Source: Vicinamibacterales bacterium (GTDB taxonomy: Bacteria; Acidobacteriota; Vicinamibacteria; Vicinamibacterales; UBA8438). Taken from it: a DNA stretch of 64,000 bases. The notes beneath the pieces are model-generated. The model did not search any database, had not been told where the DNA came from, and saw only the letters and a program-made list of their open reading frames with translations. Location: positions 20,873-84,872 of the forward strand of contig JAPYUM010000004.1 of the NCBI GenBank assembly GCA_029940535.1, written 5' to 3'. Shown piece after piece: positions 1-64,000 of the stretch. The position numbers and the translations under genes are program-made. How positions within the stretch are numbered: position 1 is the stretch's first letter; each line of letters opens with the position of its first letter.

Positions 1-450
1 GTTGCTGAAGTTGACGTTGTAGTTGCCGCCGCCCCATTGCACGGCTTGGTTCAGCCCCCCGTTGAAGACGGCCGTGTCGCTCACGACCGCCTCGCCGCCG
101 TCGAGCTGTGTCGACGACGGGTTGGTGCGCGACGAGTTGCTGATGTTCGAGGTAAGGGTCGGCCCGTAGAACGAGAGTTGCTGCGCGAGCGAGAGGTCGA
201 AGACCAGAGGATTCAGGCGCTGGACGGCGAGGTCCAGGTTGCGCTCGAGCGCCCGCGCAATCGCGTCTTCCAGGGTGAGGTCTACTCTTGGGCCGCTGCC
301 CGGCGTCTGCATGATCGCGAGTCGCGCCGCGGCCTGGTCGATCAGTGAGTCGATACGGAGGTCCGTGGTCTGGGCGTGCGTATCAGACCTCGCCCCGACG
401 GCCAGGAAGAGGAGGAAAATGAGTCGACCACGATGCCGTGCGAGCCACAT
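1..450 (-). CDS. TolC-family outer membrane efflux protein, 5' part (runs off window start)
   Basis: Manual translation: MWLARHRGRLIFLLFLAVGARSDTHAQ...VDLTLEDAIARALERNLDLAVQRLNP...; signal-peptide-like N-terminus, LTLEDAI..ALERN OMF motif, GAGGAG RBS upstream. Absent from the ORF track because it is truncated. Confidence 0.8.
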   Translation of the reverse strand, partial: MWLARHRGRLIFLLFLAVGARSDTHAQTTDLRIDSLIDQAAARLAIMQTPGSGPRVDLTLEDAIARALERNLDLAVQRLNPLVFDLSLAQQLSFYGPTLTSNISNSSRTNPSSTQLDGGEAVVSDTAVFNGGLNQAVQWGGGNYNVNFSN

Positions 451-612
451 AACGTTAATTTCTCCTCGGCGCCTCGACGAAACCCGTGTCGGGACACGGC
501 CGGGACGTCTACGCCTCTTCACTACTATAGACCGGGGCCCAGCCCCGCTTCTTCCCGCCGGGAACATCAACTCGTTGAATGGAACCGTCTGAGAATGACG
601 CGTCGGCGGGTG

Positions 613-1071
613 TCAGCGGCGCTTGCTCCGACTACGAGGGCTGGGCCGACCGTCGTCGTTTTCCCGCGTCCGCCACTCGTTGAGAGTTTCACGCTGCGCC
701 GCGGTCAGCACCCGATACATCCGGAACACCATCAGGATACGCGTCTTGCTCAGCTCGCTTCGAGCCGCCTCGACCCGATCGATCTGGCGGGTGACGTCGA
801 TTTCCTGGACATTCATGTCCGCAATCAGGTGTGACAAGGTCAGTTCTTCAGCGTTGAGACGACGCATCGACTCGCGCTGTTTGGGCAGGGTCTGCTGATA
901 GATGCGGTCCAGTGACGTCGATTGTTCGTCTGTGAGATCGAGTTCGGTCCGGACCTCTTCCGAGTGCCACCAGCGATGCCGCACGCGCCCTTGCTCGTTG
1001 GCCTCGAGCACCGGCAGGGTCAACATCGTCAGACTGAGTAGAGCGAGCACCGGGCCAGTGCGCCATCGCAT
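613..1071 (-). CDS. Spy/CpxP-like periplasmic protein (periplasmic heavy-metal-sensor-like)
   Basis: Signal peptide MRWRTGPVLALLSLTML; motifs WWHSEEVRTELDLTDEQ and VLTAAQRETL (LTxxQ repeats). Confidence 0.75.
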   Translation of the reverse strand: MRWRTGPVLALLSLTMLTLPVLEANEQGRVRHRWWHSEEVRTELDLTDEQSTSLDRIYQQTLPKQRESMRRLNAEELTLSHLIADMNVQEIDVTRQIDRVEAARSELSKTRILMVFRMYRVLTAAQRETLNEWRTRENDDGRPSPRSRSKRR

Positions 1072-1271
1072 CAGCGTTCCTCCGACTGGGGGAAATTCCT
1101 CGCCATCAGGTGTCAAGACTCCGGGGCAAGTCGAAACGTTTACGGCGGGCTCGCATGAACCGGCCTCGACGGCAGGCTGCACGGTGCCTCGTGGACTCGG
1201 TCGGACACCGGAGCGGCCGCATCCCCCAGTCGGGCCCGTGGTCTGGGTGACGTCCGACCGGGAGCCGGTCG

Positions 1272-2066
1272 TCAGTGGATGTTGATCGTCAGGTCTCTCA
1301 CGCGTGGAGTCAGCGCGTCGATCGACGCGAGCTCGGACACCTGAGCGCTGGTCAAAGCGAGGTCGAGATCATCCAAGAACTCCTCGTCCCGCATCAAGCG
1401 TGCGAATGAGTCCAGCGTGCGCGGTCCGGCATCGTCCCCCGGGAGCGGAGGCAGCTCGACGGTCCCGGTCATGTCGAGGTTGGTGACGACGGGGTTGGAG
1501 TCTGGCGCTGACGTCAGCTCTTGACTGGCGACCGAGGTAGCGCCGTCTTGCCCATCCGCATCACCGGTCTGAACGGACCCGGTGCGGCCCGCGTCGGCGT
1601 CGAACGGATGCAGATGGATGAGTTGTCCGGCCGTGATGCCGAGAAGCAACGTGGCAGCGACAGCCGCCGGCACCCACCGGTTGGTCAGAAACCTCACACG
1701 AGGTAGCGAGCGTCCGGCGAAAGGAAAGTCCAGCAGTCGGGCCGCGGGCGCGGTGCCCACGAGTATGTCGAGACGGCGGCGGATGCGGGCCCTCTGCGTT
1801 TGAAGTCTCGCTGGCGTGAAGACCTGATCGAAATTGGCGGACGCCGCGGCGGGGAGGCTGTCGAGTTGGGCCGCCATTTGGGCGTAGCGGCGCTCGCAGC
1901 GGGGACACGCATCCAAGTGCCGCTCGGCGGTTCGGTCGGAGCGCCGTGCTGTCGAGGTACTCAACGCCAGCGCTAGCACCCGGTCATCCGAGAGATGCCG
2001 GTGTTCGGCCCACCGGGCAGGCATGGAGGTCCAGGGCTGAAACCAGCGTCGGGCGTTCATGGCCAT
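1272..2066 (-). CDS. Zinc-finger (HxxxCxxC) transmembrane anti-sigma factor
   Basis: HLDACPRC motif, one TM helix (WVPAAVAATLLLGITAG), directly downstream of the ECF sigma gene. Confidence 0.8.
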   Translation of the reverse strand: MAMNARRWFQPWTSMPARWAEHRHLSDDRVLALALSTSTARRSDRTAERHLDACPRCERRYAQMAAQLDSLPAAASANFDQVFTPARLQTQRARIRRRLDILVGTAPAARLLDFPFAGRSLPRVRFLTNRWVPAAVAATLLLGITAGQLIHLHPFDADAGRTGSVQTGDADGQDGATSVASQELTSAPDSNPVVTNLDMTGTVELPPLPGDDAGPRTLDSFARLMRDEEFLDDLDLALTSAQVSELASIDALTPRVRDLTINIH

Positions 2067-2113
2067 CGATGCCTCATGCGCTCGGAGATACTCCGTCTGC
2101 CAGACTCATGACG

Positions 2114-2797
2114 TCACGCGTGACGTCGCGAACGACCGTCGTGCCCCAGCGGGGTACGCTCCATCCACCCTTCTCGGTTCAGGAAACCGCGCAACTTGCG
2201 AACGGCTCGAAACAGGTGCACGCGAACCGTGGACTCGTTCAAACCCATGATGGTACTGACTTCCCGTGCCGGTCGGCCCTCGAAATGGCTCAGGATCACG
2301 GCGGTCCGCTGTCGCGCTGGGAGTCGATCGACGGCTGATTCCAACTGTGCGCGCCGTTCCCTGGCCAGCAATGCCGCTTCGGGCGACGGTTCGTGACTGG
2401 CTGGGCCGGTGTCGGCCATGCCTTCGCGAGGCTCGGACTGCACCAGCCATCGGGCCCGTCGGGTTCTGGCCTTGAGCCGGTCGAGGCACGCGTTCACCAG
2501 GATGCGGGTGAACCACAACTCGAAAAACAAGTCTTCTCGGAAGGACGGCAGATGGAGGAACGCTTTCAGAAAAGCGTCTTGGACGACCTCGTCCACCTCG
2601 GCCGGGTCACGCAGGTAGTGATATGCGATTCGGGACGCTCGGCGTTGTTGGAGATCGACAATCTCGCCGAACCGTTCGGCGGCCCGGGCACGTTGGTCAT
2701 CGGCCAAGAGCCGCTTGATCTCGGCTGCGAGTCGGGTCTCGACGGCAACGGGTCGAACTTCGTCGCCCGCCGGCGCGGTGGATGTCGTCGTCATCAA
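2114..2797 (-). CDS. ECF RNA polymerase sigma-70 factor
   Basis: Region 2 (EVVQDAFLKAF...WFTRILVNACLD) and region 4 (LPARQR...TVRVHLFRAVRKLR). Confidence 0.95.
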   Translation of the reverse strand: MMTTTSTAPAGDEVRPVAVETRLAAEIKRLLADDQRARAAERFGEIVDLQQRRASRIAYHYLRDPAEVDEVVQDAFLKAFLHLPSFREDLFFELWFTRILVNACLDRLKARTRRARWLVQSEPREGMADTGPASHEPSPEAALLARERRAQLESAVDRLPARQRTAVILSHFEGRPAREVSTIMGLNESTVRVHLFRAVRKLRGFLNREGWMERTPLGHDGRSRRHA

Positions 2798-2925
2798 AAA
2801 CGGGCTCGGGTCATCGTGCTCCGGTCAATCTGGCCGTACGCCAGTATAGTGCAAGTAGACGACGCGTTGCCGCTCTCCGTTGACCCGGGTCGAGGACAGC
2901 GCGTCAGGGATAGCACAGACACACG

Positions 2926-3313
2926 ATGATGAGTGGACCGCAATCAGCGCCGACGATTCTGATTGTGGAGGATGAGCCGTCGATTCGCACGATCCTTCAG
3001 CGCATGCTCGAGAGGGCCGGATACGAGCTCATCGTGGCAAAAACGGCGATGAGGCGCTGCGCTTGCCAACGACCATACCGGCGCGATCGATCTGCTGGTC
3101 ACCGATGTCACGATGCCCGGCATGAACGGGTTCGAACTGGGTGGCTACATCGGCGGCATCCATCCCGAGACGAGCGTCCTGTTCGTCTCGGGCTACGCCG
3201 AGGACTCGAGTCCGGTCCGGAAGGGATTGAGGACCGCGGGGCAGGCGTTCTTGCTCAAACCATTCACGCGGGACGCTCTTCTCGGCAAGGTCAAAGAGAT
3301 TCTCGACAGCTAG
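2926..3313 (+). pseudogene. Single-domain response regulator receiver, split by a 1-bp frameshift in an A-run (3039-3043)
   Basis: TILIVEDE...YELIVAK continues in another frame as NGDEAL...IDLLVTDVTMPGMNG...VLFVSGY...FLLKPF; adding one A restores the frame. May be a sequencing error. Confidence 0.8.
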
Positions 3314-4362
3314 TCCGTCGGCGAGTACCGCTCCAGCCAGGTTCCTGGATAGTAGTGGTCCAGAATCTCTTCGACCGTGCTGCCGGCGCGGGCACGGACG
3401 ATGGCCCCGGTCTGGCAGAGCCCAACGCCGTGTCCGAACCCCCGGCCGGTGAACTCGAAACCGTCCTGGGAGGTCTCGACCCCAAAGAACGTGCTGCGGA
3501 AGGCACGCGCACCCAGTTGCTGGGTGATGACGGCGCGGAATTGGGTGGCCCGCACGATTCGGCGCTCGTGGCCGCGAATCTCTATCAGCGTGGCTCGCCC
3601 CGTCACATCCCGCTGCGTGATGGACACGTCGTCCAGCCGTCCACCCACCGCGGTCTCGGCATCCGTGTTCAGCATGCGTCGAAGATGGTCGCGCCCCAGG
3701 GCGAGACGCCAGTGGTTGCGTGCCTCGGTGACGCAGAAGGCGTCCGGCACCCCCGCGAGGTAGTCGGGGGCCGGCCCGCCCCAGACCGCCGTGGCCGAGC
3801 TCGTATGTCCGCCGCAATCCGCGTGGAACAGCGCCTGAATCGGGCCGCTTCCGCTGGTGATGATCACACCGCGGGTGTCGGCGACGGCGTCCGCGACCAC
3901 GCGCGCCACGGCCGCACCCTGGGTGGCGGCCGGTACGTAGACCTGGCAGTGAGTCGATGAGCAGAGGTCGAACCCCTCGCTCCGGTGTCGACCACGATTC
4001 GCCAAGGCATACGTCCGGGCCAGGATCGCCTGTAGGCGAGCCAGCGGTCCGCCCACGGCGTCATTCGTGCTGATCGGCATCTCGGCCGGCACCGATCCGC
4101 GGACGTACTCCTCCAGCGACACCCTCCGCACCGTCCGGTCAACGCCGGTGCCCACCTCGACCCGCAGGGTCACCGCGTGGTCCGACGGTGGCGCCGGCGC
4201 CGGAGGCGGCGGCGCCACGCGCGATACGCAGCGCGCGGTGACAACGGCGAGGAGGAGGATCGGAAGGATGCGTGCGAGGCGGAGCCGTCGGGCGCAATGA
4301 GGCGCGGTCTCGAGACGTGTCATGACAACGGTCTTATCGGACGGATGATGAGTGGGATGCAC
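3310..4362 (-). CDS. SpoIID/LytB-domain lytic transglycosylase-like protein (start uncertain, possibly ~4323)
   Basis: LEEYVRGSVPAEM, QAILARTYA, DLCSSTHCQVY, GFGHGVGLCQTGA, ILDHYYPG. Confidence 0.9.
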   Translation of the reverse strand: MHPTHHPSDKTVVMTRLETAPHCARRLRLARILPILLLAVVTARCVSRVAPPPPAPAPPSDHAVTLRVEVGTGVDRTVRRVSLEEYVRGSVPAEMPISTNDAVGGPLARLQAILARTYALANRGRHRSEGFDLCSSTHCQVYVPAATQGAAVARVVADAVADTRGVIITSGSGPIQALFHADCGGHTSSATAVWGGPAPDYLAGVPDAFCVTEARNHWRLALGRDHLRRMLNTDAETAVGGRLDDVSITQRDVTGRATLIEIRGHERRIVRATQFRAVITQQLGARAFRSTFFGVETSQDGFEFTGRGFGHGVGLCQTGAIVRARAGSTVEEILDHYYPGTWLERYSPTD

Positions 4363-4384
4363 GCAGTTGCCCAGAACCGCATAT

Positions 4385-4413
4385 TTGACGCGATTCCCGG
4401 CTGATCGTACGAT
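4385..4413 (+). promoter_or_regulatory. Sigma70-type promoter of pckA
   Basis: TTGACG-N17-TACGAT. Confidence 0.6.
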
Positions 4414-4480
4414 GTGCCGCCATATTTTGTTAAGCGCATCCCTCTTTGTATAGACCTAGCGGGTACCAACGGAGTGACAC

Positions 4481-6070
4481 GTGACAGCGGATCAGCGTCT
4501 TGAGGCAGTTGGCATCGTAGACCCAGCGTCAGTATTTTGGAATCTGTCCACCGCCGCGCTGTACGAGGAGGCCATAGCGCGCCGCGAAGGGACGGTGGTG
4601 GCCGGCGGCCCGATCGTGTGTCGCACTGGCCAGCACACGGGACGGTCTCCGAATGACCGATTTCTGGTCGAGGAACCGACGAGCGCAGGGAACATCGACT
4701 GGGGCACCGTGAACCGTCCGATGTCGGGCGACTGTTTCGACGCAGTGCATCGGCTGATCGGGGAGCACCTACGGGACAAAGATCTCTTCGTCCAGGACTG
4801 TTACACCGGCGCTGACCCGTCGTTCCGGCTTCCGGTACGGGTGGTCACGGAACGTGCCTGGCACAGTCTGTTCGCGCGTCACATGTTCATCACGGAAGTG
4901 GACCGCTCCAGGCTGAACGATTTCCAGCCGGAGTTCACGGTGATCGACGCCGCGACGTGTCGCGCCGATCCCGCGGTGCACGGCACCAACTCGGACGTGT
5001 TCATTCTGCTGAACCTCGCCAAGAAACTGGTGTTGATTGGCGGGACCGCGTATGCCGGAGAGATCAAGAAGTCGATCTTCACGGTCATGAACTATCTGCT
5101 CCCTTTGCGCCGCGTCATGCCGATGCACTGTTCGGCCAACGTTGGCGGGGACGGCGATGTCGCGCTGTTCTTTGGGTTGTCAGGCACCGGCAAGACCACC
5201 TTGTCGAGCGACCCGGCCCGTCATCTCATCGGCGACGACGAGCATGGTTGGAGCGATAAGGGTGTGTTCAACTTCGAGGGCGGCTGCTACGCGAAGATGA
5301 TCAAGTTGTCGGCGGAAGCCGAGCCGCAGATCTATGCGACGACCGGTCAGTTCGGGACCGTGCTCGAGAACGTGACCGTCGACCCCGTGACCCGCCAACT
5401 CGATTTCGACGATGCCTCGGTCACCGAGAACACCCGCGGCGCTTACCCGCTCTCGGCCATTGACGGCGTGGTCCGGTCGGGCCAGGCCGGGCACCCGCGG
5501 AACGTCATCATGCTGACCGCTGACGCGTTCGGGGTGTTGCCGCCAATCGCTCGACTCTCGCCGGCCGCCGCGATGTATCACTTCCTGTCTGGGTACACCG
5601 CCAAGGTGGCCGGTACCGAGCGAGGAGTTACGGAGCCCACGGCCACGTTCAGTACGTGTTTCGGCGCCCCGTTCATGGTGTGGGCGCCCACGACCTACTC
5701 GGCGTTGCTGGGAGCGCGTTTGGCCGCCCACGGGTCGACCACGTGGCTCGTCAATACCGGCTGGACCGGCGGCGCGTTCGGCACGGGGCACCGGATGCCG
5801 ATCGCCCACACCCGCGCCCTGATTACCGCGGCCCTGGCCGGTGATCTGGACGACGTGGCGTGCGAGACGGACCCGGTGTTCAACATCGACGTGCCGCTCA
5901 GCTGTCCGGGAGTGCCGTCCGAGGTCTTGCGGCCGCGGCAGACGTGGGCGAATCCGGCGGACTATGACGAGCAGGCCGGGAAGCTGGCCGCGATGTTCAG
6001 GAAGAACTTCGAGTCGTTCGCCAAGTCCGCCGAGGCCGAGGTCCTGGCGGCCGGTCCTCGCGCGACCTAA
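4481..6070 (+). CDS. pckA: Phosphoenolpyruvate carboxykinase (ATP)
   Basis: TGRSP, YAGEIKKS, MHCSAN, GLSGTGKTTLS, GDDEHGW, FEGGCYAK. Confidence 0.97.
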   Translation: MTADQRLEAVGIVDPASVFWNLSTAALYEEAIARREGTVVAGGPIVCRTGQHTGRSPNDRFLVEEPTSAGNIDWGTVNRPMSGDCFDAVHRLIGEHLRDKDLFVQDCYTGADPSFRLPVRVVTERAWHSLFARHMFITEVDRSRLNDFQPEFTVIDAATCRADPAVHGTNSDVFILLNLAKKLVLIGGTAYAGEIKKSIFTVMNYLLPLRRVMPMHCSANVGGDGDVALFFGLSGTGKTTLSSDPARHLIGDDEHGWSDKGVFNFEGGCYAKMIKLSAEAEPQIYATTGQFGTVLENVTVDPVTRQLDFDDASVTENTRGAYPLSAIDGVVRSGQAGHPRNVIMLTADAFGVLPPIARLSPAAAMYHFLSGYTAKVAGTERGVTEPTATFSTCFGAPFMVWAPTTYSALLGARLAAHGSTTWLVNTGWTGGAFGTGHRMPIAHTRALITAALAGDLDDVACETDPVFNIDVPLSCPGVPSEVLRPRQTWANPADYDEQAGKLAAMFRKNFESFAKSAEAEVLAAGPRAT

Positions 6071-6075
6071 CCGGT

Positions 6076-7539
6076 ATGACGAGTACCACGGTGTTCGAAC
6101 CGGTCATCGGGCTCGAAATTCACGCGCAGCTACGAACCGAGACGAAAATCTTCTGCGGGTGTGCCACCGCGTTCGGGGCGGCCCCGAACGCGCACGTGTG
6201 CCCCGTGTGTCTCGGGTTTCCGGGCGCGCTCCCGGTACTGAATCGTCAGGTCGTCGAACTGGCGATGCGAGTCGGACTGGCGCTGGGGTGCACCATCCAG
6301 ACGCGCTCGATTTTTGCGCGCAAGAACTACTTCTATCCCGACTTGCCGAAGGGATATCAGATCTCCCAGTACGAGCACCCCATCGCCACCGACGGTGTCC
6401 TGAACTATGAGGCGGATGACGGACCGCACTCGGTCCGAATCCTTCGCGTCCATCTAGAAGAGGACGCGGGGAAGTCGCTCCATGTTGGCACCAGCGGGGG
6501 GGACGGGCATAGCCACCTCGATTTCAACCGTAGCGGGGTGCCGCTCGTCGAGATCGTCACGCATCCGGACTTGCGTTCTGCGGCCGACGCATCAGATAGT
6601 TTCGCCCGGTTGCGGGCGATGCTGCTGGCCGTCGGCGCCAATGACGGCAGTATGGAGGAGGGGAGTCTGCGCTGCGACGCCAACGTGTCGATCCGTCCGG
6701 TTGGTCAGTCGAAGCTCGGGGTCAAGGTCGAGGTTAAGAACGTGAACTCCTTTCGCTTCCTGGCGCGTGCGATCGAGCACGAGGTGACCAGACAGACGGC
6801 GCGGTGCGTCGCCGGTGACCGGGTCGTCCAGGAGTCCCGCCAGTGGGATGAAGCGCGGGGCCGTACGGTGTCAATGCGAAGCAAGGAAGAGGCCCATGAC
6901 TACCGCTATTTTCCGGAGCCGGACCTGCCCCCGGTAGACGTGACCGACGAGTGGATCGCCGAGGTTCGTGAAAGTTTGCCAGAGCTTCCCGAGGCCAGAA
7001 AACAGCGGCTGATCCGAGACTATGCGTTGTCGTCGTCGGACGCGGGACAGATCGCCGAGACGGCGTCCTTGACGCGGTTCTTTGAAGCGACCGCCGCCGT
7101 GGCCACCAATGCGCGGGCCGCCGCCAACTGGGTCACCGGGGAAGTGACCAGACGACTGAAGCAGGACGGTGGGGCCGTCGACGCCGTCGCCGTGACACCT
7201 GACGCGCTCGGTCGTCTCCTGCTCCTGGTCGACACCGGACGGGTGAGCGCCAGCGCCGCGAAGGACGTGTTCGAGTTGATGTACGGATCCGGCCGTGAGG
7301 CGGAGGAGATCGTCCTGACGGAGGGATTGTCCCAGATTGGCGACGAGGCTGAACTGCAAGAGATTGTGGCAGGGGTGATTGCCGAGCACGCGGATGCCGT
7401 CGGGCGTTTCCGCGCCGGCCACGAAGGGACACTCGGGTTTCTGGTGGGACAGGTCATGCGAGCCACCCGCGGCCGCGCCAACCCCACGCTGGTCAACGAG
7501 TTACTGCGACGCAGACTCGCGGACGGGAGCGGGGAGTGA
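6076..7539 (+). CDS. gatB: Asp/Glu-tRNA amidotransferase subunit B
   Basis: VIGLEIHAQL, RKNYFYPDLPKGYQISQ, HLEEDAGK, LRCDANVS, DYRYFPEPDL. Confidence 0.97.
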   Translation: MTSTTVFEPVIGLEIHAQLRTETKIFCGCATAFGAAPNAHVCPVCLGFPGALPVLNRQVVELAMRVGLALGCTIQTRSIFARKNYFYPDLPKGYQISQYEHPIATDGVLNYEADDGPHSVRILRVHLEEDAGKSLHVGTSGGDGHSHLDFNRSGVPLVEIVTHPDLRSAADASDSFARLRAMLLAVGANDGSMEEGSLRCDANVSIRPVGQSKLGVKVEVKNVNSFRFLARAIEHEVTRQTARCVAGDRVVQESRQWDEARGRTVSMRSKEEAHDYRYFPEPDLPPVDVTDEWIAEVRESLPELPEARKQRLIRDYALSSSDAGQIAETASLTRFFEATAAVATNARAAANWVTGEVTRRLKQDGGAVDAVAVTPDALGRLLLLVDTGRVSASAAKDVFELMYGSGREAEEIVLTEGLSQIGDEAELQEIVAGVIAEHADAVGRFRAGHEGTLGFLVGQVMRATRGRANPTLVNELLRRRLADGSGE

Positions 7540-7574
7540 CGACGGCCTGCATGCTACAATGAGTCTATCTAGCT

Positions 7575-8498
7575 GTGATTGAGGCTCTCCACCTTTCCAA
7601 GGCGTGCCGTCTTGGCGTTCACGCGCTTCACGACCTGTCTCTCTCCGTAGGGACAGGTGAGTTCGTGTTCTTGACCGGCCCCAGTGGAGCGGGCAAGTCG
7701 ACCCTCCTACGTCTCTTGTTATGTCAGGAACGGCCGACCGAGGGTCGACTGGTGGTGGACGGTGAAGACCTGTCTCAGATGGGCGCGGGAGAGACACAGG
7801 CGTATCGTCGCTAGGTCGGATTCGTGTTTCAGGATTTCAAGCTGATCGACCGTATGACCGTGGTCGAAAACGCGGCCTTCGTGCTTCGGGTGATGGGCGC
7901 GGACGAGACGGTGCAGCAACGGCGTGCCGAGCAGGCCCTCAAGTGGGTCGGTCTCGAGGATCGACTCGATGCGTACCCGTCGGAATTGTCAGCGGGAGAG
8001 CAACAGCGGGTTGCCGTCGCACGGGCTCTCATCAACCGCCCGATGATGGTCCTGGCCGACGAACCGACCGGCAATCTGGACCCCGATCTCGCGCTGGAGA
8101 TCATGAACCTGTTCCGTGAGATCAACGCCGCCGGCACCACGGTACTGGTTGCCACCCATGATCGAGAGTTGATTCGTCAGGTGGGCTGTCGGGCCATCTT
8201 GCTCGAGCAGGGAGTGCTCACGGAGGAGACGCCGGCCGTCGGGCACGTGGCGCCATCGGAGGCGTTCGGTCTCGAGATCGATGCCGACGAGGTCACCGGG
8301 GACGACGCGAACATCGCTGAGCCCGAGCCGTTCCAGTCCGTCGCCAGCGGTGGGACACCGACTGCAGAGTCGGACAAGCTGGCGCCAAGCGACATCTTTG
8401 CCGAGTTGGACGCGGCCTTGGCCGGGAGCGAGCCGGCGGGGCACGTGGAGGCGGACGATCTTACTGACGACGAGGTTCGTCGAGACGACACAGGGTGA
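7575..8498 (+). pseudogene. ftsE: Cell-division ABC ATPase FtsE interrupted by an in-frame TAG (7812-7814)
   Basis: Walker [10 protein letters not shown], then AYRR*VGFVFQDFKL in the same frame, LSAGEQQR, LADEPTGNLD; long acidic C-terminal tail. Confidence 0.85.
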
Positions 8499-8501
8499 GC
8501 G

Positions 8502-9408
8502 GTGTGAGCACTTCGGTATAGCTTCGAAGAAGCGGTGGTGAGTTTGTGGCGTCGGCGACGGTCCAGTGCGCTGTCGGTCGCCACCATCACGGCCGCGATC
8601 CTTGTGTTCGGGATCCTGTTGACGGCGAGCTGGAATCTGGACGGCTTGCTGGCGGAATGGGCCGCGTCGGCTGAGATGTCGGTGTATCTCGGCGACGACG
8701 TGACACCGGAGGCACGGGCGACCGTCGAACAGATGCTCCGCGACAGCGATCTGGTCACCGCGTTCGAATTCGTGTCGAAAGAGGAAGCGTTGGCACGGTT
8801 CACCCGCGACTTCGCCGACCTTGCCGCGGTCGCCGAGCAAGGTGCGGGGAATCCGATCCCCGCCTCGTTCGAGGCGCGGGTACCGCCGACGTCGGGCGAT
8901 TCGGCCGCGGTGGGTCAACTCGCGGCCAGACTTGAGGCGGTGGCTGGCGTCGATGACGTCTGGTTGGACCAGCGGTGGATCCAACGTCTGACCACGGCCG
9001 TCATGGTTGTCCGCGGCGTCGGCCTCGTGTTCGTGTGCGTATTGGTCATGGCTGCCGCGTTGACGGTAGCGAACGTTGTCCGGCTTGCGTGCGTGGCGCG
9101 CAGTGACGAGATCGAGATCATGCGACTGGTTGGCGCGCCGCTGGCGTATGTGCGGGGTCCGTTCGTGCTCGAGGGGGTTCTGCAGGGCGGGGTGGGGGCG
9201 TCCGTAGCGCTCGCGCTCCTAGCCGCCGGCCTCTTCGCCGGGGAATCGCTGTACGGTGACGTCGTGAGGCAAGTGCTTGGGGCGGACGTGATGATCTTCC
9301 TGCCGCCGGCGTTGGGGGCGCTGCTTGTCTTCGGTGGGATGGCGGTCGGGTGCGTAGGGGGGGCTGGTCGCGTCGCTGAGTACCCGTGAGACCCCAACGA
9401 GTGAATGA
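8502..9408 (+). pseudogene. ftsX: Cell-division permease FtsX with TGA at codon 2 and a probable +1 frameshift near the 3' end
   Basis: GTG TGA GCA CTT CGG TAT AGC TTC GAA GAA = M*ALRYSFEEA; FVSKEEAL, EIEIMRLVGA, PFVLEG; 7-G run at 9357-9363 shifts the last TM helix. A downstream GTG at 8535 could still give a shortened protein. Confidence 0.7.
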
Positions 9409-9439
9409 CATGCGCGCGGCCGCTGGCGGTCGGTGCGCG

Positions 9440-9469
9440 TTGACAGCGGCGAAACCACCCGCATAAACT
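9440..9469 (+). promoter_or_regulatory. Sigma70-type promoter
   Basis: TTGACA-N18-TAAACT, 17 nt upstream of ATG 9487. Confidence 0.55.
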
Positions 9470-9486
9470 GGGTGCTCCTAACGCAC

Positions 9487-9807
9487 ATGTCGCGGACAGT
9501 TTGCCCCTTCTCTCGTTTGTTGGTCGATGCGCGCCCGTCCCGGGTCCCGACAGCGGGCACCATACGCACGAATTTCTACCGGGAAGAGTTCCTCAAGCAC
9601 CAGGAGTGCCTGCACCAGCAGCGAGATGCTTACTCGGAGTGCACCATCACGGAGATGGAGACGGCTCTTCGTCGCGTGATGGCTCGAGTCGATGAGTTGT
9701 GCGCGCAAGGCCACGCCGATGTCGACCTGGTGGTGAGCCGTCTGCTCCAGACATTCGACGGCGTGACGAAGTTGTCCGCCTGGTCAGACCCGTCACGCAT
9801 CCACTGA
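9487..9807 (+). CDS. Hypothetical helical protein
   Basis: Plausible coding frame (FYREEFLKHQECLHQQR...LSAWSDPSRIH) downstream of a promoter. Confidence 0.6.
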   Translation: MSRTVCPFSRLLVDARPSRVPTAGTIRTNFYREEFLKHQECLHQQRDAYSECTITEMETALRRVMARVDELCAQGHADVDLVVSRLLQTFDGVTKLSAWSDPSRIH

Positions 9808-9811
9808 GTAT

Positions 9812-11188
9812 TTGCTCTCACGAGTCTTCCACACCCTGTCCTTCCACCATCGGCCGCTCGCGCTTCTTCGTCAACACACTGTTGAGATCGTTCGTGCCGC
9901 GCTCGAGGCGGTGTCGCCGGTTCGGCTGATGCGCTTCGCGCTCGAGGAACGGTGGGTGCGGGACGCCGTGACCGATGCGCCGATCGCCGTGATTGCCGCC
10001 GGGAAAGCGTCCGAAGGCATGGTGCGTGGACTCCTGGAGGCGCCCGGCGTGCGAATCGCTCGAGGGGTTGCGGTTGGCCCCGGGGCATCCACGACCGGGC
10101 CTGGGCCGTTCACCTGGTATGCGGCTGGCCACCCCGTGCCGAATGCCGGGAGCATCGCCGCTGGACGGGCGGTCCTGCGGTGCGCGGCGCAGACGGGTCC
10201 GTTGGAACGGCTGTTGGTGCTCCTGTCCGGCGGGGCCTCTGCCCTGATGGCGGCTCCGGTTGCCGGGCTGACGCTGGGGGAGAAAATCGAGGCGACACGG
10301 CTCCTTCTGAGCTCTGGCGTGCCGATCCATGAATTGAACTGCGTGCGAAAACATCTGTCGAACGTGAAGGGTGGCCGCGTGGCGCTGGCCGCCAAGGGTC
10401 CCATACTGACGCTGGCCATCTCTGACGTGGTCTCGCCGCTGGAAGACGACCCGAGCGTTATCGGGTCGGGACCCACCGTGCCTGATCGGACGACCTATGC
10501 CGAGGCGCTGGCAGTCGCCACCGGGCCGACGATTGTCGGTCGGATGCCGGCCGCGGTTGTCGAGGTGCTGGAGCGTGGCTGTGCTGGCATGCTCGACGAG
10601 ACACTGAAGGCGGGCGACGCGCGTGCAGAGGCCACGGACTATCGCGTGATCGGCAACCGCCGCCAGGCGATGGCGGGGGCGCTGACGGCGGCTCGAGGGC
10701 TGGGATACGCGGCCGCGTCACTTGACACGCCGGTCACCGGCGAGGCTCGGGTGACGGGCCCGCGTCACGTCGAGCGGTTGCTCGGTCTGTGTCACAAATT
10801 GCAGCACGAGCACGAGGGGGCCGCCTGTGCCGTATCGTCTGGGGAAACGACCGTGACGTTGACCGGCGGCGGCCGAGGTGGTCGCAATCAAGAAATGGCG
10901 TTGGCGGCCGCATCGCTGTTGAAGGACCATCCCGGCACTGTGTTCGCGAGCGTCGGAACCGACGGTGTGGATGGGCCGACCGACGCCGCCGGGGCAGTGG
11001 TCGACACCACCACGATGGCACGGGCCAGCGGTGTCGGCCTGGCCGCCCCGAGTCGCTATCTTGCGACCAACGACTCGTATCGATTTTTCGACCCGCTGGG
11101 CGACTTGATCAAGACCGGACCCAGTGGCACAAACGTAGGAGACTTGCAGATCGTGCTAACAACCGGGACCGAGGGCCACACGTTGTGA
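9812..11188 (+). CDS. Glycerate 2-kinase (DUF4147/MOFRL family)
   Basis: AAGKAS, AGHPVP, LLSGGASAL, NCVRKHLSNVKGG, GGRGGRNQE, GTDGVDG, TGPSGTNVGD. Confidence 0.93.
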   Translation: MLSRVFHTLSFHHRPLALLRQHTVEIVRAALEAVSPVRLMRFALEERWVRDAVTDAPIAVIAAGKASEGMVRGLLEAPGVRIARGVAVGPGASTTGPGPFTWYAAGHPVPNAGSIAAGRAVLRCAAQTGPLERLLVLLSGGASALMAAPVAGLTLGEKIEATRLLLSSGVPIHELNCVRKHLSNVKGGRVALAAKGPILTLAISDVVSPLEDDPSVIGSGPTVPDRTTYAEALAVATGPTIVGRMPAAVVEVLERGCAGMLDETLKAGDARAEATDYRVIGNRRQAMAGALTAARGLGYAAASLDTPVTGEARVTGPRHVERLLGLCHKLQHEHEGAACAVSSGETTVTLTGGGRGGRNQEMALAAASLLKDHPGTVFASVGTDGVDGPTDAAGAVVDTTTMARASGVGLAAPSRYLATNDSYRFFDPLGDLIKTGPSGTNVGDLQIVLTTGTEGHTL

Positions 11189-13455
11189 GCGGGCACGAGC
11201 GTGGAGCGACGGCGTGGCCGGCCGAGACGGTGCTGGATCGGATTCGCGAGCGCGTGGGTCACCCCGCCACCATGCGGGAGATCGTTCGCGTGCTGGACAT
11301 TTCGCCGGATGAACGGTCTCGGTTTCGTCGTCGGATTCGGCAACTCGTCGAGACAGGCGAGATGATTCGCATCCGGGGCAACCGCTATGGCGTCGCCGAC
11401 CGGATGAATCTCGTGGTGGGTCGCCTGCAGGTCAATCCCCGGGGGTTCGGTTTCGTGACGCCGGAGCATCACGTGGAGCGAACCGGTGAGGATATTTACG
11501 TGGCGGGGGTCAATTTGCATCACGCGTTGCACGGCGACCGGGTGGCGGTGCGCATCGAGCGATCCGACGGCCGCTCGGAGGGGCGTATCGTGCGCGTGCT
11601 CGAGCGTGCCCACCACGATGTCGTGGGCCGGTATGACGTTGACGAGAGTGGCGTAGGTTTCGTCGCGCCGTTCGATCCACGGGTTGTCATGGACGTGCAG
11701 ATTCCGGTCGGCGCGGCCGGCGAGGCTCGTTCTGACCAGATGGTGGTTGCGGAGATCGATCGGTGGCCCACGGGAACCCGCAACCCGGTCGGTCATGTCG
11801 TCGAGGTGCTGGGAGCCGTGGACGATCCGGCGGTCGATACCGAGTTGATCGTCAGGAAGTATCACATTCCCGACCGGCATGACCCGACGGCGGTGGCCGA
11901 GGCGGAACGGTTGGGAGACGTGGTCGCGCGCGCCGATCGGCGCGGCCGAACCGACTTTCGGGAGATGGTCACGGTCACCATTGATGGAGAGACCGCCCGC
12001 GACTTTGACGACGCCATCACCCTCGAGCCATTGCCGGACGGCCATCACTGGTTGGGCGTGCACATCGCCGACGTGGCCCATTATGTGCGGGAAGGCAGCG
12101 CACTCGACCAGTGCGCGTATACGCGCGGCACCTCGGTCTACTTCCCGGAACGGGCACTGCACATGTTTCCGGCTCCGCTGGCGACCGGGCTGTGCAGTCT
12201 GAACCCCGGCGTTGACCGTCTCGTGCAGTCCGTTCTGATGGAGGTCGATCGGCGAGGCGCCGTCGTGCGGTTCGAACTCCACGACGGGGTGATTCGATCC
12301 GACGCACGGATGACCTATACGGCGGTTGACGCGATCCTGACCGAGCGAGACGCCGGGACCCGCAAGACGCACGCGGCACTGGTGCCACTCTTCGAAGCCA
12401 TGGAGACCGTGTATCGGCGATTGCACGCGCGTCGTGTTCGCCGCGGGTCTATTGACTTTGACCTGAAGGCGACTCGTCTGGTGCTCGACGAGGCCGGACT
12501 GGTCGAGGACATCGTGGCCGCTGATCGCAACGTGGCCCATCGCATCATCGAGGAGTTCATGCTCGTGGCGAACGAGACGGTGGCTGGGTATCTGCAAGAC
12601 AGCGGTGCGCCGGCGTTGTTTCGGGTCCACCCGGTTCCGGACCCCATGAAGGTGGCTGAGTTCGACGCGTTTGCGAGCTCGCTGGGGTATGGGCTCGGCG
12701 TACCGGCTGAGCAGGTGCGACCGCGGCACTTCCAGCAGCTTCTGAAGCGTCTCCACGGACAGCCGGAGGAACGGCCGGTGGCGTTGCTGATGCTCCGAAC
12801 GATGCAGAAGGCCCAGTACGACCCGATCAACGTCGGGCACTTCGGGCTGGCCTCAAAGACCTACACGCACTTCACGTCCCCCATTCGTCGATACCCCGAC
12901 CTTGTCGTGCACCGCCTGCTCCGCGAGCGGCGTACACGTGAGCTGTCGCCCCAGCGGCAGGACGAGCTCAGAGATGAGCTGCCGGAGGTGGGACAACACA
13001 CATCGGCGATGGAGCGCCGAGCCGAGGAAGCGGAACGCGAGATCATCCAGTGGAAGAAGGTCCGATTCATGACGGACAAGGTGGGTGACGAATTCACCGG
13101 CTACGTGACCGGCGTGACTGGGTTCGGGCTGTTTGTCGAGTTGATCGAGCATTTCGTAGAAGGTCTGGTTCACATTTCGAGCATGGCCGACGACTACTAC
13201 CGCTTCTTGGACGCCGACCATGCCCTGTTCGGGGAGAACACCGGTAAGACCTACAAACTGGGCGACACGGTGGCGGTGCAGGTCGTTCGGGTCGACACGG
13301 CACGACGTCAGATCGATCTCGGACTGGTGGAGATACTCGAGGCGGTTCGCGAGTCGGAGCGCAATCGAGGGCCGAGCCGGAGTCGGGTCGCCCCGCGGGG
13401 ACAACCGCCCGGGGGCGTGCGACGGGGAACTCGCCGACGCCGCACCCGCCGATAG
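11185..13455 (+). CDS. rnr: Ribonuclease R
   Basis: TIDGETARDFDDA, HIADV, RGTSVYFP, IEEFML.ANE, HFTSPIRRYPDL, C-terminal S1 domain; GTGA overlap with upstream stop. Confidence 0.96.
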   Translation: MSGHERGATAWPAETVLDRIRERVGHPATMREIVRVLDISPDERSRFRRRIRQLVETGEMIRIRGNRYGVADRMNLVVGRLQVNPRGFGFVTPEHHVERTGEDIYVAGVNLHHALHGDRVAVRIERSDGRSEGRIVRVLERAHHDVVGRYDVDESGVGFVAPFDPRVVMDVQIPVGAAGEARSDQMVVAEIDRWPTGTRNPVGHVVEVLGAVDDPAVDTELIVRKYHIPDRHDPTAVAEAERLGDVVARADRRGRTDFREMVTVTIDGETARDFDDAITLEPLPDGHHWLGVHIADVAHYVREGSALDQCAYTRGTSVYFPERALHMFPAPLATGLCSLNPGVDRLVQSVLMEVDRRGAVVRFELHDGVIRSDARMTYTAVDAILTERDAGTRKTHAALVPLFEAMETVYRRLHARRVRRGSIDFDLKATRLVLDEAGLVEDIVAADRNVAHRIIEEFMLVANETVAGYLQDSGAPALFRVHPVPDPMKVAEFDAFASSLGYGLGVPAEQVRPRHFQQLLKRLHGQPEERPVALLMLRTMQKAQYDPINVGHFGLASKTYTHFTSPIRRYPDLVVHRLLRERRTRELSPQRQDELRDELPEVGQHTSAMERRAEEAEREIIQWKKVRFMTDKVGDEFTGYVTGVTGFGLFVELIEHFVEGLVHISSMADDYYRFLDADHALFGENTGKTYKLGDTVAVQVVRVDTARRQIDLGLVEILEAVRESERNRGPSRSRVAPRGQPPGGVRRGTRRRRTRR

Positions 13456-13501
13456 TGCCCATGTTTCACCGCGACGGTAGAGAACTGGCGAGGGACACAG
13501 C

Positions 13502-15472
13502 GTGACACGGTATGTGGTCGTCGGCACCGCGGGTCATATCGATCATGGGAAGAGCGCGCTCGTCAAGGCCTTGACGGGGACGGATCCCGATCGGCTCAAG
13601 GAGGAGAAGTCTCGAGGTATCACCATCGATTTGGGGTTCGCGCATCTTGACGGCGGCGACACACAGCTGGCGTTTGTTGATGTGCCAGGCCATGAGCGGT
13701 TCGTCAAGAACATGCTGGCCGGGGCGAGTGGCGTGGACGGCGTCCTCTTGGTGGTGGCGGCCGACGAGTCGGTCATGCCGCAGACTCGCGAGCATTTCGA
13801 CATCTGTCGACTGCTCGGCGTGTCCGGAGGCGTCATCGCGCTGACCAAGGCGGACCTGGTCGATGCGGAGACGGTCGAACTGGTGAGTATGGAAACCGCG
13901 GAGTTGGTGTCCGGCTCATTTCTCGCCGATGCGCCGGTGGTGCCAGTGTCAGCCAAGACCGGAGCGGGCCTGGCCGACCTGAGGGCGGCGCTCCTCGAGA
14001 TGGCCCGACGAGCCGGTCGACGGCCAACCGACGGACCGGTGCGGTTGCCGATAGACCGTGCGTTTTCCGTCAAGGGATTTGGCACGGTGGTGACGGGCAC
14101 GCTCGTGTCCGGTCGGATGACGGCCGGCACCGCCCTGCGAGTGCTGCCGGCTGGACGAGACATCAAGATCCGTGGGTTGCAGGTCCACGGGGTATCGCAG
14201 TCGGCTGCGGTGGCCGGACAACGCGTGGCGGCGAATCTGTCAGGGGTCGAGGTGGCGGAGATCGCGCGTGGCGATACCGCCGTCACGCCGGGGCGTTTCG
14301 ATGCCACCAGGCGTCTGGATGCGCTACTCGATCTGCTTCCGGCCGCGCGTCGCCTGCGGCATGGGGCGCGGGTGCGCTTTCATCAGGGAACCAGTGAAGT
14401 GCTGGGTCGTGTCGCGATCGGGCCCCTGGTCGATCGTTCCGGCGCGTCCGCCGAGCCGGGCGACGACGACGAGCATGAGGACGCGCCCGGAGCGCTGCAA
14501 CCCGGGGGCCGTGCCTTCGTGCGGTTGCGACTCGAGTCACCGGCGGTGTTGACCCGCGGCGACCGGTTCATTCTCCGCGCGTACTCGCCCCCGCTCACCA
14601 TTGCCGGCGGGCTCGTGATTGACCCGCAGCCGCCGCGCGGGGGGATGCGCACCGCGGCGGGGCGCCGACGTCTCGAACGATTGCGCGTCGGTCTGGGAGC
14701 GGAGGAGGCCGGCGAGGACGAAGCGGTCACCTTGCTGGTCGGTGAGCGCGGTATCGCCGGCATTCCCGTGGCGGAGCTACTCACCCGAGCTGGTCTGCGT
14801 ACGGACACCGCGGATGGGCTGATCGACCAGCTCGAGTCGGCCGGCACGATTCGACGAATCGCCGGTCTCGTGGTCGATACCGCCGCGTTGTCGGCGGTCG
14901 CCGAGCGTCTCGTGGCGCTGGTGACCGCGTACCACGCGGAACAGCCGTTGAGTGAGGGCGCCCCCCGCGAGGAGGTGCGCGAGCGGCTGTTTCGCCAGGC
15001 GGACCCTGCGGTGTTCGACGCCGTCATCAAGGACCTGGTGCAGGCCGGGCGTGTGGTGGCACGCGATCGGTTGGCGCTGGCGAGCCACCAGGTGACGTTG
15101 TCACCGGAAGAGGCACGGATCAGCGAGGCGGTGCAGGTCTTGCTGGCGGATGCGGGGTTGTCACCTCCAGCGGTCGCGCTCGTGCCTGGCCAACTCGGGT
15201 GCGATCCAGATCCGCTCGACCGGGTCTTGCGTTGGCTGGTGCGTGAGGCCACCGTGGTCAGGGTGGGGGCGTTAGTGTTCGATGCCTTGGCGCTCGACGG
15301 CCTGAAACAGGATATCCGACAGATGGAGACGGTCGAGCAGCCGGCGCGTATCGACGTCGGCACGTTCAAGGAACGTTACGGGGTCAGCCGAAAGTTTGCG
15401 ATCCCACTGCTCGAGTATTTGGACCGGGAGCGCGTGACGAGGCGCATGGGGCAATACCGGATCGTGCTATGA
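13502..15472 (+). CDS. selB: Selenocysteine-specific elongation factor SelB
   Basis: [36 protein letters not shown]; C-terminal winged-helix [13 protein letters not shown]. Confidence 0.95.
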
Positions 15473-15613
15473 GGCGACTTCGCCGTCGCCAGGTGCCTCC
15501 GTCTTTGCCAACGATGGTGTCTGTCGGTAGACTAAAATAACCACCGGGGCGTGTGTGATCCGAGGCGATCGGCGAATACTCGATGGCGGCGCGCCGGTGA
15601 TGCGAGGGTAGGT

Positions 15614-16072
15614 ATGAGCGACGAAGAGCGACAGAGTTTTACGGTTGGGGTCTTCCAGGATACAGAGTGGGCGGAACGCGGACTGGAGGCGCTGGCGAAG
15701 GAGGGGTTCCCGTCTGAGTCCCTGTCGATGATCAGCAAAGAATCGCCTGAGGCCTCGGCGCTGTTCCAGCGCACATTCGCGGTCGACGGCACGGCGTTGG
15801 ACATCGTCCGGATCGGCCCGGTCGTGGCTCACGGACCACTTCTGGGCACACTGCAGGGGCGTTCGCGTGATCTGGACACGTCCGGTGTCTCGGCGACGAT
15901 GCGTCGCGCTGGTTTTCAAACGCATGACGGGTTTATTTTCGAAACCCTGACCGCGCGTGGCGGCGTGCTGGTTGCCGTGCACAGCGAACCGCGCGCGGCC
16001 GACGCACTGGCCGTGATGTTTGCGTATGGTGGCGGCAATGCGGCTATAGGGGCGTGGGCAGGACGAGTCTAA
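15614..16072 (+). CDS. Hypothetical protein (general-stress-protein-like fold possible)
   Basis: TVGVFQD..WAERGLEALAKEGF, RGGVLVAVH; GAGG RBS upstream. Confidence 0.65.
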   Translation: MSDEERQSFTVGVFQDTEWAERGLEALAKEGFPSESLSMISKESPEASALFQRTFAVDGTALDIVRIGPVVAHGPLLGTLQGRSRDLDTSGVSATMRRAGFQTHDGFIFETLTARGGVLVAVHSEPRAADALAVMFAYGGGNAAIGAWAGRV

Positions 16073-16347
16073 ACGGCTCCCTCTGACGTCTGACTACGTG
16101 GTGCGGCCTGAACCAGTGGTGGAGGGCGGGTGACTTCGACACGGAAGACGGGCATCGGTGTAGCCCAGGGAGGTCAGTCAGGACCACCGGGGCTGTAGCT
16201 AGGTTCGTGCACAAAGTCCGCAATCTGTTGATACAGTGTTAGTTCGGGGTCAGGGTGCCCCAAACGCCCGGCCGGGCACCCCGATTGCAGCGTGTGTGTT
16301 CGACAGTCGGTGACGAGAACGCAGTAATTAGGAAGGGAGCGCGTCGC

Positions 16348-17367
16348 GTGAACGGCCTGGACCTCGGACCCGTACGGTTTGCTCCCGGGGCGTCGTACAC
16401 GCCGCCCGCGCGTCGGGGGCGCAAGCGGCGCGGGGCTGGGGCGTTGCGGGCTGCGATGCAGGTCGCCACCACCGATGTTGCGGCCGGGGCCTGGCTCTCG
16501 ATCCATCCAGACGGCGGGGCGTCGTATACGCCACTGCTCTCCGTCCAGCCCGAGCGTGTGCGCGGTGCGCTCGGCGCGTCTCTCGCGAGTCATGCCGTGC
16601 TTGTGCTCTTTTTCTTCTTGGCGCTGCGCGCGGCACCGCCTGAGGAGATTATTGTCGCGATCGAGCGGGTCCCCTACGACAGCATTGTCTGGATTTCCCA
16701 AGAAGGTCCTGGCGGGGGCGGTGGGGGCGGCGGCAACGAGTCGTTGGAGATGCCGCGCGAGGTCGAAGTTGAGGGGGCGGATGACATCAACATTCCGATC
16801 GAAGAGCCGGAGGAGTTTGTCGCGCCACCGGAAATCGCTCCTGAGCCAGAGGAGATTCCGCTCGAAGCGCAGAACACCATTCGACTCTCTGCCGTCCCGA
16901 TGGCCGCCGCCCCAAGGACGCGGACCGGGGTGCTGCAGGGGTTGATGGCCCGGTCTCTCGATTCGGCTGGCAGCGGGACGGGTGGCGGCGCGGGAGAGGG
17001 CGCTGGCGGCGGGATCGGTCCGGGACAGGGCGACGGGCTTGGTCCTGGGACGGGTGGAGGATCGGGCGGAGGCCCTTACCGCCCCGGCAACGGGGTTGAG
17101 ACCCCACAACCGCTGAATCAGGTGCGACCGAATTACACCTCGGAGGCGATGCGGGCGAAAATCCAGGGCGAGGTCGTCATCGAGGCAGTCGTCTTGCCGG
17201 ACGGCACCGTGGGCGATGTCAAGGTCGTGCGTTCACTAGACACCAACTTTGGCCTGGACCAAGAGGCTCTGAAGGCCGCGCGTCAATGGCGGTTCAGGCC
17301 GGGCACCAGGTTCGGTGAACCCGTGGCCGTGCTCGTGACCATTGCGTTGACCTTTACCTTGCGGTGA
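16348..17367 (+). CDS. Energy transducer TonB family protein (start uncertain: 16255, 16348 or 16456)
   Basis: TM helix with SLASH motif, Pro/Glu- and Gly-rich linker, TonB C-domain (PNYTSEAMRAKIQGEV...DGTV...QWRFRPG). Confidence 0.88.
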   Translation: MNGLDLGPVRFAPGASYTPPARRGRKRRGAGALRAAMQVATTDVAAGAWLSIHPDGGASYTPLLSVQPERVRGALGASLASHAVLVLFFFLALRAAPPEEIIVAIERVPYDSIVWISQEGPGGGGGGGGNESLEMPREVEVEGADDINIPIEEPEEFVAPPEIAPEPEEIPLEAQNTIRLSAVPMAAAPRTRTGVLQGLMARSLDSAGSGTGGGAGEGAGGGIGPGQGDGLGPGTGGGSGGGPYRPGNGVETPQPLNQVRPNYTSEAMRAKIQGEVVIEAVVLPDGTVGDVKVVRSLDTNFGLDQEALKAARQWRFRPGTRFGEPVAVLVTIALTFTLR

Positions 17368-17415
17368 CGTACCGCGGCTGACAGGCGAGCACACGCCACT
17401 CAACACGGAAGCGGT

Positions 17416-17455
17416 AAAAAAACGTGGGGGGTGCCCCGGTGGTGCCCGCCCCTCT
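17416..17455 (-). terminator. Probable intrinsic terminator of groESL
   Basis: On the minus strand an imperfect GC hairpin is followed by T7, downstream of the groL stop. Confidence 0.5.
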
Positions 17456-17485
17456 TGTCGTCCGACGAGCCGGCGGCACGCCTGT

Positions 17486-19153
<1,668 letters not shown>

Positions 19154-19228
19154 TTATGAAAGGGTTATCCGCCGCGACTTCACTCCAGCGCTGGGTCTCG
19201 TCTCGGCTGAAACAGGTCCTGGTGCTTG

Positions 19229-19525
19229 TTACTGGATGACGCCCAATACCTCGTCCTCGCGCATGATCAAATACTCCTCGCCGTCGAGCTTGATCTCCTG
19301 GCCCGAGTACTTCCCGAAGAGGATGGTGTCGCCTTCCTTGACGTCCATCGGCGCGAGGCCGCCATCGTCCTTGACCTTGCCCTTGCCCGCCGCCATGACC
19401 TTGCCCTGCTGGGGCTTTTCCTTGGCCGTGTCCGGGATGATGATCGAGCCGACGTGCTCGTCTCCTTCTTCATCCAGACGCAGGACGATGATTCGGTCGT
19501 GCAGCGGTCGTACTTTGATTGCCAT
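19229..19525 (-). CDS. groS: Co-chaperonin GroES
   Basis: [40 protein letters not shown]. Confidence 0.97.
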
Positions 19526-19593
19526 GGTGTGTCCGACTCCCTTGAGTTGTTGATGAAAGGCCCCTCGAGCAAGGGGCGTGACCAGAGTTTGCA

Positions 19594-19620
19594 TTAGCAC
19601 TCTCTGCAGTCGAGTGCTAA
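19594..19620. promoter_or_regulatory. CIRCE element (HrcA operator) of groESL
   Basis: Perfect TTAGCACTC-N9-GAGTGCTAA, just downstream of a minus-strand TTGACA(19644-19649)-N18-TAGAAT promoter. Confidence 0.97.
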
Positions 19621-19677
19621 TTCTATCGAGCGGGCGCGAAAACTGTCAACTCGCGCGGTCGGCCCGGGACGGTGCCG

Positions 19678-19887
19678 TCAGCCGGTGCGCTTGAGACGGT
19701 ACTCGGTCACCTTCCGGCTGAGGGTATTGCGGTGCAGTCCGATCATCTTCGCGGCGCGGCCGACCTTGCCCTCTGAGCGGGCCAGGGCGCGGCTGATGAA
19801 CCGGCGTTCGAACTCTTGGCGCGCATCGTCGTACCGGATGCCCTTCGCCACCATCTCGTCCACCAATCGGTTCAGCTCGTCGCGCAC
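19678..19887 (-). CDS. Small Fis-type HTH protein
   Basis: FERRFISRALARSEGKVGRAAKMIGLHRNTLSRK. Confidence 0.85.
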   Translation of the reverse strand: MRDELNRLVDEMVAKGIRYDDARQEFERRFISRALARSEGKVGRAAKMIGLHRNTLSRKVTEYRLKRTG

Positions 19888-19916
19888 TGTGGATCCCCCG
19901 TCACACCTGGGCTCGT

Positions 19917-20852
19917 CTACTGCAACTCCTGGCCTGTCAGGAGACGGTATGCCTCGAGATACTTCTCGCGGGTCTTGGCGATGACGGCATCCGGGAGCAC
20001 GGGCGCCGGCGGTTGCCGGTTCCACTGCACCGCATCCAAGTGATCGCGAACGAACTGTTTGTCGAAACTGGGTTGGGCCTGGTCGGGTCGATAGGTGTCC
20101 TTCGGCCAGAAGCGCGACGAGTCCGACGTGAGTGTTTCGTCGATCAGGATGAGCTCATCGCCGTCTTCAAGGTCGGCCGCGTCCTCGTGACCGGCCGCAC
20201 GTATGAGGCCAAATTCGAACTTGGTGTCGGCCACGATGATGCCGCACGATTCCGCGTGCGCCGCGCCATGCGCGTAGAGCGCGAGCGTCAGTTCCCGAAG
20301 CCGCGCCATCAGTTTCGGGCCGACCAGTTCGGCGGCCTCGGCCGCGCTGATGTTCTCGTCGTGACCGCTGGTCGCCTTGGTGGCTGGCGTGAAGATCGGT
20401 GCCGGCAATCGATCCGACTGTCGCAAGCCGTTCGGGAGCGCGACTCCGCACACCGACCGGGAACGCTGGTAATCCACCCAGCCAGAGCCGGCCAGGTACC
20501 CACGAGCGACACACTCGACGGGAATCGGCTCGGTGCGGCGCACCAGCATGGAGCGCCCACGGAGGACATCGCCGTGTGGCAGACACGCGCCCGGGTAATC
20601 CTCGGGCGTCGTGGACACCAGATGGTTCGGCACGATGTCTCCCGTGCGCGCAAACCAGAACGCCGACAGCTGGGTCAGGACCTTGCCCTTGTCCGGGATC
20701 ATCGACCCCAACACCACGTCGTAGGCGGAGATCCTGTCGGTGGCCACCATAAGGAGGTGGTCGTCGACGGTGTACATGTCGCGTACTTTGCCGCGTCGGT
20801 GAAGGGTAAGACCGTGGAGGGCCGTTTCGAATAAGGGAACTGCAGACGTCAC
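19917..20852 (-). CDS. purC: SAICAR synthase
   Basis: GKVRDMY, TDRISAYD, ECVARGYLAGSG, ADTKFEFG, DSSRFW, FDKQFVRD. Confidence 0.97.
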   Translation of the reverse strand: MTSAVPLFETALHGLTLHRRGKVRDMYTVDDHLLMVATDRISAYDVVLGSMIPDKGKVLTQLSAFWFARTGDIVPNHLVSTTPEDYPGACLPHGDVLRGRSMLVRRTEPIPVECVARGYLAGSGWVDYQRSRSVCGVALPNGLRQSDRLPAPIFTPATKATSGHDENISAAEAAELVGPKLMARLRELTLALYAHGAAHAESCGIIVADTKFEFGLIRAAGHEDAADLEDGDELILIDETLTSDSSRFWPKDTYRPDQAQPSFDKQFVRDHLDAVQWNRQPPAPVLPDAVIAKTREKYLEAYRLLTGQELQ

Positions 20853-20858
20853 GGAGAG

Positions 20859-21004
20859 CCTCTCACGGTCGACGGGAGCGCCTGGCAGCCTGGGACGACA
20901 CCCGGTGCTGCACCAGGGCTGGCTGTATTCGACCGAGAAGCAACGCCGTCAGCCGGGATGAAGCGCTCGTCGAATGTGGCGGGGTTGTCACAACGGGCTG
21001 CTAG
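20859..21004 (-). repeat. Structured CTAG-ended repeat, copy D (degenerate)
   Basis: Minus strand begins CTAGCAGCCCGTTGTGA (compare copy C TIR), carries the core CGGCGTTGCTTCTCGGTCG and an outer stem TCGACG-AGCGC/GCGCT-CGTCGA. Confidence 0.55.
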
Positions 21005-21216
21005 CTTACAGAACACTCGCTCAGGCGGCAAGAGCGAATGTGCTCGGAGTGCACCATGACGTCGTTGTAGTACAGTCGTCGGAGCTTGAACAATCGCATC
21101 CCTGAGCCGGCGGTCTTCCACCGACAGGGCGGGCGTCCTGTCCCGTTCCGGAGCTGGTCGCAAGAGACGAGTGCCGATGGTGGCTGAGTGCCCCCTGCGC
21201 GCCATCGGCGTATCGC

Positions 21217-22311
21217 ATGCGTGATTACCTGCGCACCGCAGCCGTCATCGGGCTGACGGTGGGGCTCATGGCGTTCTTCTTGCGCAACGCGGATCTGTCG
21301 TCCGTGTGGTCTGAGATTCGGCGAGCTCGGCTGGACCTGCTTGTGGCGTCAGTCCTCACGATTGCGCTGTCGTATGTCATTCGGATCCGGCGGTGGCAGC
21401 TGCTGTTGGCCCCCATCGGTCAGGTGGGGTTTGGTTCCGCCGGCCGTGCCACGGTCATTGGGTTTGCCACGAACGCCGTGTTGCCCGGCCGGCTGGGCGA
21501 GGCGCTGCGACCGTATCTGCTGGCGCGGGGTGAACGTCTCAGCACCAGCGCCACGATTGCCACAATCGTCCTGGAGCGGGTGACGGACCTGATCACCGTG
21601 GTTGCGCTTCTTGGTGTGTTCCTCCTGTTTTTCAGTGATGGTCTGCTGCAGACCGACGACCAGGTCCTCGTAGCACTCAGAGGTGGTGGCGCGCTCGCGG
21701 CGCTCGGCGCGGCGGCTGCCTTGGCGGTGATCGTGTTCGCCGCTCGGACGCCAGACCGGCTCGGCGCGGTCGTGGCCTGGGCGCTGCCGGATCGCTTCGG
21801 CGACCGTGTCCGTGCCGCGCTCACTCACTTTGGCGACGGACTCGGTGTCGCCCGTCAGCCGACCCGACTGGCCGTTGTCCTCGCCTGGTCGCTCGCGCTG
21901 TGGTTGTGTGTCTGTGCGTCTGCCTGGTATGTGTGTCACGCGTTTGGCATCGGGCTCCCCGCGAGTGGGTCGCTCGTGGTGATGGTGATGATGGTGCTGG
22001 GCGTGGCGGTGCCCACACCAGCCGGCGCCGGTGGGTTTCACGCGGCCTTTCAGCTGGGGGTGACGAGTTTCTACGGTGCGCCGACCGACGCTGCCGTCGG
22101 GGCCGCTCTGATACTCCACCTTGCATCGTTCGGACCGGTGACCGTGCTCGGTTTGGTGCTGATGATTCGCACCGGTTTGACGTTCCGTGGAGCGGCTGAT
22201 CTGGCGTCGTCCGTCTGCGGTGACGAGACCCCGGAACCCGCGCAGGTTGAGTCAGCCGGAAGCATCGTCAGCATTGACGCGGCCGACCCGGTAGAGCCTT
22301 CGGGCACATGA
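21217..22311 (+). CDS. Lysylphosphatidylglycerol synthase TM-domain (UPF0104, flippase-like) membrane protein
   Basis: RWQLLL, NAVLPGRLGE..R, TIVLER..D, PTPAGAGGFH; multiple TM helices. Confidence 0.88.
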   Translation: MRDYLRTAAVIGLTVGLMAFFLRNADLSSVWSEIRRARLDLLVASVLTIALSYVIRIRRWQLLLAPIGQVGFGSAGRATVIGFATNAVLPGRLGEALRPYLLARGERLSTSATIATIVLERVTDLITVVALLGVFLLFFSDGLLQTDDQVLVALRGGGALAALGAAAALAVIVFAARTPDRLGAVVAWALPDRFGDRVRAALTHFGDGLGVARQPTRLAVVLAWSLALWLCVCASAWYVCHAFGIGLPASGSLVVMVMMVLGVAVPTPAGAGGFHAAFQLGVTSFYGAPTDAAVGAALILHLASFGPVTVLGLVLMIRTGLTFRGAADLASSVCGDETPEPAQVESAGSIVSIDAADPVEPSGT

Positions 22312-22423
22312 CGACACGTATTTTGATCAGGGTCCTCAGACCGAGACAGCGAGGAGGCGCCGTGGCGCAACCCGGTCTTGGGGCTGAGCCAGTCGGCCGG
22401 TCGCGCCGGCCAGGGAGACGCAC

Positions 22424-22882
22424 GTGAAGTGTCCGTTTTGTGGCCGTCTCGGAGACAAAGTCGTCGACTCCAGAGAGAGCAAGGAAGGCGAGGTCATCCG
22501 GCGTCGGCGCGAGTGTCAGGACTGCGGTCGTCGATTTACCAGCTACGAGCGGATCGATGAGATCCCGTATATGGTGGTCAAGAAAGACGGCAGTCGAGAG
22601 CGCTTCGATCGTCAGAAGGTGACCGCCGGCATGCTCAGAGCCTGTGAGAAACGACCGGTATCGGTGGCGGCGGTCGAAGCGATCGCGGATCGCGTTGAGA
22701 CGATTCTGCAGGAGCGCTCAGAGAAGGAGATCCCCACCGATGAAGTCGGTGCCTTCGTCATGCAGGAGCTGAAGCGTCTGGACAAGGTGGCGTATGTGCG
22801 CTTTGCGTCCGTCTACCGGCACTTTCGCGACATCGGGGAGTTCATGACCGAGTTGCGCGACCTGCTCGACACGAAGGAGTGA
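22424..22882 (+). CDS. nrdR: Transcriptional repressor NrdR
   Basis: MKCPFC, VDSR, IRRRREC..C..RFTSYE, ATP-cone, [10 protein letters not shown]. Confidence 0.97.
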
Positions 22883-23431
22883 ATGCGTCAGACGCTGAGT
22901 AAGTTGCCGGTAGTGTTGGCGCTGGTGACGGCGGCCGTGCCGGCAGCCGTGCTGGCCCAGGACGACGTGGAGATCACGACGCTGACCCGAGAAGACCATC
23001 TGCTCGTGTCGCTCGAACTGCCGGGCGCCTATAGTGACGACGTTCGGGAGGCGGTCGCCAGCGGACTCGAGACGACGTTCAGTTTCGATGTCGAACTGCG
23101 GCGGGCGGTCGCGTACTGGCCGGACGAGACGGTCGATCGGGCTTCCATCTCGGCCAGCGTGTCACTCGACGGACTTACCGGGAGGTATCGCGTCGTGCGC
23201 ACGGTAAACGGCGCGGTGGAGGATGTGCGGGTCGTCGAGGAGGAAGGAGCGGCGCGGGAGCTGTTGACCACCATGGAACGGCTGCCGTTGTTCAGCACGC
23301 AGGATCTGGAGACCAACGGTGACTACGACGTGCGAGTTCGTGTGGATCGCCGGCCGCGCACGTCCTGGTTTCGCTGGCCCTGGGATCGCGCAGCGGCCCT
23401 TGGTCGCGCCAGCTTTACCTTTCTACCGTAG
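22883..23431 (+). CDS. DUF4390-like exported protein
   Basis: Signal peptide; AVASGLETTFSFDVEL; sits upstream of an NtrY-like kinase as DUF4390 genes typically do. Confidence 0.7.
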   Translation: MRQTLSKLPVVLALVTAAVPAAVLAQDDVEITTLTREDHLLVSLELPGAYSDDVREAVASGLETTFSFDVELRRAVAYWPDETVDRASISASVSLDGLTGRYRVVRTVNGAVEDVRVVEEEGAARELLTTMERLPLFSTQDLETNGDYDVRVRVDRRPRTSWFRWPWDRAAALGRASFTFLP

Positions 23432-23498
23432 CTCCTCGTCGGCGTCTGGGCGTCGAAACACAGGGCACTAGCCAGCTGGCTCGGACGGAGGGCGCGGC

Positions 23499-25847
23499 AT
23501 GGCCGATCAATTGCCATCCACAGACCGGATCTTCGCGGCGCCTGGCGCCAGGCCGCCGGGCGGGCCCCAGGATAGCCCGAGGCTTGTCTTGGTCGCGATC
23601 GCCGTGGTGGTCGTCGCCTTGGTCTGGCTCGTGCGGTTGGCTCGTCGGTCCAGCGAGTTCACTCCAGACTATCTGGCGGAAGTAGTCCTCTATGCGCTGT
23701 CGGCGGCATGCGTGGTCATGCTGTTGGCCTTGGGCTTCGTGCTGGCCCGCAACCTCATCAAGATCCTTGCCGAGCGCCGTCGCGCGGTGCCATTCGCGCG
23801 CTTTCGGTCCAAGCTTGTCGCCGCCCTTGTCGGACTCACGTTGATTCCGTCGATGCTTGTGCTGATTGTCGGCAGCGAAGTGATCCGTAGCAGTGCCGAG
23901 CGCTGGTTCAGCGCCCCGATTGATGATGTGCTGCGGTCAGCGAACGCGATCGCGCGTGGCGTCTATCAAGACCAGCAACAAGCGGCCGAGGACCGCGCCG
24001 GGCGTTTGGCGGTGCGACTGGCGGCCGTGGACCTGGCGCGGGTGCCGGAAGAAACCCTACGGGACATCGTGGCCGAGGAGCGTGCTGTCGGCGGTGGCGA
24101 TGTCGTGGACATTTACGTGGTCGAGATCGACGACGAAGGAGAGGCCACCACCACACGGCTCGTCGAGGTGGCCGATCCTTTCCTGCCGCCCGGCTACCCG
24201 CGCGCCTCGGCCGACGCACTGGCGGCCAGCCTCGCGGCCGGGAACGTGGAGAGCGCGCCAGCCGAGCCACTGAGTGATGGGGCTGAACTGTTGCGTGGCG
24301 CGGCCCTCGTGCGGGCTACCGTCGACGGGCCGGTGGTGGGTGTGGTGGTGGCGAGTAATGTGCTGTCAGGCGAGCTGACCGCGCACGCCCGGCGGATCAA
24401 CGGGGCGTTTGGTACCTACAACCAGTTGCGCGTGCTGACGCGACCCGTCACCGGCGTCTATCTCTCGTTCTTCTTGATGACGACCCTGATGATTCTGATT
24501 GCGGCGACCTGGCTCGGTACCTACGTCGCCAAGCGGATTACCCGACCGGTCCTGCAGCTGGCTGAGGGCGCCAGGCAGATCGGCACCGGCCACCTCGACC
24601 ATCGGATCGAGCCGGAATCGTCGGATGAGTTCGGGGGGATGGTCGAGGCGTTCAATGCGATGGCGGCCGACCTCTCGACCAGTCAGCGCAAGCTGATTCA
24701 ATCGCGTGGCGATCTCGAGCACAAGACGCGCGAGACGGAACGGCGGCGACGGGATACTGAAACGATTCTCGAGCGGATCGCCACCGGCGTGGTCTCGATC
24801 GATGCGGCGGGTCGACTCACCACCGTGAACGCGGCGGCGGCCCGGTTGCTTAGTCTCGAGGCGACGGTCATTGGTGAGCCGGCGGCCCTGATCTTCGAAC
24901 GTTCGGATCTGGCTCCGTTGGGTGCCATGCTGCGCGAGGCTCGGCGGGGAGCGGTGGGACAAGCCGCGCGCGAGGTGGCCCTTGCGCGCGGAGGGCGCGA
25001 GTGTCACCTCGCGGTCGCGGCGACGACCTTGCCGGGCGAGCGTGGCTTGGACGGCGTGGTGATGGTCTTCGACGACGTCACGCCCTTGTTTCGCGCGCAG
25101 CGGGTTGCCACCTGGCGCGACGTGGCGCGTCGGCTGGCTCACGAGATCAAGAACCCCCTCACGCCCATCCAGCTCTGTGCCGAGCGGCTGCGTCGCAACT
25201 TGGCGACCGCCGCGCCCCAGACCAGGGAACTGGTCAATGAGTGCACCTCCACCATCGTTGGCGAAGTCGAGGCGCTCAAGGGACTGGTCGATGAGTTCTC
25301 CCACTTTGCCCGTCTGCCGTCGCCCCGGGCGGTGCCGGCCGACATCAATGTGCTGCTCGCCGACACCCTGAGCCTATATGCGGGGTTGTTTGATGGCATC
25401 ACGATCGAGGCGACCTATGATCCCGGTTTGCCGGTGGTTCGGTTGGATCCGGATCAAATTCAACGGGTCGTGGTCAACCTGGTGGACAACGCGGCGGCCG
25501 CGCTTGGCGGCGACCGCGGCCGCACCTCCAGGCCAGGCGGTACTATCGGCGTTGCGACCTACCATGACGCGACGAACTATGTCGCCCGAGTGACGGTCAG
25601 CGACAACGGGCCTGGCATCGCGGAGGTCGACCGTGACAAGTTATTCTTACCCTATTTTTCGACGAAAGGTCGGGGGAGCGGTCTTGGTCTCGCCATTGTT
25701 CGGCGGATCGTTGTCGAGCACGGAGGAAGTATTCAGGTGACGGACAATCGGCCCCGAGGCACTCGTTTCTCCATCGAGCTTCCCTGCGGCGCGTCCGCGC
25801 TGGATGAGACGCCGGTTGTCGCACCGGCCGAGGGTGAGCGGGCGTGA
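23499..25847 (+). CDS. NtrY-like HAMP/PAS sensor histidine kinase
   Basis: Multi-TM N-terminus, HAMP, PAS, H-box WRDVARRLAHEIKNPLTPIQL, N/G boxes (NLVDNA, DNGPG, GSGLGL). Confidence 0.92.
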   Translation: MADQLPSTDRIFAAPGARPPGGPQDSPRLVLVAIAVVVVALVWLVRLARRSSEFTPDYLAEVVLYALSAACVVMLLALGFVLARNLIKILAERRRAVPFARFRSKLVAALVGLTLIPSMLVLIVGSEVIRSSAERWFSAPIDDVLRSANAIARGVYQDQQQAAEDRAGRLAVRLAAVDLARVPEETLRDIVAEERAVGGGDVVDIYVVEIDDEGEATTTRLVEVADPFLPPGYPRASADALAASLAAGNVESAPAEPLSDGAELLRGAALVRATVDGPVVGVVVASNVLSGELTAHARRINGAFGTYNQLRVLTRPVTGVYLSFFLMTTLMILIAATWLGTYVAKRITRPVLQLAEGARQIGTGHLDHRIEPESSDEFGGMVEAFNAMAADLSTSQRKLIQSRGDLEHKTRETERRRRDTETILERIATGVVSIDAAGRLTTVNAAAARLLSLEATVIGEPAALIFERSDLAPLGAMLREARRGAVGQAAREVALARGGRECHLAVAATTLPGERGLDGVVMVFDDVTPLFRAQRVATWRDVARRLAHEIKNPLTPIQLCAERLRRNLATAAPQTRELVNECTSTIVGEVEALKGLVDEFSHFARLPSPRAVPADINVLLADTLSLYAGLFDGITIEATYDPGLPVVRLDPDQIQRVVVNLVDNAAAALGGDRGRTSRPGGTIGVATYHDATNYVARVTVSDNGPGIAEVDRDKLFLPYFSTKGRGSGLGLAIVRRIVVEHGGSIQVTDNRPRGTRFSIELPCGASALDETPVVAPAEGERA

Positions 25848-27271
25848 AGCCGGCGGTGCTCATCGTCGATGACGAGGCTGGCGTGCGGTCCTCGCTCGTC
25901 GGCGTCTTGGGTGACGAGGGATACGCCGTCGAGGCGGTCGACTCCGGTGAAGCGTGCCTGCAGCGCGCTGCGAGTCACGTGTTCGACCTCATCATTCTGG
26001 ATATCTGGTTGCCTGGTGCGGACGGGCTGGAGACGCTGACGGCGCTTCGGAAGCGCGGTGTCGACGCGCAGGTCGTGATGATCTCCGGCCACGGGAGCAT
26101 TGAGACGGCAGTACGGGCCATCAAGCTGGGCGCGTTCGATTTCGTCGAAAAGCCCCTTTCTCTCGAAAAGACCGTGCTGGTTGTGCGCAACGCGTTGCGA
26201 CAGCGGCGTCTCGAGGTGGAGAACCAGGCTCTGCGTGCCGACGCTGATCGCGGGCAGGTGATGGTGGGAGAGAGCCCCGTCATGGCGGAACTCCGAGAGC
26301 AGGTGGCGATGGCCGCGCCCACCAACGGCCGGGTGTTGATTCATGGCGAGAATGGCACCGGTAAGGAACTGGTGGCCAGGAGCCTGCACGCCCTGAGCCG
26401 GCGGGCCGCCGGTCCGTTTGTCGACGTCAATTGCGCGGCCATTCCTGAGGAATTGATCGAAAGCGAACTCTTTGGACACGTGCGCGGCGCGTTTACCGGG
26501 GCGGTGCGCGACCGTCGGGGCAAGTTTGAGCTGGCTGACGAAGGCACCATCTTCCTCGACGAGATCGCCGACATGAGTTTGAAGACCCAGGCCAAGGTGC
26601 TCCGGGTGCTGCAGGAACAGGTGGTCGAGCCGGTCGGCGGTCGGGAGGGGATACCGGTCGACGTGCGTGTCGTCGCGGCCACGAACAAGAGCCTACCGGA
26701 AGAGATCCAGGCCGGCCGATTCCGCGACGACCTGTTCTACCGACTGAATGTCGTGCCGATCGTCGTGCCCCCGTTGCGAGACCGCCGGGAGGATGTGGGT
26801 CGCCTCAGCGAGCACTTTCTCAGCGTCTACGCCGGTGAGTATGGGCACGGGGTGAAGCGCATGGATCCGGACGGGTTGGCAGTGCTCCGTCAGTATGACT
26901 GGCCGGGGAACGTCCGGGAGCTACGCAATGTCATCGAACGCGTTGTCATCATGGTTCCCGGGCCGGTGATCACGGTCCAGGATCTGTCTTTTCTCGAGAC
27001 CGCGGTTCCGGCATCGGCTGGACCGTCCGGTCACACGTCCGCCCCGGTGAGACTGCACGAGGCGCGGGATCGGTTCGAGCGCGACTACATTGTCAGCGCT
27101 CTGGCGGTGGAGCGCGGCAACATCAGTCGCGCCGCTGATACGCTGGGTCTGGAACGTAGCAACCTCTATCGGAAGATGCGCGCGTTCGGTATCCGGCCAT
27201 CCCGCCCCGCTGGGCCGCGGCGTTCGTCGCTCAGCGCGGGAGCCGGCAGTCCAGGACCTGATCCATCGTAA
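25844..27271 (+). CDS. NtrX/NtrC-like sigma54-dependent response regulator
   Basis: Receiver (IVDDE, LDIWLP), GENGTGKE, ESELFGH, GAFTGA, DLFYRL, WPGNVREL, Fis HTH. Confidence 0.93.
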   Translation: MKPAVLIVDDEAGVRSSLVGVLGDEGYAVEAVDSGEACLQRAASHVFDLIILDIWLPGADGLETLTALRKRGVDAQVVMISGHGSIETAVRAIKLGAFDFVEKPLSLEKTVLVVRNALRQRRLEVENQALRADADRGQVMVGESPVMAELREQVAMAAPTNGRVLIHGENGTGKELVARSLHALSRRAAGPFVDVNCAAIPEELIESELFGHVRGAFTGAVRDRRGKFELADEGTIFLDEIADMSLKTQAKVLRVLQEQVVEPVGGREGIPVDVRVVAATNKSLPEEIQAGRFRDDLFYRLNVVPIVVPPLRDRREDVGRLSEHFLSVYAGEYGHGVKRMDPDGLAVLRQYDWPGNVRELRNVIERVVIMVPGPVITVQDLSFLETAVPASAGPSGHTSAPVRLHEARDRFERDYIVSALAVERGNISRAADTLGLERSNLYRKMRAFGIRPSRPAGPRRSSLSAGAGSPGPDPS

Positions 27272-28124
27272 CGTCACGCAACCCCAGGCAGTGGGCGGCC
27301 GTCGAGAGGAGCGCGCCCGCCGGGGCCAGCCCGACGATTTCGCTGGCCTCCACCACTACCCCACGGCGTTGTGCCTCGTTCTCCACGGCGGCGAACACGG
27401 TGTGGAGCGCCGTGGTCTCGTGGTCTACCAGGTTGATCGACACCTGGACGATCTCCGGATCCTCGGTGCGCACCCCGATCGCCTTTACGGCCGGAAGACC
27501 GCCGCTGGAGGCGCGGATGCGGCGAGCGATCTGGCGGGCGATGTCGAGGTCGGCGGTGCGCAGGTTGACGTTGAACGCGATCAAGATCTTCCGCGCCCCA
27601 ATGGCGGACGCGCCGGCCGATGGATGCGGCCGGGCCGGTCCGAAATCGGGGTCCCACGAGTGCCCGCTCATCTTTGACGCAAGCCCTTCGAATTCGCCCC
27701 GGCGGACCAACTCGAGTCGCTCCCGTTCCGGCCCCCGAGCCGCCCGACCATACAGATAGACCGGAATGTCGAACCGTGCTGCCACCGCCTCCGCGAGGGC
27801 GGTCGCCGTGCTGACACACACCCCCATGTCCGCCACGGCCAAGGGAACCAGCGGCACAACATCCACCGCTCCGATGCGGGGGTGTTCGCCCGTGTGACTC
27901 CGGAGGTCGATCGCCTCGATGGCGACCGCGTACAACGAGAGCAACGCCGAGTGCAACGCGTTGGGGAGACCAACCAGCGTGAAGACGGTTCGGTTGTGCG
28001 CGGCATCAGACGACACGTCGAGCAGGGTCACGCCCGGTTGGCCACGGACGGCGGCCGCCAGCGCCTGAATGACCGGCGCGCGGCGACCCTCGCTGACGTT
28101 CGGCACGGCTTCGATAAGTGTCAC
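27231..28124 (-). CDS. ftcD: Glutamate formiminotransferase (stand-alone FT domain)
   Basis: IEAVPNVSEGR, HNRTVFT, HTGEHPRIGAVDVVP, RRGEFEGL, LIAFNVNL, SEIVGL. Confidence 0.92.
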   Translation of the reverse strand: MTLIEAVPNVSEGRRAPVIQALAAAVRGQPGVTLLDVSSDAAHNRTVFTLVGLPNALHSALLSLYAVAIEAIDLRSHTGEHPRIGAVDVVPLVPLAVADMGVCVSTATALAEAVAARFDIPVYLYGRAARGPERERLELVRRGEFEGLASKMSGHSWDPDFGPARPHPSAGASAIGARKILIAFNVNLRTADLDIARQIARRIRASSGGLPAVKAIGVRTEDPEIVQVSINLVDHETTALHTVFAAVENEAQRRGVVVEASEIVGLAPAGALLSTAAHCLGLRDVTMDQVLDCRLPR

Positions 28125-28255
28125 GCGGGGACGTATACCACAGTCACCCGGTGGAAGGTCTTCAGAGTGACAGGCCATCGGACCGCCCGGTTGACGATCC
28201 CCGTGCGGTGGCCCATAATCGGCCACGGTTCGCCCGTTGCTGGCGGCCTTTCCCC

Positions 28256-29116
28256 ATGTCGGACCCAGCCCAGCGTAACGACGTTCCCGCCACGACGGTG
28301 GCCGGCGCGGATCGTGCCGCCAAGATCGAACAGCTACTGCTGTCCGGGCTCGACCGCTACGTCCAAGGACAATTCGACCGGGCCGTGGACGTCTGGACCC
28401 GAGTCCTGTTTCTGGATCAGACCCATGCTGGGGCGAGGGCGTATATCAAACGCGCCCGGGAGGCAATGGCCGAGCGGCTTCGCGAATCGGAAGCCTTGCT
28501 CCATGCCGGCGTCGACGCCTGCGAGCGAGGAGAGGCGGTCGAGGCGCGGGCGCTGCTCACCAAGGCCATCGAGCGTGGCGGGGCGAACGATGAAGTGCTC
28601 GCCGCGCTGGATCGGGTGGAGCGCCTCGGTGTGGTGACCCCGACCGCGTCGGGAGACGCGGTGCGGCGTCGTGGCCGCGTCAGACATCCCCGGCACGATG
28701 TCGGGCGAGTCGTCCCACGCGGCCCGCGTCGACCCTCGGCCCTCTGGCTGCTGCCGTTGGTCGTGACGGCGGCGGTCACCGCCTATTTCGTGGGCGGCTG
28801 GGCCTCGAGCGAGCTCGGGCCGATGGATGCCCGACCCCGAGGGGCGGTGAGCGTGTCTCTTGAGTCGGTCGAGCCGTTGCCGGTGCCGTCCGTGCCCGAG
28901 CTGGCGCTCAGGCGCGCAGAGGCATTGGCAGATGAGGGGCGCGTGAGTGAGGCGCTCGGCGTGCTGGCGACCGTCGGACGTGGCGCCGGGGTGGGTCAGG
29001 GGCTCGAGGCGTTGCGGGGACAGCTTCAGCGACGCTTGGTGGACGGGGTGACGGCCGGTGATCGTGGGACGCTCCGCTCGACCGACGCCGCTCCAACCGG
29101 GAGACCCACGCCCTGA
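28256..29116 (+). CDS. TPR-like helical membrane protein
   Basis: LLSGLDRYVQGQFDRAVDVWTRVLFLD..HAGARAYI (TPR-like), one TM helix. Confidence 0.7.
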   Translation: MSDPAQRNDVPATTVAGADRAAKIEQLLLSGLDRYVQGQFDRAVDVWTRVLFLDQTHAGARAYIKRAREAMAERLRESEALLHAGVDACERGEAVEARALLTKAIERGGANDEVLAALDRVERLGVVTPTASGDAVRRRGRVRHPRHDVGRVVPRGPRRPSALWLLPLVVTAAVTAYFVGGWASSELGPMDARPRGAVSVSLESVEPLPVPSVPELALRRAEALADEGRVSEALGVLATVGRGAGVGQGLEALRGQLQRRLVDGVTAGDRGTLRSTDAAPTGRPTP

Positions 29117-29197
29117 CCTCCAGAAACGATTGGGACGGTGTCGGTCGTGGGGCGGCCGGTGGCGCGCGAGCGGCGTCTCGAGGGAAGAGCAGAACAG

Positions 29198-29896
29198 ATG
29201 GTGACACGTCCAGCGCGCGGCGGTCGACCGAGGCGGCCCGCGGGCGAGCCGGGGGGGCGCGCGCCCAAGCCGCTCGGGACGAGTTCCGGTCTTCCACTGT
29301 TTCCCAACGCTACGAGTCCCTCCGCGGCCGCCGCCCCGGAGGGACCGCGGACTCGCTCGCCGCTGGCCGTTCGACGCCCTCCGCCGGATCCGACGCAGCC
29401 GTCTGTGCGGGCGGGCCGCGAGAAGTCCGAGCGACAGCTGTCGTTCGACGCGCCGGCGGTGGGGACGACGACGGATGGGCTCGCGGCGGCGGCGAGCCTA
29501 TCGTCACGGCTGATAGCCGGGGGGCTCGATGCCGCATTCCTCCTACTGCTGGACGCGGTCGTGGTCGGACTCACGCTTCGGCTGGCTGGGCTTGATGTCG
29601 ACTCGCTCGACGCGTTGCCCATCGCGCCCCTCGCCGTGTTCCTGCTCTTGCTGGACGCCGGCTATGTCGTCGTGCTCACCTCCACGAGGGGGCAGACATT
29701 TGGAAAGATGGCGGTCGGGATCCGCGCGGTCGACGCCGCGGGTCATCCAGTCACCATCGCCGCGGCGCTGATTCGGGCGGCCACGATGGTGGTGTCCATG
29801 TTGCCGGCTGGCGCTGGTCTGGTCTGGATGTGTGTCGTGCGGGACCGGCGCGGGTTGCACGACCGTGTCGCCGGTACGCGGGTCGTTGTGGTGTAG
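29198..29896 (+). CDS. RDD family membrane protein
   Basis: RLIAGGLD, GQTFGKMAVGIR, RRGLHDRVAGTRVV. Confidence 0.88.
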   Translation: MVTRPARGGRPRRPAGEPGGRAPKPLGTSSGLPLFPNATSPSAAAAPEGPRTRSPLAVRRPPPDPTQPSVRAGREKSERQLSFDAPAVGTTTDGLAAAASLSSRLIAGGLDAAFLLLLDAVVVGLTLRLAGLDVDSLDALPIAPLAVFLLLLDAGYVVVLTSTRGQTFGKMAVGIRAVDAAGHPVTIAAALIRAATMVVSMLPAGAGLVWMCVVRDRRGLHDRVAGTRVVVV

Positions 29897-30023
29897 CGGT
29901 CGTGGTACCCGTGTTTCAGTTTGGCAGTCCTCTTTGTTCGATGTCTGACTGCACCCGGTCGGTCGCCGGCTGGCCCGGCGTCACTCAACATTCCACGATG
30001 GCATGGGTGGCGCGAGGCGCCGT

Positions 30024-30494
30024 ATGACCGAGACCGTACGGCGGGTGTTGGTCGGCGTCGCGACCGTTGGCCCCTGCGGGTTCGTTCCGAGAGCACCGGG
30101 GACCGTGGGGTCAGTGGCTGGGGTGGCGCTCTTCTGGGTGGTCCGATCGGCTCACTCTCTCTGGCTCGAGGCCGTGGTGCTGATCGCGGTGATCCTGGTG
30201 GGCGTCGTCGCAGCGTTCGAGGCCGAGTCGAAGTATGAGCGCCGAGATCCTGGATACATCGTCATCGACGAAGTGGCGGGCATGTTGCTGACGCTTCTGG
30301 CGGTGCCGGTGGGAGTAGGCGGCGTCCTGATCGGGTTCGTGGCGTTTCGTGTGTTCGATGTCGTGAAGCCGTTTCCCGCTAGGCAGGCCGAGGCACTGCC
30401 CGGTGGGTGGGGGGTCATGGTCGATGACCTTGTGGCGGGCCTCTATGCCCAGGGGGCGTTGCGGCTCCTTCTGTGGGTCGGGGCCCTCGCGTGA
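30024..30494 (+). CDS. pgpA: Phosphatidylglycerophosphatase A
   Basis: APGTVGS, DPGYIVIDEVAG, FRVFDVVKP, GVMVDDLVAG. Confidence 0.93.
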   Translation: MTETVRRVLVGVATVGPCGFVPRAPGTVGSVAGVALFWVVRSAHSLWLEAVVLIAVILVGVVAAFEAESKYERRDPGYIVIDEVAGMLLTLLAVPVGVGGVLIGFVAFRVFDVVKPFPARQAEALPGGWGVMVDDLVAGLYAQGALRLLLWVGALA

Positions 30495-31807
30495 GCGTCG
30501 AGGCGCCGGACAGCCTGCCTCGCCTTGCGACCGCGGAGGTTATCGCAGTCGGCTCCGAGCTCCTGACGCCTTTTCGTACCGACACAAACTCACTGTTTTT
30601 GACCGCGAGACTCAACGAAATAGGGGTCGTGGTTCGGCGGAAATCGATCGTGGGTGACTCGCCGACCGACCTCGCCGGTGCCATCGGCGAGGCGCTCGCA
30701 CGTGTGGATTTGCTCGTGGTCTGTGGCGGACTGGGCCCGACTGACGACGATCTGACGCGAGAGACGGTGGCCGAGGTGCTTGGTCGCTCGCTGCATGAGG
30801 ACTCTGACATCCTCCAGCAGCTCCGCGAGCGGTTCGAGGCGCGGGGATGGACGATGCCGGAGAACAATCGGCGTCAGGCGTGCGTCCCCGACGGAGCGGT
30901 CGTGCTCGAGAATCCGCGCGGCACGGCTCCCGGGCTGTGGCTCGAAGCGGGCGGTCGAGTGGTCGTCTTGCTGCCAGGTCCACCCCGCGAACTCGAGCCG
31001 ATGTTCGCCGATCTCGCGCGCGGCCGGTTGGCGGAACGCGTGTCAGACGAGCGGCTCTATCGTCGAGTGGTGCGGGTCGCCGGGCGAGGGGAGTCGCACG
31101 TTGAGGAGTTGGCGCAGCCGGTCTACGCGGCGTGGCGACACGGCGACCCGGCGATCGACACCACGATCCTGGCGTCGCCGGGGTCCGTCGAGCTGCACCT
31201 CTCGACGCGGGTCGCCACGGCGCCCGAGGCCACGATTGTCCTCGACCGGGCGACCGCGCAGTTGGCCGTGGTACTCGGTGACCATGTGGTCAGCACGGAT
31301 GGCCGTACGCTGTCCGAGGTGGTGGGTGACTCGCTCCGCCGCCACGGCCATCGTGTGGCGGTCGGAGAGTCATGTACCGGGGGGCTCGTCTCGGCCGCGC
31401 TCGTCGATACGCCCGGGAGTTCGCGCTATGTCGTGGCGGGGTTCGTCGCGTACTCGAACGAGACCAAGCGTTCCGTGCTCGGAGTCGGCGCCGCACTATT
31501 GGCGGAGCATGGCGCTGTCAGCGAGCCGGTGGCGCTGGCCATGGCGGAGGGGGCGCGTCGCGCCGCGGACGTAGAGATCGGAGTCGGCGTCACGGGGATC
31601 GCGGGACCCGGTGGGGGCACCGCGGAGAAACCGGTGGGCACCGTGTGCATCGCGGTCGTGGCGCCGGACGGTGGCCGGACCGTCAGGACACTCCAGCTTC
31701 CCGGTGACCGCGCGATGATCAGGCAGATGGCGACGCGTACCACCGTGGATCTACTCCGCCGCGTGTTGGCGCGGATGGAGACGCATGAGGCTGTTCGTGG
31801 CGATTGA
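30491..31807 (+). CDS. cinA: Competence/damage-inducible protein CinA (MocF plus NMN deamidase)
   Basis: VGSELL, DTNS, GGLGPTDDDLT, GTAPG, LPGPPRE, ESCTGG, GVTGIAGPGGG. Confidence 0.95.
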   Translation: MSVEAPDSLPRLATAEVIAVGSELLTPFRTDTNSLFLTARLNEIGVVVRRKSIVGDSPTDLAGAIGEALARVDLLVVCGGLGPTDDDLTRETVAEVLGRSLHEDSDILQQLRERFEARGWTMPENNRRQACVPDGAVVLENPRGTAPGLWLEAGGRVVVLLPGPPRELEPMFADLARGRLAERVSDERLYRRVVRVAGRGESHVEELAQPVYAAWRHGDPAIDTTILASPGSVELHLSTRVATAPEATIVLDRATAQLAVVLGDHVVSTDGRTLSEVVGDSLRRHGHRVAVGESCTGGLVSAALVDTPGSSRYVVAGFVAYSNETKRSVLGVGAALLAEHGAVSEPVALAMAEGARRAADVEIGVGVTGIAGPGGGTAEKPVGTVCIAVVAPDGGRTVRTLQLPGDRAMIRQMATRTTVDLLRRVLARMETHEAVRGD

Positions 31808-31931
31808 TCTGGACGAGGCCGCGCGGGCTGCATCATCACAGGGCGCGGCGACAATCGGGTTGTCAGTGGGGGTGGGTGAGAGGGGCCTTCCGCGGCGGTA
31901 TCGAGTGGCCAGGCCACCACGATGGAGATGA
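31785..31931 (+). pseudogene. thpR: Remnant of RNA 2',3'-cyclic phosphodiesterase (2'-5' RNA ligase)
   Basis: MRLFVAIDLDEAARAA is the typical ThpR N-terminus at the usual post-cinA position, but the ORF ends after 48 aa with no HxT motifs. Confidence 0.7.
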
Positions 31932-32965
31932 CGAGGATGAGGGAGGTCACCGTACTCGGGGCTGGAGGGTGGGGCACCGCGCTCGCAATTCATATCGGCC
32001 GTCTGGGAACGCCCGTGCGTCTGTGGGGTCGCAACGCGGCGCTGGTCGACACGTTGCGGGACGAGCGGCGCAACCAGGCCTATTTGGCGGATGTGATGTT
32101 CCCGCCGGCATTGACTCCAACGACGTCCCTCGAAGATGCGCTGGCCACCGCGGACTGTGTCGTGTCGGCCGTGCCGTCGCATGGCACCCGCGAGGTGATG
32201 CGCCGCGCCGCACCATTGATGCGGCCGGACGTCACCATCGTCAGCGCGACGAAGGGGTTCGAGGGCGGGACTCTGAACCGGATGTCAGAGGTCATCCAGC
32301 AGGAGGCGGGACCGTCGCGTTCGACGGCCGTGTTGTCGGGACCCAGTTTCGCGGCGGAGTTGGCGCGAGGGGCGCCCACCGCGGTGCTCGTCGCCAGCTC
32401 GTCGCCTGATGTCACCTTTCGGGTCCAAGAGGACTTCCGGTCGGCCTATCTCCGGCTCTACGCGAGCGACGATGTCGTCGGGGTTGAGGTGGGCGGCGCC
32501 ATGAAGAACGTCATCGCGATCGCGGCCGGTGTCGTCGAGGGTCTGGGCCTGGGCTCGAACGCGCTGGCGGCATTGATGACCAGGGGGCTGGCGGAGATTT
32601 CGCGGTTGGCCTACGCGATGGGAGGACGCCGCGAGACGTTGGCGGGGCTGAGCGGACTGGGCGATCTCATCTTGACGTGCACCGGGCGACTGAGTCGCAA
32701 CCGCCATGTGGGGATCGAACTGGGTCGGGGCCGAACCCTGCCGGAGATTCTGGCCGAGGCACGAACCGTAGCCGAGGGAGTCAGGACCACCGAGGTCGCC
32801 CTGCAACTCGGCCGCCGACACGGCGTGGACCTGCCGATTGCGACTCAAATGGCCGCGGTCCTGGCGGGACGCACTGAGGCGCGGGTCGCGGTCGACGAGC
32901 TGATGCTCAGGCGACAGCGGCCGGAAGCCGACGGTCCCCCGAGCGGCTCCCCTCCTGTGACATAG
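31922..32965 (+). CDS. gpsA: NAD(P)H-dependent glycerol-3-phosphate dehydrogenase
   Basis: GAGGWGTALA, SATKG, LSGPSFA, MKNVIAIAAG, GLGDLILTC, SRNR. Confidence 0.96.
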   Translation: MEMTRMREVTVLGAGGWGTALAIHIGRLGTPVRLWGRNAALVDTLRDERRNQAYLADVMFPPALTPTTSLEDALATADCVVSAVPSHGTREVMRRAAPLMRPDVTIVSATKGFEGGTLNRMSEVIQQEAGPSRSTAVLSGPSFAAELARGAPTAVLVASSSPDVTFRVQEDFRSAYLRLYASDDVVGVEVGGAMKNVIAIAAGVVEGLGLGSNALAALMTRGLAEISRLAYAMGGRRETLAGLSGLGDLILTCTGRLSRNRHVGIELGRGRTLPEILAEARTVAEGVRTTEVALQLGRRHGVDLPIATQMAAVLAGRTEARVAVDELMLRRQRPEADGPPSGSPPVT

Positions 32966-32972
32966 TGAATCC

Positions 32973-33884
32973 GTGAGCGTTCTCGAACGGCTTCGGGCCG
33001 GTCTGCGGCGTACCGCCGCACAACTCGTGGACCGCATCGACGGTCTTGACGCCGGTCGGCGTGCTGACGGCGGCGGTCCTGCTGTCGATACGCTGGATGA
33101 CCTGGAGGGCATTCTGCTCGAGGCGGACATCGGGGTCGCGGCCACCGCCCGTTTGCTCGAGGTCGCGAGGGGCCAGACTGCCGCGTCGGATCTGCGCACG
33201 GTCGTCAAGACGGAGTTGCTCCGGCTGCTCGAGCTGTCCGGTCCAGCGCCGGCGAGCGACGCCCATCCGCGGGTCGTGCTCGTCGTTGGGGTCAACGGCA
33301 CCGGCAAGACCACCACGGTCGGGCGTCTGGCGCGGCTGTTGGCGCTGTCGGGAGAGCGGGCGGTGATTTGTGCCGCCGATACGTTTCGCGCCGCCGCCGT
33401 TGAACAGCTGGAAGTCTGGGCCCGACGGGTCGACGCGGACTTCGTCAGAGCGCGGCCCGGGTCTGACCCGGCCGCCGTGGTGTTCGATGCGATTACGGCC
33501 GGCAAGGCGCGGGGACGTGATGTCGTGCTGGTCGACACCGCGGGTCGTCTACATACTCGTGCCAATCTCATGGATGAGCTCGACAAGATCCGTCGTGTGG
33601 CCGGCCGGGCCGTGGCCGGCGCGCCGCATGAGACGCTGCTGGTGCTCGACGCCACCGTCGGGCAGAACGGATTGGCTCAGGCTCGCGCTTTTCTCGAGGT
33701 CGCGGGCGTCACCGGGATCGTGTTGACGAAGCTGGACGGTACGGCCAAGGGAGGGATTGCCGTGGCTATTTCGGCCGAGCTCGGGGTGCCCATCCGGTAT
33801 GTGGGAGTGGGGGAGCAACTGGACGACCTGGTGCCGTTTTCGCCAGCCGAGTATGTGGACGCGTTGTTCGAGCCGGTGTGGTGA
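32973..33884 (+). CDS. ftsY: SRP receptor FtsY
   Basis: [33 protein letters not shown]. Confidence 0.96.
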
Positions 33885-34984
33885 TTGCGGTGATTGCCGT
33901 CAGCGCCGAGGAGGCGTCGATGGACGAGGCCCTGGCGCTCGCGGCTCGCGGCCGCGGCGCGACCAGCCCGAACCCGATGGTCGGTGCCGTCGTGACGCAC
34001 GGGGATCGCGTCGTCGGCCGCGGATACCACGTCCGGGCGGGGGCGCCCCACGCCGAGGTGATGGCCCTCAACGACGCCGGCGAGGCGGCTCGAGGCGGGC
34101 GGCTCTATTGCACCCTTGAGCCGTGCGCACATACCGGACGCACCGGGCCGTGTGTCGAACGGATCGTCAACGCCGGGCTGCACGACGTGGTGGTAGGGGT
34201 CGAGGATCCGAATCCACGCGTGAACGGGGCCGGCATCCAGTACTTGCGCGATCACGGCATCGCCGTGTCGGTTGGTCTCCGTCGCGTAGAGGCGACGCGT
34301 CTCAATGAGGCGTTCTTCAGCGTTCAGCGACGCGCGCGGCCGTTTGTAACGATGAAGGCTGCGGTCAGTCTCGACGGATGCATCGCCGCGGCTCCCGGTG
34401 AGCGGACCGCGTTGACCGGACCCGAGTCCGCGGCTCACGCTCACCGCGTGCGGGCGTGGGTGGACGCGATCGGCGTTGGCTCGGAAACGGTGCTCGTCGA
34501 CGATCCGTTATTGACGGCGCGCGGCGTCTCTCGGACCCGGCCGCTCGTGCGCGTGCTCTTTGACACCCGGATGCGCACGCCGACCACGGCTCGCGTGCTC
34601 ACGACCACCGACACCGGCCCGGTCGTGGTGATGACGACCGAGGCCGCGGTGGACGCCTGGCCGGCGCGCGCGGCGGGGCTCGAGGCGGCTGGCGCCCTCA
34701 TTGAGGCGTTGCCTCGTCGTGACCCCGCCCTGGCGATGTCACGGCTGGTCGCCTACGACGTGAGCGACATGCTGGTGGAGGGGGGCGCCGTGCTGCACCG
34801 CGGCGTCTGGGACGCGGACGTGGTCGACCGCGTTCGCTTCTATGTGGCTCCGGTTACCTTGGGTCGGGGCGCGGTGCCGTGGATGTCGGACGGGGGACCG
34901 TCGATTGCCGCGCTGGGCGGCGGCGAGCCACGTTGGTTAGGTGACGACGTGTTAGTGGAGGCAGATGTTCAACGGACTGATTGA
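33878..34984 (+). CDS. ribD: Riboflavin biosynthesis deaminase/reductase
   Basis: [32 protein letters not shown]. Confidence 0.96.
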
Positions 34985-35621
34985 ATCGTGCGGCACGGTT
35001 GCCGAACTCCGGCCGATACCGGCCGGTTATCGTATCCTCGTGGCGACGCCGCTGGCGGGTGAGTTGCAGCTCGGGGAGAGCATCGCCGTCAACGGCGTCT
35101 GCCTGACCGTCGTCCACACCGAGGTCGGGGTGGAGGGACGGCGGAAGGACGGGGGGGCCTTCCACGCTGAGATCTCGCCAGAAACGGCGCGCGTGACCGG
35201 TCTCGGCTTGCTCGAGGCTGGGAGCGTCGTCAATCTGGAACGGTCGATGCGAGCAGATGCGCGCGTCGGGGGACACTTCGTTCAGGGACATGTGGACGCC
35301 ACCGGCCAGATCGAGACCGTGCGGCATGAGGCGGAGTTCCATTGGGTCACGGTCAGTTTTCCGGCGGTGCTGACCCCGCTTCTGGTTCGAAAAGGGTCAA
35401 TCGCGGTCGACGGGATCAGTCTCACCGTGGCCGGGCTCGATGACGCCCAGTTCGTCGTGCAGATCGTGCCCTTCACCTGGGACCACACGAACCTCAGTCA
35501 CCTGGACGTGGGTGCGACCGTCAACCTGGAGTGCGATATCATCGGAAAATACGTCGTACGAGCATTGGAGGTCGGCGAGTTCGCCAGGCCTAAGCTCGAC
35601 GTCGAGGAGCAGGATGGCTGA
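34965..35621 (+). CDS. ribE: Riboflavin synthase
   Basis: [37 protein letters not shown]. Confidence 0.95.
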   Translation: MFNGLIESCGTVAELRPIPAGYRILVATPLAGELQLGESIAVNGVCLTVVHTEVGVEGRRKDGGAFHAEISPETARVTGLGLLEAGSVVNLERSMRADARVGGHFVQGHVDATGQIETVRHEAEFHWVTVSFPAVLTPLLVRKGSIAVDGISLTVAGLDDAQFVVQIVPFTWDHTNLSHLDVGATVNLECDIIGKYVVRALEVGEFARPKLDVEEQDG

Positions 35622-36894
35622 GAAAACTACTCGAAAGCGGTCCCGTCGACAGACGCCCAAACTGAAGCTGGCCGCGGGTCGCCGCACCCCGGGACCGTTC
35701 GCCCCGATCGAGGACGCGGTCGCCGCCATCAAGGCCGGACAGATGGTCATCGTCGTCGATGACGAGGACCGGGAGAACGAGGGCGACCTCACAATCGCGG
35801 CGGAGAAGACCACTCCCGAGATCATCAATTTCATGGCGAAGTACGGCCGCGGCCTGATTTGCCTGCCGATGGTCGGGGAGCGGCTCGACGCGCTCGACAT
35901 TCCGTTGATGGTGCGGGACAACACGTCACAGTTCAATACGGCCTTTTGTGTCACGGTCGAGGCCAAGGAGTCGACGAGCACCGGGATTTCAGCCGCCGAC
36001 CGCGCCAAGACGGCGCGGGTTGTCGCCGATCCGAAGAGCACGGCGGCCGACTTGCTTCGTCCGGGGCACATGTTCCCGTTGCGGGCTCGGGAGGGCGGTG
36101 TGCTCGTCCGCGCCGGTCAGACCGAGGCGGCGGTCGATCTTGCTCGCATGGCGGGTCTGGAGCCGGTGGGGGTGATTTGCGAGATCATGAACGATGACGG
36201 CACGATGGCCCGGGTGCCGGACCTTCGACGATTTGCCCGCAAGCACAAGCTGGTCATGGTCACGATCGCCGACCTGATCAAATACCGTATGCGCCACGAG
36301 CGGCTCGTGCGTCGCGAGGCGGCGTCCAAGCTTCCGACCGAGTTCGGGGACTTCCGGCTTGTCGCGTTCGAGAGCATCATCAACGGTGAGACGCACGTGG
36401 CGCTGGTCCGCGGCGACATCGGCGACGGCGAGGACGTCTTGGTTCGCGTGCATTCCCGCTGTCTCACCGGCGAGGCCTTTCATTCGGCTCGATGCGATTG
36501 CGGCGCCCAGTTGACGACAGCGATGAAACGGATCGCGACCGAGGGGCGCGGGGTGCTGTTGTATCTCAATCAGGAGGGCCGCGGAATCGGGCTCACCAAC
36601 AAGATTCGGGCCTACGAGCTGCAAGATCAGGGATATGACACCGTTGAGGCCAACGAGCGCCTCGGTTTTCAGCCAGATCAGCGGGACTACGGCATCGGGG
36701 CACAGATTCTCGGCGATCTGGGGGTTCGCAGCATGCGACTGCTTACCAATAATCCGCGCAAGTTCATCGGACTGGAAGGCTATGGGCTGTCGGTGACCGC
36801 TTCGCTGGGGCTGGAGGTGCCGACGACCGGGGCGGCCACGACGTATCTTCGCACCAAGAAGAAGAAGCTCGGGCATACACTGAAATCCGTGTAA
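35614..36894 (+). CDS. ribBA: Bifunctional DHBP synthase/GTP cyclohydrolase II
   Basis: DDEDRENEGD, RPGHMFPL, RVHSRCLTG, RCDCG, QEGRGIG, LTNNP. Confidence 0.96.
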   Translation: MAEKTTRKRSRRQTPKLKLAAGRRTPGPFAPIEDAVAAIKAGQMVIVVDDEDRENEGDLTIAAEKTTPEIINFMAKYGRGLICLPMVGERLDALDIPLMVRDNTSQFNTAFCVTVEAKESTSTGISAADRAKTARVVADPKSTAADLLRPGHMFPLRAREGGVLVRAGQTEAAVDLARMAGLEPVGVICEIMNDDGTMARVPDLRRFARKHKLVMVTIADLIKYRMRHERLVRREAASKLPTEFGDFRLVAFESIINGETHVALVRGDIGDGEDVLVRVHSRCLTGEAFHSARCDCGAQLTTAMKRIATEGRGVLLYLNQEGRGIGLTNKIRAYELQDQGYDTVEANERLGFQPDQRDYGIGAQILGDLGVRSMRLLTNNPRKFIGLEGYGLSVTASLGLEVPTTGAATTYLRTKKKKLGHTLKSV

Positions 36895-36990
36895 CGCACC
36901 TTCCCGCGCGCTCCTCGCGCCTCGCTCAACCGGTGCCCCGACGTTCCCAGGGATGTCGACCTTGTCTTGGACGGGTCTTGCCCCATTTAG

Positions 36991-37068
36991 TTGACAGTTC
37001 AGCCCACGCAGAGTTACGATAAACGTTTGCGTTTGAAGTGCTTAGCACTCTCCCCGCTGGATCTCTAG
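36991..37068 (+). promoter_or_regulatory. Sigma70 promoter of ffh followed by a degenerate CIRCE
   Basis: TTGACA-N18-TACGAT (36991-37020), then TTAGCACTC-N9-GATCTCTAG (37042-37068). Confidence 0.6.
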
Positions 37069-37079
37069 AGCGATTGTCC

Positions 37080-38444
37080 ATGTTCGCCTCACTGAGTGAT
37101 CGTCTGCAGGCTGTCTTCGCCTCTGTCAGGCGCGAAACCCGTCTGACCCCAGAGTCCGTCGAGACCGCGTTACGCGAGATTCGGCTGGCGCTGCTCGAGG
37201 CGGACGTGAACTTCAAGGTGGTCAAGGCGTTCATTGATCGTGTTCGCGACCGCGCTGTGGACCGTGCGGTGCTTGACAGCCTGACACCGACCCAGCAGGT
37301 CGTGGTGATTGTGCGTGACGAGTTGCTGGCGCTCCTCGGCGACGGACAGCCGGGGTTGTCCGCCAGCAAGCAGCGGCCGCAGGTCGTTCTGCTGCTGGGG
37401 TTGCAGGGCGCCGGCAAGACCACCACCACGGTCAAGCTCGCCAGGTGGCTGGGCGCGAACGGGCGGCATCCGCTGGTGGTGTCGACCGACGTACGGCGGC
37501 CGGCCGCGATCGAACAGCTGGGGGTGCTGGCCGGCGACGCCGGCGTGCGAGTGCACGACCCGGACCGTGATACGGCGGTCGTCGCTCGCGCCGAAGGTGC
37601 GGTGCAGATGGCCAAGTCGTTCGGGTTCGACGTGGTGCTCGTGGACACCGCGGGGCGTCTGCACGTCGATGACGATCTCATGGGGGAGTTGGATGCCCTG
37701 AAGGCGGCCGTGGAGCCGTCCGACCTTCTGTATGTGGCCGATGCGATGACCGGGCAGGATGCCATCAAGAGCGCCGGCGAGTTCAATCGGCGCGTGGGTA
37801 TCAGCGGTGTGGTGTTGACCAAGATGGATGGGGACGCCCGAGGGGGCGCGGCGTTGTCGGTGGTGTCGGTCGTCGGCGTCCCGGTCTCCTTCATCGGCGA
37901 TGGTGAGCGATTGGAGGATCTCCAACCGTTCCACCCCGAACGGCTCGTCTCGCGCCTGCTTGGCATGGGCGACGTGCTCTCCCTGGTCGAGAAGGCCGAG
38001 CAGGTGGTGAGCCCGGAGGAGGCCACGCGACTTGAGCGGAAAATTCGCGGCAACGATTTCACGTTGCAGGACATGCGCGACCAACTCAAGACGGTCATGC
38101 GAATGGGGCCGTTGGACCGGTTGGCGGAGATGATCCCCGGCATGAGCCAGATGTCCGGGCAGATGTCGACGCAGGTCGACCCGAAGGCGCTGTCGCAGAC
38201 GATGGCTATCATCGACTCCATGACCCGGCGAGAACGTGCGCACTATCAGGTCATCGACGGCAGCCGTCGACGGCGCATCGCGCTGGGCAGCGGCACGACG
38301 GTGCAGGACGTCAATCGTCTCTTGAAGCAGTTCATGGAGATGCGGCGGATGCTACGAGCGGTCGGCGGGGCATCCCGGTCGCGAACGAAGAAGGGCGGTC
38401 GGCGACGAAGCATGTCGGCCGGGCGGCGTTTTCCGGTGAGATAG
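37080..38444 (+). CDS. ffh: Signal recognition particle protein
   Basis: MFASLSDRL, ALLEADV, GLQGAGKTTT, DTAGR, TKMDGDARGG, M-domain SRRRRIA.GSG. Confidence 0.97.
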   Translation: MFASLSDRLQAVFASVRRETRLTPESVETALREIRLALLEADVNFKVVKAFIDRVRDRAVDRAVLDSLTPTQQVVVIVRDELLALLGDGQPGLSASKQRPQVVLLLGLQGAGKTTTTVKLARWLGANGRHPLVVSTDVRRPAAIEQLGVLAGDAGVRVHDPDRDTAVVARAEGAVQMAKSFGFDVVLVDTAGRLHVDDDLMGELDALKAAVEPSDLLYVADAMTGQDAIKSAGEFNRRVGISGVVLTKMDGDARGGAALSVVSVVGVPVSFIGDGERLEDLQPFHPERLVSRLLGMGDVLSLVEKAEQVVSPEEATRLERKIRGNDFTLQDMRDQLKTVMRMGPLDRLAEMIPGMSQMSGQMSTQVDPKALSQTMAIIDSMTRRERAHYQVIDGSRRRRIALGSGTTVQDVNRLLKQFMEMRRMLRAVGGASRSRTKKGGRRRSMSAGRRFPVR

Positions 38445-38474
38445 TGAACCCAGGAGTGAGGAGTTGATAGACGC

Positions 38475-38810
38475 ATGTTGACAATTCGATTGAGTCGGGT
38501 TGGCACGACGAAACGGCCGTTCTATCGGGTCGTCGTGGTCGAATCGAGCGCGCCGCGCGATGGGCGGTTCGTGGAGATATTGGGCCACTACAACCCGCGC
38601 GCGGAACCAGAGGTACTCGAGGTTGATCGCGCGCGGGTGAGTCACTGGATTAGCAACGGTGCCTCTCCCTCGGATACGGTTCGGACGCTGCTCGCGCGTC
38701 ATCCGGTGCCGGATCCGGCGGACGCGTCGGTTGAGGCGGCGGAAGCCCCCGCGGTGGTCGAGACTGCGACGCCGGCTGAGAGCGCCGACGAGACCCAGGC
38801 GGTGACGTGA
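38475..38810 (+). CDS. rpsP: 30S ribosomal protein S16
   Basis: MLTIRLSR.G...RPFYRVVV...RDGRFVE.LG.YNP. Confidence 0.96.
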   Translation: MLTIRLSRVGTTKRPFYRVVVVESSAPRDGRFVEILGHYNPRAEPEVLEVDRARVSHWISNGASPSDTVRTLLARHPVPDPADASVEAAEAPAVVETATPAESADETQAVT

Positions 38811-39049
38811 GTCGGGCCCGTGATGTCGTGGAGACGGTCGCCCGGGCACTGGCCGATCACGCCGACGACGTGTCGGTGACCGAGCGGGAGGACCGCGGGG
38901 CGATCCATGTCGAGCTGTCGACCGCGGGGCACGACCTGGGGCGAATGATCGGGCGACAAGGGCGGACGGCCGCGTCGATTCGCACGTTGGCCGAGCTGGC
39001 CGAGGCGCCGGATGAGCGACGCGTGACCGTGGACTTCCTTGACGAGTGA
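38807..39049 (+). CDS. khpA: KH-domain RNA-binding protein KhpA
   Basis: DLGRMIGRQGRTAASIRT; located between rpsP and rimM. Confidence 0.9.
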   Translation: MSRARDVVETVARALADHADDVSVTEREDRGAIHVELSTAGHDLGRMIGRQGRTAASIRTLAELAEAPDERRVTVDFLDE

Positions 39050-39600
39050 CGCTGGACTGGGACTCGATGGTGTCAGTGGGGCGTGTCGCGCGAGCTCACG
39101 GTAACCGCGGCTGCGTGATCATCAATCCGGATACCGACTTTCCGGACGAGCGTTTTTGTGCCGGGAACACGCTCTATGTGCGCCGAGGGAATGACGTCGC
39201 GGGGCTGTCCATCAGCGATGTTCGGTTTCACCGGGGTCGTCCGATTGTGGCGTTCGAGGAGGTCAGCACGATGGACGACGCTGAGGCGCTGGCGTCGGTC
39301 GATCTGCGGGTGCCGGCCGGGACGCGCGGTGCGTTGCCGGAGGGGTCCTACTATCACCACGAGCTCATTGGCTGCGAGGTCGAGACCGTCGACGGGGCCA
39401 CGGTCGGTGTCGTGCGGGCCGTCGAAGGGGACGATGGGGCGCACCGGTTGATCGTGGACGGCCAGGCTGGTGACATCCACGTACCGCTGGTGACGGCGAT
39501 CTGCGTGAGGATCGACCCGGCCGACCGGGTGATCACTATCGACCCGCCGGACGGTCTGCTGGCCTTGAATCCGACGCGGGCGGCGAGGGGGTCTGACTGA
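39046..39600 (+). CDS. rimM: Ribosome maturation factor RimM
   Basis: VGRVARAHGNRG, YYHHELIGCEV, PRC-barrel ending IDPPDGLL. Confidence 0.93.
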   Translation: MTLDWDSMVSVGRVARAHGNRGCVIINPDTDFPDERFCAGNTLYVRRGNDVAGLSISDVRFHRGRPIVAFEEVSTMDDAEALASVDLRVPAGTRGALPEGSYYHHELIGCEVETVDGATVGVVRAVEGDDGAHRLIVDGQAGDIHVPLVTAICVRIDPADRVITIDPPDGLLALNPTRAARGSD

Positions 39601-40340
39601 GGTTCGACGTGGTCACGATCTTTCCGGGTATGCTCCGGGCGGTGCTCGCCGAGGGTGTGCTCGGTCGCGCGGTCGAGCGGGGTGTCGTGGAGGTGGGGGT
39701 TCATGACCTCCGCGATTACACATCGGACCGGCATCGGACGGTGGATGACGTGCCGTATGGCGGTGGGCCCGGCATGGTGCTCAAACCTGAACCGTTCGTC
39801 CGTGCCAGCGACGCGATCCGGCGTCAGTACGGGGAGCCCGCCGCGGTGGTGCTGCTGTCACCGCAGGGGCGGCCGTTCAGTCACGTTGAGGCGGTCAGGC
39901 TGAGTCGATTGCGCCACGTCATGCTGCTGTGCGGTCGCTACGAGGGGATTGACGAGCGGGTACGGCAGCGGCTGGCGACCGAGGAGATTTCGATCGGTGA
40001 CTACGTGTTGAGCGGCGGCGAGTTGCCGGCAGCGGTGGTGGTGGAGACGGTGGCCCGTCTCGTCCCGGGTGTTGTCGGGGATGCCGACTCGGTGCGAGAG
40101 GATTCGTTCGCGAGAGGGCTGCTCGACTACCCGGACTATACGAGGCCCGCGTCGCTCGATGGGGATGACGTGCCACAGGTTCTCTTGTCGGGGCACCATG
40201 CCGACATTCGGACATGGCGCAAACACCAGGCGGTGCGTCGGACCCGCGAGCGCCGGCCGGACCTGCTGGAGCGTGCCGCGCTTGACGAGGAAGAGCGGGC
40301 CATGTTGCGAGACATGTCGCGGGACATGGAGAACGAGTAG
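39597..40340 (+). CDS. trmD: tRNA (guanine-N1)-methyltransferase; conserved N-terminus begins at CTG 39597 (GTG 39609 is the alternative)
   Basis: (L)[45 protein letters not shown]. Confidence 0.96.
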
Positions 40341-40368
40341 TGTCGTGGCGGATACGGGAGTGACACAG

Positions 40369-40740
40369 GTGACCGAAGTGACAACAACGAATGCGATCGA
40401 AACGATAGAGCAGGCTCAGCTGCAGGAACGTCCGGACCTCCGGCCTGGCCTGACGGTGCGCGTCCACGCCAAGATTCGTGAAGGCGAGAAGGAACGGATC
40501 CAGGTGTTTGAGGGCGTGGTCATCGGGCTCAAACGCGCGGGCGCCCGGAGTACGTTCACGGTCCGGAAGGTGTCGTTCGGTCAGGGCGTGGAGCGGATTT
40601 TCCCGTTGCACTCGCCGTCGATTGACAAGATCGAGATCGGTCGGGCGGCGCGCGTGCGGCGCGCGAAACTCTACTTCTTGCGCAAGCTGCGTGGGCGGGC
40701 GGCCCGGCTCCGCGAGAAGCGCCGGCCCGCCGCTGGGTGA
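40369..40740 (+). CDS. rplS: 50S ribosomal protein L19
   Basis: [44 protein letters not shown]; GGGAG RBS upstream. Confidence 0.96.
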
Positions 40741-41387
40741 CAGGTCGGACTCACTCGAATCGGCGCGGGCGCGTGTCGGCGCGCCGCACCATCGAGAACG
40801 AGTTGCGTCGGCTGGGGTTCGCACGGATCGCCGGGGTCGACGAGGTCGGACGCGGATCGCTGGCTGGTCCGGTCGTCGCGGCGGCGGTCGTACTGCCGCC
40901 AGGCGATCGTCTGGTCGGCTTGCGCGACTCGAAACTTCTGACCGCGGCGGCGCGCGACCGACTCTATGAGAAAATTCTGACCGCCTGCGTCTCGTGGTCG
41001 GTCGGCGTTGGCGACACGGAGGCGATCGATCGGCTCAACATTCACCGTGCGTCGCTGGTGGCGATGCGAGCCGCGGTCACGGGGCTGGCGCCGCTGCCGG
41101 ATTTCGCGCTGGTTGACGCATTCCGCATTCCCGACCTGTTCATCCCCCAGCGCGGTATCGTCGGTGGCGATCGTCGTTGTGCCGGTGTCGCGGCCGCATC
41201 CATCGTCGCCAAGGTGTTCCGTGACCGTCTGATGATTAAGTTGCATCGGACGGATTCCCGCTACGGTTTTGATCGGCACAAGGGGTACGGCACGGCGGAC
41301 CACCTGACCGCTCTGGCGAGGTACGGCTATTCGCCGGCGCACCGGCGCTCGTTCCGACCGACTGCCCTGTCTGATACCATCGATTGA
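40737..41387 (+). CDS. rnhB: Ribonuclease HII
   Basis: [39 protein letters not shown]. Confidence 0.96.
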
Positions 41388-41406
41388 CTTCACGGAGACG
41401 CGCAGA

Positions 41407-41851
41407 GTGGCGGACGAGGGACACGAGAACGGAGAGGGTGCCGGCGACGCGGCTGGTCCGCTCGGCGACATTCTCGAGACGTTTCGACACCGGATCTCCG
41501 AGGCGCAGGGGGACGACGCGATCGCTGAGCGACACTACTTGCTGGGTGTCGCGTGCGGTCGGGCCGGTCGCTACGACGAGGCGAAGGGACAGCTCGAAGA
41601 CGCGTCTGAATCATCAAGATACTGTTTTTCGGCGGCGTCGCTGTTGGGGCGGATCTATCGAGACGAAGGCAACCCCGCCGACGCCCGATGAGGGATGGAC
41701 GCTGCTCTATCATCTCGGGACGACGCTCGACGGGATGGACGAGTCGGCTCGCGCGCTGGCCGAGTTCTTGGAGTTACAGGGGACCGCCGGCGAGTATCGG
41801 GATGTCGAGCAGCGGGTTGGCCGGCTGACAGAGACCTTGCTGGGAGGATGA
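41407..41851 (+). pseudogene. TPR protein split by a frameshift or deletion at ~41675-41690
   Basis: TPR-like N-part (HYLLGVACGRAGRYDEA...LLGRIYRDEGNPADA) and C-part in another frame (PDEGWTLLYHLGTTLDGMDESARALAEFLEL...YRDV). Confidence 0.7.
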
Positions 41852-41861
41852 GATTCATCGC

Positions 41862-42119
41862 CTGGGCCGAACGCTGCTGATCGTCTATCTGCTCGAGACA
41901 GGGGCGGTGCTGTTGATTGCCCCGTGGTCTACCTTCTGGGAGCGTAACTTGCTCGTGGACACGTTGCCCGTGTTCGGCGGGGTCGTGCAACTGGCGATGG
42001 TACGGGGTGCCGTCTCCGGGGTTGGGGCCGTCAACCTGGGCGCCGGAGCCTGGGAACTGGTGGCGTGGATCCGTGCGGGAGCGCGTCGCTTCGGGACGCA
42101 CGGTGGTCAGAGTCTTTAA
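41862..42119 (+). CDS. Small membrane protein (start unclear; no in-frame ATG before the first TM helix)
   Basis: LLIVYLLETGAVLLIAPWSTFWERN...VRGAVSGVGAVNL. Confidence 0.6.
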   Translation: MGRTLLIVYLLETGAVLLIAPWSTFWERNLLVDTLPVFGGVVQLAMVRGAVSGVGAVNLGAGAWELVAWIRAGARRFGTHGGQSL

Positions 42120-42789
42120 TCGTCGCCCGATTCTTTCACTCGTCACGGGTCGTGAGCGTCTTCCTGCGTCGAGATCCGGTGTCACCGGACTGCTCGACCT
42201 GGTGGCAGCGGCGGTGACGGCGGGCGTGGATCTCATCCAGGTGCGAGAGCCTGATCTGCCCGACGCGGACCTTTTTGCTCTCGTCCACCGATGCGTGGGG
42301 CTCGCCGCCGGGTCGCACACTTCGGTCCTGGTCAATGACCGGCTGGACATCGCGTTGGCGGCTCGGGCCGCGGGTGTGCATCTGCGGGGGGACTCGGTGA
42401 CCGCCTCGGCGATGCGCCGGCATACCCCACCGGGGTTTCTGTTGGGTCGGTCGGTGCATGGCGCGGCCGAGGCGGCGGCGGTCGAGTCCGGCGGTGGCGT
42501 GGACTACGTGACCTTCGGAACCGTCTATCGGTCGCGGTCGAAACCTGGGCTGGCGCCTCACGGGGTCGAATCGCTGGCCGCGGCAGTCCGAGCGGTCAGC
42601 GTGCCGGTGCTGGCGATCGGCGGCGTAACGGTCGATAACACCGGGGAAGTGTTTCGGGCCGGTGCAGCCGGCGTGGCCGCCATTGGTCTCTTCGCCGATG
42701 CGACCGCAGTCGGCGATACTGCTGGTCTCCGGCAGGTCGTCGGCGCGATCCGCGGCTCGTATGCGAGACATTATGTCCACCGAGAGTGA
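42103..42789 (+). CDS. thiE: Thiamine-phosphate synthase / TenI-like protein
   Basis: IQVRE, LVNDRLDIA, GVHL, GRSVH, SKPG, VLAIGG. Confidence 0.8.
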   Translation: MVRVFNRRPILSLVTGRERLPASRSGVTGLLDLVAAAVTAGVDLIQVREPDLPDADLFALVHRCVGLAAGSHTSVLVNDRLDIALAARAAGVHLRGDSVTASAMRRHTPPGFLLGRSVHGAAEAAAVESGGGVDYVTFGTVYRSRSKPGLAPHGVESLAAAVRAVSVPVLAIGGVTVDNTGEVFRAGAAGVAAIGLFADATAVGDTAGLRQVVGAIRGSYARHYVHRE

Positions 42790-43606
42790 CGGAACACCCG
42801 CTTCGGCCGGCAGCGTCGGCGCACGTCTCCGTGCGGCCCGCGAGGCGCGACAGGTCTCTCTGCGGCAGATTGCTGCCACCACAAAAATCTCCGTCGGCGC
42901 GTTGGAGGCGCTGGAGCAGACCGACCTCTCGCGTCTGCCAGGCGGAATCTTCACCCGTGCCTTCGTGCGGTCCTACGCCACGGAAGTGGGGCTCGACCCC
43001 GAGGAGACGATGCGGGACTTCACGGTCGAGGTGGACGAGGCGCAGGTCTCCGAGTCCGCGTTGGCCGACGCCGAGTCACAGCAACACGATCTGTTCCAGA
43101 GCCAGCAACGTATGGCGGGGACGGCACTCACGCTGGTTCTGATCGGATTGCCAGTGGCCTTGCTGCTCGGGTTTCTCGGCACGCGGGGCTCGTCGACCCC
43201 CGACGACGGGACCGCGCCGTTATCAGTCGCCGCCGTCGAGACACCGGCGCCGACCGCCGCGGTCGTCGAAACGCCGGTGGCGCCGCCACGGGTCGAGCCC
43301 CCCGTACGTCCAGTCCCGGCACCGCCCGTGCCTGCATCGAATGACTCGCTCGCTCTGGTCTTGAGCCCGCGTGACGAGTGCTGGGTGTCGCTGACGATTG
43401 ATGGCGACCTGGTGTTTTCACGCGTCATGCGCGGGGGCGAACGCGCGTCCTATGAGGCCAATGAGGAGATCATCCTCAACATCGGTGACGCCGGCGCATT
43501 CGGGTTCGTGCTCAATGAACAAGATGGCCGTACCCTCGGCGATTCCGGTGAGGTGGTGACGGAAACCATCACCCTCGAGAACTATCGCAGCTTCATTGCC
43601 CCTTAG
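42773..43606 (+). CDS. rodZ: RodZ-like HTH / DUF4115 membrane protein
   Basis: GARLRAARE, LPGGIFTRAFVRSYA, TM helix, CWVSLTIDG...NIGDAG. Confidence 0.85.
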   Translation: MSTESDGTPASAGSVGARLRAAREARQVSLRQIAATTKISVGALEALEQTDLSRLPGGIFTRAFVRSYATEVGLDPEETMRDFTVEVDEAQVSESALADAESQQHDLFQSQQRMAGTALTLVLIGLPVALLLGFLGTRGSSTPDDGTAPLSVAAVETPAPTAAVVETPVAPPRVEPPVRPVPAPPVPASNDSLALVLSPRDECWVSLTIDGDLVFSRVMRGGERASYEANEEIILNIGDAGAFGFVLNEQDGRTLGDSGEVVTETITLENYRSFIAP

Positions 43607-43647
43607 CCACGTCAAGTCAGCCTGGAGGTCGTCTGTCTTCTGCGCTC

Positions 43648-44393
43648 GTGATGTTGTTCCGCCGTGGGCGCATCCCGCTGGATGTACGGGAGTTCGCGGC
43701 TCGAGGTGGGTTGACCGGGACCGTGTCCGACCAACTCGAGTTGCTGTTGTGCCTGCTGGAGGATCCGGATCCGGGCGTGGTGCAGTTGGCCGAGCAGACC
43801 CTCGACGCGATTCCGACGGACGCGCTGGCTGGCTGGCTGGCGGGACGGGCGGCGACGCCCGAGCTGCGCGCGGCTTTCGCATCGCGAGGCATCGCCCGTC
43901 GGTTCGACCGGCGCCGGAGGGGGCGCCGTCACCGTTGCCGGAGCCAAGCGAGGAACCGGACGAGCAGACGGAGGCCGACGTGCGTCCTCAGGTCCTGTCC
44001 TCGCTGCCGGTCATCGAACGCATCAAGCTCGCACTCCGGGGGAGTCGGGAGCAGCGGTCGGTGTTGATCCGGGATCCAAGCAAGGTGGTGTCGGTGGCGG
44101 TGCTCGGGAGTCCCAAGCTGAACGTGAACGAGATCGAGGCCTACGCCCGGATGACGAGTGTGCAAGAGGAAGTCTTGCGGGTCATCGGCACCGGTCGCCA
44201 GTGGGTCAAGCACTACTCAGTCATGTCGGCGCTGGTCGGCAACCCAAAGACGCCGATCGCGATCGCGATGCCGCTGGTGACCCGGCTCAACGAGCGCGAT
44301 TTGAAACTGGTCACGCGCGACCGCACCGTCTCCGACGGCGTGCGGGCGGCGGCGCGCAAGTTCCTGATGTCGGGGGAAGCCCGGCGGCGCTAG
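43648..44393 (+). pseudogene. Conserved hypothetical helical protein split by a 1-bp frameshift (C-run 43895-43897)
   Basis: N-part RRGRIPLDVREFAARG...LRAAFASRGIA joins C-part PSVRPAPE...ERIKLALRGSREQRSVLIRD...NPKTP if one C is added. May be a sequencing error. Confidence 0.7.
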
Positions 44394-44414
44394 TGGCCAG
44401 ACCCTGGTCACGTC

Positions 44415-44580
44415 CGAGCAGCCCGTGGTGAAAGTCCCGATGTATTCGACCGACGCTGAATCCCGCCGATCGGCGTTGTTCATCGGTCGCATACTGCCGG
44501 TCTTCTCCCTCTTCTCGCCTTGTTCGGCGGGTCCAGCGGCGGTCTCGGTGCTGACCGGGACTTTCACCACGGACTGCTAG
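44415..44580. mobile_element. MITE-like element with 23-bp terminal inverted repeats (structured repeat copy C)
   Basis: AGCAGCCCGTGGTGAAAGTCCCG (44417-44439) vs CGGGACTTTCACCACGGACTGCT (44556-44578), 1 mismatch; right end CTAG; internal core CGGCGTTGTTCATCGGTCGCA. Confidence 0.75.
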
Positions 44581-44825
44581 GACGCCTTCCCACGACCCTT
44601 TCGCGTGACCCCGGTCCGCTTTCTGGCCGCGCTCCGTGCGGCCAGAATCCACTCCGATCGCATTTGGGACAGGCCGTCCATGTAGACGGCGACACGGACT
44701 CGTTCCTGCTCGCCGTCGAGTGTCTTCAACAGCGTCACGGCTCGTTGGAGATCTCGTTCCACGGTGGCGCGGGTCGTGTCGTTGTACAGCCGCTTGATCT
44801 CCGCTCGTATCTCGGTCGGTGTCAT
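44577..44825 (-). CDS. Small basic hypothetical protein
   Basis: MTPTEIRAEIKRLYN...RVAVYMDGLSQMRSEW; follows polX; its stop is the element's CTAG. Confidence 0.65.
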   Translation of the reverse strand: MTPTEIRAEIKRLYNDTTRATVERDLQRAVTLLKTLDGEQERVRVAVYMDGLSQMRSEWILAARSAARKRTGVTRKGRGKAS

Positions 44826-44861
44826 AAGCCTGTAACGCACTCTACGTCTGTTGGTGGCTCC

Positions 44862-46589
44862 TCATCCGTCGACCCGATGGCGTCGGAGCGATGCGCGAAA
44901 GGCATCGAGCGGCAGCGTATTGAGGACATCGCCAGGCTCAGCCCAGGCCCGGCGGGCGGTCGTCACCCCCCAGCGCAACAGATTGAACGCCGTGGGGGCA
45001 TGCGCGTCGGTGGAGATGACGAGTTTGACCCCACGCTCGCGCGCCAGTCGAGCGTGGCTATCCGACAGGTCGAGACGATGGATCTGCGAGTTGATCTCCA
45101 TGGCCACGCCGGTCCGCGCCGCCGCGTCGAACACCGGTTCGAGCTTCAGCTTGTAGGGAGCGCGTCGCAACAGGAGGCGGCCGGTGGGATGGCCAATGAT
45201 GTCGACCATTGGCGACTCGATGGCTCGCAGGAGCCGGTCGGTCATCTGGTGCTCGTCCTGTCCAAACGCGGAATGGACGGACGCCACGACGAGATCGAGC
45301 TCGGCCAGGCAGTCATCGGCGAGATCCAGGGTGCCGTCGGCCCGGATGTCACATTCGATACCGGCCAGGAGCGTGATGCCCTCGAGTGTCGAGCTCACCT
45401 CGCGAATACGTCTGGCGTGGTCGAGCGCGCGCCGCTCGTCGAGGCCGTTCGCCATCGCCAGTGCCTGACTATGGTCGGTCACCGCCAGATACTCCAAACC
45501 GGCCTCTCGGGCCGCTCTAGCCATGGTCTCGACATCCGCCTTGCCATCGGTGGCCGTCGTGTGGCTGTGCAGGTCGCCTCTCAAGTCGGAGCGCTCGATC
45601 AAGCACGGTAGGTTCCCGTTCGCCGCGGCCTCGATTTCGCCTCGATTCTCTCGTAGCTCGGGAGGCACGTAGGCAAGACCGAGCGTCGCATAGACATCGG
45701 CTTCCGACGCGCCGGCGACATACTCGCCGTCGGCCACGCGGAAAAGACCATACTCGTTCAACTTGAGACCGCGTCGTAGCGCGAGGTCTCTGACGGCAAT
45801 GTTGTGGGCCTTGGACCCGGTGAAGTACTGCGCGGCGGCGCCCGCGCTCTCGGAGGCCACGACGCGCAGGTCGACCTGAATGCCGCCTCGCAGCAGGACG
45901 CTGGACTTGGTCGGGCCCTGACCCAGCACCCGTTCGACGTCCGGGAACCGGACGAAGTGGGGCATCAGCGCGTCAGTCGCGCCGACGGCCAACAGGTCGA
46001 TGTCGCCACAGGTCTCGCACCCGCGACGCAGACTGCCGACCGGGAAGATCGTTGCGTCAGGGGCTGCGGTGCGCAGGTGCTCGGCGAGTCGCGTGGCGAT
46101 CGCGTCGGCACGCCCGACCAGGTGCCGCCCGACTCGTGCCCGGTGCTCAGCCAGCGAGCGGAGCAGGAGCGCTTCCTTCTTGGCCCCCATGCCCTTGAGC
46201 TGTCGGAGCCGACCCTCGGTGGCGGCGGACTCGAGCTCGTCCAGGGTCTCGATGCCAAGCTCGCCATACAGGGTCCTCACCGTTTTCGGACCGACGCCCT
46301 GGAGTCGGAGCATGTCCAGGATGGAGGCCGGGAACTCCTGACGCAGCTCATCGAAATAGACGAGCCCCTTGGTATCGACGAGCTCGCGAATCTTCGCGGC
46401 GAGATCCTTGCCGATACCGGGGATGCCGCGTAGGTCCGGGTCCGTCAGATCGGCGATGCTCTCCGCCATGTGGCCGACGATATCGGCCGCGTTGCGGTAC
46501 GCACGGATCTTGAACGGGTTGGCGCCCTTGATCTCCAAGAGATCGCCAATGTCACTGAAGATCCGTGCGATGCCAACATTGTCAGTCAT
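44862..46589 (-). CDS. polX: DNA polymerase X with PHP domain
   Basis: NPFKIRAYRNAA, HhH GIPGIG, GSLRRG.ET.GDID, YFTGSKAHN, PHP motifs DLHSHT, TDHS, GHPTG, STDAH. Confidence 0.96.
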   Translation of the reverse strand: MTDNVGIARIFSDIGDLLEIKGANPFKIRAYRNAADIVGHMAESIADLTDPDLRGIPGIGKDLAAKIRELVDTKGLVYFDELRQEFPASILDMLRLQGVGPKTVRTLYGELGIETLDELESAATEGRLRQLKGMGAKKEALLLRSLAEHRARVGRHLVGRADAIATRLAEHLRTAAPDATIFPVGSLRRGCETCGDIDLLAVGATDALMPHFVRFPDVERVLGQGPTKSSVLLRGGIQVDLRVVASESAGAAAQYFTGSKAHNIAVRDLALRRGLKLNEYGLFRVADGEYVAGASEADVYATLGLAYVPPELRENRGEIEAAANGNLPCLIERSDLRGDLHSHTTATDGKADVETMARAAREAGLEYLAVTDHSQALAMANGLDERRALDHARRIREVSSTLEGITLLAGIECDIRADGTLDLADDCLAELDLVVASVHSAFGQDEHQMTDRLLRAIESPMVDIIGHPTGRLLLRRAPYKLKLEPVFDAAARTGVAMEINSQIHRLDLSDSHARLARERGVKLVISTDAHAPTAFNLLRWGVTTARRAWAEPGDVLNTLPLDAFRASLRRHRVDG

Positions 46590-46596
46590 TACTCAG

Positions 46597-46687
46597 ACGG
46601 GGCTGCGCCCGGGCCCCACGCGGGCCCTCGCGGGGGCCCCAAAGCCCCACTCCGGTCCCGCGGGCCGCGCATTGTCGCGCGCCCTGG
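46597..46687. repeat. GC-rich nested palindromic (REP-like) sequence upstream of polX
   Basis: CGCGGGCC...GGTCCCGCG outer stem around GGGGC-CCCAAA-GCCCC, plus GCGC...GCGC. Confidence 0.4.
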
Positions 46688-46713
46688 TTAGGGTGCTAAA
46701 AACGCCGCAGGGT

Positions 46714-46821
46714 GGTTTCCTGGCAAGCCGTTCGTCTGGCCAGGCGCAAGGAGGGAGCATGCAGGCGGCATGTGACCGACGAAGCAACGCCGCCAGGCGG
46801 ACGGATCGCCAGGAAACCTAG
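46714..46821 (-). repeat. Structured CTAG-ended repeat, copy B
   Basis: Minus strand CTAGGTTTCCTGGC...core...GCCAGGAAACC; the TAG is the GHMP kinase stop. Confidence 0.8.
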
Positions 46822-47819
46822 GTGTCATGTGACTTTACCAGTAGACCGTCGGTGTCGATGCTGCACTCCAGCAGTTGCGCGCCCGCGTCGGCGAGCGCCT
46901 GGCAGACTTCGGCCCGGCGATCCGGGTCGACCAGAAAGAAGATGCATCCGCCGCCGCCCGCGCCGCAGACCTTTCCCGCCTCGGCGCCGGCACTACGGGC
47001 GCTCGCCATCAGGGTCTCGATGGTGGGGGTGGTGACGCCCGGCGCCAGCGCTTGGCGTGCCTGCCACTCGCGGTTTACCTGTGTTGACAGCTCTGTCCAA
47101 TCGCCGCGAGTCAGCGCGTCTCGAATGTCCGTCGCGATGTCGCGAATGCGGTCGAACTCCGCGGACAGCGCGTCGTCGCCCTCGATGTGACGCCTTGTGA
47201 TATCCCAGTTGTTGAGACCCGAGGACCGGGAGTCGCCGCTGTAGACCAACACGAGGCGGCGTTGTAGCTCGGCCGTGTCGACCTCGATGGGCACCCTCGT
47301 GACGCCGACCGGGCCGAGCTCGACCGCCGAGACCCCACCGTACAGCGCAGGCCGGTAGTCCTGGACACCGGTCGGGATTCCGAGTGTCCGCGCCTCGAGG
47401 TTCATCGCGAGGGCGAGCAGTTGCTCCGACGAGTACTGGTTGCCACGCCAGCGCGCGAGTGCGGCGCAGACCGCGATGGTCAGAGCGGATGAGCCGGCGA
47501 TGCCGGCCCCCATCGGCGAAGCCGCGCGGGTGGTGATCTGGACCCCGTCGACCTGAAAAAATCGTGCAATGTGGGCCAGCAGCCGGTTCTCACCGGTGGT
47601 GTCGAGTTCTTCCCACCGGCCGGCGGTCAGGGTGTGGCCGGTGTCCTCCGACCGCACGCTCACACGGCCGTCACGTCTGGCCGTCACGGTGCAGGCGGCA
47701 CGCAAGCGAATGGCGACGTTGACGGTCTGTGCGCCCGGATGAAACAGATAGAGCGGCCAGATATCGAGCGTGCCCCCACCGAAGTCGAGACGGGTCGGTG
47801 CGGAAGAGTTAACCTGCAC
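46818..47819 (-). CDS. GHMP-family sugar kinase (HddA/fucokinase-like)
   Basis: SAPTRLDFGGGTLD, PMGAGIAGSSA, TGVQD, GKVCGAGGGG. Confidence 0.9.
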   Translation of the reverse strand: MQVNSSAPTRLDFGGGTLDIWPLYLFHPGAQTVNVAIRLRAACTVTARRDGRVSVRSEDTGHTLTAGRWEELDTTGENRLLAHIARFFQVDGVQITTRAASPMGAGIAGSSALTIAVCAALARWRGNQYSSEQLLALAMNLEARTLGIPTGVQDYRPALYGGVSAVELGPVGVTRVPIEVDTAELQRRLVLVYSGDSRSSGLNNWDITRRHIEGDDALSAEFDRIRDIATDIRDALTRGDWTELSTQVNREWQARQALAPGVTTPTIETLMASARSAGAEAGKVCGAGGGGCIFFLVDPDRRAEVCQALADAGAQLLECSIDTDGLLVKSHDT

Positions 47820-47825
47820 CGGCGC

Positions 47826-47833
47826 ATTATAAT
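47826..47833. promoter_or_regulatory. Palindromic bidirectional -10 element between the GHMP kinase and nagZ
   Basis: ATTATAAT gives TATAAT on both strands within a 60-bp divergent gap; 6 nt from the kinase GTG. Confidence 0.6.
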
Positions 47834-47879
47834 GGGCTCCGGTAGTCTGCGCTGAAACCCCAGTTCCAACCATTGTCAC

Positions 47880-48968
47880 GTGAAGAAACTACATCGTCAC
47901 ATTGGACAGCTTGTGGTGGCCGGGTTCGATGGGTACGTGGTGCCCATCGAGCTGCGCGCCCTGGCCCGCGAGTGGGACTTGGGGGGGGTGGTGCTGTTTG
48001 GGCGGAATGTCGAGGCACCGGAGCAAGTGGCCGAGCTTGCGTTCGAGGCGCAGGAGTTGGCGCACGACGTCCCGCTCTGGATCGGCGTCGACCAGGAAGG
48101 CGGCCGCGTGGCGCGTCTCCGCGCCCCGTTCACAGAGTGGCCGCCGATGGAAGGGCTCGGCCGCCAGCGTGACGACGGTCTGGCCGGGCGGTTCGCGGCC
48201 GCCCTGGCCGACGAGCTCTCCGCGGTCGGGGTCTCGCTGGACTTCGCTCCGGTCCTCGATATCAGGCACGACGGGGCGGACCCCGTCATCGGCGACCGGG
48301 CGCTGTCGTCCGACCCGGCGACGGTCGGTCGCATCGGCGCGGTCATCATCGAGACGCTGCAGCGAAACGGCATTGCCGCGTGCGCGAAGCATTTTCCCGG
48401 GCACGGGGACGCCCGCGCCGACTCTCACGCAGAACTGCCGGTCATCGAGCATCCACCGGAGCGTCTGCGCGAGCAGGACATGGCCCCGTTCCGGGCGGCG
48501 GTTGGCGCCAACGTGGCGGGGGTCATGACCGCCCACATTCTGTATCCGGCGTTGGATGTGGAGCAGCCCGCCACATTATCCCGAACCATCGTGCGCGACC
48601 TGCTTCGGGACGAGATCGGACACCGGGGGTTGGTCGTGACCGACGACCTGGAGATGGGCGCGATCACCCAGACGCACACGGTTGAGCAGGCGGCGGTGGC
48701 CGCCCTCGACGTCGGCTGCGATACCGCGCTGCTGTGCGGCACCTCGGTGGAGCGCCACGTGTCCGTATTGGAGGCGATCATCCGTGCCGTCGAGGCAAAG
48801 ACGCTCGCGGTCCGGACCGTGGAAGACGCGTTGGCCCGGCAACGGCGGGTGAAGGGGCGCTTTCTGGCCGGGGCACGTCCGCGCCGGCCGCTCTCCGGCA
48901 CGGCGCTCCAGGCGCGTCTGGGAACCTCGGCGCACCAGGCGGTGGCCGAAGAAATTGCGAGGGCATGA
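47880..48968 (+). CDS. nagZ: Beta-N-acetylhexosaminidase (GH3)
   Basis: GVDQEGGRV, FAPVLD, KHFPGHG...DSH, TDDLEMGA. Confidence 0.93.
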   Translation: MKKLHRHIGQLVVAGFDGYVVPIELRALAREWDLGGVVLFGRNVEAPEQVAELAFEAQELAHDVPLWIGVDQEGGRVARLRAPFTEWPPMEGLGRQRDDGLAGRFAAALADELSAVGVSLDFAPVLDIRHDGADPVIGDRALSSDPATVGRIGAVIIETLQRNGIAACAKHFPGHGDARADSHAELPVIEHPPERLREQDMAPFRAAVGANVAGVMTAHILYPALDVEQPATLSRTIVRDLLRDEIGHRGLVVTDDLEMGAITQTHTVEQAAVAALDVGCDTALLCGTSVERHVSVLEAIIRAVEAKTLAVRTVEDALARQRRVKGRFLAGARPRRPLSGTALQARLGTSAHQAVAEEIARA

Positions 48969-49017
48969 TGAGACCGTGGGCCCACGCGAAGGCGATATGG
49001 CTCGGGCCGCCTGATTC

Positions 49018-49953
49018 ATGGCCAGGTCGATGATGCGGAAGCCACGGGCGCTCAGACCGGGAGATCGAATTGCGCTGGTGGCTCCGGCGAGTCCGTTCGA
49101 CCGCGACCGTTTCGACGCCGGGGTGACGGAGATTGAGCGACTCGGCCTGACCCCGGTCGTCACCGAGGGAGTCTTCGCCCGGCGCGGGTATGTCGCGGGC
49201 GATGCCCAAAGTCGGGCGGCTTCGCTCGCCGCGGCGTGGTGTGACCGCTCGATCGCGGCGGTCATGGCCGCGCGCGGAGGGTATGGGAGCGCTCAGCTAC
49301 TGCCGTTTCTCGATCTCGCGGTTTTTCGCGCGTCGAACAAGCCGTTCATCGGACACAGCGACCTGACCGCGCTCCTGACGTGTCTGACCTGCTACTGCGC
49401 GACAACCTGTTTTCACGGGCCGATGGTGTTGAATCTGGCCGGCGGGGAGGCGCGCTACGACCGTGATTCCTTCGTGCGGTCGCTCATGACGACAGAGCCG
49501 GTGGGGGAGCTTGCGCCGGAGGGGCTCGTGCCGTTCAGGTCGGGTGTGGCGGCTGGAATCCTGATGGGCGGTACGCTGACCCAGCTGGTGGCGTCACTCG
49601 GCACCCCGTTCGCCTTCGCACCCCCGCCTGGATACATCCTGTTGCTCGACGAAATCGGCGAGCGGCCCTATCGCCTGGATCGGATGTTGACGCAACTCTC
49701 GTCCAGCGGGCTTCTGGCCCGAGCGTCGGGCGTCGTGTGTGGCGAGTTCCCGGACTGCGACGAGCCGGGCGGGCGCCCAACCGCTCGTGAGGTCATGGCG
49801 GAACTGTTCGACACGGTCCCGGGTCCGGTGGTCTTCGGGTTCCCGACGGGGCACACCAGGGGGCCGGCCTTCACGGTGCCACTCGGGGTCCAGGTGACGC
49901 TCGAGGCTGGTCATCGGTCCCGGCTCGTGGTGACGGAGTCGGCTGTCGTATGA
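49018..49953 (+). CDS. ldcA: LD-carboxypeptidase (S66)
   Basis: LRPGDRIALVAP, RGGYG, GHSDLT (Ser), LDEIGERPYRLDRML (Glu), GHT (His). Confidence 0.92.
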   Translation: MARSMMRKPRALRPGDRIALVAPASPFDRDRFDAGVTEIERLGLTPVVTEGVFARRGYVAGDAQSRAASLAAAWCDRSIAAVMAARGGYGSAQLLPFLDLAVFRASNKPFIGHSDLTALLTCLTCYCATTCFHGPMVLNLAGGEARYDRDSFVRSLMTTEPVGELAPEGLVPFRSGVAAGILMGGTLTQLVASLGTPFAFAPPPGYILLLDEIGERPYRLDRMLTQLSSSGLLARASGVVCGEFPDCDEPGGRPTAREVMAELFDTVPGPVVFGFPTGHTRGPAFTVPLGVQVTLEAGHRSRLVVTESAVV

Positions 49954-51374
49954 AGGTCTATCTCATCGGCGTCTGCGGCACCGCGATGGCCACGCTGGCC
50001 GCAATGCTGAGCGACCGGGGCCATGCGGTGCACGGATCTGACGCGCATGTCTATCCGCCGATGAGCGACTTCCTGGCCGCTCGGGGGATCACGTGTCTCG
50101 ACGGATTCGACGAGGCGCACATCACCTCGGACATCGAGCTCGTGGTCATCGGGAATGCCGTGTCCCGCGGCAATCCCGAGGTCGAAGCGGTACTGGACCG
50201 CAAACTCCGGTATCGGTCGTTGCCGGAGATGGTGCGTGAGACGTTTCTCTGGGACCGAGACTCCATCGTCATCGCCGGGACCCACGGCAAGACCACGACC
50301 GCATCTTTGGTGAGTTGGGTGCTGGCCGACGGGGGACGTGATCCGAGTTTCCTCATCGGCGGGTTGGCCGCTAATTTCGACTCGAGCTACCGATTGGGCG
50401 AGGGGCGAGAATTTGTCATTGAGGGCGATGAGTATGACAGTGCGTTCTTCGACAAAACCGCGAAGTTCCTGAAGTATCTGCCGAACGTCGCGGTGGTCGG
50501 CAATCTCGAGTTCGACCACGCGGATATCTATGATGACTTCGAGGCGATTCGTCTCGCCGTACGACGTCTGGTCTCGCTGTTACCGCGCGGGGGGAGTCTG
50601 GTGCTCGGTGCCGACAACGCGGCGGCGCTGGAGATCGCCGAGGGTGCGCCGTGCCCGGTCACGACCTTCGGACTGGTGAGCACCGCGGACTGGCGGGCCA
50701 CCGACATCGAGACGTCGCCCGATGGGATGACCTTCGGGGTGGAGCACCGCGGGGCCCGAGTGAGCGAGGTGCAGGTCCCGCTGGTGGGGGCGTTCAACGT
50801 CAGAAACGTGCTCGCCGCCATCGCGGTGGCGCACGGAGTAGGGCTCGACATGCCCACCATCGCTGCCACGCTCGCCCGATTCAAGGGGGTCAAGCGGCGG
50901 CTGGAAGTGCGTGGCCGGGCTCGGGGTGTCACCGTGTTCGACGACTTTGCGCATCACCCCACAGCGGTCAGGGAAACGCTGGCCGGCGTGCGCGCGGCGT
51001 TCCCGTCGCGAACGATCTGGGCGGTGTTCGAGCCACGGTCGGCCACGGCCTGTCGGCGGGTCTTTCAGGTGGAGTTCGCCGCCGCTTTCCATCAGGCCGA
51101 CGAAGTGATCGTCGGTCCGGTCTACCGGTCGTCATTGCCGGACGACGAGCGGCTGTCCGAGTCTGAGCTCGTGGACGGGATTCGACGCACCGGTCCTCGC
51201 GCCCGACATTTCGCCGATGTAGCCGACATCGTGCGAGCGGTGGCCGCGGAGGCCGGTGACGGAGACCAGGTCGTGGTGATGTCGAACGGCGGGTTCGGCG
51301 GGATTCATCAGCGACTACTGGACGCCCTGTCCGCCCCAGAAACGCCGTCCGCCGGCGTAGCCTCCGTCAAATAA
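49950..51374 (+). CDS. mpl: Murein peptide ligase
   Basis: GVCGTAMATLA, YPPMS, GNAVSRGNPEVE, GTHGKTTT, EGDEYDSAFFDK, DDFAHHPTA, FEPRS, MSNGGFGGIH. Confidence 0.93.
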   Translation: MKVYLIGVCGTAMATLAAMLSDRGHAVHGSDAHVYPPMSDFLAARGITCLDGFDEAHITSDIELVVIGNAVSRGNPEVEAVLDRKLRYRSLPEMVRETFLWDRDSIVIAGTHGKTTTASLVSWVLADGGRDPSFLIGGLAANFDSSYRLGEGREFVIEGDEYDSAFFDKTAKFLKYLPNVAVVGNLEFDHADIYDDFEAIRLAVRRLVSLLPRGGSLVLGADNAAALEIAEGAPCPVTTFGLVSTADWRATDIETSPDGMTFGVEHRGARVSEVQVPLVGAFNVRNVLAAIAVAHGVGLDMPTIAATLARFKGVKRRLEVRGRARGVTVFDDFAHHPTAVRETLAGVRAAFPSRTIWAVFEPRSATACRRVFQVEFAAAFHQADEVIVGPVYRSSLPDDERLSESELVDGIRRTGPRARHFADVADIVRAVAAEAGDGDQVVVMSNGGFGGIHQRLLDALSAPETPSAGVASVK

Positions 51375-52039
51375 TGCCGACATGGCGCATCGCGATGACG
51401 GGGGACGCCGCCGTGACCGTCTCCTTCCCGGCGCGGATCGACCGGGACATCAGCGCTCGGGTGGTGGCATTGGCGGAGACGGTCCGGGCGGCGGGATACC
51501 CCGGGGTCCGGGATGTCGTGCCGAGCTACCATTCCGTGACCGTGTATCTGGACCCGATTCGGACAGATCTCGACTCCCTCTGGACGACGCTGGAGGAGGC
51601 CGCGGCCGCCCCGCTCGAGTCCGGGCGGCCCCAACGGGACATCGTCGTCCCCGTGGTGTACGGCGGAGACGCCGGCCGAGATCTGGCCGAGGTCGCCCGC
51701 TTTGCCGGGGTTTCTCCGGATGAGGTGATTCGACTCCACACCCAGCGGCGCTATCGAGTGTATATGGTGGGTTTTCTGGCCGGTTTCCCCTATATGGGCA
51801 TTGTCGACCCGCGGATCGCGATCCCGCGTCGGGCCACCCCGCGGCCGGCGGTCGCGGCCGGGTCCGTGGGCATCGCGGGGGCGCAGACCGGGATCTACCC
51901 GGCCACGGCGCCTGGGGGCTGGCATCTGATTGGTCGCGCGACGGTGGAGCCGTTCGACCCACGGCGTGACCCACCGTGTCCGTGGCGACCGGGTGACGTG
52001 GTCACGTTCGAGTCGGTGAGCGAGGGTGGCGGGCGGTGA
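51374..52039 (+). CDS. pxpB: 5-oxoprolinase subunit B (KipI/AHS1)
   Basis: VPSYHSV, VPVVYGG, GFLAGFPYMG, GSVGIAG.QTGIYP..PGGW..IG. Confidence 0.92.
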   Translation: MPTWRIAMTGDAAVTVSFPARIDRDISARVVALAETVRAAGYPGVRDVVPSYHSVTVYLDPIRTDLDSLWTTLEEAAAAPLESGRPQRDIVVPVVYGGDAGRDLAEVARFAGVSPDEVIRLHTQRRYRVYMVGFLAGFPYMGIVDPRIAIPRRATPRPAVAAGSVGIAGAQTGIYPATAPGGWHLIGRATVEPFDPRRDPPCPWRPGDVVTFESVSEGGGR

Positions 52040-52992
52040 CCATCCGACTCGTGGACCCAGGGCTGTTGACCACCGTGCAGGACCGCGGGCGGTGGGGCCG
52101 TCAATCGCTTGGGGTCCCGGTGGCGGGGCCGATGGACGAGGTGTCACATCAGCTCGCGAACGTCGTGGTGGGTAACCCGGCTGACCGCGCGACTCTCGAG
52201 GTGACACTGGTGGGCCCGGCGCTCGAATTTCTCGCTGACATGACGTTCGCGGTCACTGGCGCGCAATTCGAGATGCGTCTCGACGACACCGCCGTCCAGA
52301 TGGGGGTCGCCCATCGGGCCGGTCGCGGGAGCATTCTGCGATTCGGATCCCGCGGCGCCGGCGCCCGCGCGTATATCGGGGTTGCTGGGGGTATTGACGT
52401 CCCGCTGGTGCTCGGAAGTCGAAGCACCGATCTGGCCAGTGGGTTCGGAGGGTTGGCTGGGAGACGATTGCGTGAAGGGGACCAGCTGGCGGTGGGCCCA
52501 TGGGAGGGACGAGCGCCACGGCGCGTGTCACTGAGTCCGCCGTTCGTGCTGCCGGAGGGCGGGAGCCGTATCCGGGCGATCGCCACCCCCGACGACGATG
52601 ACCCCGGCCCGCGGTGCGGAGACGCGGCGCTGGCGGGCTTCACCACGACCCGCTTCACGCTGGCGGCCGAGTCGAATCGGATGGGATACCGGCTGTGTGG
52701 GCCGCCGCTCGCGCTGGCGGACGAGACCCCCGTCTTGTCGGCCGCAACGCCGTTCGGTACCGTGCAGGTGCCACCGTCCGGGCACCCCATTCTGTTGATG
52801 GCCGACCGGCAAACCACCGGCGGATACGCGAGGATCGCGACCGTGATCAGCGCCGATCTTCCGGTGGCTGGCCAGCTCGGCCCGGGCGATTGGATTCGAT
52901 TCGAGCTGTGTGATCGACGGTCGGCGGTTGCCGCGCTGATCGCCCAACAGCAGACACTGATGCGGGTCACCCGATGTCCAGCCAAGCTGTAG
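52036..52992 (+). CDS. pxpC: 5-oxoprolinase subunit C (KipA/AHS2)
   Basis: GLLTTVQDRGR, GSRST, SNRMGYRL, QVPPSG.PILLMADRQTTGGY. Confidence 0.92.
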   Translation: MTIRLVDPGLLTTVQDRGRWGRQSLGVPVAGPMDEVSHQLANVVVGNPADRATLEVTLVGPALEFLADMTFAVTGAQFEMRLDDTAVQMGVAHRAGRGSILRFGSRGAGARAYIGVAGGIDVPLVLGSRSTDLASGFGGLAGRRLREGDQLAVGPWEGRAPRRVSLSPPFVLPEGGSRIRAIATPDDDDPGPRCGDAALAGFTTTRFTLAAESNRMGYRLCGPPLALADETPVLSAATPFGTVQVPPSGHPILLMADRQTTGGYARIATVISADLPVAGQLGPGDWIRFELCDRRSAVAALIAQQQTLMRVTRCPAKL

Positions 52993-53972
52993 GAGGCCGC
53001 GGGCACCCGCATCCAGACCAGACCGATCGCCGGTTGCGCGCGGTATTTGGCGACCGGGTCGGCCGCCAGGTGCCGCTGGGTGAGCTGACGACGTTTCACA
53101 CCGGTGGGGCGGCCGAGTGGCTGGTCGAGACCCGTAGCCCGGATGACATTGTGACCGCGGTCTGTCTGACGCGCGACCTCTCGGTGCCACTCACCGTGCT
53201 CGGCGGCGGCTCCAACGTGCTGGTGGGTGACGGGGGCGTGCGCGGGTTGGTGCTGCGGGTCCGACACGGCGCCATGGGTCGTGTCGACGCGCATCACGTG
53301 CGGGCTGACTGCGGCGTGACGATCAACGGCCTTGTGCGGTGGACCGTTCACCGCGGGCTCGGCGGTCTCGAGCGGTGGGCCGGGACGCCAGGTACGGTGG
53401 GTGGGGGGATCTGCGGGAACGCGCATTTCGACGACCAGTTGCTGGGTGATAAGGTGACGGCGGTTGGTCTCGTCGATCGGGCTGGACGCGTCGCGCGTGT
53501 GCCGGCCTCGGACATGGGCTTCGGCTACGACGAGAGCCGTGTGCAGCACACCGGCGAACTGGTGCTGTGGGCCGAGTTTGCGGTCGCGGCCGGTGCGGTG
53601 ACGGCGTTGCGGGCGGCCGCGCGCCGTTCGCTCGCCTTCCGCAAGCGTACCCAGCCGCTCGACCGGGCATCGGCCGGCTGTGTCTTTCAGAATCCCCGGC
53701 CCGACGATGGTCCGCTCCCGGACGGCGTGCCCCGATCGGCCGGGGCGCTGGTCGACCTGGCCGGGCTCAAGGGCCATCGGGTGGGAGCCGCCGCGGTGTC
53801 GCCGGTGCACGCCAATTTCATCGTCAACGAGGGCGGGGCCTCGGCCCGCGATGTGCGCGCGCTCATCGAGCGATGCCGCGCGACCGTGCGCGAGCGATTC
53901 GGGCTCGTCTTGCGGGACGAGCTGATGTACCTCGGTGAGTTCGAGACCGAGGGTGGAAACGAGGTGGGATGA
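52974..53972 (+). CDS. murB: UDP-N-acetylenolpyruvoylglucosamine reductase
   Basis: LGGGSNVL, PGTVGG, RKRTQP, SAGCVFQNP, HANFIVN. Confidence 0.94.
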   Translation: MSSQAVGGRGHPHPDQTDRRLRAVFGDRVGRQVPLGELTTFHTGGAAEWLVETRSPDDIVTAVCLTRDLSVPLTVLGGGSNVLVGDGGVRGLVLRVRHGAMGRVDAHHVRADCGVTINGLVRWTVHRGLGGLERWAGTPGTVGGGICGNAHFDDQLLGDKVTAVGLVDRAGRVARVPASDMGFGYDESRVQHTGELVLWAEFAVAAGAVTALRAAARRSLAFRKRTQPLDRASAGCVFQNPRPDDGPLPDGVPRSAGALVDLAGLKGHRVGAAAVSPVHANFIVNEGGASARDVRALIERCRATVRERFGLVLRDELMYLGEFETEGGNEVG

Positions 53973-55267
53973 GTTCAGGTATCGCTCCAACCGGGGAAGC
54001 ACTGACAACGTTGGTGGTCGAGGGTGGCCACCGGCTGATGGGTCGGCTCCAGGTCGAGGGCAACAAAAATTCGGCCTTGCCGCTGCTTGCGGCCTGTTTG
54101 CTGACCGACGCGCCGTGTGAGCTGACGAACGTACCTCGGATCAAGGACGTGCACGTCATGGCTGATCTGCTCCAGGGGCTCGGGGCCTCGGTGGAGGGGG
54201 TGGGCACAACGCGGCTCCGTGTGCAGTGCGCGCGGGTCACCGGTGACGAGCCGGACCGACGGTTAGTGGGACGGCTCCGCGGGTCGGTGCTGCTGTGTGG
54301 CCCGCTGTTGGCGCGCTGCGGGCGGGTGCGGCTGGCTCCGCCGGGTGGCGACTTTCCAGCGCGACGCACGTTGTCGGCACATCTCCAGGCGCTGGGGGCG
54401 ATGGGGGTTCGACGCCGCGAGGACACGGCCGCTGACTACGTGCTGGAAGCGCCGGGTGGCCTGGTGCCGGCCTCGGTGTATCTCGAGGAGGCGTCGGTGA
54501 CCGGGACCGAAACCGCGCTGCTGGCGGCGGCCGCCGCCCCCGGCGAGAGTGAGATCCGCCATGCCGCCTGTGAGCCCCACGTGGTGGAGCTGTGCGAGTT
54601 TCTGACCCAGATGGGGGCGGAGGTCGCTGGCGCCGGCACTCCGACCATTCGTGTCTCCGGCGGGGCCCGGTTTGGCGGCGCCACCCACCGTTTGAGTGGT
54701 GACTACATCGAGGCCGGCAGTTGGGCCGTGGCGGCGGCGGTCACCGGCGGCGAGTTGGAGGTCGGCGGCGCCCGCGCCGGCGATCTGGAGCCGATCACCG
54801 CGATCTTGCGTCGCATGCAGGTGGACTGCGACGTCGACGCGGACCGTCTCCGCGTTCGCCCGTCCTCACCGGTCGCCATCCGGCAGATCACCACGGCGCC
54901 GTGGCCGGGGTTTCCGAGCGATATGGTCAGCTTGATCAGTGTGCTGGCGACGCAGGCGACGGGGCGCACGTTGGTGCACGACTGGATGTACGAGCTTCGG
55001 CTGTTCGCCCTGGAGCAGTTGAGCGGCATGGGCGCGAACCTGTTCCTGTGTGATCCGCACCGGATGATCGTGGACGGTCCGGCTCGTCTCACCGGGCGCA
55101 CGCTGGACAGCCGGGACCTTCGCTCCGGCATGGCCCTGATCGCCGCGGCGCTGGCCGCGACCGGAACAAGTCGTATCCAGCCGTTGGAGACGGTCGAGCG
55201 GGGCTACGCGCAACTGGTTGAGCGATTGCGCGCGCTGGGTGCGCAGATCGACGTGGAGCAGGGGTAG
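53969..55267 (+). CDS. murA: UDP-GlcNAc 1-carboxyvinyltransferase with Asp at the active-site Cys position
   Basis: GNKNSALP, LRGS, PPGGDFPARR, SVTGTE, EPHV, D.IE, WPGFPSD, DLRSG, RGY. Confidence 0.94.
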   Translation: MSSGIAPTGEALTTLVVEGGHRLMGRLQVEGNKNSALPLLAACLLTDAPCELTNVPRIKDVHVMADLLQGLGASVEGVGTTRLRVQCARVTGDEPDRRLVGRLRGSVLLCGPLLARCGRVRLAPPGGDFPARRTLSAHLQALGAMGVRRREDTAADYVLEAPGGLVPASVYLEEASVTGTETALLAAAAAPGESEIRHAACEPHVVELCEFLTQMGAEVAGAGTPTIRVSGGARFGGATHRLSGDYIEAGSWAVAAAVTGGELEVGGARAGDLEPITAILRRMQVDCDVDADRLRVRPSSPVAIRQITTAPWPGFPSDMVSLISVLATQATGRTLVHDWMYELRLFALEQLSGMGANLFLCDPHRMIVDGPARLTGRTLDSRDLRSGMALIAAALAATGTSRIQPLETVERGYAQLVERLRALGAQIDVEQG

Positions 55268-55355
55268 GACACGCTACCCGTCCTTGGTTGGGTCGCGATC
55301 CTCGCAGGAGGGGGTTCCCTTTAGCGAGGGCCGCAGGCTAGCGTTGCCTGGGCGC

Positions 55356-57206
55356 CTATTGCGGTGGCGTAATCGGCGGCGGCAGGATCGGTGTGGCGCC
55401 GGCGCCGGGTCTATTCAGTGTGGCCGGCGGTCGGACCCCACCCGGGGTGACCGGTGCCGGCAGCGGCGCCCTGATATCGAGTCCGGTCCCCGTGTCCCGT
55501 TCGACTCGGAACGCTCGGAGATCCCGTTCTTCGAGATCGAGCACTCGGATAATGTGCGGCGTCAGAGTCACGATGATGTCGGTTTCCAGCGTGTCCTGCG
55601 TATTGCGCGCGAAAAGCCGTCCGATGACCGGGAGGTCGCTCAGCCAGGGCACGCCGTCCAGCGTCTGTCGTTCGTCGTCTCGAATCAAACCGGCCAGGAT
55701 ATTCGTTTCGCCGTCGCGTAGCCTGATGGTGGTATTGATCGACCGGTTGCCGAAAGTTGGCAAGCCGCCGAATCCGCTGCCAGAGATGTTGCTGACCTCG
55801 ATCGCGAGTTCCAGGGAGACGTCGTCGTTGTGGTGCGTGAACGGCGTAATGTCGATGTTGACGCCGATGTTCTCGTAGTTGAACGACGTGATCGGTTGTT
55901 GTTGAATACCGCCAGTCGCGATGGGCGAGAACGTGGTGGCCGGGACCGGCACCCGATCGCCGAAACGCGCTTGCGCCGCTAATCCCTCGGAGGTTCGCAG
56001 ATGCGGGTTGGCCAGGGTCCGCGTGTCCGCGTCGTTCTGGAGGAGCCGGTAGAAGAGCCCGGGTAGGCTCGCCACGAACACGTCGGCGCTGGCGAGCCCC
56101 TGGAGTTCGTCTAGGAAGCGACCGCCGCCGTCGATGGTCACGGACCCATCCAGGCCGGACGCACCAGGCGACGCGAATTGGAGCCCGTACTCGCGAAACC
56201 GCTTCCGATTGACCTCGAGAAGCTCGACATCGATGACCACTTCAGGGCGCGCCTTGTCGATCGCGGAGATGAGTCTCGCGGTGGCGGCCAGACGTTCCGG
56301 GGTGTCCCTGACAGAAATGGCGCGGGTCGCCGTGACCGGAGCGAGGCGGCGCAGGTCAATCACGAGACGCAGCAGGTCCATCGTCTCCCCGACGTCGGCG
56401 TTGCTGAGGTAGAACGTCTGCACGACCTCTTCCTCATACTCGCGCCGCTTGGCCGGGGTATCCGGGATCACGGTGACGGTCTGCTCACCGGTGACTCTGT
56501 AGAAGTTGCGAGTGGAGCGCGCCACCGAGCTGAGCGCGGTCGACAACGTCGTGTCCCGGAGGTCGATCGAGACCTTCTCGTCGACAAAGGTCGGGTCGAA
56601 GATCACGCTCACATCGGCGAACTGACCAAGCGCGGAAAAGACGTCGCGCGTGCTGGCGTCACGAAACACCAGCGAGTCGGGGAGCGTGGCCTCGGGCAAG
56701 ACGAGGCCCTCCGGCGGCAGCGCGCTCACTCGTTCGATCAGCGTTTCGAGCTGCGTCTGCCCGTCGTCGCGGGCGGCCAGGCGGGTTTGCACGGCGAGCC
56801 GCGTCTCTCGGAGCGCGTCCTGGATGTCGCCGCTGCTGGGGTTCATCTCGGCCGCGATCTGATACTCGAGCAACGCGTCGTCGTAGTTGCCGAGACCAGC
56901 CTCCCGGCGCCCCAGGGCGTAGTGATATTGACCGGCCCGTAGCTTGGCCCGTTCCAGGTCCCGGCTCAACCCGCGATCCTCGGGACGCTCTCGCAGGGCT
57001 CGGGTGTACTCGATCACGGCCGCGTCGTAGTCCTGCGACAACTCGGCCGAGCGTGCCCGGTCTTGCGCCCGTGTGGCGCACGCGGCCCCGCCGAGGCAGA
57101 CGAGCCCCAGTATCAGCAGGGCGCGGCCCGGGCGCCGCCGGCCCCGATTACTGGAGCGGCGTGGACTGGTTGGTGGAGATGATTTCGGTGCCACGTGGGA
57201 TCTCAA
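55356..57206 (-). CDS. TPR-containing secretin (GspD/PulD-like), probable lipoprotein; start uncertain
   Basis: Hydrophobic segment ending in GAAC, TPR region, TFYLSNA, EVVIDVELLEV, YENIGVNIDITP, RLRDGETNILAGLI, VPWLSDLPVIGRLF. Confidence 0.9.
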   Translation of the reverse strand: MRSHVAPKSSPPTSPRRSSNRGRRRPGRALLILGLVCLGGAACATRAQDRARSAELSQDYDAAVIEYTRALRERPEDRGLSRDLERAKLRAGQYHYALGRREAGLGNYDDALLEYQIAAEMNPSSGDIQDALRETRLAVQTRLAARDDGQTQLETLIERVSALPPEGLVLPEATLPDSLVFRDASTRDVFSALGQFADVSVIFDPTFVDEKVSIDLRDTTLSTALSSVARSTRNFYRVTGEQTVTVIPDTPAKRREYEEEVVQTFYLSNADVGETMDLLRLVIDLRRLAPVTATRAISVRDTPERLAATARLISAIDKARPEVVIDVELLEVNRKRFREYGLQFASPGASGLDGSVTIDGGGRFLDELQGLASADVFVASLPGLFYRLLQNDADTRTLANPHLRTSEGLAAQARFGDRVPVPATTFSPIATGGIQQQPITSFNYENIGVNIDITPFTHHNDDVSLELAIEVSNISGSGFGGLPTFGNRSINTTIRLRDGETNILAGLIRDDERQTLDGVPWLSDLPVIGRLFARNTQDTLETDIIVTLTPHIIRVLDLEERDLRAFRVERDTGTGLDIRAPLPAPVTPGGVRPPATLNRPGAGATPILPPPITPPQ

Positions 57207-57849
57207 AGGTGAACGGTGTATCGGGCAAATAGAGGTTTTCCTGTAGGTTGGAGAAGAAGAAGGTGGAAGTGCCGCCCTGCAGGTCGTAGGCCATCAGACG
57301 CGTGATGGTCAACGACCTCGCGTCGAGGACGACGGTCAGGAATTCAAAATCTGCCTCCGCTCGCGTGGGCGTCAGCCGGAGCACGTAACTGTCGGGCGGG
57401 ACGTCTTGGACCGTGTCGATGGCAGCCGTGAAGTCGTTGACGAAGTTACCGATACCCGCGAGGATCAGCGCCGGGGTGGTGCCCTGGTCAACCGAAGGTA
57501 CCGCGAACACCATGACCTGCTCATCGTCTGGGAAATACATGAACATCTGTTCCCCATCCGACACCATGAGTTTGTGCTCGGGTTCTTGATAGTCCCAGCG
57601 CATCTTGCCAGGTATCTTCAGCTGTACGCGGCCACTTTCGACGAGACGCGAGCGGAGGACGCCGCCCTCGTAGGTCTGGGTGAAATCGGCGGTGAGGTCG
57701 AGCATCGACTCATACCGTCCCTGCAGCGCCTGCTGCAACTCCTCCGCCGTGCGAACAGGAACCTGCGCTTGAGCCGCGCTCGGCCCATCCAGAGCCAGGC
57801 AGCTGGCGGCGACAATCGTGATCGTGTGGGTCCAGCTTCGCAACATCAT
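57148..57849 (-). CDS. lolA: Outer membrane lipoprotein carrier LolA
   Basis: Signal peptide, ADFTQ, GKMRWDYQEP..KLMVSDG, FTFEIP. Confidence 0.9.
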   Translation of the reverse strand: MMLRSWTHTITIVAASCLALDGPSAAQAQVPVRTAEELQQALQGRYESMLDLTADFTQTYEGGVLRSRLVESGRVQLKIPGKMRWDYQEPEHKLMVSDGEQMFMYFPDDEQVMVFAVPSVDQGTTPALILAGIGNFVNDFTAAIDTVQDVPPDSYVLRLTPTRAEADFEFLTVVLDARSLTITRLMAYDLQGGTSTFFFSNLQENLYLPDTPFTFEIPRGTEIISTNQSTPLQ

Positions 57850-57918
57850 CCTCCCGTGCGGCGCTGGCGTCCGAGACCTGGGCGTGGGGCGCCCGGCCGC
57901 CTCGGAGGGATAACGACG

Positions 57919-58290
57919 TCAGCCCTTCAGGCCACCCGCTTTCGGCGGTGCCTGCTTGGGCGCGTCTTTCTCGTCAGTCGGGAACTTCGCGGTGATCCAT
58001 GCCGCGAGGCCTCCCTCCAGCGCCGCGGCGCGGTAGCCCTTTCGGATCAGCGCGGCGGCGACTGGCGCGCTGACGAGTTCCTCCGGGTCGGAGTCATAGG
58101 CGACGACGTCACGGTCCGTGGAGAGTCCGGCACTCACGTCGTCCGGGTTCACACGCACGGCGCCGGGCAACGTGACCGTGCTGTGCTCGTAAGGATATTT
58201 CAAGCGCGCATCGAGAATGACCGGCGGGCTCCCGCCCTCGTCCTCGAGTCTGGTTTTTAACTCTTCTGTCGTGATCCTGGGTACGGCCAT
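57919..58290 (-). CDS. Rhodanese-like single-domain protein (no catalytic Cys)
   Basis: ITTEELK, VILDAR, LPGA, LEGGLAAW; active-site loop reads YDSDPEE. Confidence 0.85.
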   Translation of the reverse strand: MAVPRITTEELKTRLEDEGGSPPVILDARLKYPYEHSTVTLPGAVRVNPDDVSAGLSTDRDVVAYDSDPEELVSAPVAAALIRKGYRAAALEGGLAAWITAKFPTDEKDAPKQAPPKAGGLKG

Positions 58291-58362
58291 GAGCGGGCTC
58301 TGGTGTGAATGCGTTGGGCGTAACAGCAAGTGGTCCAGTTTTAGAATTGCTTGGCAATCCAA

Positions 58363-58587
58363 TCAGTTCATCGAACAGGCCCCAGCGCCCCGTGGGTCGC
58401 CACAGCTGCCGCACGCCTGGGGTAGCGAAGCCGCTGCGGTCGCCCCCCCGCGGCCCACGGCGAAGGCCGACAGTCGCTTGTCCAGCGACGTGCTCTCACA
58501 CGTCGGGCAGACCGGCGTGGCGCTCGCGCGTACCAGCAACTCGAAGTCTGTGCGGCACTCACGACACGCGTACTCGTAGATCGGCAT
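58363..58587 (-). CDS. FmdB-family zinc-ribbon protein
   Basis: MPIYEYACREC...FE...CPTC...LS.F; GGAGG RBS. Confidence 0.9.
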   Translation of the reverse strand: MPIYEYACRECRTDFELLVRASATPVCPTCESTSLDKRLSAFAVGRGGATAAASLPQACGSCGDPRGAGACSMN

Positions 58588-58606
58588 CAGATGCCTCCAA
58601 AATCGA

Positions 58607-58616
58607 ATGATAGCAT
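58607..58616. promoter_or_regulatory. Overlapping extended -10 elements for the divergent fmdB-like gene and ilvA
   Basis: Plus strand TGA-TAGCAT, minus strand TGC-TATCAT, in a 35-bp gap. Confidence 0.55.
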
Positions 58617-58622
58617 GCGCTG

Positions 58623-60158
58623 ATGGCCTCCTGGACCCCGCGCGAGCTGGTCGAGCGGCTCCTGCGGGAGATTCTGACGAGCCGCGTCTACGACGTCGCC
58701 CGTGAGACCCCGCTCGAGACCGCCACCGGTCTCTCGTCCCGCGTGGGCGCTCCGGTGCTGCTCAAGCGTGAAGACCTCCAACCCGTGTTCAGCTTCAAGT
58801 TGCGCGGCGCCTACAACAAGATTGCGCAATTGGAGCCTGAGCGCCGCGCTCGAGGCGTGGTGTGCGCCAGCGCCGGAAACCATGCGCAAGGCGTCGCCTA
58901 CGCCGCCCGCGCGCTGGACGTCCCGGCCCTTGTCGTCATGCCTCGGACGACACCGGAGATCAAGGTTCGCGCCGTTCGTCGGTTGGGGGCCGAGATCATG
59001 CTGGTCGGCGACGACTACGCTTCGGCGCAACAGCACGCCGAACAGGTTGGCGCCGAGCGTGCGCTCGAACTCGTGCACCCCTTCGACGATCTCTTCGTCG
59101 TGGCCGGACAGGGGACCGTGGCCGACGAACTGCGCCGCCAATGCCATGGGCCTCCGGGGGCCGTGTTCGTGCCGGTTGGCGGCGGGGGTCTGCTGGCCGG
59201 GGTGGCCGCCTACCTGAAGACCCTGATGCCATCCGTTCGGGTGATCGGGGTCGAGCCCGCCGAGTCCGATGCGATGTATCAGTCGCTCGCGGCCGGCCAC
59301 CGGGTGACGCTCGACCATGTGGGCCTGTTCGCCGACGGCACCGCGGTGACGCGGGTGGGTGAGCTGGCGTTCACCGTTGCGACCAGTCACGTCGACGAGA
59401 TCGTCCGGGTCTCTAATGATGAAATTTGCGCGGCGATCAAGGACGTGTTCGACGACACGCGTTCGGTGGTGGAACCGGCGGGCGCGCTGGCGGTGGCCGG
59501 GCTCAAGCGATGGATGGCGACCCATGAAGGGGGTGAGCGGCCGTTGGTGGCCATCTTGAGTGGTGCGAACATGAATTTCGACCGGCTCCGATTCGTGGCC
59601 GAGCGCGCCGAGCTCGGCGAGGCTCGCGAAGCGGTGTTTGGCGTCACGATTCCGGAACGGCCAGGGGCATTCCGGGCATTCTGCGCCGCCGTCGGTGCCC
59701 GGGTGGTCACCGAATTCAACTATCGGTTTCGCGGCGGAGCGGACGCCCACATCTTCGTGGGGGTGGGAATCAGTTCACGCGCTGACGCGTCGGCGCTGCA
59801 GGCGCGGCTTGAGGCTGAGGGTTACCCCGTGGTGGACCTCTCGGACGACGAGATGGCGAAGCTGCATGTCCGGCACCTGGTGGGCGGGCGGGCGGCCGGG
59901 GTGAGTCAGGAGCGTCCCTGTCGGTTCGAGTTTCCGGAGCGCCCCGGGGCCCTGCTCGAGTTTCTCGACAAGCTCGGCGGTCGATGGAACATCAGCCTGT
60001 TCCACTATCGCAACCACGGTGCCGACTTCGGCCGGGTGCTGGCGGCCTTCGAAGTGCCTGACGACGAACTCCCCCGGTTCGATGAGTTCCTGGCCGGTCT
60101 CGGCTACGCCTACGAGCTGCAGACGAAGAATCCCGCCTACGAAATGTTCCTGGGCTAG
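58623..60158 (+). CDS. ilvA: Threonine ammonia-lyase, biosynthetic
   Basis: KREDLQPVFSFKLRGAYN, SAGNHAQG, GGGGL, two C-terminal ACT-like domains (PERPG, FHYRNHG). Confidence 0.97.
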   Translation: MASWTPRELVERLLREILTSRVYDVARETPLETATGLSSRVGAPVLLKREDLQPVFSFKLRGAYNKIAQLEPERRARGVVCASAGNHAQGVAYAARALDVPALVVMPRTTPEIKVRAVRRLGAEIMLVGDDYASAQQHAEQVGAERALELVHPFDDLFVVAGQGTVADELRRQCHGPPGAVFVPVGGGGLLAGVAAYLKTLMPSVRVIGVEPAESDAMYQSLAAGHRVTLDHVGLFADGTAVTRVGELAFTVATSHVDEIVRVSNDEICAAIKDVFDDTRSVVEPAGALAVAGLKRWMATHEGGERPLVAILSGANMNFDRLRFVAERAELGEAREAVFGVTIPERPGAFRAFCAAVGARVVTEFNYRFRGGADAHIFVGVGISSRADASALQARLEAEGYPVVDLSDDEMAKLHVRHLVGGRAAGVSQERPCRFEFPERPGALLEFLDKLGGRWNISLFHYRNHGADFGRVLAAFEVPDDELPRFDEFLAGLGYAYELQTKNPAYEMFLG

Positions 60159-60263
60159 GTTTCCTGCCGAGGTGCCCGTCTGGACGGCGTTGCTTCCTCG
60201 GTCACAGCCGGCCTGGCTGCTCCCTCGTCGCGCCTTGCCAGCCGAACACCTCGACAGGAAACC
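60155..60263 (+). repeat. Structured CTAG-ended repeat, copy A
   Basis: CTAGGTTTCCTG...core...CAGGAAACC; the TAG is the ilvA stop. Confidence 0.8.
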
Positions 60264-60330
60264 GGTTCGCCGGGGAGGTGGGTTGGCCGGTGCGTCGCCT
60301 CGTCGGGATCCTTGACACCCGCGCGACAGG

Positions 60331-61662
60331 TCAGGACTCGACGGTGGCGTGTTGGTCGATTGCGCGTCGCACGGCGTCGTAGTCGTTTGGCAGCTCCACC
60401 GGCGTATTGGCATAGCGCGGCGTGATGCCCGGGAGCCGGCCCTCGTGGTAGCCCAACTTGAAGTCGGTGAACTTCAGCCCGCTGGCGGTAGACACGACCA
60501 CCACGCTGGCGGAGCGATCGATCTGGCCCTCGTCGAGCAATTTGATCAGCGCCGCCAGCGCGACCCCGGTGTGGGGGCAGTTGTACATGCCGGTCCGATC
60601 GGCCCGGGCGGCCGCCTCGGCCAGCTCCACCTCCGACGCCTGGGCCACGATGCCGCGGTGGGCCTGGAGGGTCCGAATCGCCTTGCGTACCGACACCGGG
60701 TTGCCGATCTGGATGGCTGAGGCTTGCGTCGGTTTGGCGGCGACCGGTGTGAACTCCCAGTTGTTCTGGTAGGCCAGATAGAGTGGATTCGCGGCCTGGG
60801 CTTGGGCGACGACGATCTGTGGCTGCTTGTTGATGATGCCCAGCGACGCCATCATCTCGAATCCGGCCCCGAGGGCGCTCACGTTACCGAGGTTGCCGCC
60901 GGGGATGATCACGACGTCCGGAATTTTCCAGTCGAGCTGTTGCACCATCTCGATCGCGACGGTTTTTTGTCCCTCGAGTCGCAGACTGTTCATCGAGTTG
61001 GCGAGATAGATACCCTCGTCTTCCGAGAGCCGTTGCACGATCTCCATACACCCGTCGAAGTCGGTGTCCAGCGCGAGGACGAGGGCGCCGTTCGCGATCG
61101 GTTGCAACAGCTGGGCGGTCGACACCTTGCCGCGAGGAAGCAGCACAATGGCCGGAATGCCGCCACCAGCAGCATAGGCGGCGAGCGAGGCAGACGTGTC
61201 ACCAGTGGAGGCGCAGGCCACCGCACGAATATTCCCGCCGTCGTGAATGATCTGTCGTACGACCGAGACCAGCACGGTCATCCCGAGGTCCTTGAATGAC
61301 CCGGTGTGCGAGTTGCCGCACAGCTTGACCCACAGGTCACGCATGCCCAGCTCACGTCCGAACCGATCGGCCCAGAACAGGTTCGTACCGCCTTCGTCCA
61401 TCGACACGATCGACTCGTCTCGCACGTCCGGGCAGACCCACTCTTTCTTGCCCCAGACAGAGGAGCCGTAGGGCCAGGCGGTGCGCTTGTAGCGCTCGTC
61501 GAACAGACGCATCCAAGCTGCGGCGGAGCGGTCGCGGAGAGCGTCGAGGTCATGGGACACCTCGAGGAGGTCCCCACAACTCGGACACCGGTACATCGGT
61601 TTCCAGAGTGGATATTCGCCGGGACACCCGGCAATGCAGCGGAACGCCGTACGATAGGCCAT
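60331..61662 (-). CDS. thrC: Threonine synthase
   Basis: [10 protein letters not shown] (PLP Lys), [39 protein letters not shown]. Confidence 0.95.
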
Positions 61663-61699
61663 GCCCTTGTTATACCGCAGAGTGGCGGGGGGTGCAGCC

Positions 61700-62935
61700 T
61701 CAGGGAGCCATCAACTCGATGACCAATGGGCAGTGGTCCGAGAGCCTGTCCCAGAACGGCCGGTCGGCGGGGCGAAAGTTCACCTGCCGGAAAGTGGATC
61801 GGTCAACGAACCGGATCGACCGAGCCCCGAACACGATGTGGTCGACGAACGTGGCGAACCGGTTGTCTCGACAGTCGACGGACATGCCCTCGGTCGCCGC
61901 CGTGAGGTCGGCGTTGACGGGCTGATGGTCGTCCAGGTCGGCCCAGATGGTATCGCCCGGCTCCGTGAGCCGTCGATTGAAGTCACCCAGGACAATGAAC
62001 GGATCTGGCCCAGCCGACTGCCGGTCGATCCATTCCTTGAGGACCGGTACTTGCTGCCTCAGCCTCCCACAGTCCGGTCCAGTTGACGTATCGGCGAAAC
62101 AGCCGCTCTTGAGGTGAACGCTCATCAGCTGCAGGCGTTCGTCGCCGTAGGACACGCTGAGACGTGTCCCGTGGCGCAGCCCGCCGCGGCTGACATCAAG
62201 CGCGGCGAAATCGGGGAGTTCGGTGACGTCGAGCCCCTTCTTGTAAGCGAAACCGGTGTTTTGCCGGCCGTTCAGGTTTGGCGCGCGGGCTCGGTCTGAC
62301 ACATGCACGTCGTAGACGTCTCTATCGACCACACGTCCCAGCGCGTCGGCACCGTCGATTTCTTGAACGGCGATGACGTCGGGATCGATCAGACGCACGT
62401 AGCAGCGAATCCGCTGGTAGTCGAGTGCGCGTCGCGTTACGGACGGCCGGGGAGAGCCGTAGGTTGATTGGCCGTCGCGGGCATGGAGATTCTCGACGTT
62501 CCAGGTCGCCAGCCGCAGGCTGCCGTTGGCGGGCGGATCCGGTGACCCCTTGGCCGGGCACCAGTCCAGGTCCAGCGTCGTGTCACCCCCGGTGGTCGTC
62601 GGACCGGCGGTGAGCGGCGTCTGGATGTATCGTGGGACGACCCAACCGACCGCCTCCTCGCCGTCGGTCCGTTCGCCGCGGAGTTGGATCCAACCGGTGT
62701 CCCCATCGGCAGACAGACTGTGGGCAAACGTCCCACTGGCGAATCGAAAAGGCACCGGCGCATCGCCCGGGGCGGCGTGCGCCGGAATGTCCAGGTCGCG
62801 CTCGACCAATCTGACACGCTGTCCTTCGCGAGGCGCCGGTCGTGAGGCCGGCTGGCCGGTGCCCACGATGGTGACGATGCTCACCACGGTGGCGATACCG
62901 AGGGTGGCGATGGGGATGATGAGTGCGCGCCGCAA
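61700..62935 (-). CDS. Exported endonuclease/exonuclease/phosphatase family protein with an N-terminal SH3-like region
   Basis: TTG start after GGAGG; TM or signal segment; [33 protein letters not shown]. Confidence 0.88.
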
Positions 62936-62974
62936 GGATTGCCTCCACAAGATAGTATCGTTCGAGGACACGCT

Positions 62975-63150
62975 ATGAGCCTCGCTCTGCTACTCGTCAG
63001 CAATTCCACGAACCACGGTCAGGGTTACCTCGACCACTGCATGCCCGAGATGCTCGACCTGCTCGGGGAACAACGGCGCCTGGCGTTCATTCCGTTCGCG
63101 TTGTTGGACCGCGATGGCTACGGAGCGAAGGCACGGGATCGGTTCCGGCA
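62975..63150 (+). pseudogene. pepE: 5' fragment of dipeptidase PepE (peptidase S51)
   Basis: MSLALLLVSNSTNHGQGYLDH...LAFIPFALLDRDGY..KARDRF; similarity stops and the catalytic GGNT/GxSAG motifs are absent. Confidence 0.7.
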
Positions 63151-63174
63151 GGACCGGCGGTGGTCGACCGTCCG

Positions 63175-63519
63175 TCACACGCGCTCGGTGTTACTACGCC
63201 CGGCGTCCACCTCGCCTCTGAGCCTCCGATCGATGACCAGAGTCCCAAACGGCAGCAGCGAGGCCACCATAATTCTCGCGGCCCAGCTGGCGGGTCGACC
63301 ACGACTCGTGAGCCCGCGAAGCGCGAGCAGGCCCAGCCAGACGAAGAGCGCCCCATGGGCCGACCCCACGATACGTACCGCCATCGGCATGTCACCCAGA
63401 TACTTGAGCGGCATCGCGATGAAGAGCAGAACGAGGTAGGACAGCCCCTCGAGGAGCGCGATCGAACGAAGATGCGATGCGGGGGTCCCGAAGTGTGTCT
63501 TGCCGACAGCGCTTCGCAT
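63175..63519 (-). CDS. DUF3817-family membrane protein
   Basis: ALLEGLSYLVLLFIAMPLKY, GSAHGALFV, SLLPFGT. Confidence 0.85.
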   Translation of the reverse strand: MRSAVGKTHFGTPASHLRSIALLEGLSYLVLLFIAMPLKYLGDMPMAVRIVGSAHGALFVWLGLLALRGLTSRGRPASWAARIMVASLLPFGTLVIDRRLRGEVDAGRSNTERV

Positions 63520-63688
63520 AATTAGCGGACACCATAGCAGAAGTCTGAGTCGAAGGTGCGTCACGTGCTTCTCTGCGTTGAGCCCGAACATCCACACGAC
63601 GTGATCCGGGTGCTTCCCGCAGACCCAGCCCCGCCGCGGACCGACCACAGTGAATCGGGTCGGCTCTCCGACCTCGGACCATTCAGCG

Positions 63689-63900
63689 CTACTCTGCACG
63701 CAGCACCTCAAGCGGGTCGACCCGCATCGCCCGTTGGGCCGGCAGATATGCCGCCAGCGCGGCTGCCCCGAGCAGACACAGCCCCGCCGAAACGAGGGTG
63801 GCCGGATCGCCCGGCTCTACTTCGTAGAGCAGCGCGGTCAGCAGTTGCGACAGCGCGAGCGCGCCACCGGTGCCCAGCACCAGCCCGCACAGCGCCTGCC
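63689..63900 (-). pseudogene. 3' fragment of an ABC permease (FtsX-like, ADOP-type)
   Basis: LLYEVEPGDPAT...AAYLPAQRAMRVDPLEVLRAE C-terminal signature; in-frame stop at 63932-63934 and no N-terminal part. Confidence 0.75.
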
Positions 63901-64000
63901 TAGCCGTGCGCCCGAATCTGCCAGCCGTCTCCTACTCATGCCGTTCACGCAGATCGACCACATGCGTCACGCCGACATCGACGAGCCCCTGCGCGTGGAC

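Follow-up and report, generated by a model that had tools for sequence, protein, structure and literature searches.

Ordinary MITEs conserve their ends, whereas their interior drifts. Correia elements of Neisseria are hairpin MITEs of ∼100 to 155 bp, which use TA as their target in the vicinity of genes, reach hundreds of copies, and, as folded RNA, affect neighboring transcripts; to our knowledge, no autonomous partner is known for them. The structured RNA families of Rfam include two Acidobacteria motifs, Acido-1 and Acido-Lenti-1.

Four hairpin repeats (copies A to D) in a window of a 4.8-Mb Vicinamibacteria (Acidobacteriota) MAG were analyzed here, the window being the whole 64,000-nt stretch of DNA under study. 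These copies probably belong to a superfamily of non-autonomous hairpin MITEs of Acidobacteriota that is moved in trans by an IS1182/IS5-like DDE transposase, inserts at YTAR, and carries a selected folded core. Like MITEs of IS5/IS1182-type DDE elements, they are short, noncoding, multicopy sequences with terminal inverted repeats and YTAR/CTAG flanks, they show insertion polymorphism between relatives, and the repeats of C and D are identical to those of an insertion sequence (IS) with a DUF772 plus DDE_Tnp_1 transposase. They differ from such MITEs in that the interior is not a deleted IS, the core is absent from the IS, and one interior core, with covariation, is found phylum-wide in at least five families with unrelated ends. 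Correia elements share the hairpin MITE form, length, TA target, gene-adjacent position, and high copy number; however, their sequence and host phylum are unrelated, and an autonomous partner was found here for C and D. A conserved secondary structure with covariation in Acidobacteriota is also reminiscent of Rfam structured RNA families, but no match to Rfam 15 reached the gathering score in the window, and relaxed scans of B and C returned chance-level matches (E about 2 to 6). Thus, the Rfam comparison called for by the original prediction matched no described family, and we found no published description of the core.

Four hairpin copies and their families

The elements and adjoining modules in the window are as follows.

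60158..60263, plus strand: copy A, 106-nt hairpin MITE of family H, GGTTTCCTG...CAGGAAACC
60264..60330, plus strand: decayed second H-like module, GGTTCGCCGGGGAGGTGGG..., to the right of copy A
46714..46818, minus strand: copy B, 105-nt hairpin MITE of family H
46686..46713, minus strand: tail T of copy B, ACCCTGCGGCGTTTTTAGCACCCTAACC on the minus strand, with CTAA at its end
46596..46685, strand not given: module X, a different abundant repeat that takes up the remaining intergenic gap between the GHMP kinase and PolX genes
44419..44576, plus strand: copy C, 158-nt hairpin MITE of family C
20859..21004, minus strand: copy D, decayed copy of family C

All four predicted copies were confirmed at their positions. 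A four-way alignment recovered the core CGGCGTTG(C)TTC(N)TCGGTC in A, B, C, and D and a second block, (K)CTCCCTC..CGCCT.G, in A to C, and the stems proved to be as first described: the inner stem is CAGCC/GGCTG in A and CATGC/GCATG in B, and the outer stem is GAGGTG/CACCTC in A and an imperfect GATCCG/CGGCTT in B. With a covariance model, the core was placed at 60171-60251 in A (93.6 bits), 46726-46806 in B (90.5 bits), and 44457-44536 in C (73.4 bits), while D scored only 16.8 bits (E 0.01); by this measure, D is a degenerate half copy. What remains of D is the left inverted repeat (CTAGCAGCCCGTTGTGACAA...) with the core's 5' half, whereas the core's 3' half and the right repeat are gone. The folding of the elements was never matched by dinucleotide shuffles (z of −4.3 to −9.0).

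Copy C has inverted repeats CAGCCCGTGGTGAAAGTC at 44419-44436 (0 mismatches) and 44559-44576 (1 mismatch) and is flanked by CGAG (44415-44418) and CTAG (44577-44580); a contig of run X16 joins 44395 to 44577, with copy C absent. To the right of A, the decayed module fills the remaining gap as far as the stop of the convergent PALP-domain gene, and such an H-like right flank was also seen behind other copies. H elements usually end on the right in tail T, which is similar to the IS inverted repeat. Module X had 41 scored matches and 149 candidates in the genome.

A and B represent one family of ∼105 nt (H), and C and D represent a family of ∼158 nt (C). In the MAG, nhmmer gave 221 matches to family H, about 120 of them full length and some up to 99.1% identical to one another, and the core had 199 matches in 4.83 Mb. 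Elements are 105 to 165 nt long, occur in many copies, and have no coding capacity. The original idea of one structured module carried by at least two kinds of ends was extended, as families H, C, E, F, and G have the core in common and have unrelated ends, giving at least five kinds. Among 151 genomes sampled across the phylum, 24 contained the core. Nested and mosaic copies were frequent, the elements targeting each other's CTAG ends, and bursts of near-identical copies were seen.

The partner insertion sequence and target sites

Copies of a 1.47-kb IS were found in G049, G047, and two genomes of the same genus (G001, with three copies, and G002); the MAG studied here had only a transposase fragment. 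The inverted repeats of the IS, CAGCCCGTGGTGAAAGTC, are identical to those of copy C. Its 466-residue transposase has Pfam domains DUF772 and DDE_Tnp_1, with DDE_Tnp_1_6 slightly below cutoff. IS1182 (NF033551) was the top NCBIfam match, at 165.4 and 162.4 bits against a cutoff of 270, and IS5_4 followed at 75 to 89 bits; by sequence, the partner transposase thus appears closest to IS1182/IS5, under the cutoff of the IS1182 family. The IS was flanked by CTAG/CTAG in two copies and by CTAG/CTAC, CTAG/TTAG, and CTAG/CTAA in others, and its repeat pattern was present in 83 of 104 genomes of the family (reversed control, 0). A match to an IS end had been named beforehand as evidence against the original prediction; for C and D, the ends are the inverted repeats of an IS, and these elements are therefore MITEs. 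The core had 0 matches in 17 IS loci, so the transposase does not need it on its own element. No IS with A/B-type GGTTTCCTGGCG ends was found, that repeat being in none of the IS loci L124 to L140; mobilization of A and B by such a transposase is therefore putative, suggested by a tail T and a left end that bear only a loose resemblance to the IS repeat.

These results are consistent with a mechanism in which an IS1182/IS5-like DDE transposase would mobilize the elements in trans, as the shared ends indicate for C and D and as may hold for A and B. The transposase would recognize the terminal inverted repeats and insert the element at YTAR sites, which are mostly CTAG, so that it ends up with TA or CTAG on either side. 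NTAG was present at the left junction of 91 of 174 H copies and CTAG at that of 75 of 174. In complete H+T units (an A/B-type hairpin H plus tail T), CTAG was at the right in 30 of 36 and at the left in 14 of 36. When locus L011 was compared with C55 of the MAG studied here, TA was on both sides of the insert; since the target itself is CTAG, duplications of TA and of CTAG (4 bp) are not separable. The second TA was absent from the filled/unfilled pairs L081 and L030, the pair L101 had a 7- to 8-nt repeat, and the "empty" sites L029 and L080 were in fact remnants. At the ilvA site, G002 has an element and G001, G003, and G006 have none. Of 12 comparisons with other MAGs, about half showed the genome's own sites without an element and the others showed remnants, and individual insertions were not conserved between relatives.

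A different route would be movement as single-stranded DNA by a Y1/HUH enzyme, either in the manner of REP/REPIN with RAYT or by IS200/IS605-type peel-and-paste, with insertion 3' of CTAG without duplication. The strand-asymmetric fold, the L081 and L030 junctions, and a left flank with conserved CTA and nothing comparable directly behind GGAAACC fit such a route, which we nevertheless consider highly improbable. REP/REPIN sequences are likewise abundant extragenic hairpins at gene 3' ends with a strand-asymmetric fold and G-T pairs, and the genome contains a single RAYT-like ORF with Y1_Tnp (G000:C187:40600-41124). However, the REP on either side of this ORF (GGCGCAGGCCTT.AGGCCTGCG) is a different, small one, the nearest H matches are more than 7 kb away, and the elements here measure 105 to 165 nt and have DDE-type inverted repeats, with CTAG at either end of complete units; C/D ends, moreover, are repeats of a DDE insertion sequence. 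In the first 1.55 Mb of the closed genome G064, the 26 matches listed fall 16 versus 10 on the two strands, with no strong bias. Membership in the REP/REPIN-RAYT group was rejected, the single Y1_Tnp ORF of the genome not being flanked by these hairpins. The search for a co-occurring enzyme that had been proposed with the prediction thus yielded a DDE transposase IS for C and D, and its RAYT branch yielded a lone ORF unlinked to the hairpins.

Stop codons and gene 3' ends

The overlap with stop codons is real for A and B. CTAG at 60155-60158 includes the TAG (60156-60158) of ilvA, a 511-residue ORF with PALP and Thr_dehydrat_C domains, and the first G of copy A is the G of this stop. CTAG at 46818-46821 includes the minus-strand TAG (46818-46820) of the 353-residue GHMP kinase, the G of which is the first G (minus strand) of copy B. 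Copy C does end in CTAG (44577-44580), as predicted, but the sole ORF stopping there has 87 residues and no Pfam match. The CTAG end is target sequence, and an element that goes in behind TA restores TAG, since its own first base is G. A gene whose TAG or TAA stop is hit directly behind the TA would therefore have a TAG stop afterward and stay intact. Such stop sites would be common, given that TAG accounts for about 44 to 48% of stops (1,737 of 3,612 crude ORF stops; 44% among ORFs of at least 300 residues) and that CTAG is otherwise rare; surviving copies would thus accumulate at gene 3' ends. In line with this, the stop is TAG at filled sites, as opposed to TAA (L030) or TGA (L046) when the element is absent.

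Among H left junctions, 45 of 174 were crude ORF stops, and CTA junctions lay at stops in 39 of 76 cases, above the crude background (CTAR, 216 at stops versus 3,744 outside crude genes), with the gene calls behind these counts covering only 65% of the genome. Insertion or retention at stop codons, as originally proposed, is largely explained by the CTAG/YTAR target, the first G, and the heavy use of TAG; the excess may require more than target choice.

The core may instead be a functional RNA module spread by MITEs, transcribed within gene 3' ends or from its own promoter and serving as a terminator, mRNA 3'-end protector, processing site, or protein-binding platform. Its covariation, conserved loops, and phylum-wide spread, together with the relative scarcity of rare variants in the cores of single copies, are compatible with such a role, as is its location: the 3' end of a gene was faced by the left side in 34 and by the right side in 25 of 39 copies, and convergent gaps held 22 of 39 copies versus 327 of 1,465 in the background. 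Even so, this role appears unlikely, since the purine-rich, better-folding strand is the antisense one for the neighboring genes in 12 of 15 co-directional gaps and complete H+T units adjoin stops without orientation preference (left end, 6; right end, 5; n = 36). No terminator-like site was found in 46500-46900, around copy B, and in H+T units the T-run is about 10 nt behind the hairpin, so that they do not qualify as intrinsic terminators. The elements are present in contigs of RNA libraries, which carry no information on strand, ends, or level, but the depth of copy B relative to genes was about the same in RNA and DNA runs. The failure to match Rfam and the lack of conservation of individual insertions between relatives also argue against an RNA role.

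Structure and maintenance of the core

The core comprises 53 nt, in which a stem leads to three tandem G-A motifs, with covarying pairs between them, and then to an apical stem-loop. Across its 14 pairs, 96.4% of cells were paired and 7 pairs had changed on both sides. Covariation was 0.371 versus 0.110 in shuffled alignments, a value reached in 0 of 500 shuffles, in an alignment of 54 sequences of which 31 had been chosen by an exact 21-nt core match that partly fixes the 3' side of the core in them. By these pairing and covariation statistics, the compensatory changes first noticed between A and B are real. The lone pair between two G-A tandems was CG in 33, GC in 12, and AU in 6 sequences. 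The conserved loops, which had been read as compatible with tandem G-A pairs on the opposite strand, were borne out as three conserved motifs: the 12 non-Watson-Crick positions were G-A in 52 to 55 of 63 copies, with one exception at 34, and G-A was also kept across families. The purine-rich strand folds better than its complement, both as RNA (−69.4 versus −54.5 kcal/mol) and as DNA (−32.5 versus −24.6 kcal/mol), and G-T wobbles favored it only by 162 to 88.

Compensatory change can also arise without selection, because long inverted repeats can acquire it by templated repair. The core could accordingly be functionless and simply represent the oldest part common to a single MITE lineage, in which nested insertion and recombination exchanged the ends and templated palindrome repair preserved the pairing. 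The frequent nested and mosaic copies, the targeting of CTAG ends by other elements, and the bursts of near-identical copies would be expected under such a history. However, templated repair should remove mismatches, yet G-A persists at the 12 non-Watson-Crick positions. Whereas the outer stems of different families could not be aligned, the core has been retained in different classes of the phylum. Rare variants were also scarcer in the core, at 18 of 2,064 cells versus 53 of 2,236 in the outer stems (p = 1e-4). A functionless core is thus quite unlikely.

In the MITE model favored here, selection would preserve the core, and its purine-rich strand would be the active one, folded on its own, most likely as DNA (an extruded hairpin or cruciform) that aids the element or its tolerance by the host. 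Sense-strand 3'-UTR RNA is a less likely form. Tentatively, and with more doubt than conviction, the core can be viewed as an independent, selection-maintained structured nucleic-acid module that rides in MITEs with at least five unrelated end sets across Acidobacteriota, reaches hundreds of gene 3' ends in each genome by this means, and acts there as a folded single strand, e.g., as a platform to which a protein of the host or the transposon binds. If so, it would be a mobile structured module rather than transposon filler.

The usual MITE pattern is reversed in these elements, with a conserved, covarying interior common to families with different ends across a poorly studied phylum. Should the core have a role, be it in the host or in the transposition of elements this short, it would constitute a new structured DNA or RNA motif with hundreds of copies per genome. 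The elements should be masked ahead of noncoding RNA searches in Acidobacteriota genomes. As repeats, they break MAG assemblies, and many contigs end in them. They also rewrite stop codons and C termini, with TAA or TGA at sites without the element versus TAG at filled sites; one gene is 8 codons longer at the site without the element.

Copies, families, and spread

The four hairpin copies were confirmed in the window where the original prediction had placed them. A and B are MITEs of about 105 nt of family H (H, the hairpin; T, its tail), and C and D belong to a second family of about 158 nt.

60158-60263, plus strand: copy A, 106-nt hairpin with ends GGTTTCCTG...CAGGAAACC
46714-46818, element on the minus strand: copy B, 105-nt hairpin with ends GGTTTCCTG...CAGGAAACC
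44419-44576: copy C, 158-nt hairpin with ends CAGCCCGTGGTGAAAGTC (0 and 1 mismatch)
Copy D: degenerate C-type copy of which half remains

The assembly that holds the window (G000; 4.83 Mb in 228 contigs, 96.85% complete) gave 201, 216, 35, and 14 blastn matches to A, B, C, and D, respectively, and 221 A/B-type nhmmer matches, about 120 of them full length. Near-identical copies were found on other contigs (98.2% for A against contig C37; 99.1% for B against contig C9), and many contigs end within a copy. Matches occurred in all six other genomes of the genus and in 24 of 41 relatives overall, with the source genome counted. Exact core-word matches among those listed (80 of at least 100 stretches) came from Acidobacteria/Vicinamibacteria MAGs and two entries labeled "uncultured bacterium"; viral contigs held only one exact core match. 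Model R1 matched 24 of 151 genomes sampled evenly across the phylum, or 23 of 150 without G165, a genome flagged as unpublished. These matches extended beyond the class to other families, and from 20 to at least 30 matches were scored in each of several genomes. All 11 distant loci inspected showed the same long hairpin fold, most with ...CAGCCCGTGGTGAAAG-type ends starting TTAA, CTAG, or CCAG. The proposed Rfam scan found no family at the gathering score anywhere in the window, and relaxed scans at B and C gave matches at chance level only; no published description of these repeats was found in the literature at the level of titles and abstract openings.

Module X, a second abundant repeat, lies behind the tail of copy B.

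46596-46685: module X in the window; also nested within many copies in the rest of G000

Scoring of module X (...GACGGGGCTGCGCCCCGAACCCC...GCGCGCATTGTCGCGCGCC...) gave 41 matches, and its candidates numbered 149. It frequently sits within H copies or immediately behind them, in several cases just after GTTGCTTCG of the core, and H, T, and X together make up the entire 228-nt gap between the GHMP kinase and PolX genes.

The conserved core

A core-only profile gave 199 matches in the source genome, 148 of them complete, and 46 of the complete matches lay outside full A/B copies. These 46 belong to families with very different long stems and with the ends CTAGCAGCCCG..., CTAGTGTCCTGTAACC..., TTAGGACCCGGCC..., and CTAGGGTCGGCGC..., all ending YTAR. 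Written from its purine-rich strand, the core is GGCG-(C)-GA-N-GA-GG-GAG-[stem-loop]-TGA-CC-GA-N'-GA-AGCAA-CGCC. Among 17 IS loci, the core had no match.

Compensatory changes, as originally predicted, were borne out in an alignment of 54 cores: a profile supplied 23 from the source genome, and an exact 21-nt word, which fixes part of the 3' side of the core in the sequences so chosen, supplied the other 31 from other MAGs. Fourteen pairs were 96.4% paired, with changes on both sides in seven; the covariation score was 0.371 versus 0.110 for shuffled alignments, none of 500 of which attained the observed score (31 of 54 sequences having been picked by exact word), and slid controls scored at most 0.080. 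The lone pair N-N' was CG in 33 sequences, GC in 12, and AU in 6, and the G-T beside the apical stem became A-T in 8. Most G-A positions were G-A in 52 to 55 of 63 in-register A/B copies. Stem cells of the 63 A/B copies comprised 2033 Watson-Crick pairs, and G-T cells numbered 162 for the purine-rich strand versus 88 for its complement. The purine-rich strand of A also folded better than its complement (RNA, −69.4 versus −54.5 kcal/mol; DNA, −32.5 versus −24.6 kcal/mol). Rare variants in 43 source-genome copies affected 18 of 2064 core cells versus 53 of 2236 outer-stem cells (p = 1e-4), a count that left out copies not 105 nt long or with fewer than 40 of 53 core matches.

Some H copies carry a small G+C hairpin, CCCCGCCCGGCCGGGCGGGG, in place of the apical stem-loop.

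C73:1252, C91:58473, C124:9048, and C195:11310 of G000: examples of G+C-hairpin copies

In C-type copies, another stretch of conserved mismatches (GCACCGAGAC... facing ...GTCGAATGC) lies between the core and the end repeats, so the fold under conservation may extend beyond the 53 nt of the core.

44437-44456 with 44537-44558: second mismatched stretch in the window; also at loci L162-L172 of distant Acidobacteriota

We lean toward a DNA-level role or an element-level benefit of the core fold over a role as sense 3'-UTR RNA, because in co-directional gaps the favored, purine-rich strand was mostly antisense (12 of 15) and complete units had no orientation preference. A reading as terminators was rejected: there was no terminator-like site at B, and H+T folds without a stem next to the T-run. 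The purine-rich strand of B contains AAGGAGGGAGC-ATG followed by 19 more codons, to the element's own terminal TAG. This 20-codon ORF behind AAGGAGG (46733-46821, plus strand) lacks conservation and was not treated as a gene; copy A has no ATG there.

Mobility and the partner insertion sequence

Hairpins A to D are mobile. In the gap between the ilvA-PALP genes, the element is present in the source genome and in the relative G002, and a short gap without it is found in G001, G003, and G006. In 12 comparisons of other MAGs with the source genome, about half of the source-genome sites lacked the element and the rest held remnants. A contig of the RNA-library run X16, putatively RNA itself, is about 94% like the window and thus derives from a relative; it joins 44395 to 44577 via five other letters, that is, without C. 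RNA and DNA runs (contigs only for X16 and X18) both showed high depth over B, as expected for a multicopy repeat, and this depth has no bearing on transcription; stretches without cover in RNA runs X16 and X18 likewise carry no meaning.

The end of C, used as a search pattern, occurred in 83 of the family's 104 genomes (reversed control, 0). Many of these matches were unpaired in the relatives G049 and G047, where they mark the termini of a 1.47-kb insertion sequence (IS) encoding a 466-aa ORF (locus L125, 382-1779) with DUF772 and DDE_Tnp_1 domains. The transposase was nearest to the IS1182 model (165 bits, below the cutoff of 270), followed by IS5 models. Full IS copies with the same repeats occur in the same-genus genomes G001 (three copies) and G002, flanked by CTAG/CTAG (twice), CTAG/CTAC, and CTAG/TTAG; one copy in G049 is flanked by CTAG/CTAA. 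Since the end repeats of C are the same as those of the IS, this comparison of ends showed C and D to be MITEs of the 1.47-kb element, and the premise that the family is not tied to a described IS end fails for these two copies. Only an IS fragment is kept in the source genome, and its two DDE_Tnp_1 matches were rejected as partners: one lies beside a masked stretch, one is a fragment, and both lack the repeats.

No A/B-type IS with GGTTTCCTGGCG ends was found, and the H-type repeat was absent from IS loci L124-L140; at the degenerate locus L135, the inverted repeats gave no information on an A/B partner. IS630-type transposases (DDE_3) had no match in the source genome. MAGs often leave IS elements unassembled. 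Tails (...TTTTTCAGCAACCTGCTAG) stood directly behind an A/B hairpin in 28 of 38 cases, and judging from their sequences, we read the tail and the A/B left end as both loosely like the IS repeat. Most likely, the hairpins form a MITE superfamily with a constrained interior core that is moved by an IS1182/IS5-like DDE transposase; the tie to such an enzyme is shown for C and D, and we infer the same for A and B.

A co-occurring RAYT, proposed originally as a check, was not borne out as the mover of H: the genome's one RAYT-like ORF has a different REP on its flanks.

G000, contig C187, 40600-41124 (outside the window): RAYT-like Y1_Tnp ORF, 175 aa

Its small neighboring REPs read GGCGCAGGCCTT.AGGCCTGCG and frequently come in pairs with CGCACGGCTGAAGCCGTGCG; this REP recurs beside several MITE copies.

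H units also occur in head-to-tail arrays of two or three, every array keeping a single orientation, with a period of about 94 to 137 nt. The borders between units fall away from the ends of the elements, suggesting that the arrays arose by tandem duplication and not by repeated insertion.

G000, contig C104, 16290-16502: H array; also at loci L042, L045, L048, L051, L066, and L104

Stop codons and the target site

The predicted contacts with stop codons were all found. A starts with the last base of the ilvA stop codon, the G of TAG at 60156-60158 (511 aa; PALP and Thr_dehydrat_C domains). B likewise starts with the G of the TAG that closes the GHMP kinase gene (46818-46820; 353 aa), and C ends in a CTAG at which an 87-aa ORF without a Pfam match stops.

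The bases just before the element (flank C-T-A) were C in 69, T in 59, and A in 65 of 108 copies. Left junctions read NTAG in 91 of 174 cases (CTAG in 75), with 45 coinciding with the stop of a crudely called ORF, and the right end of complete H+T units was CTAG in 30 of 36. An apparent preference of the left end for stops (39 of 76 CTA junctions versus 3 of 28 tails) was gone in complete H+T units, in which contact with stops was even (left, 6; right, 5; n = 36). The excess of CTA junctions at stops over the crude background was large: 39 of 76, where the background comprised 216 stop-associated CTAR sites and 3744 beyond the crude gene calls, which cover 65% of the genome. Convergent gaps held 22 of 39 copies, against a background of 327 of 1465, and divergent gaps held 2 of 39. 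The YTAR target, the first base G of the element, and selection against insertions in genes or promoters largely account for the stop overlap.

CTAG is sevenfold underrepresented in G000 (2250 versus about 15,500 expected from composition), and 513 of the 6238 strand-specific CTAR sites are in or beside these repeats. TAG is the stop of 1737 of 3612 crude ORFs and of 44% of 1650 ORFs of at least 300 aa. It is as frequent as TGA, with TAA at about 10 to 11%; so frequent a TAG stop is unusual for a bacterium of 65% G+C. The MITEs do not explain this frequency, since the base before TAG stops is mostly G (967) and not C (402). Filled sites had TAG where matching sites without the element had TAA (locus L030) or TGA (L046), and at L098 one gene was 8 codons longer at the site without the element.
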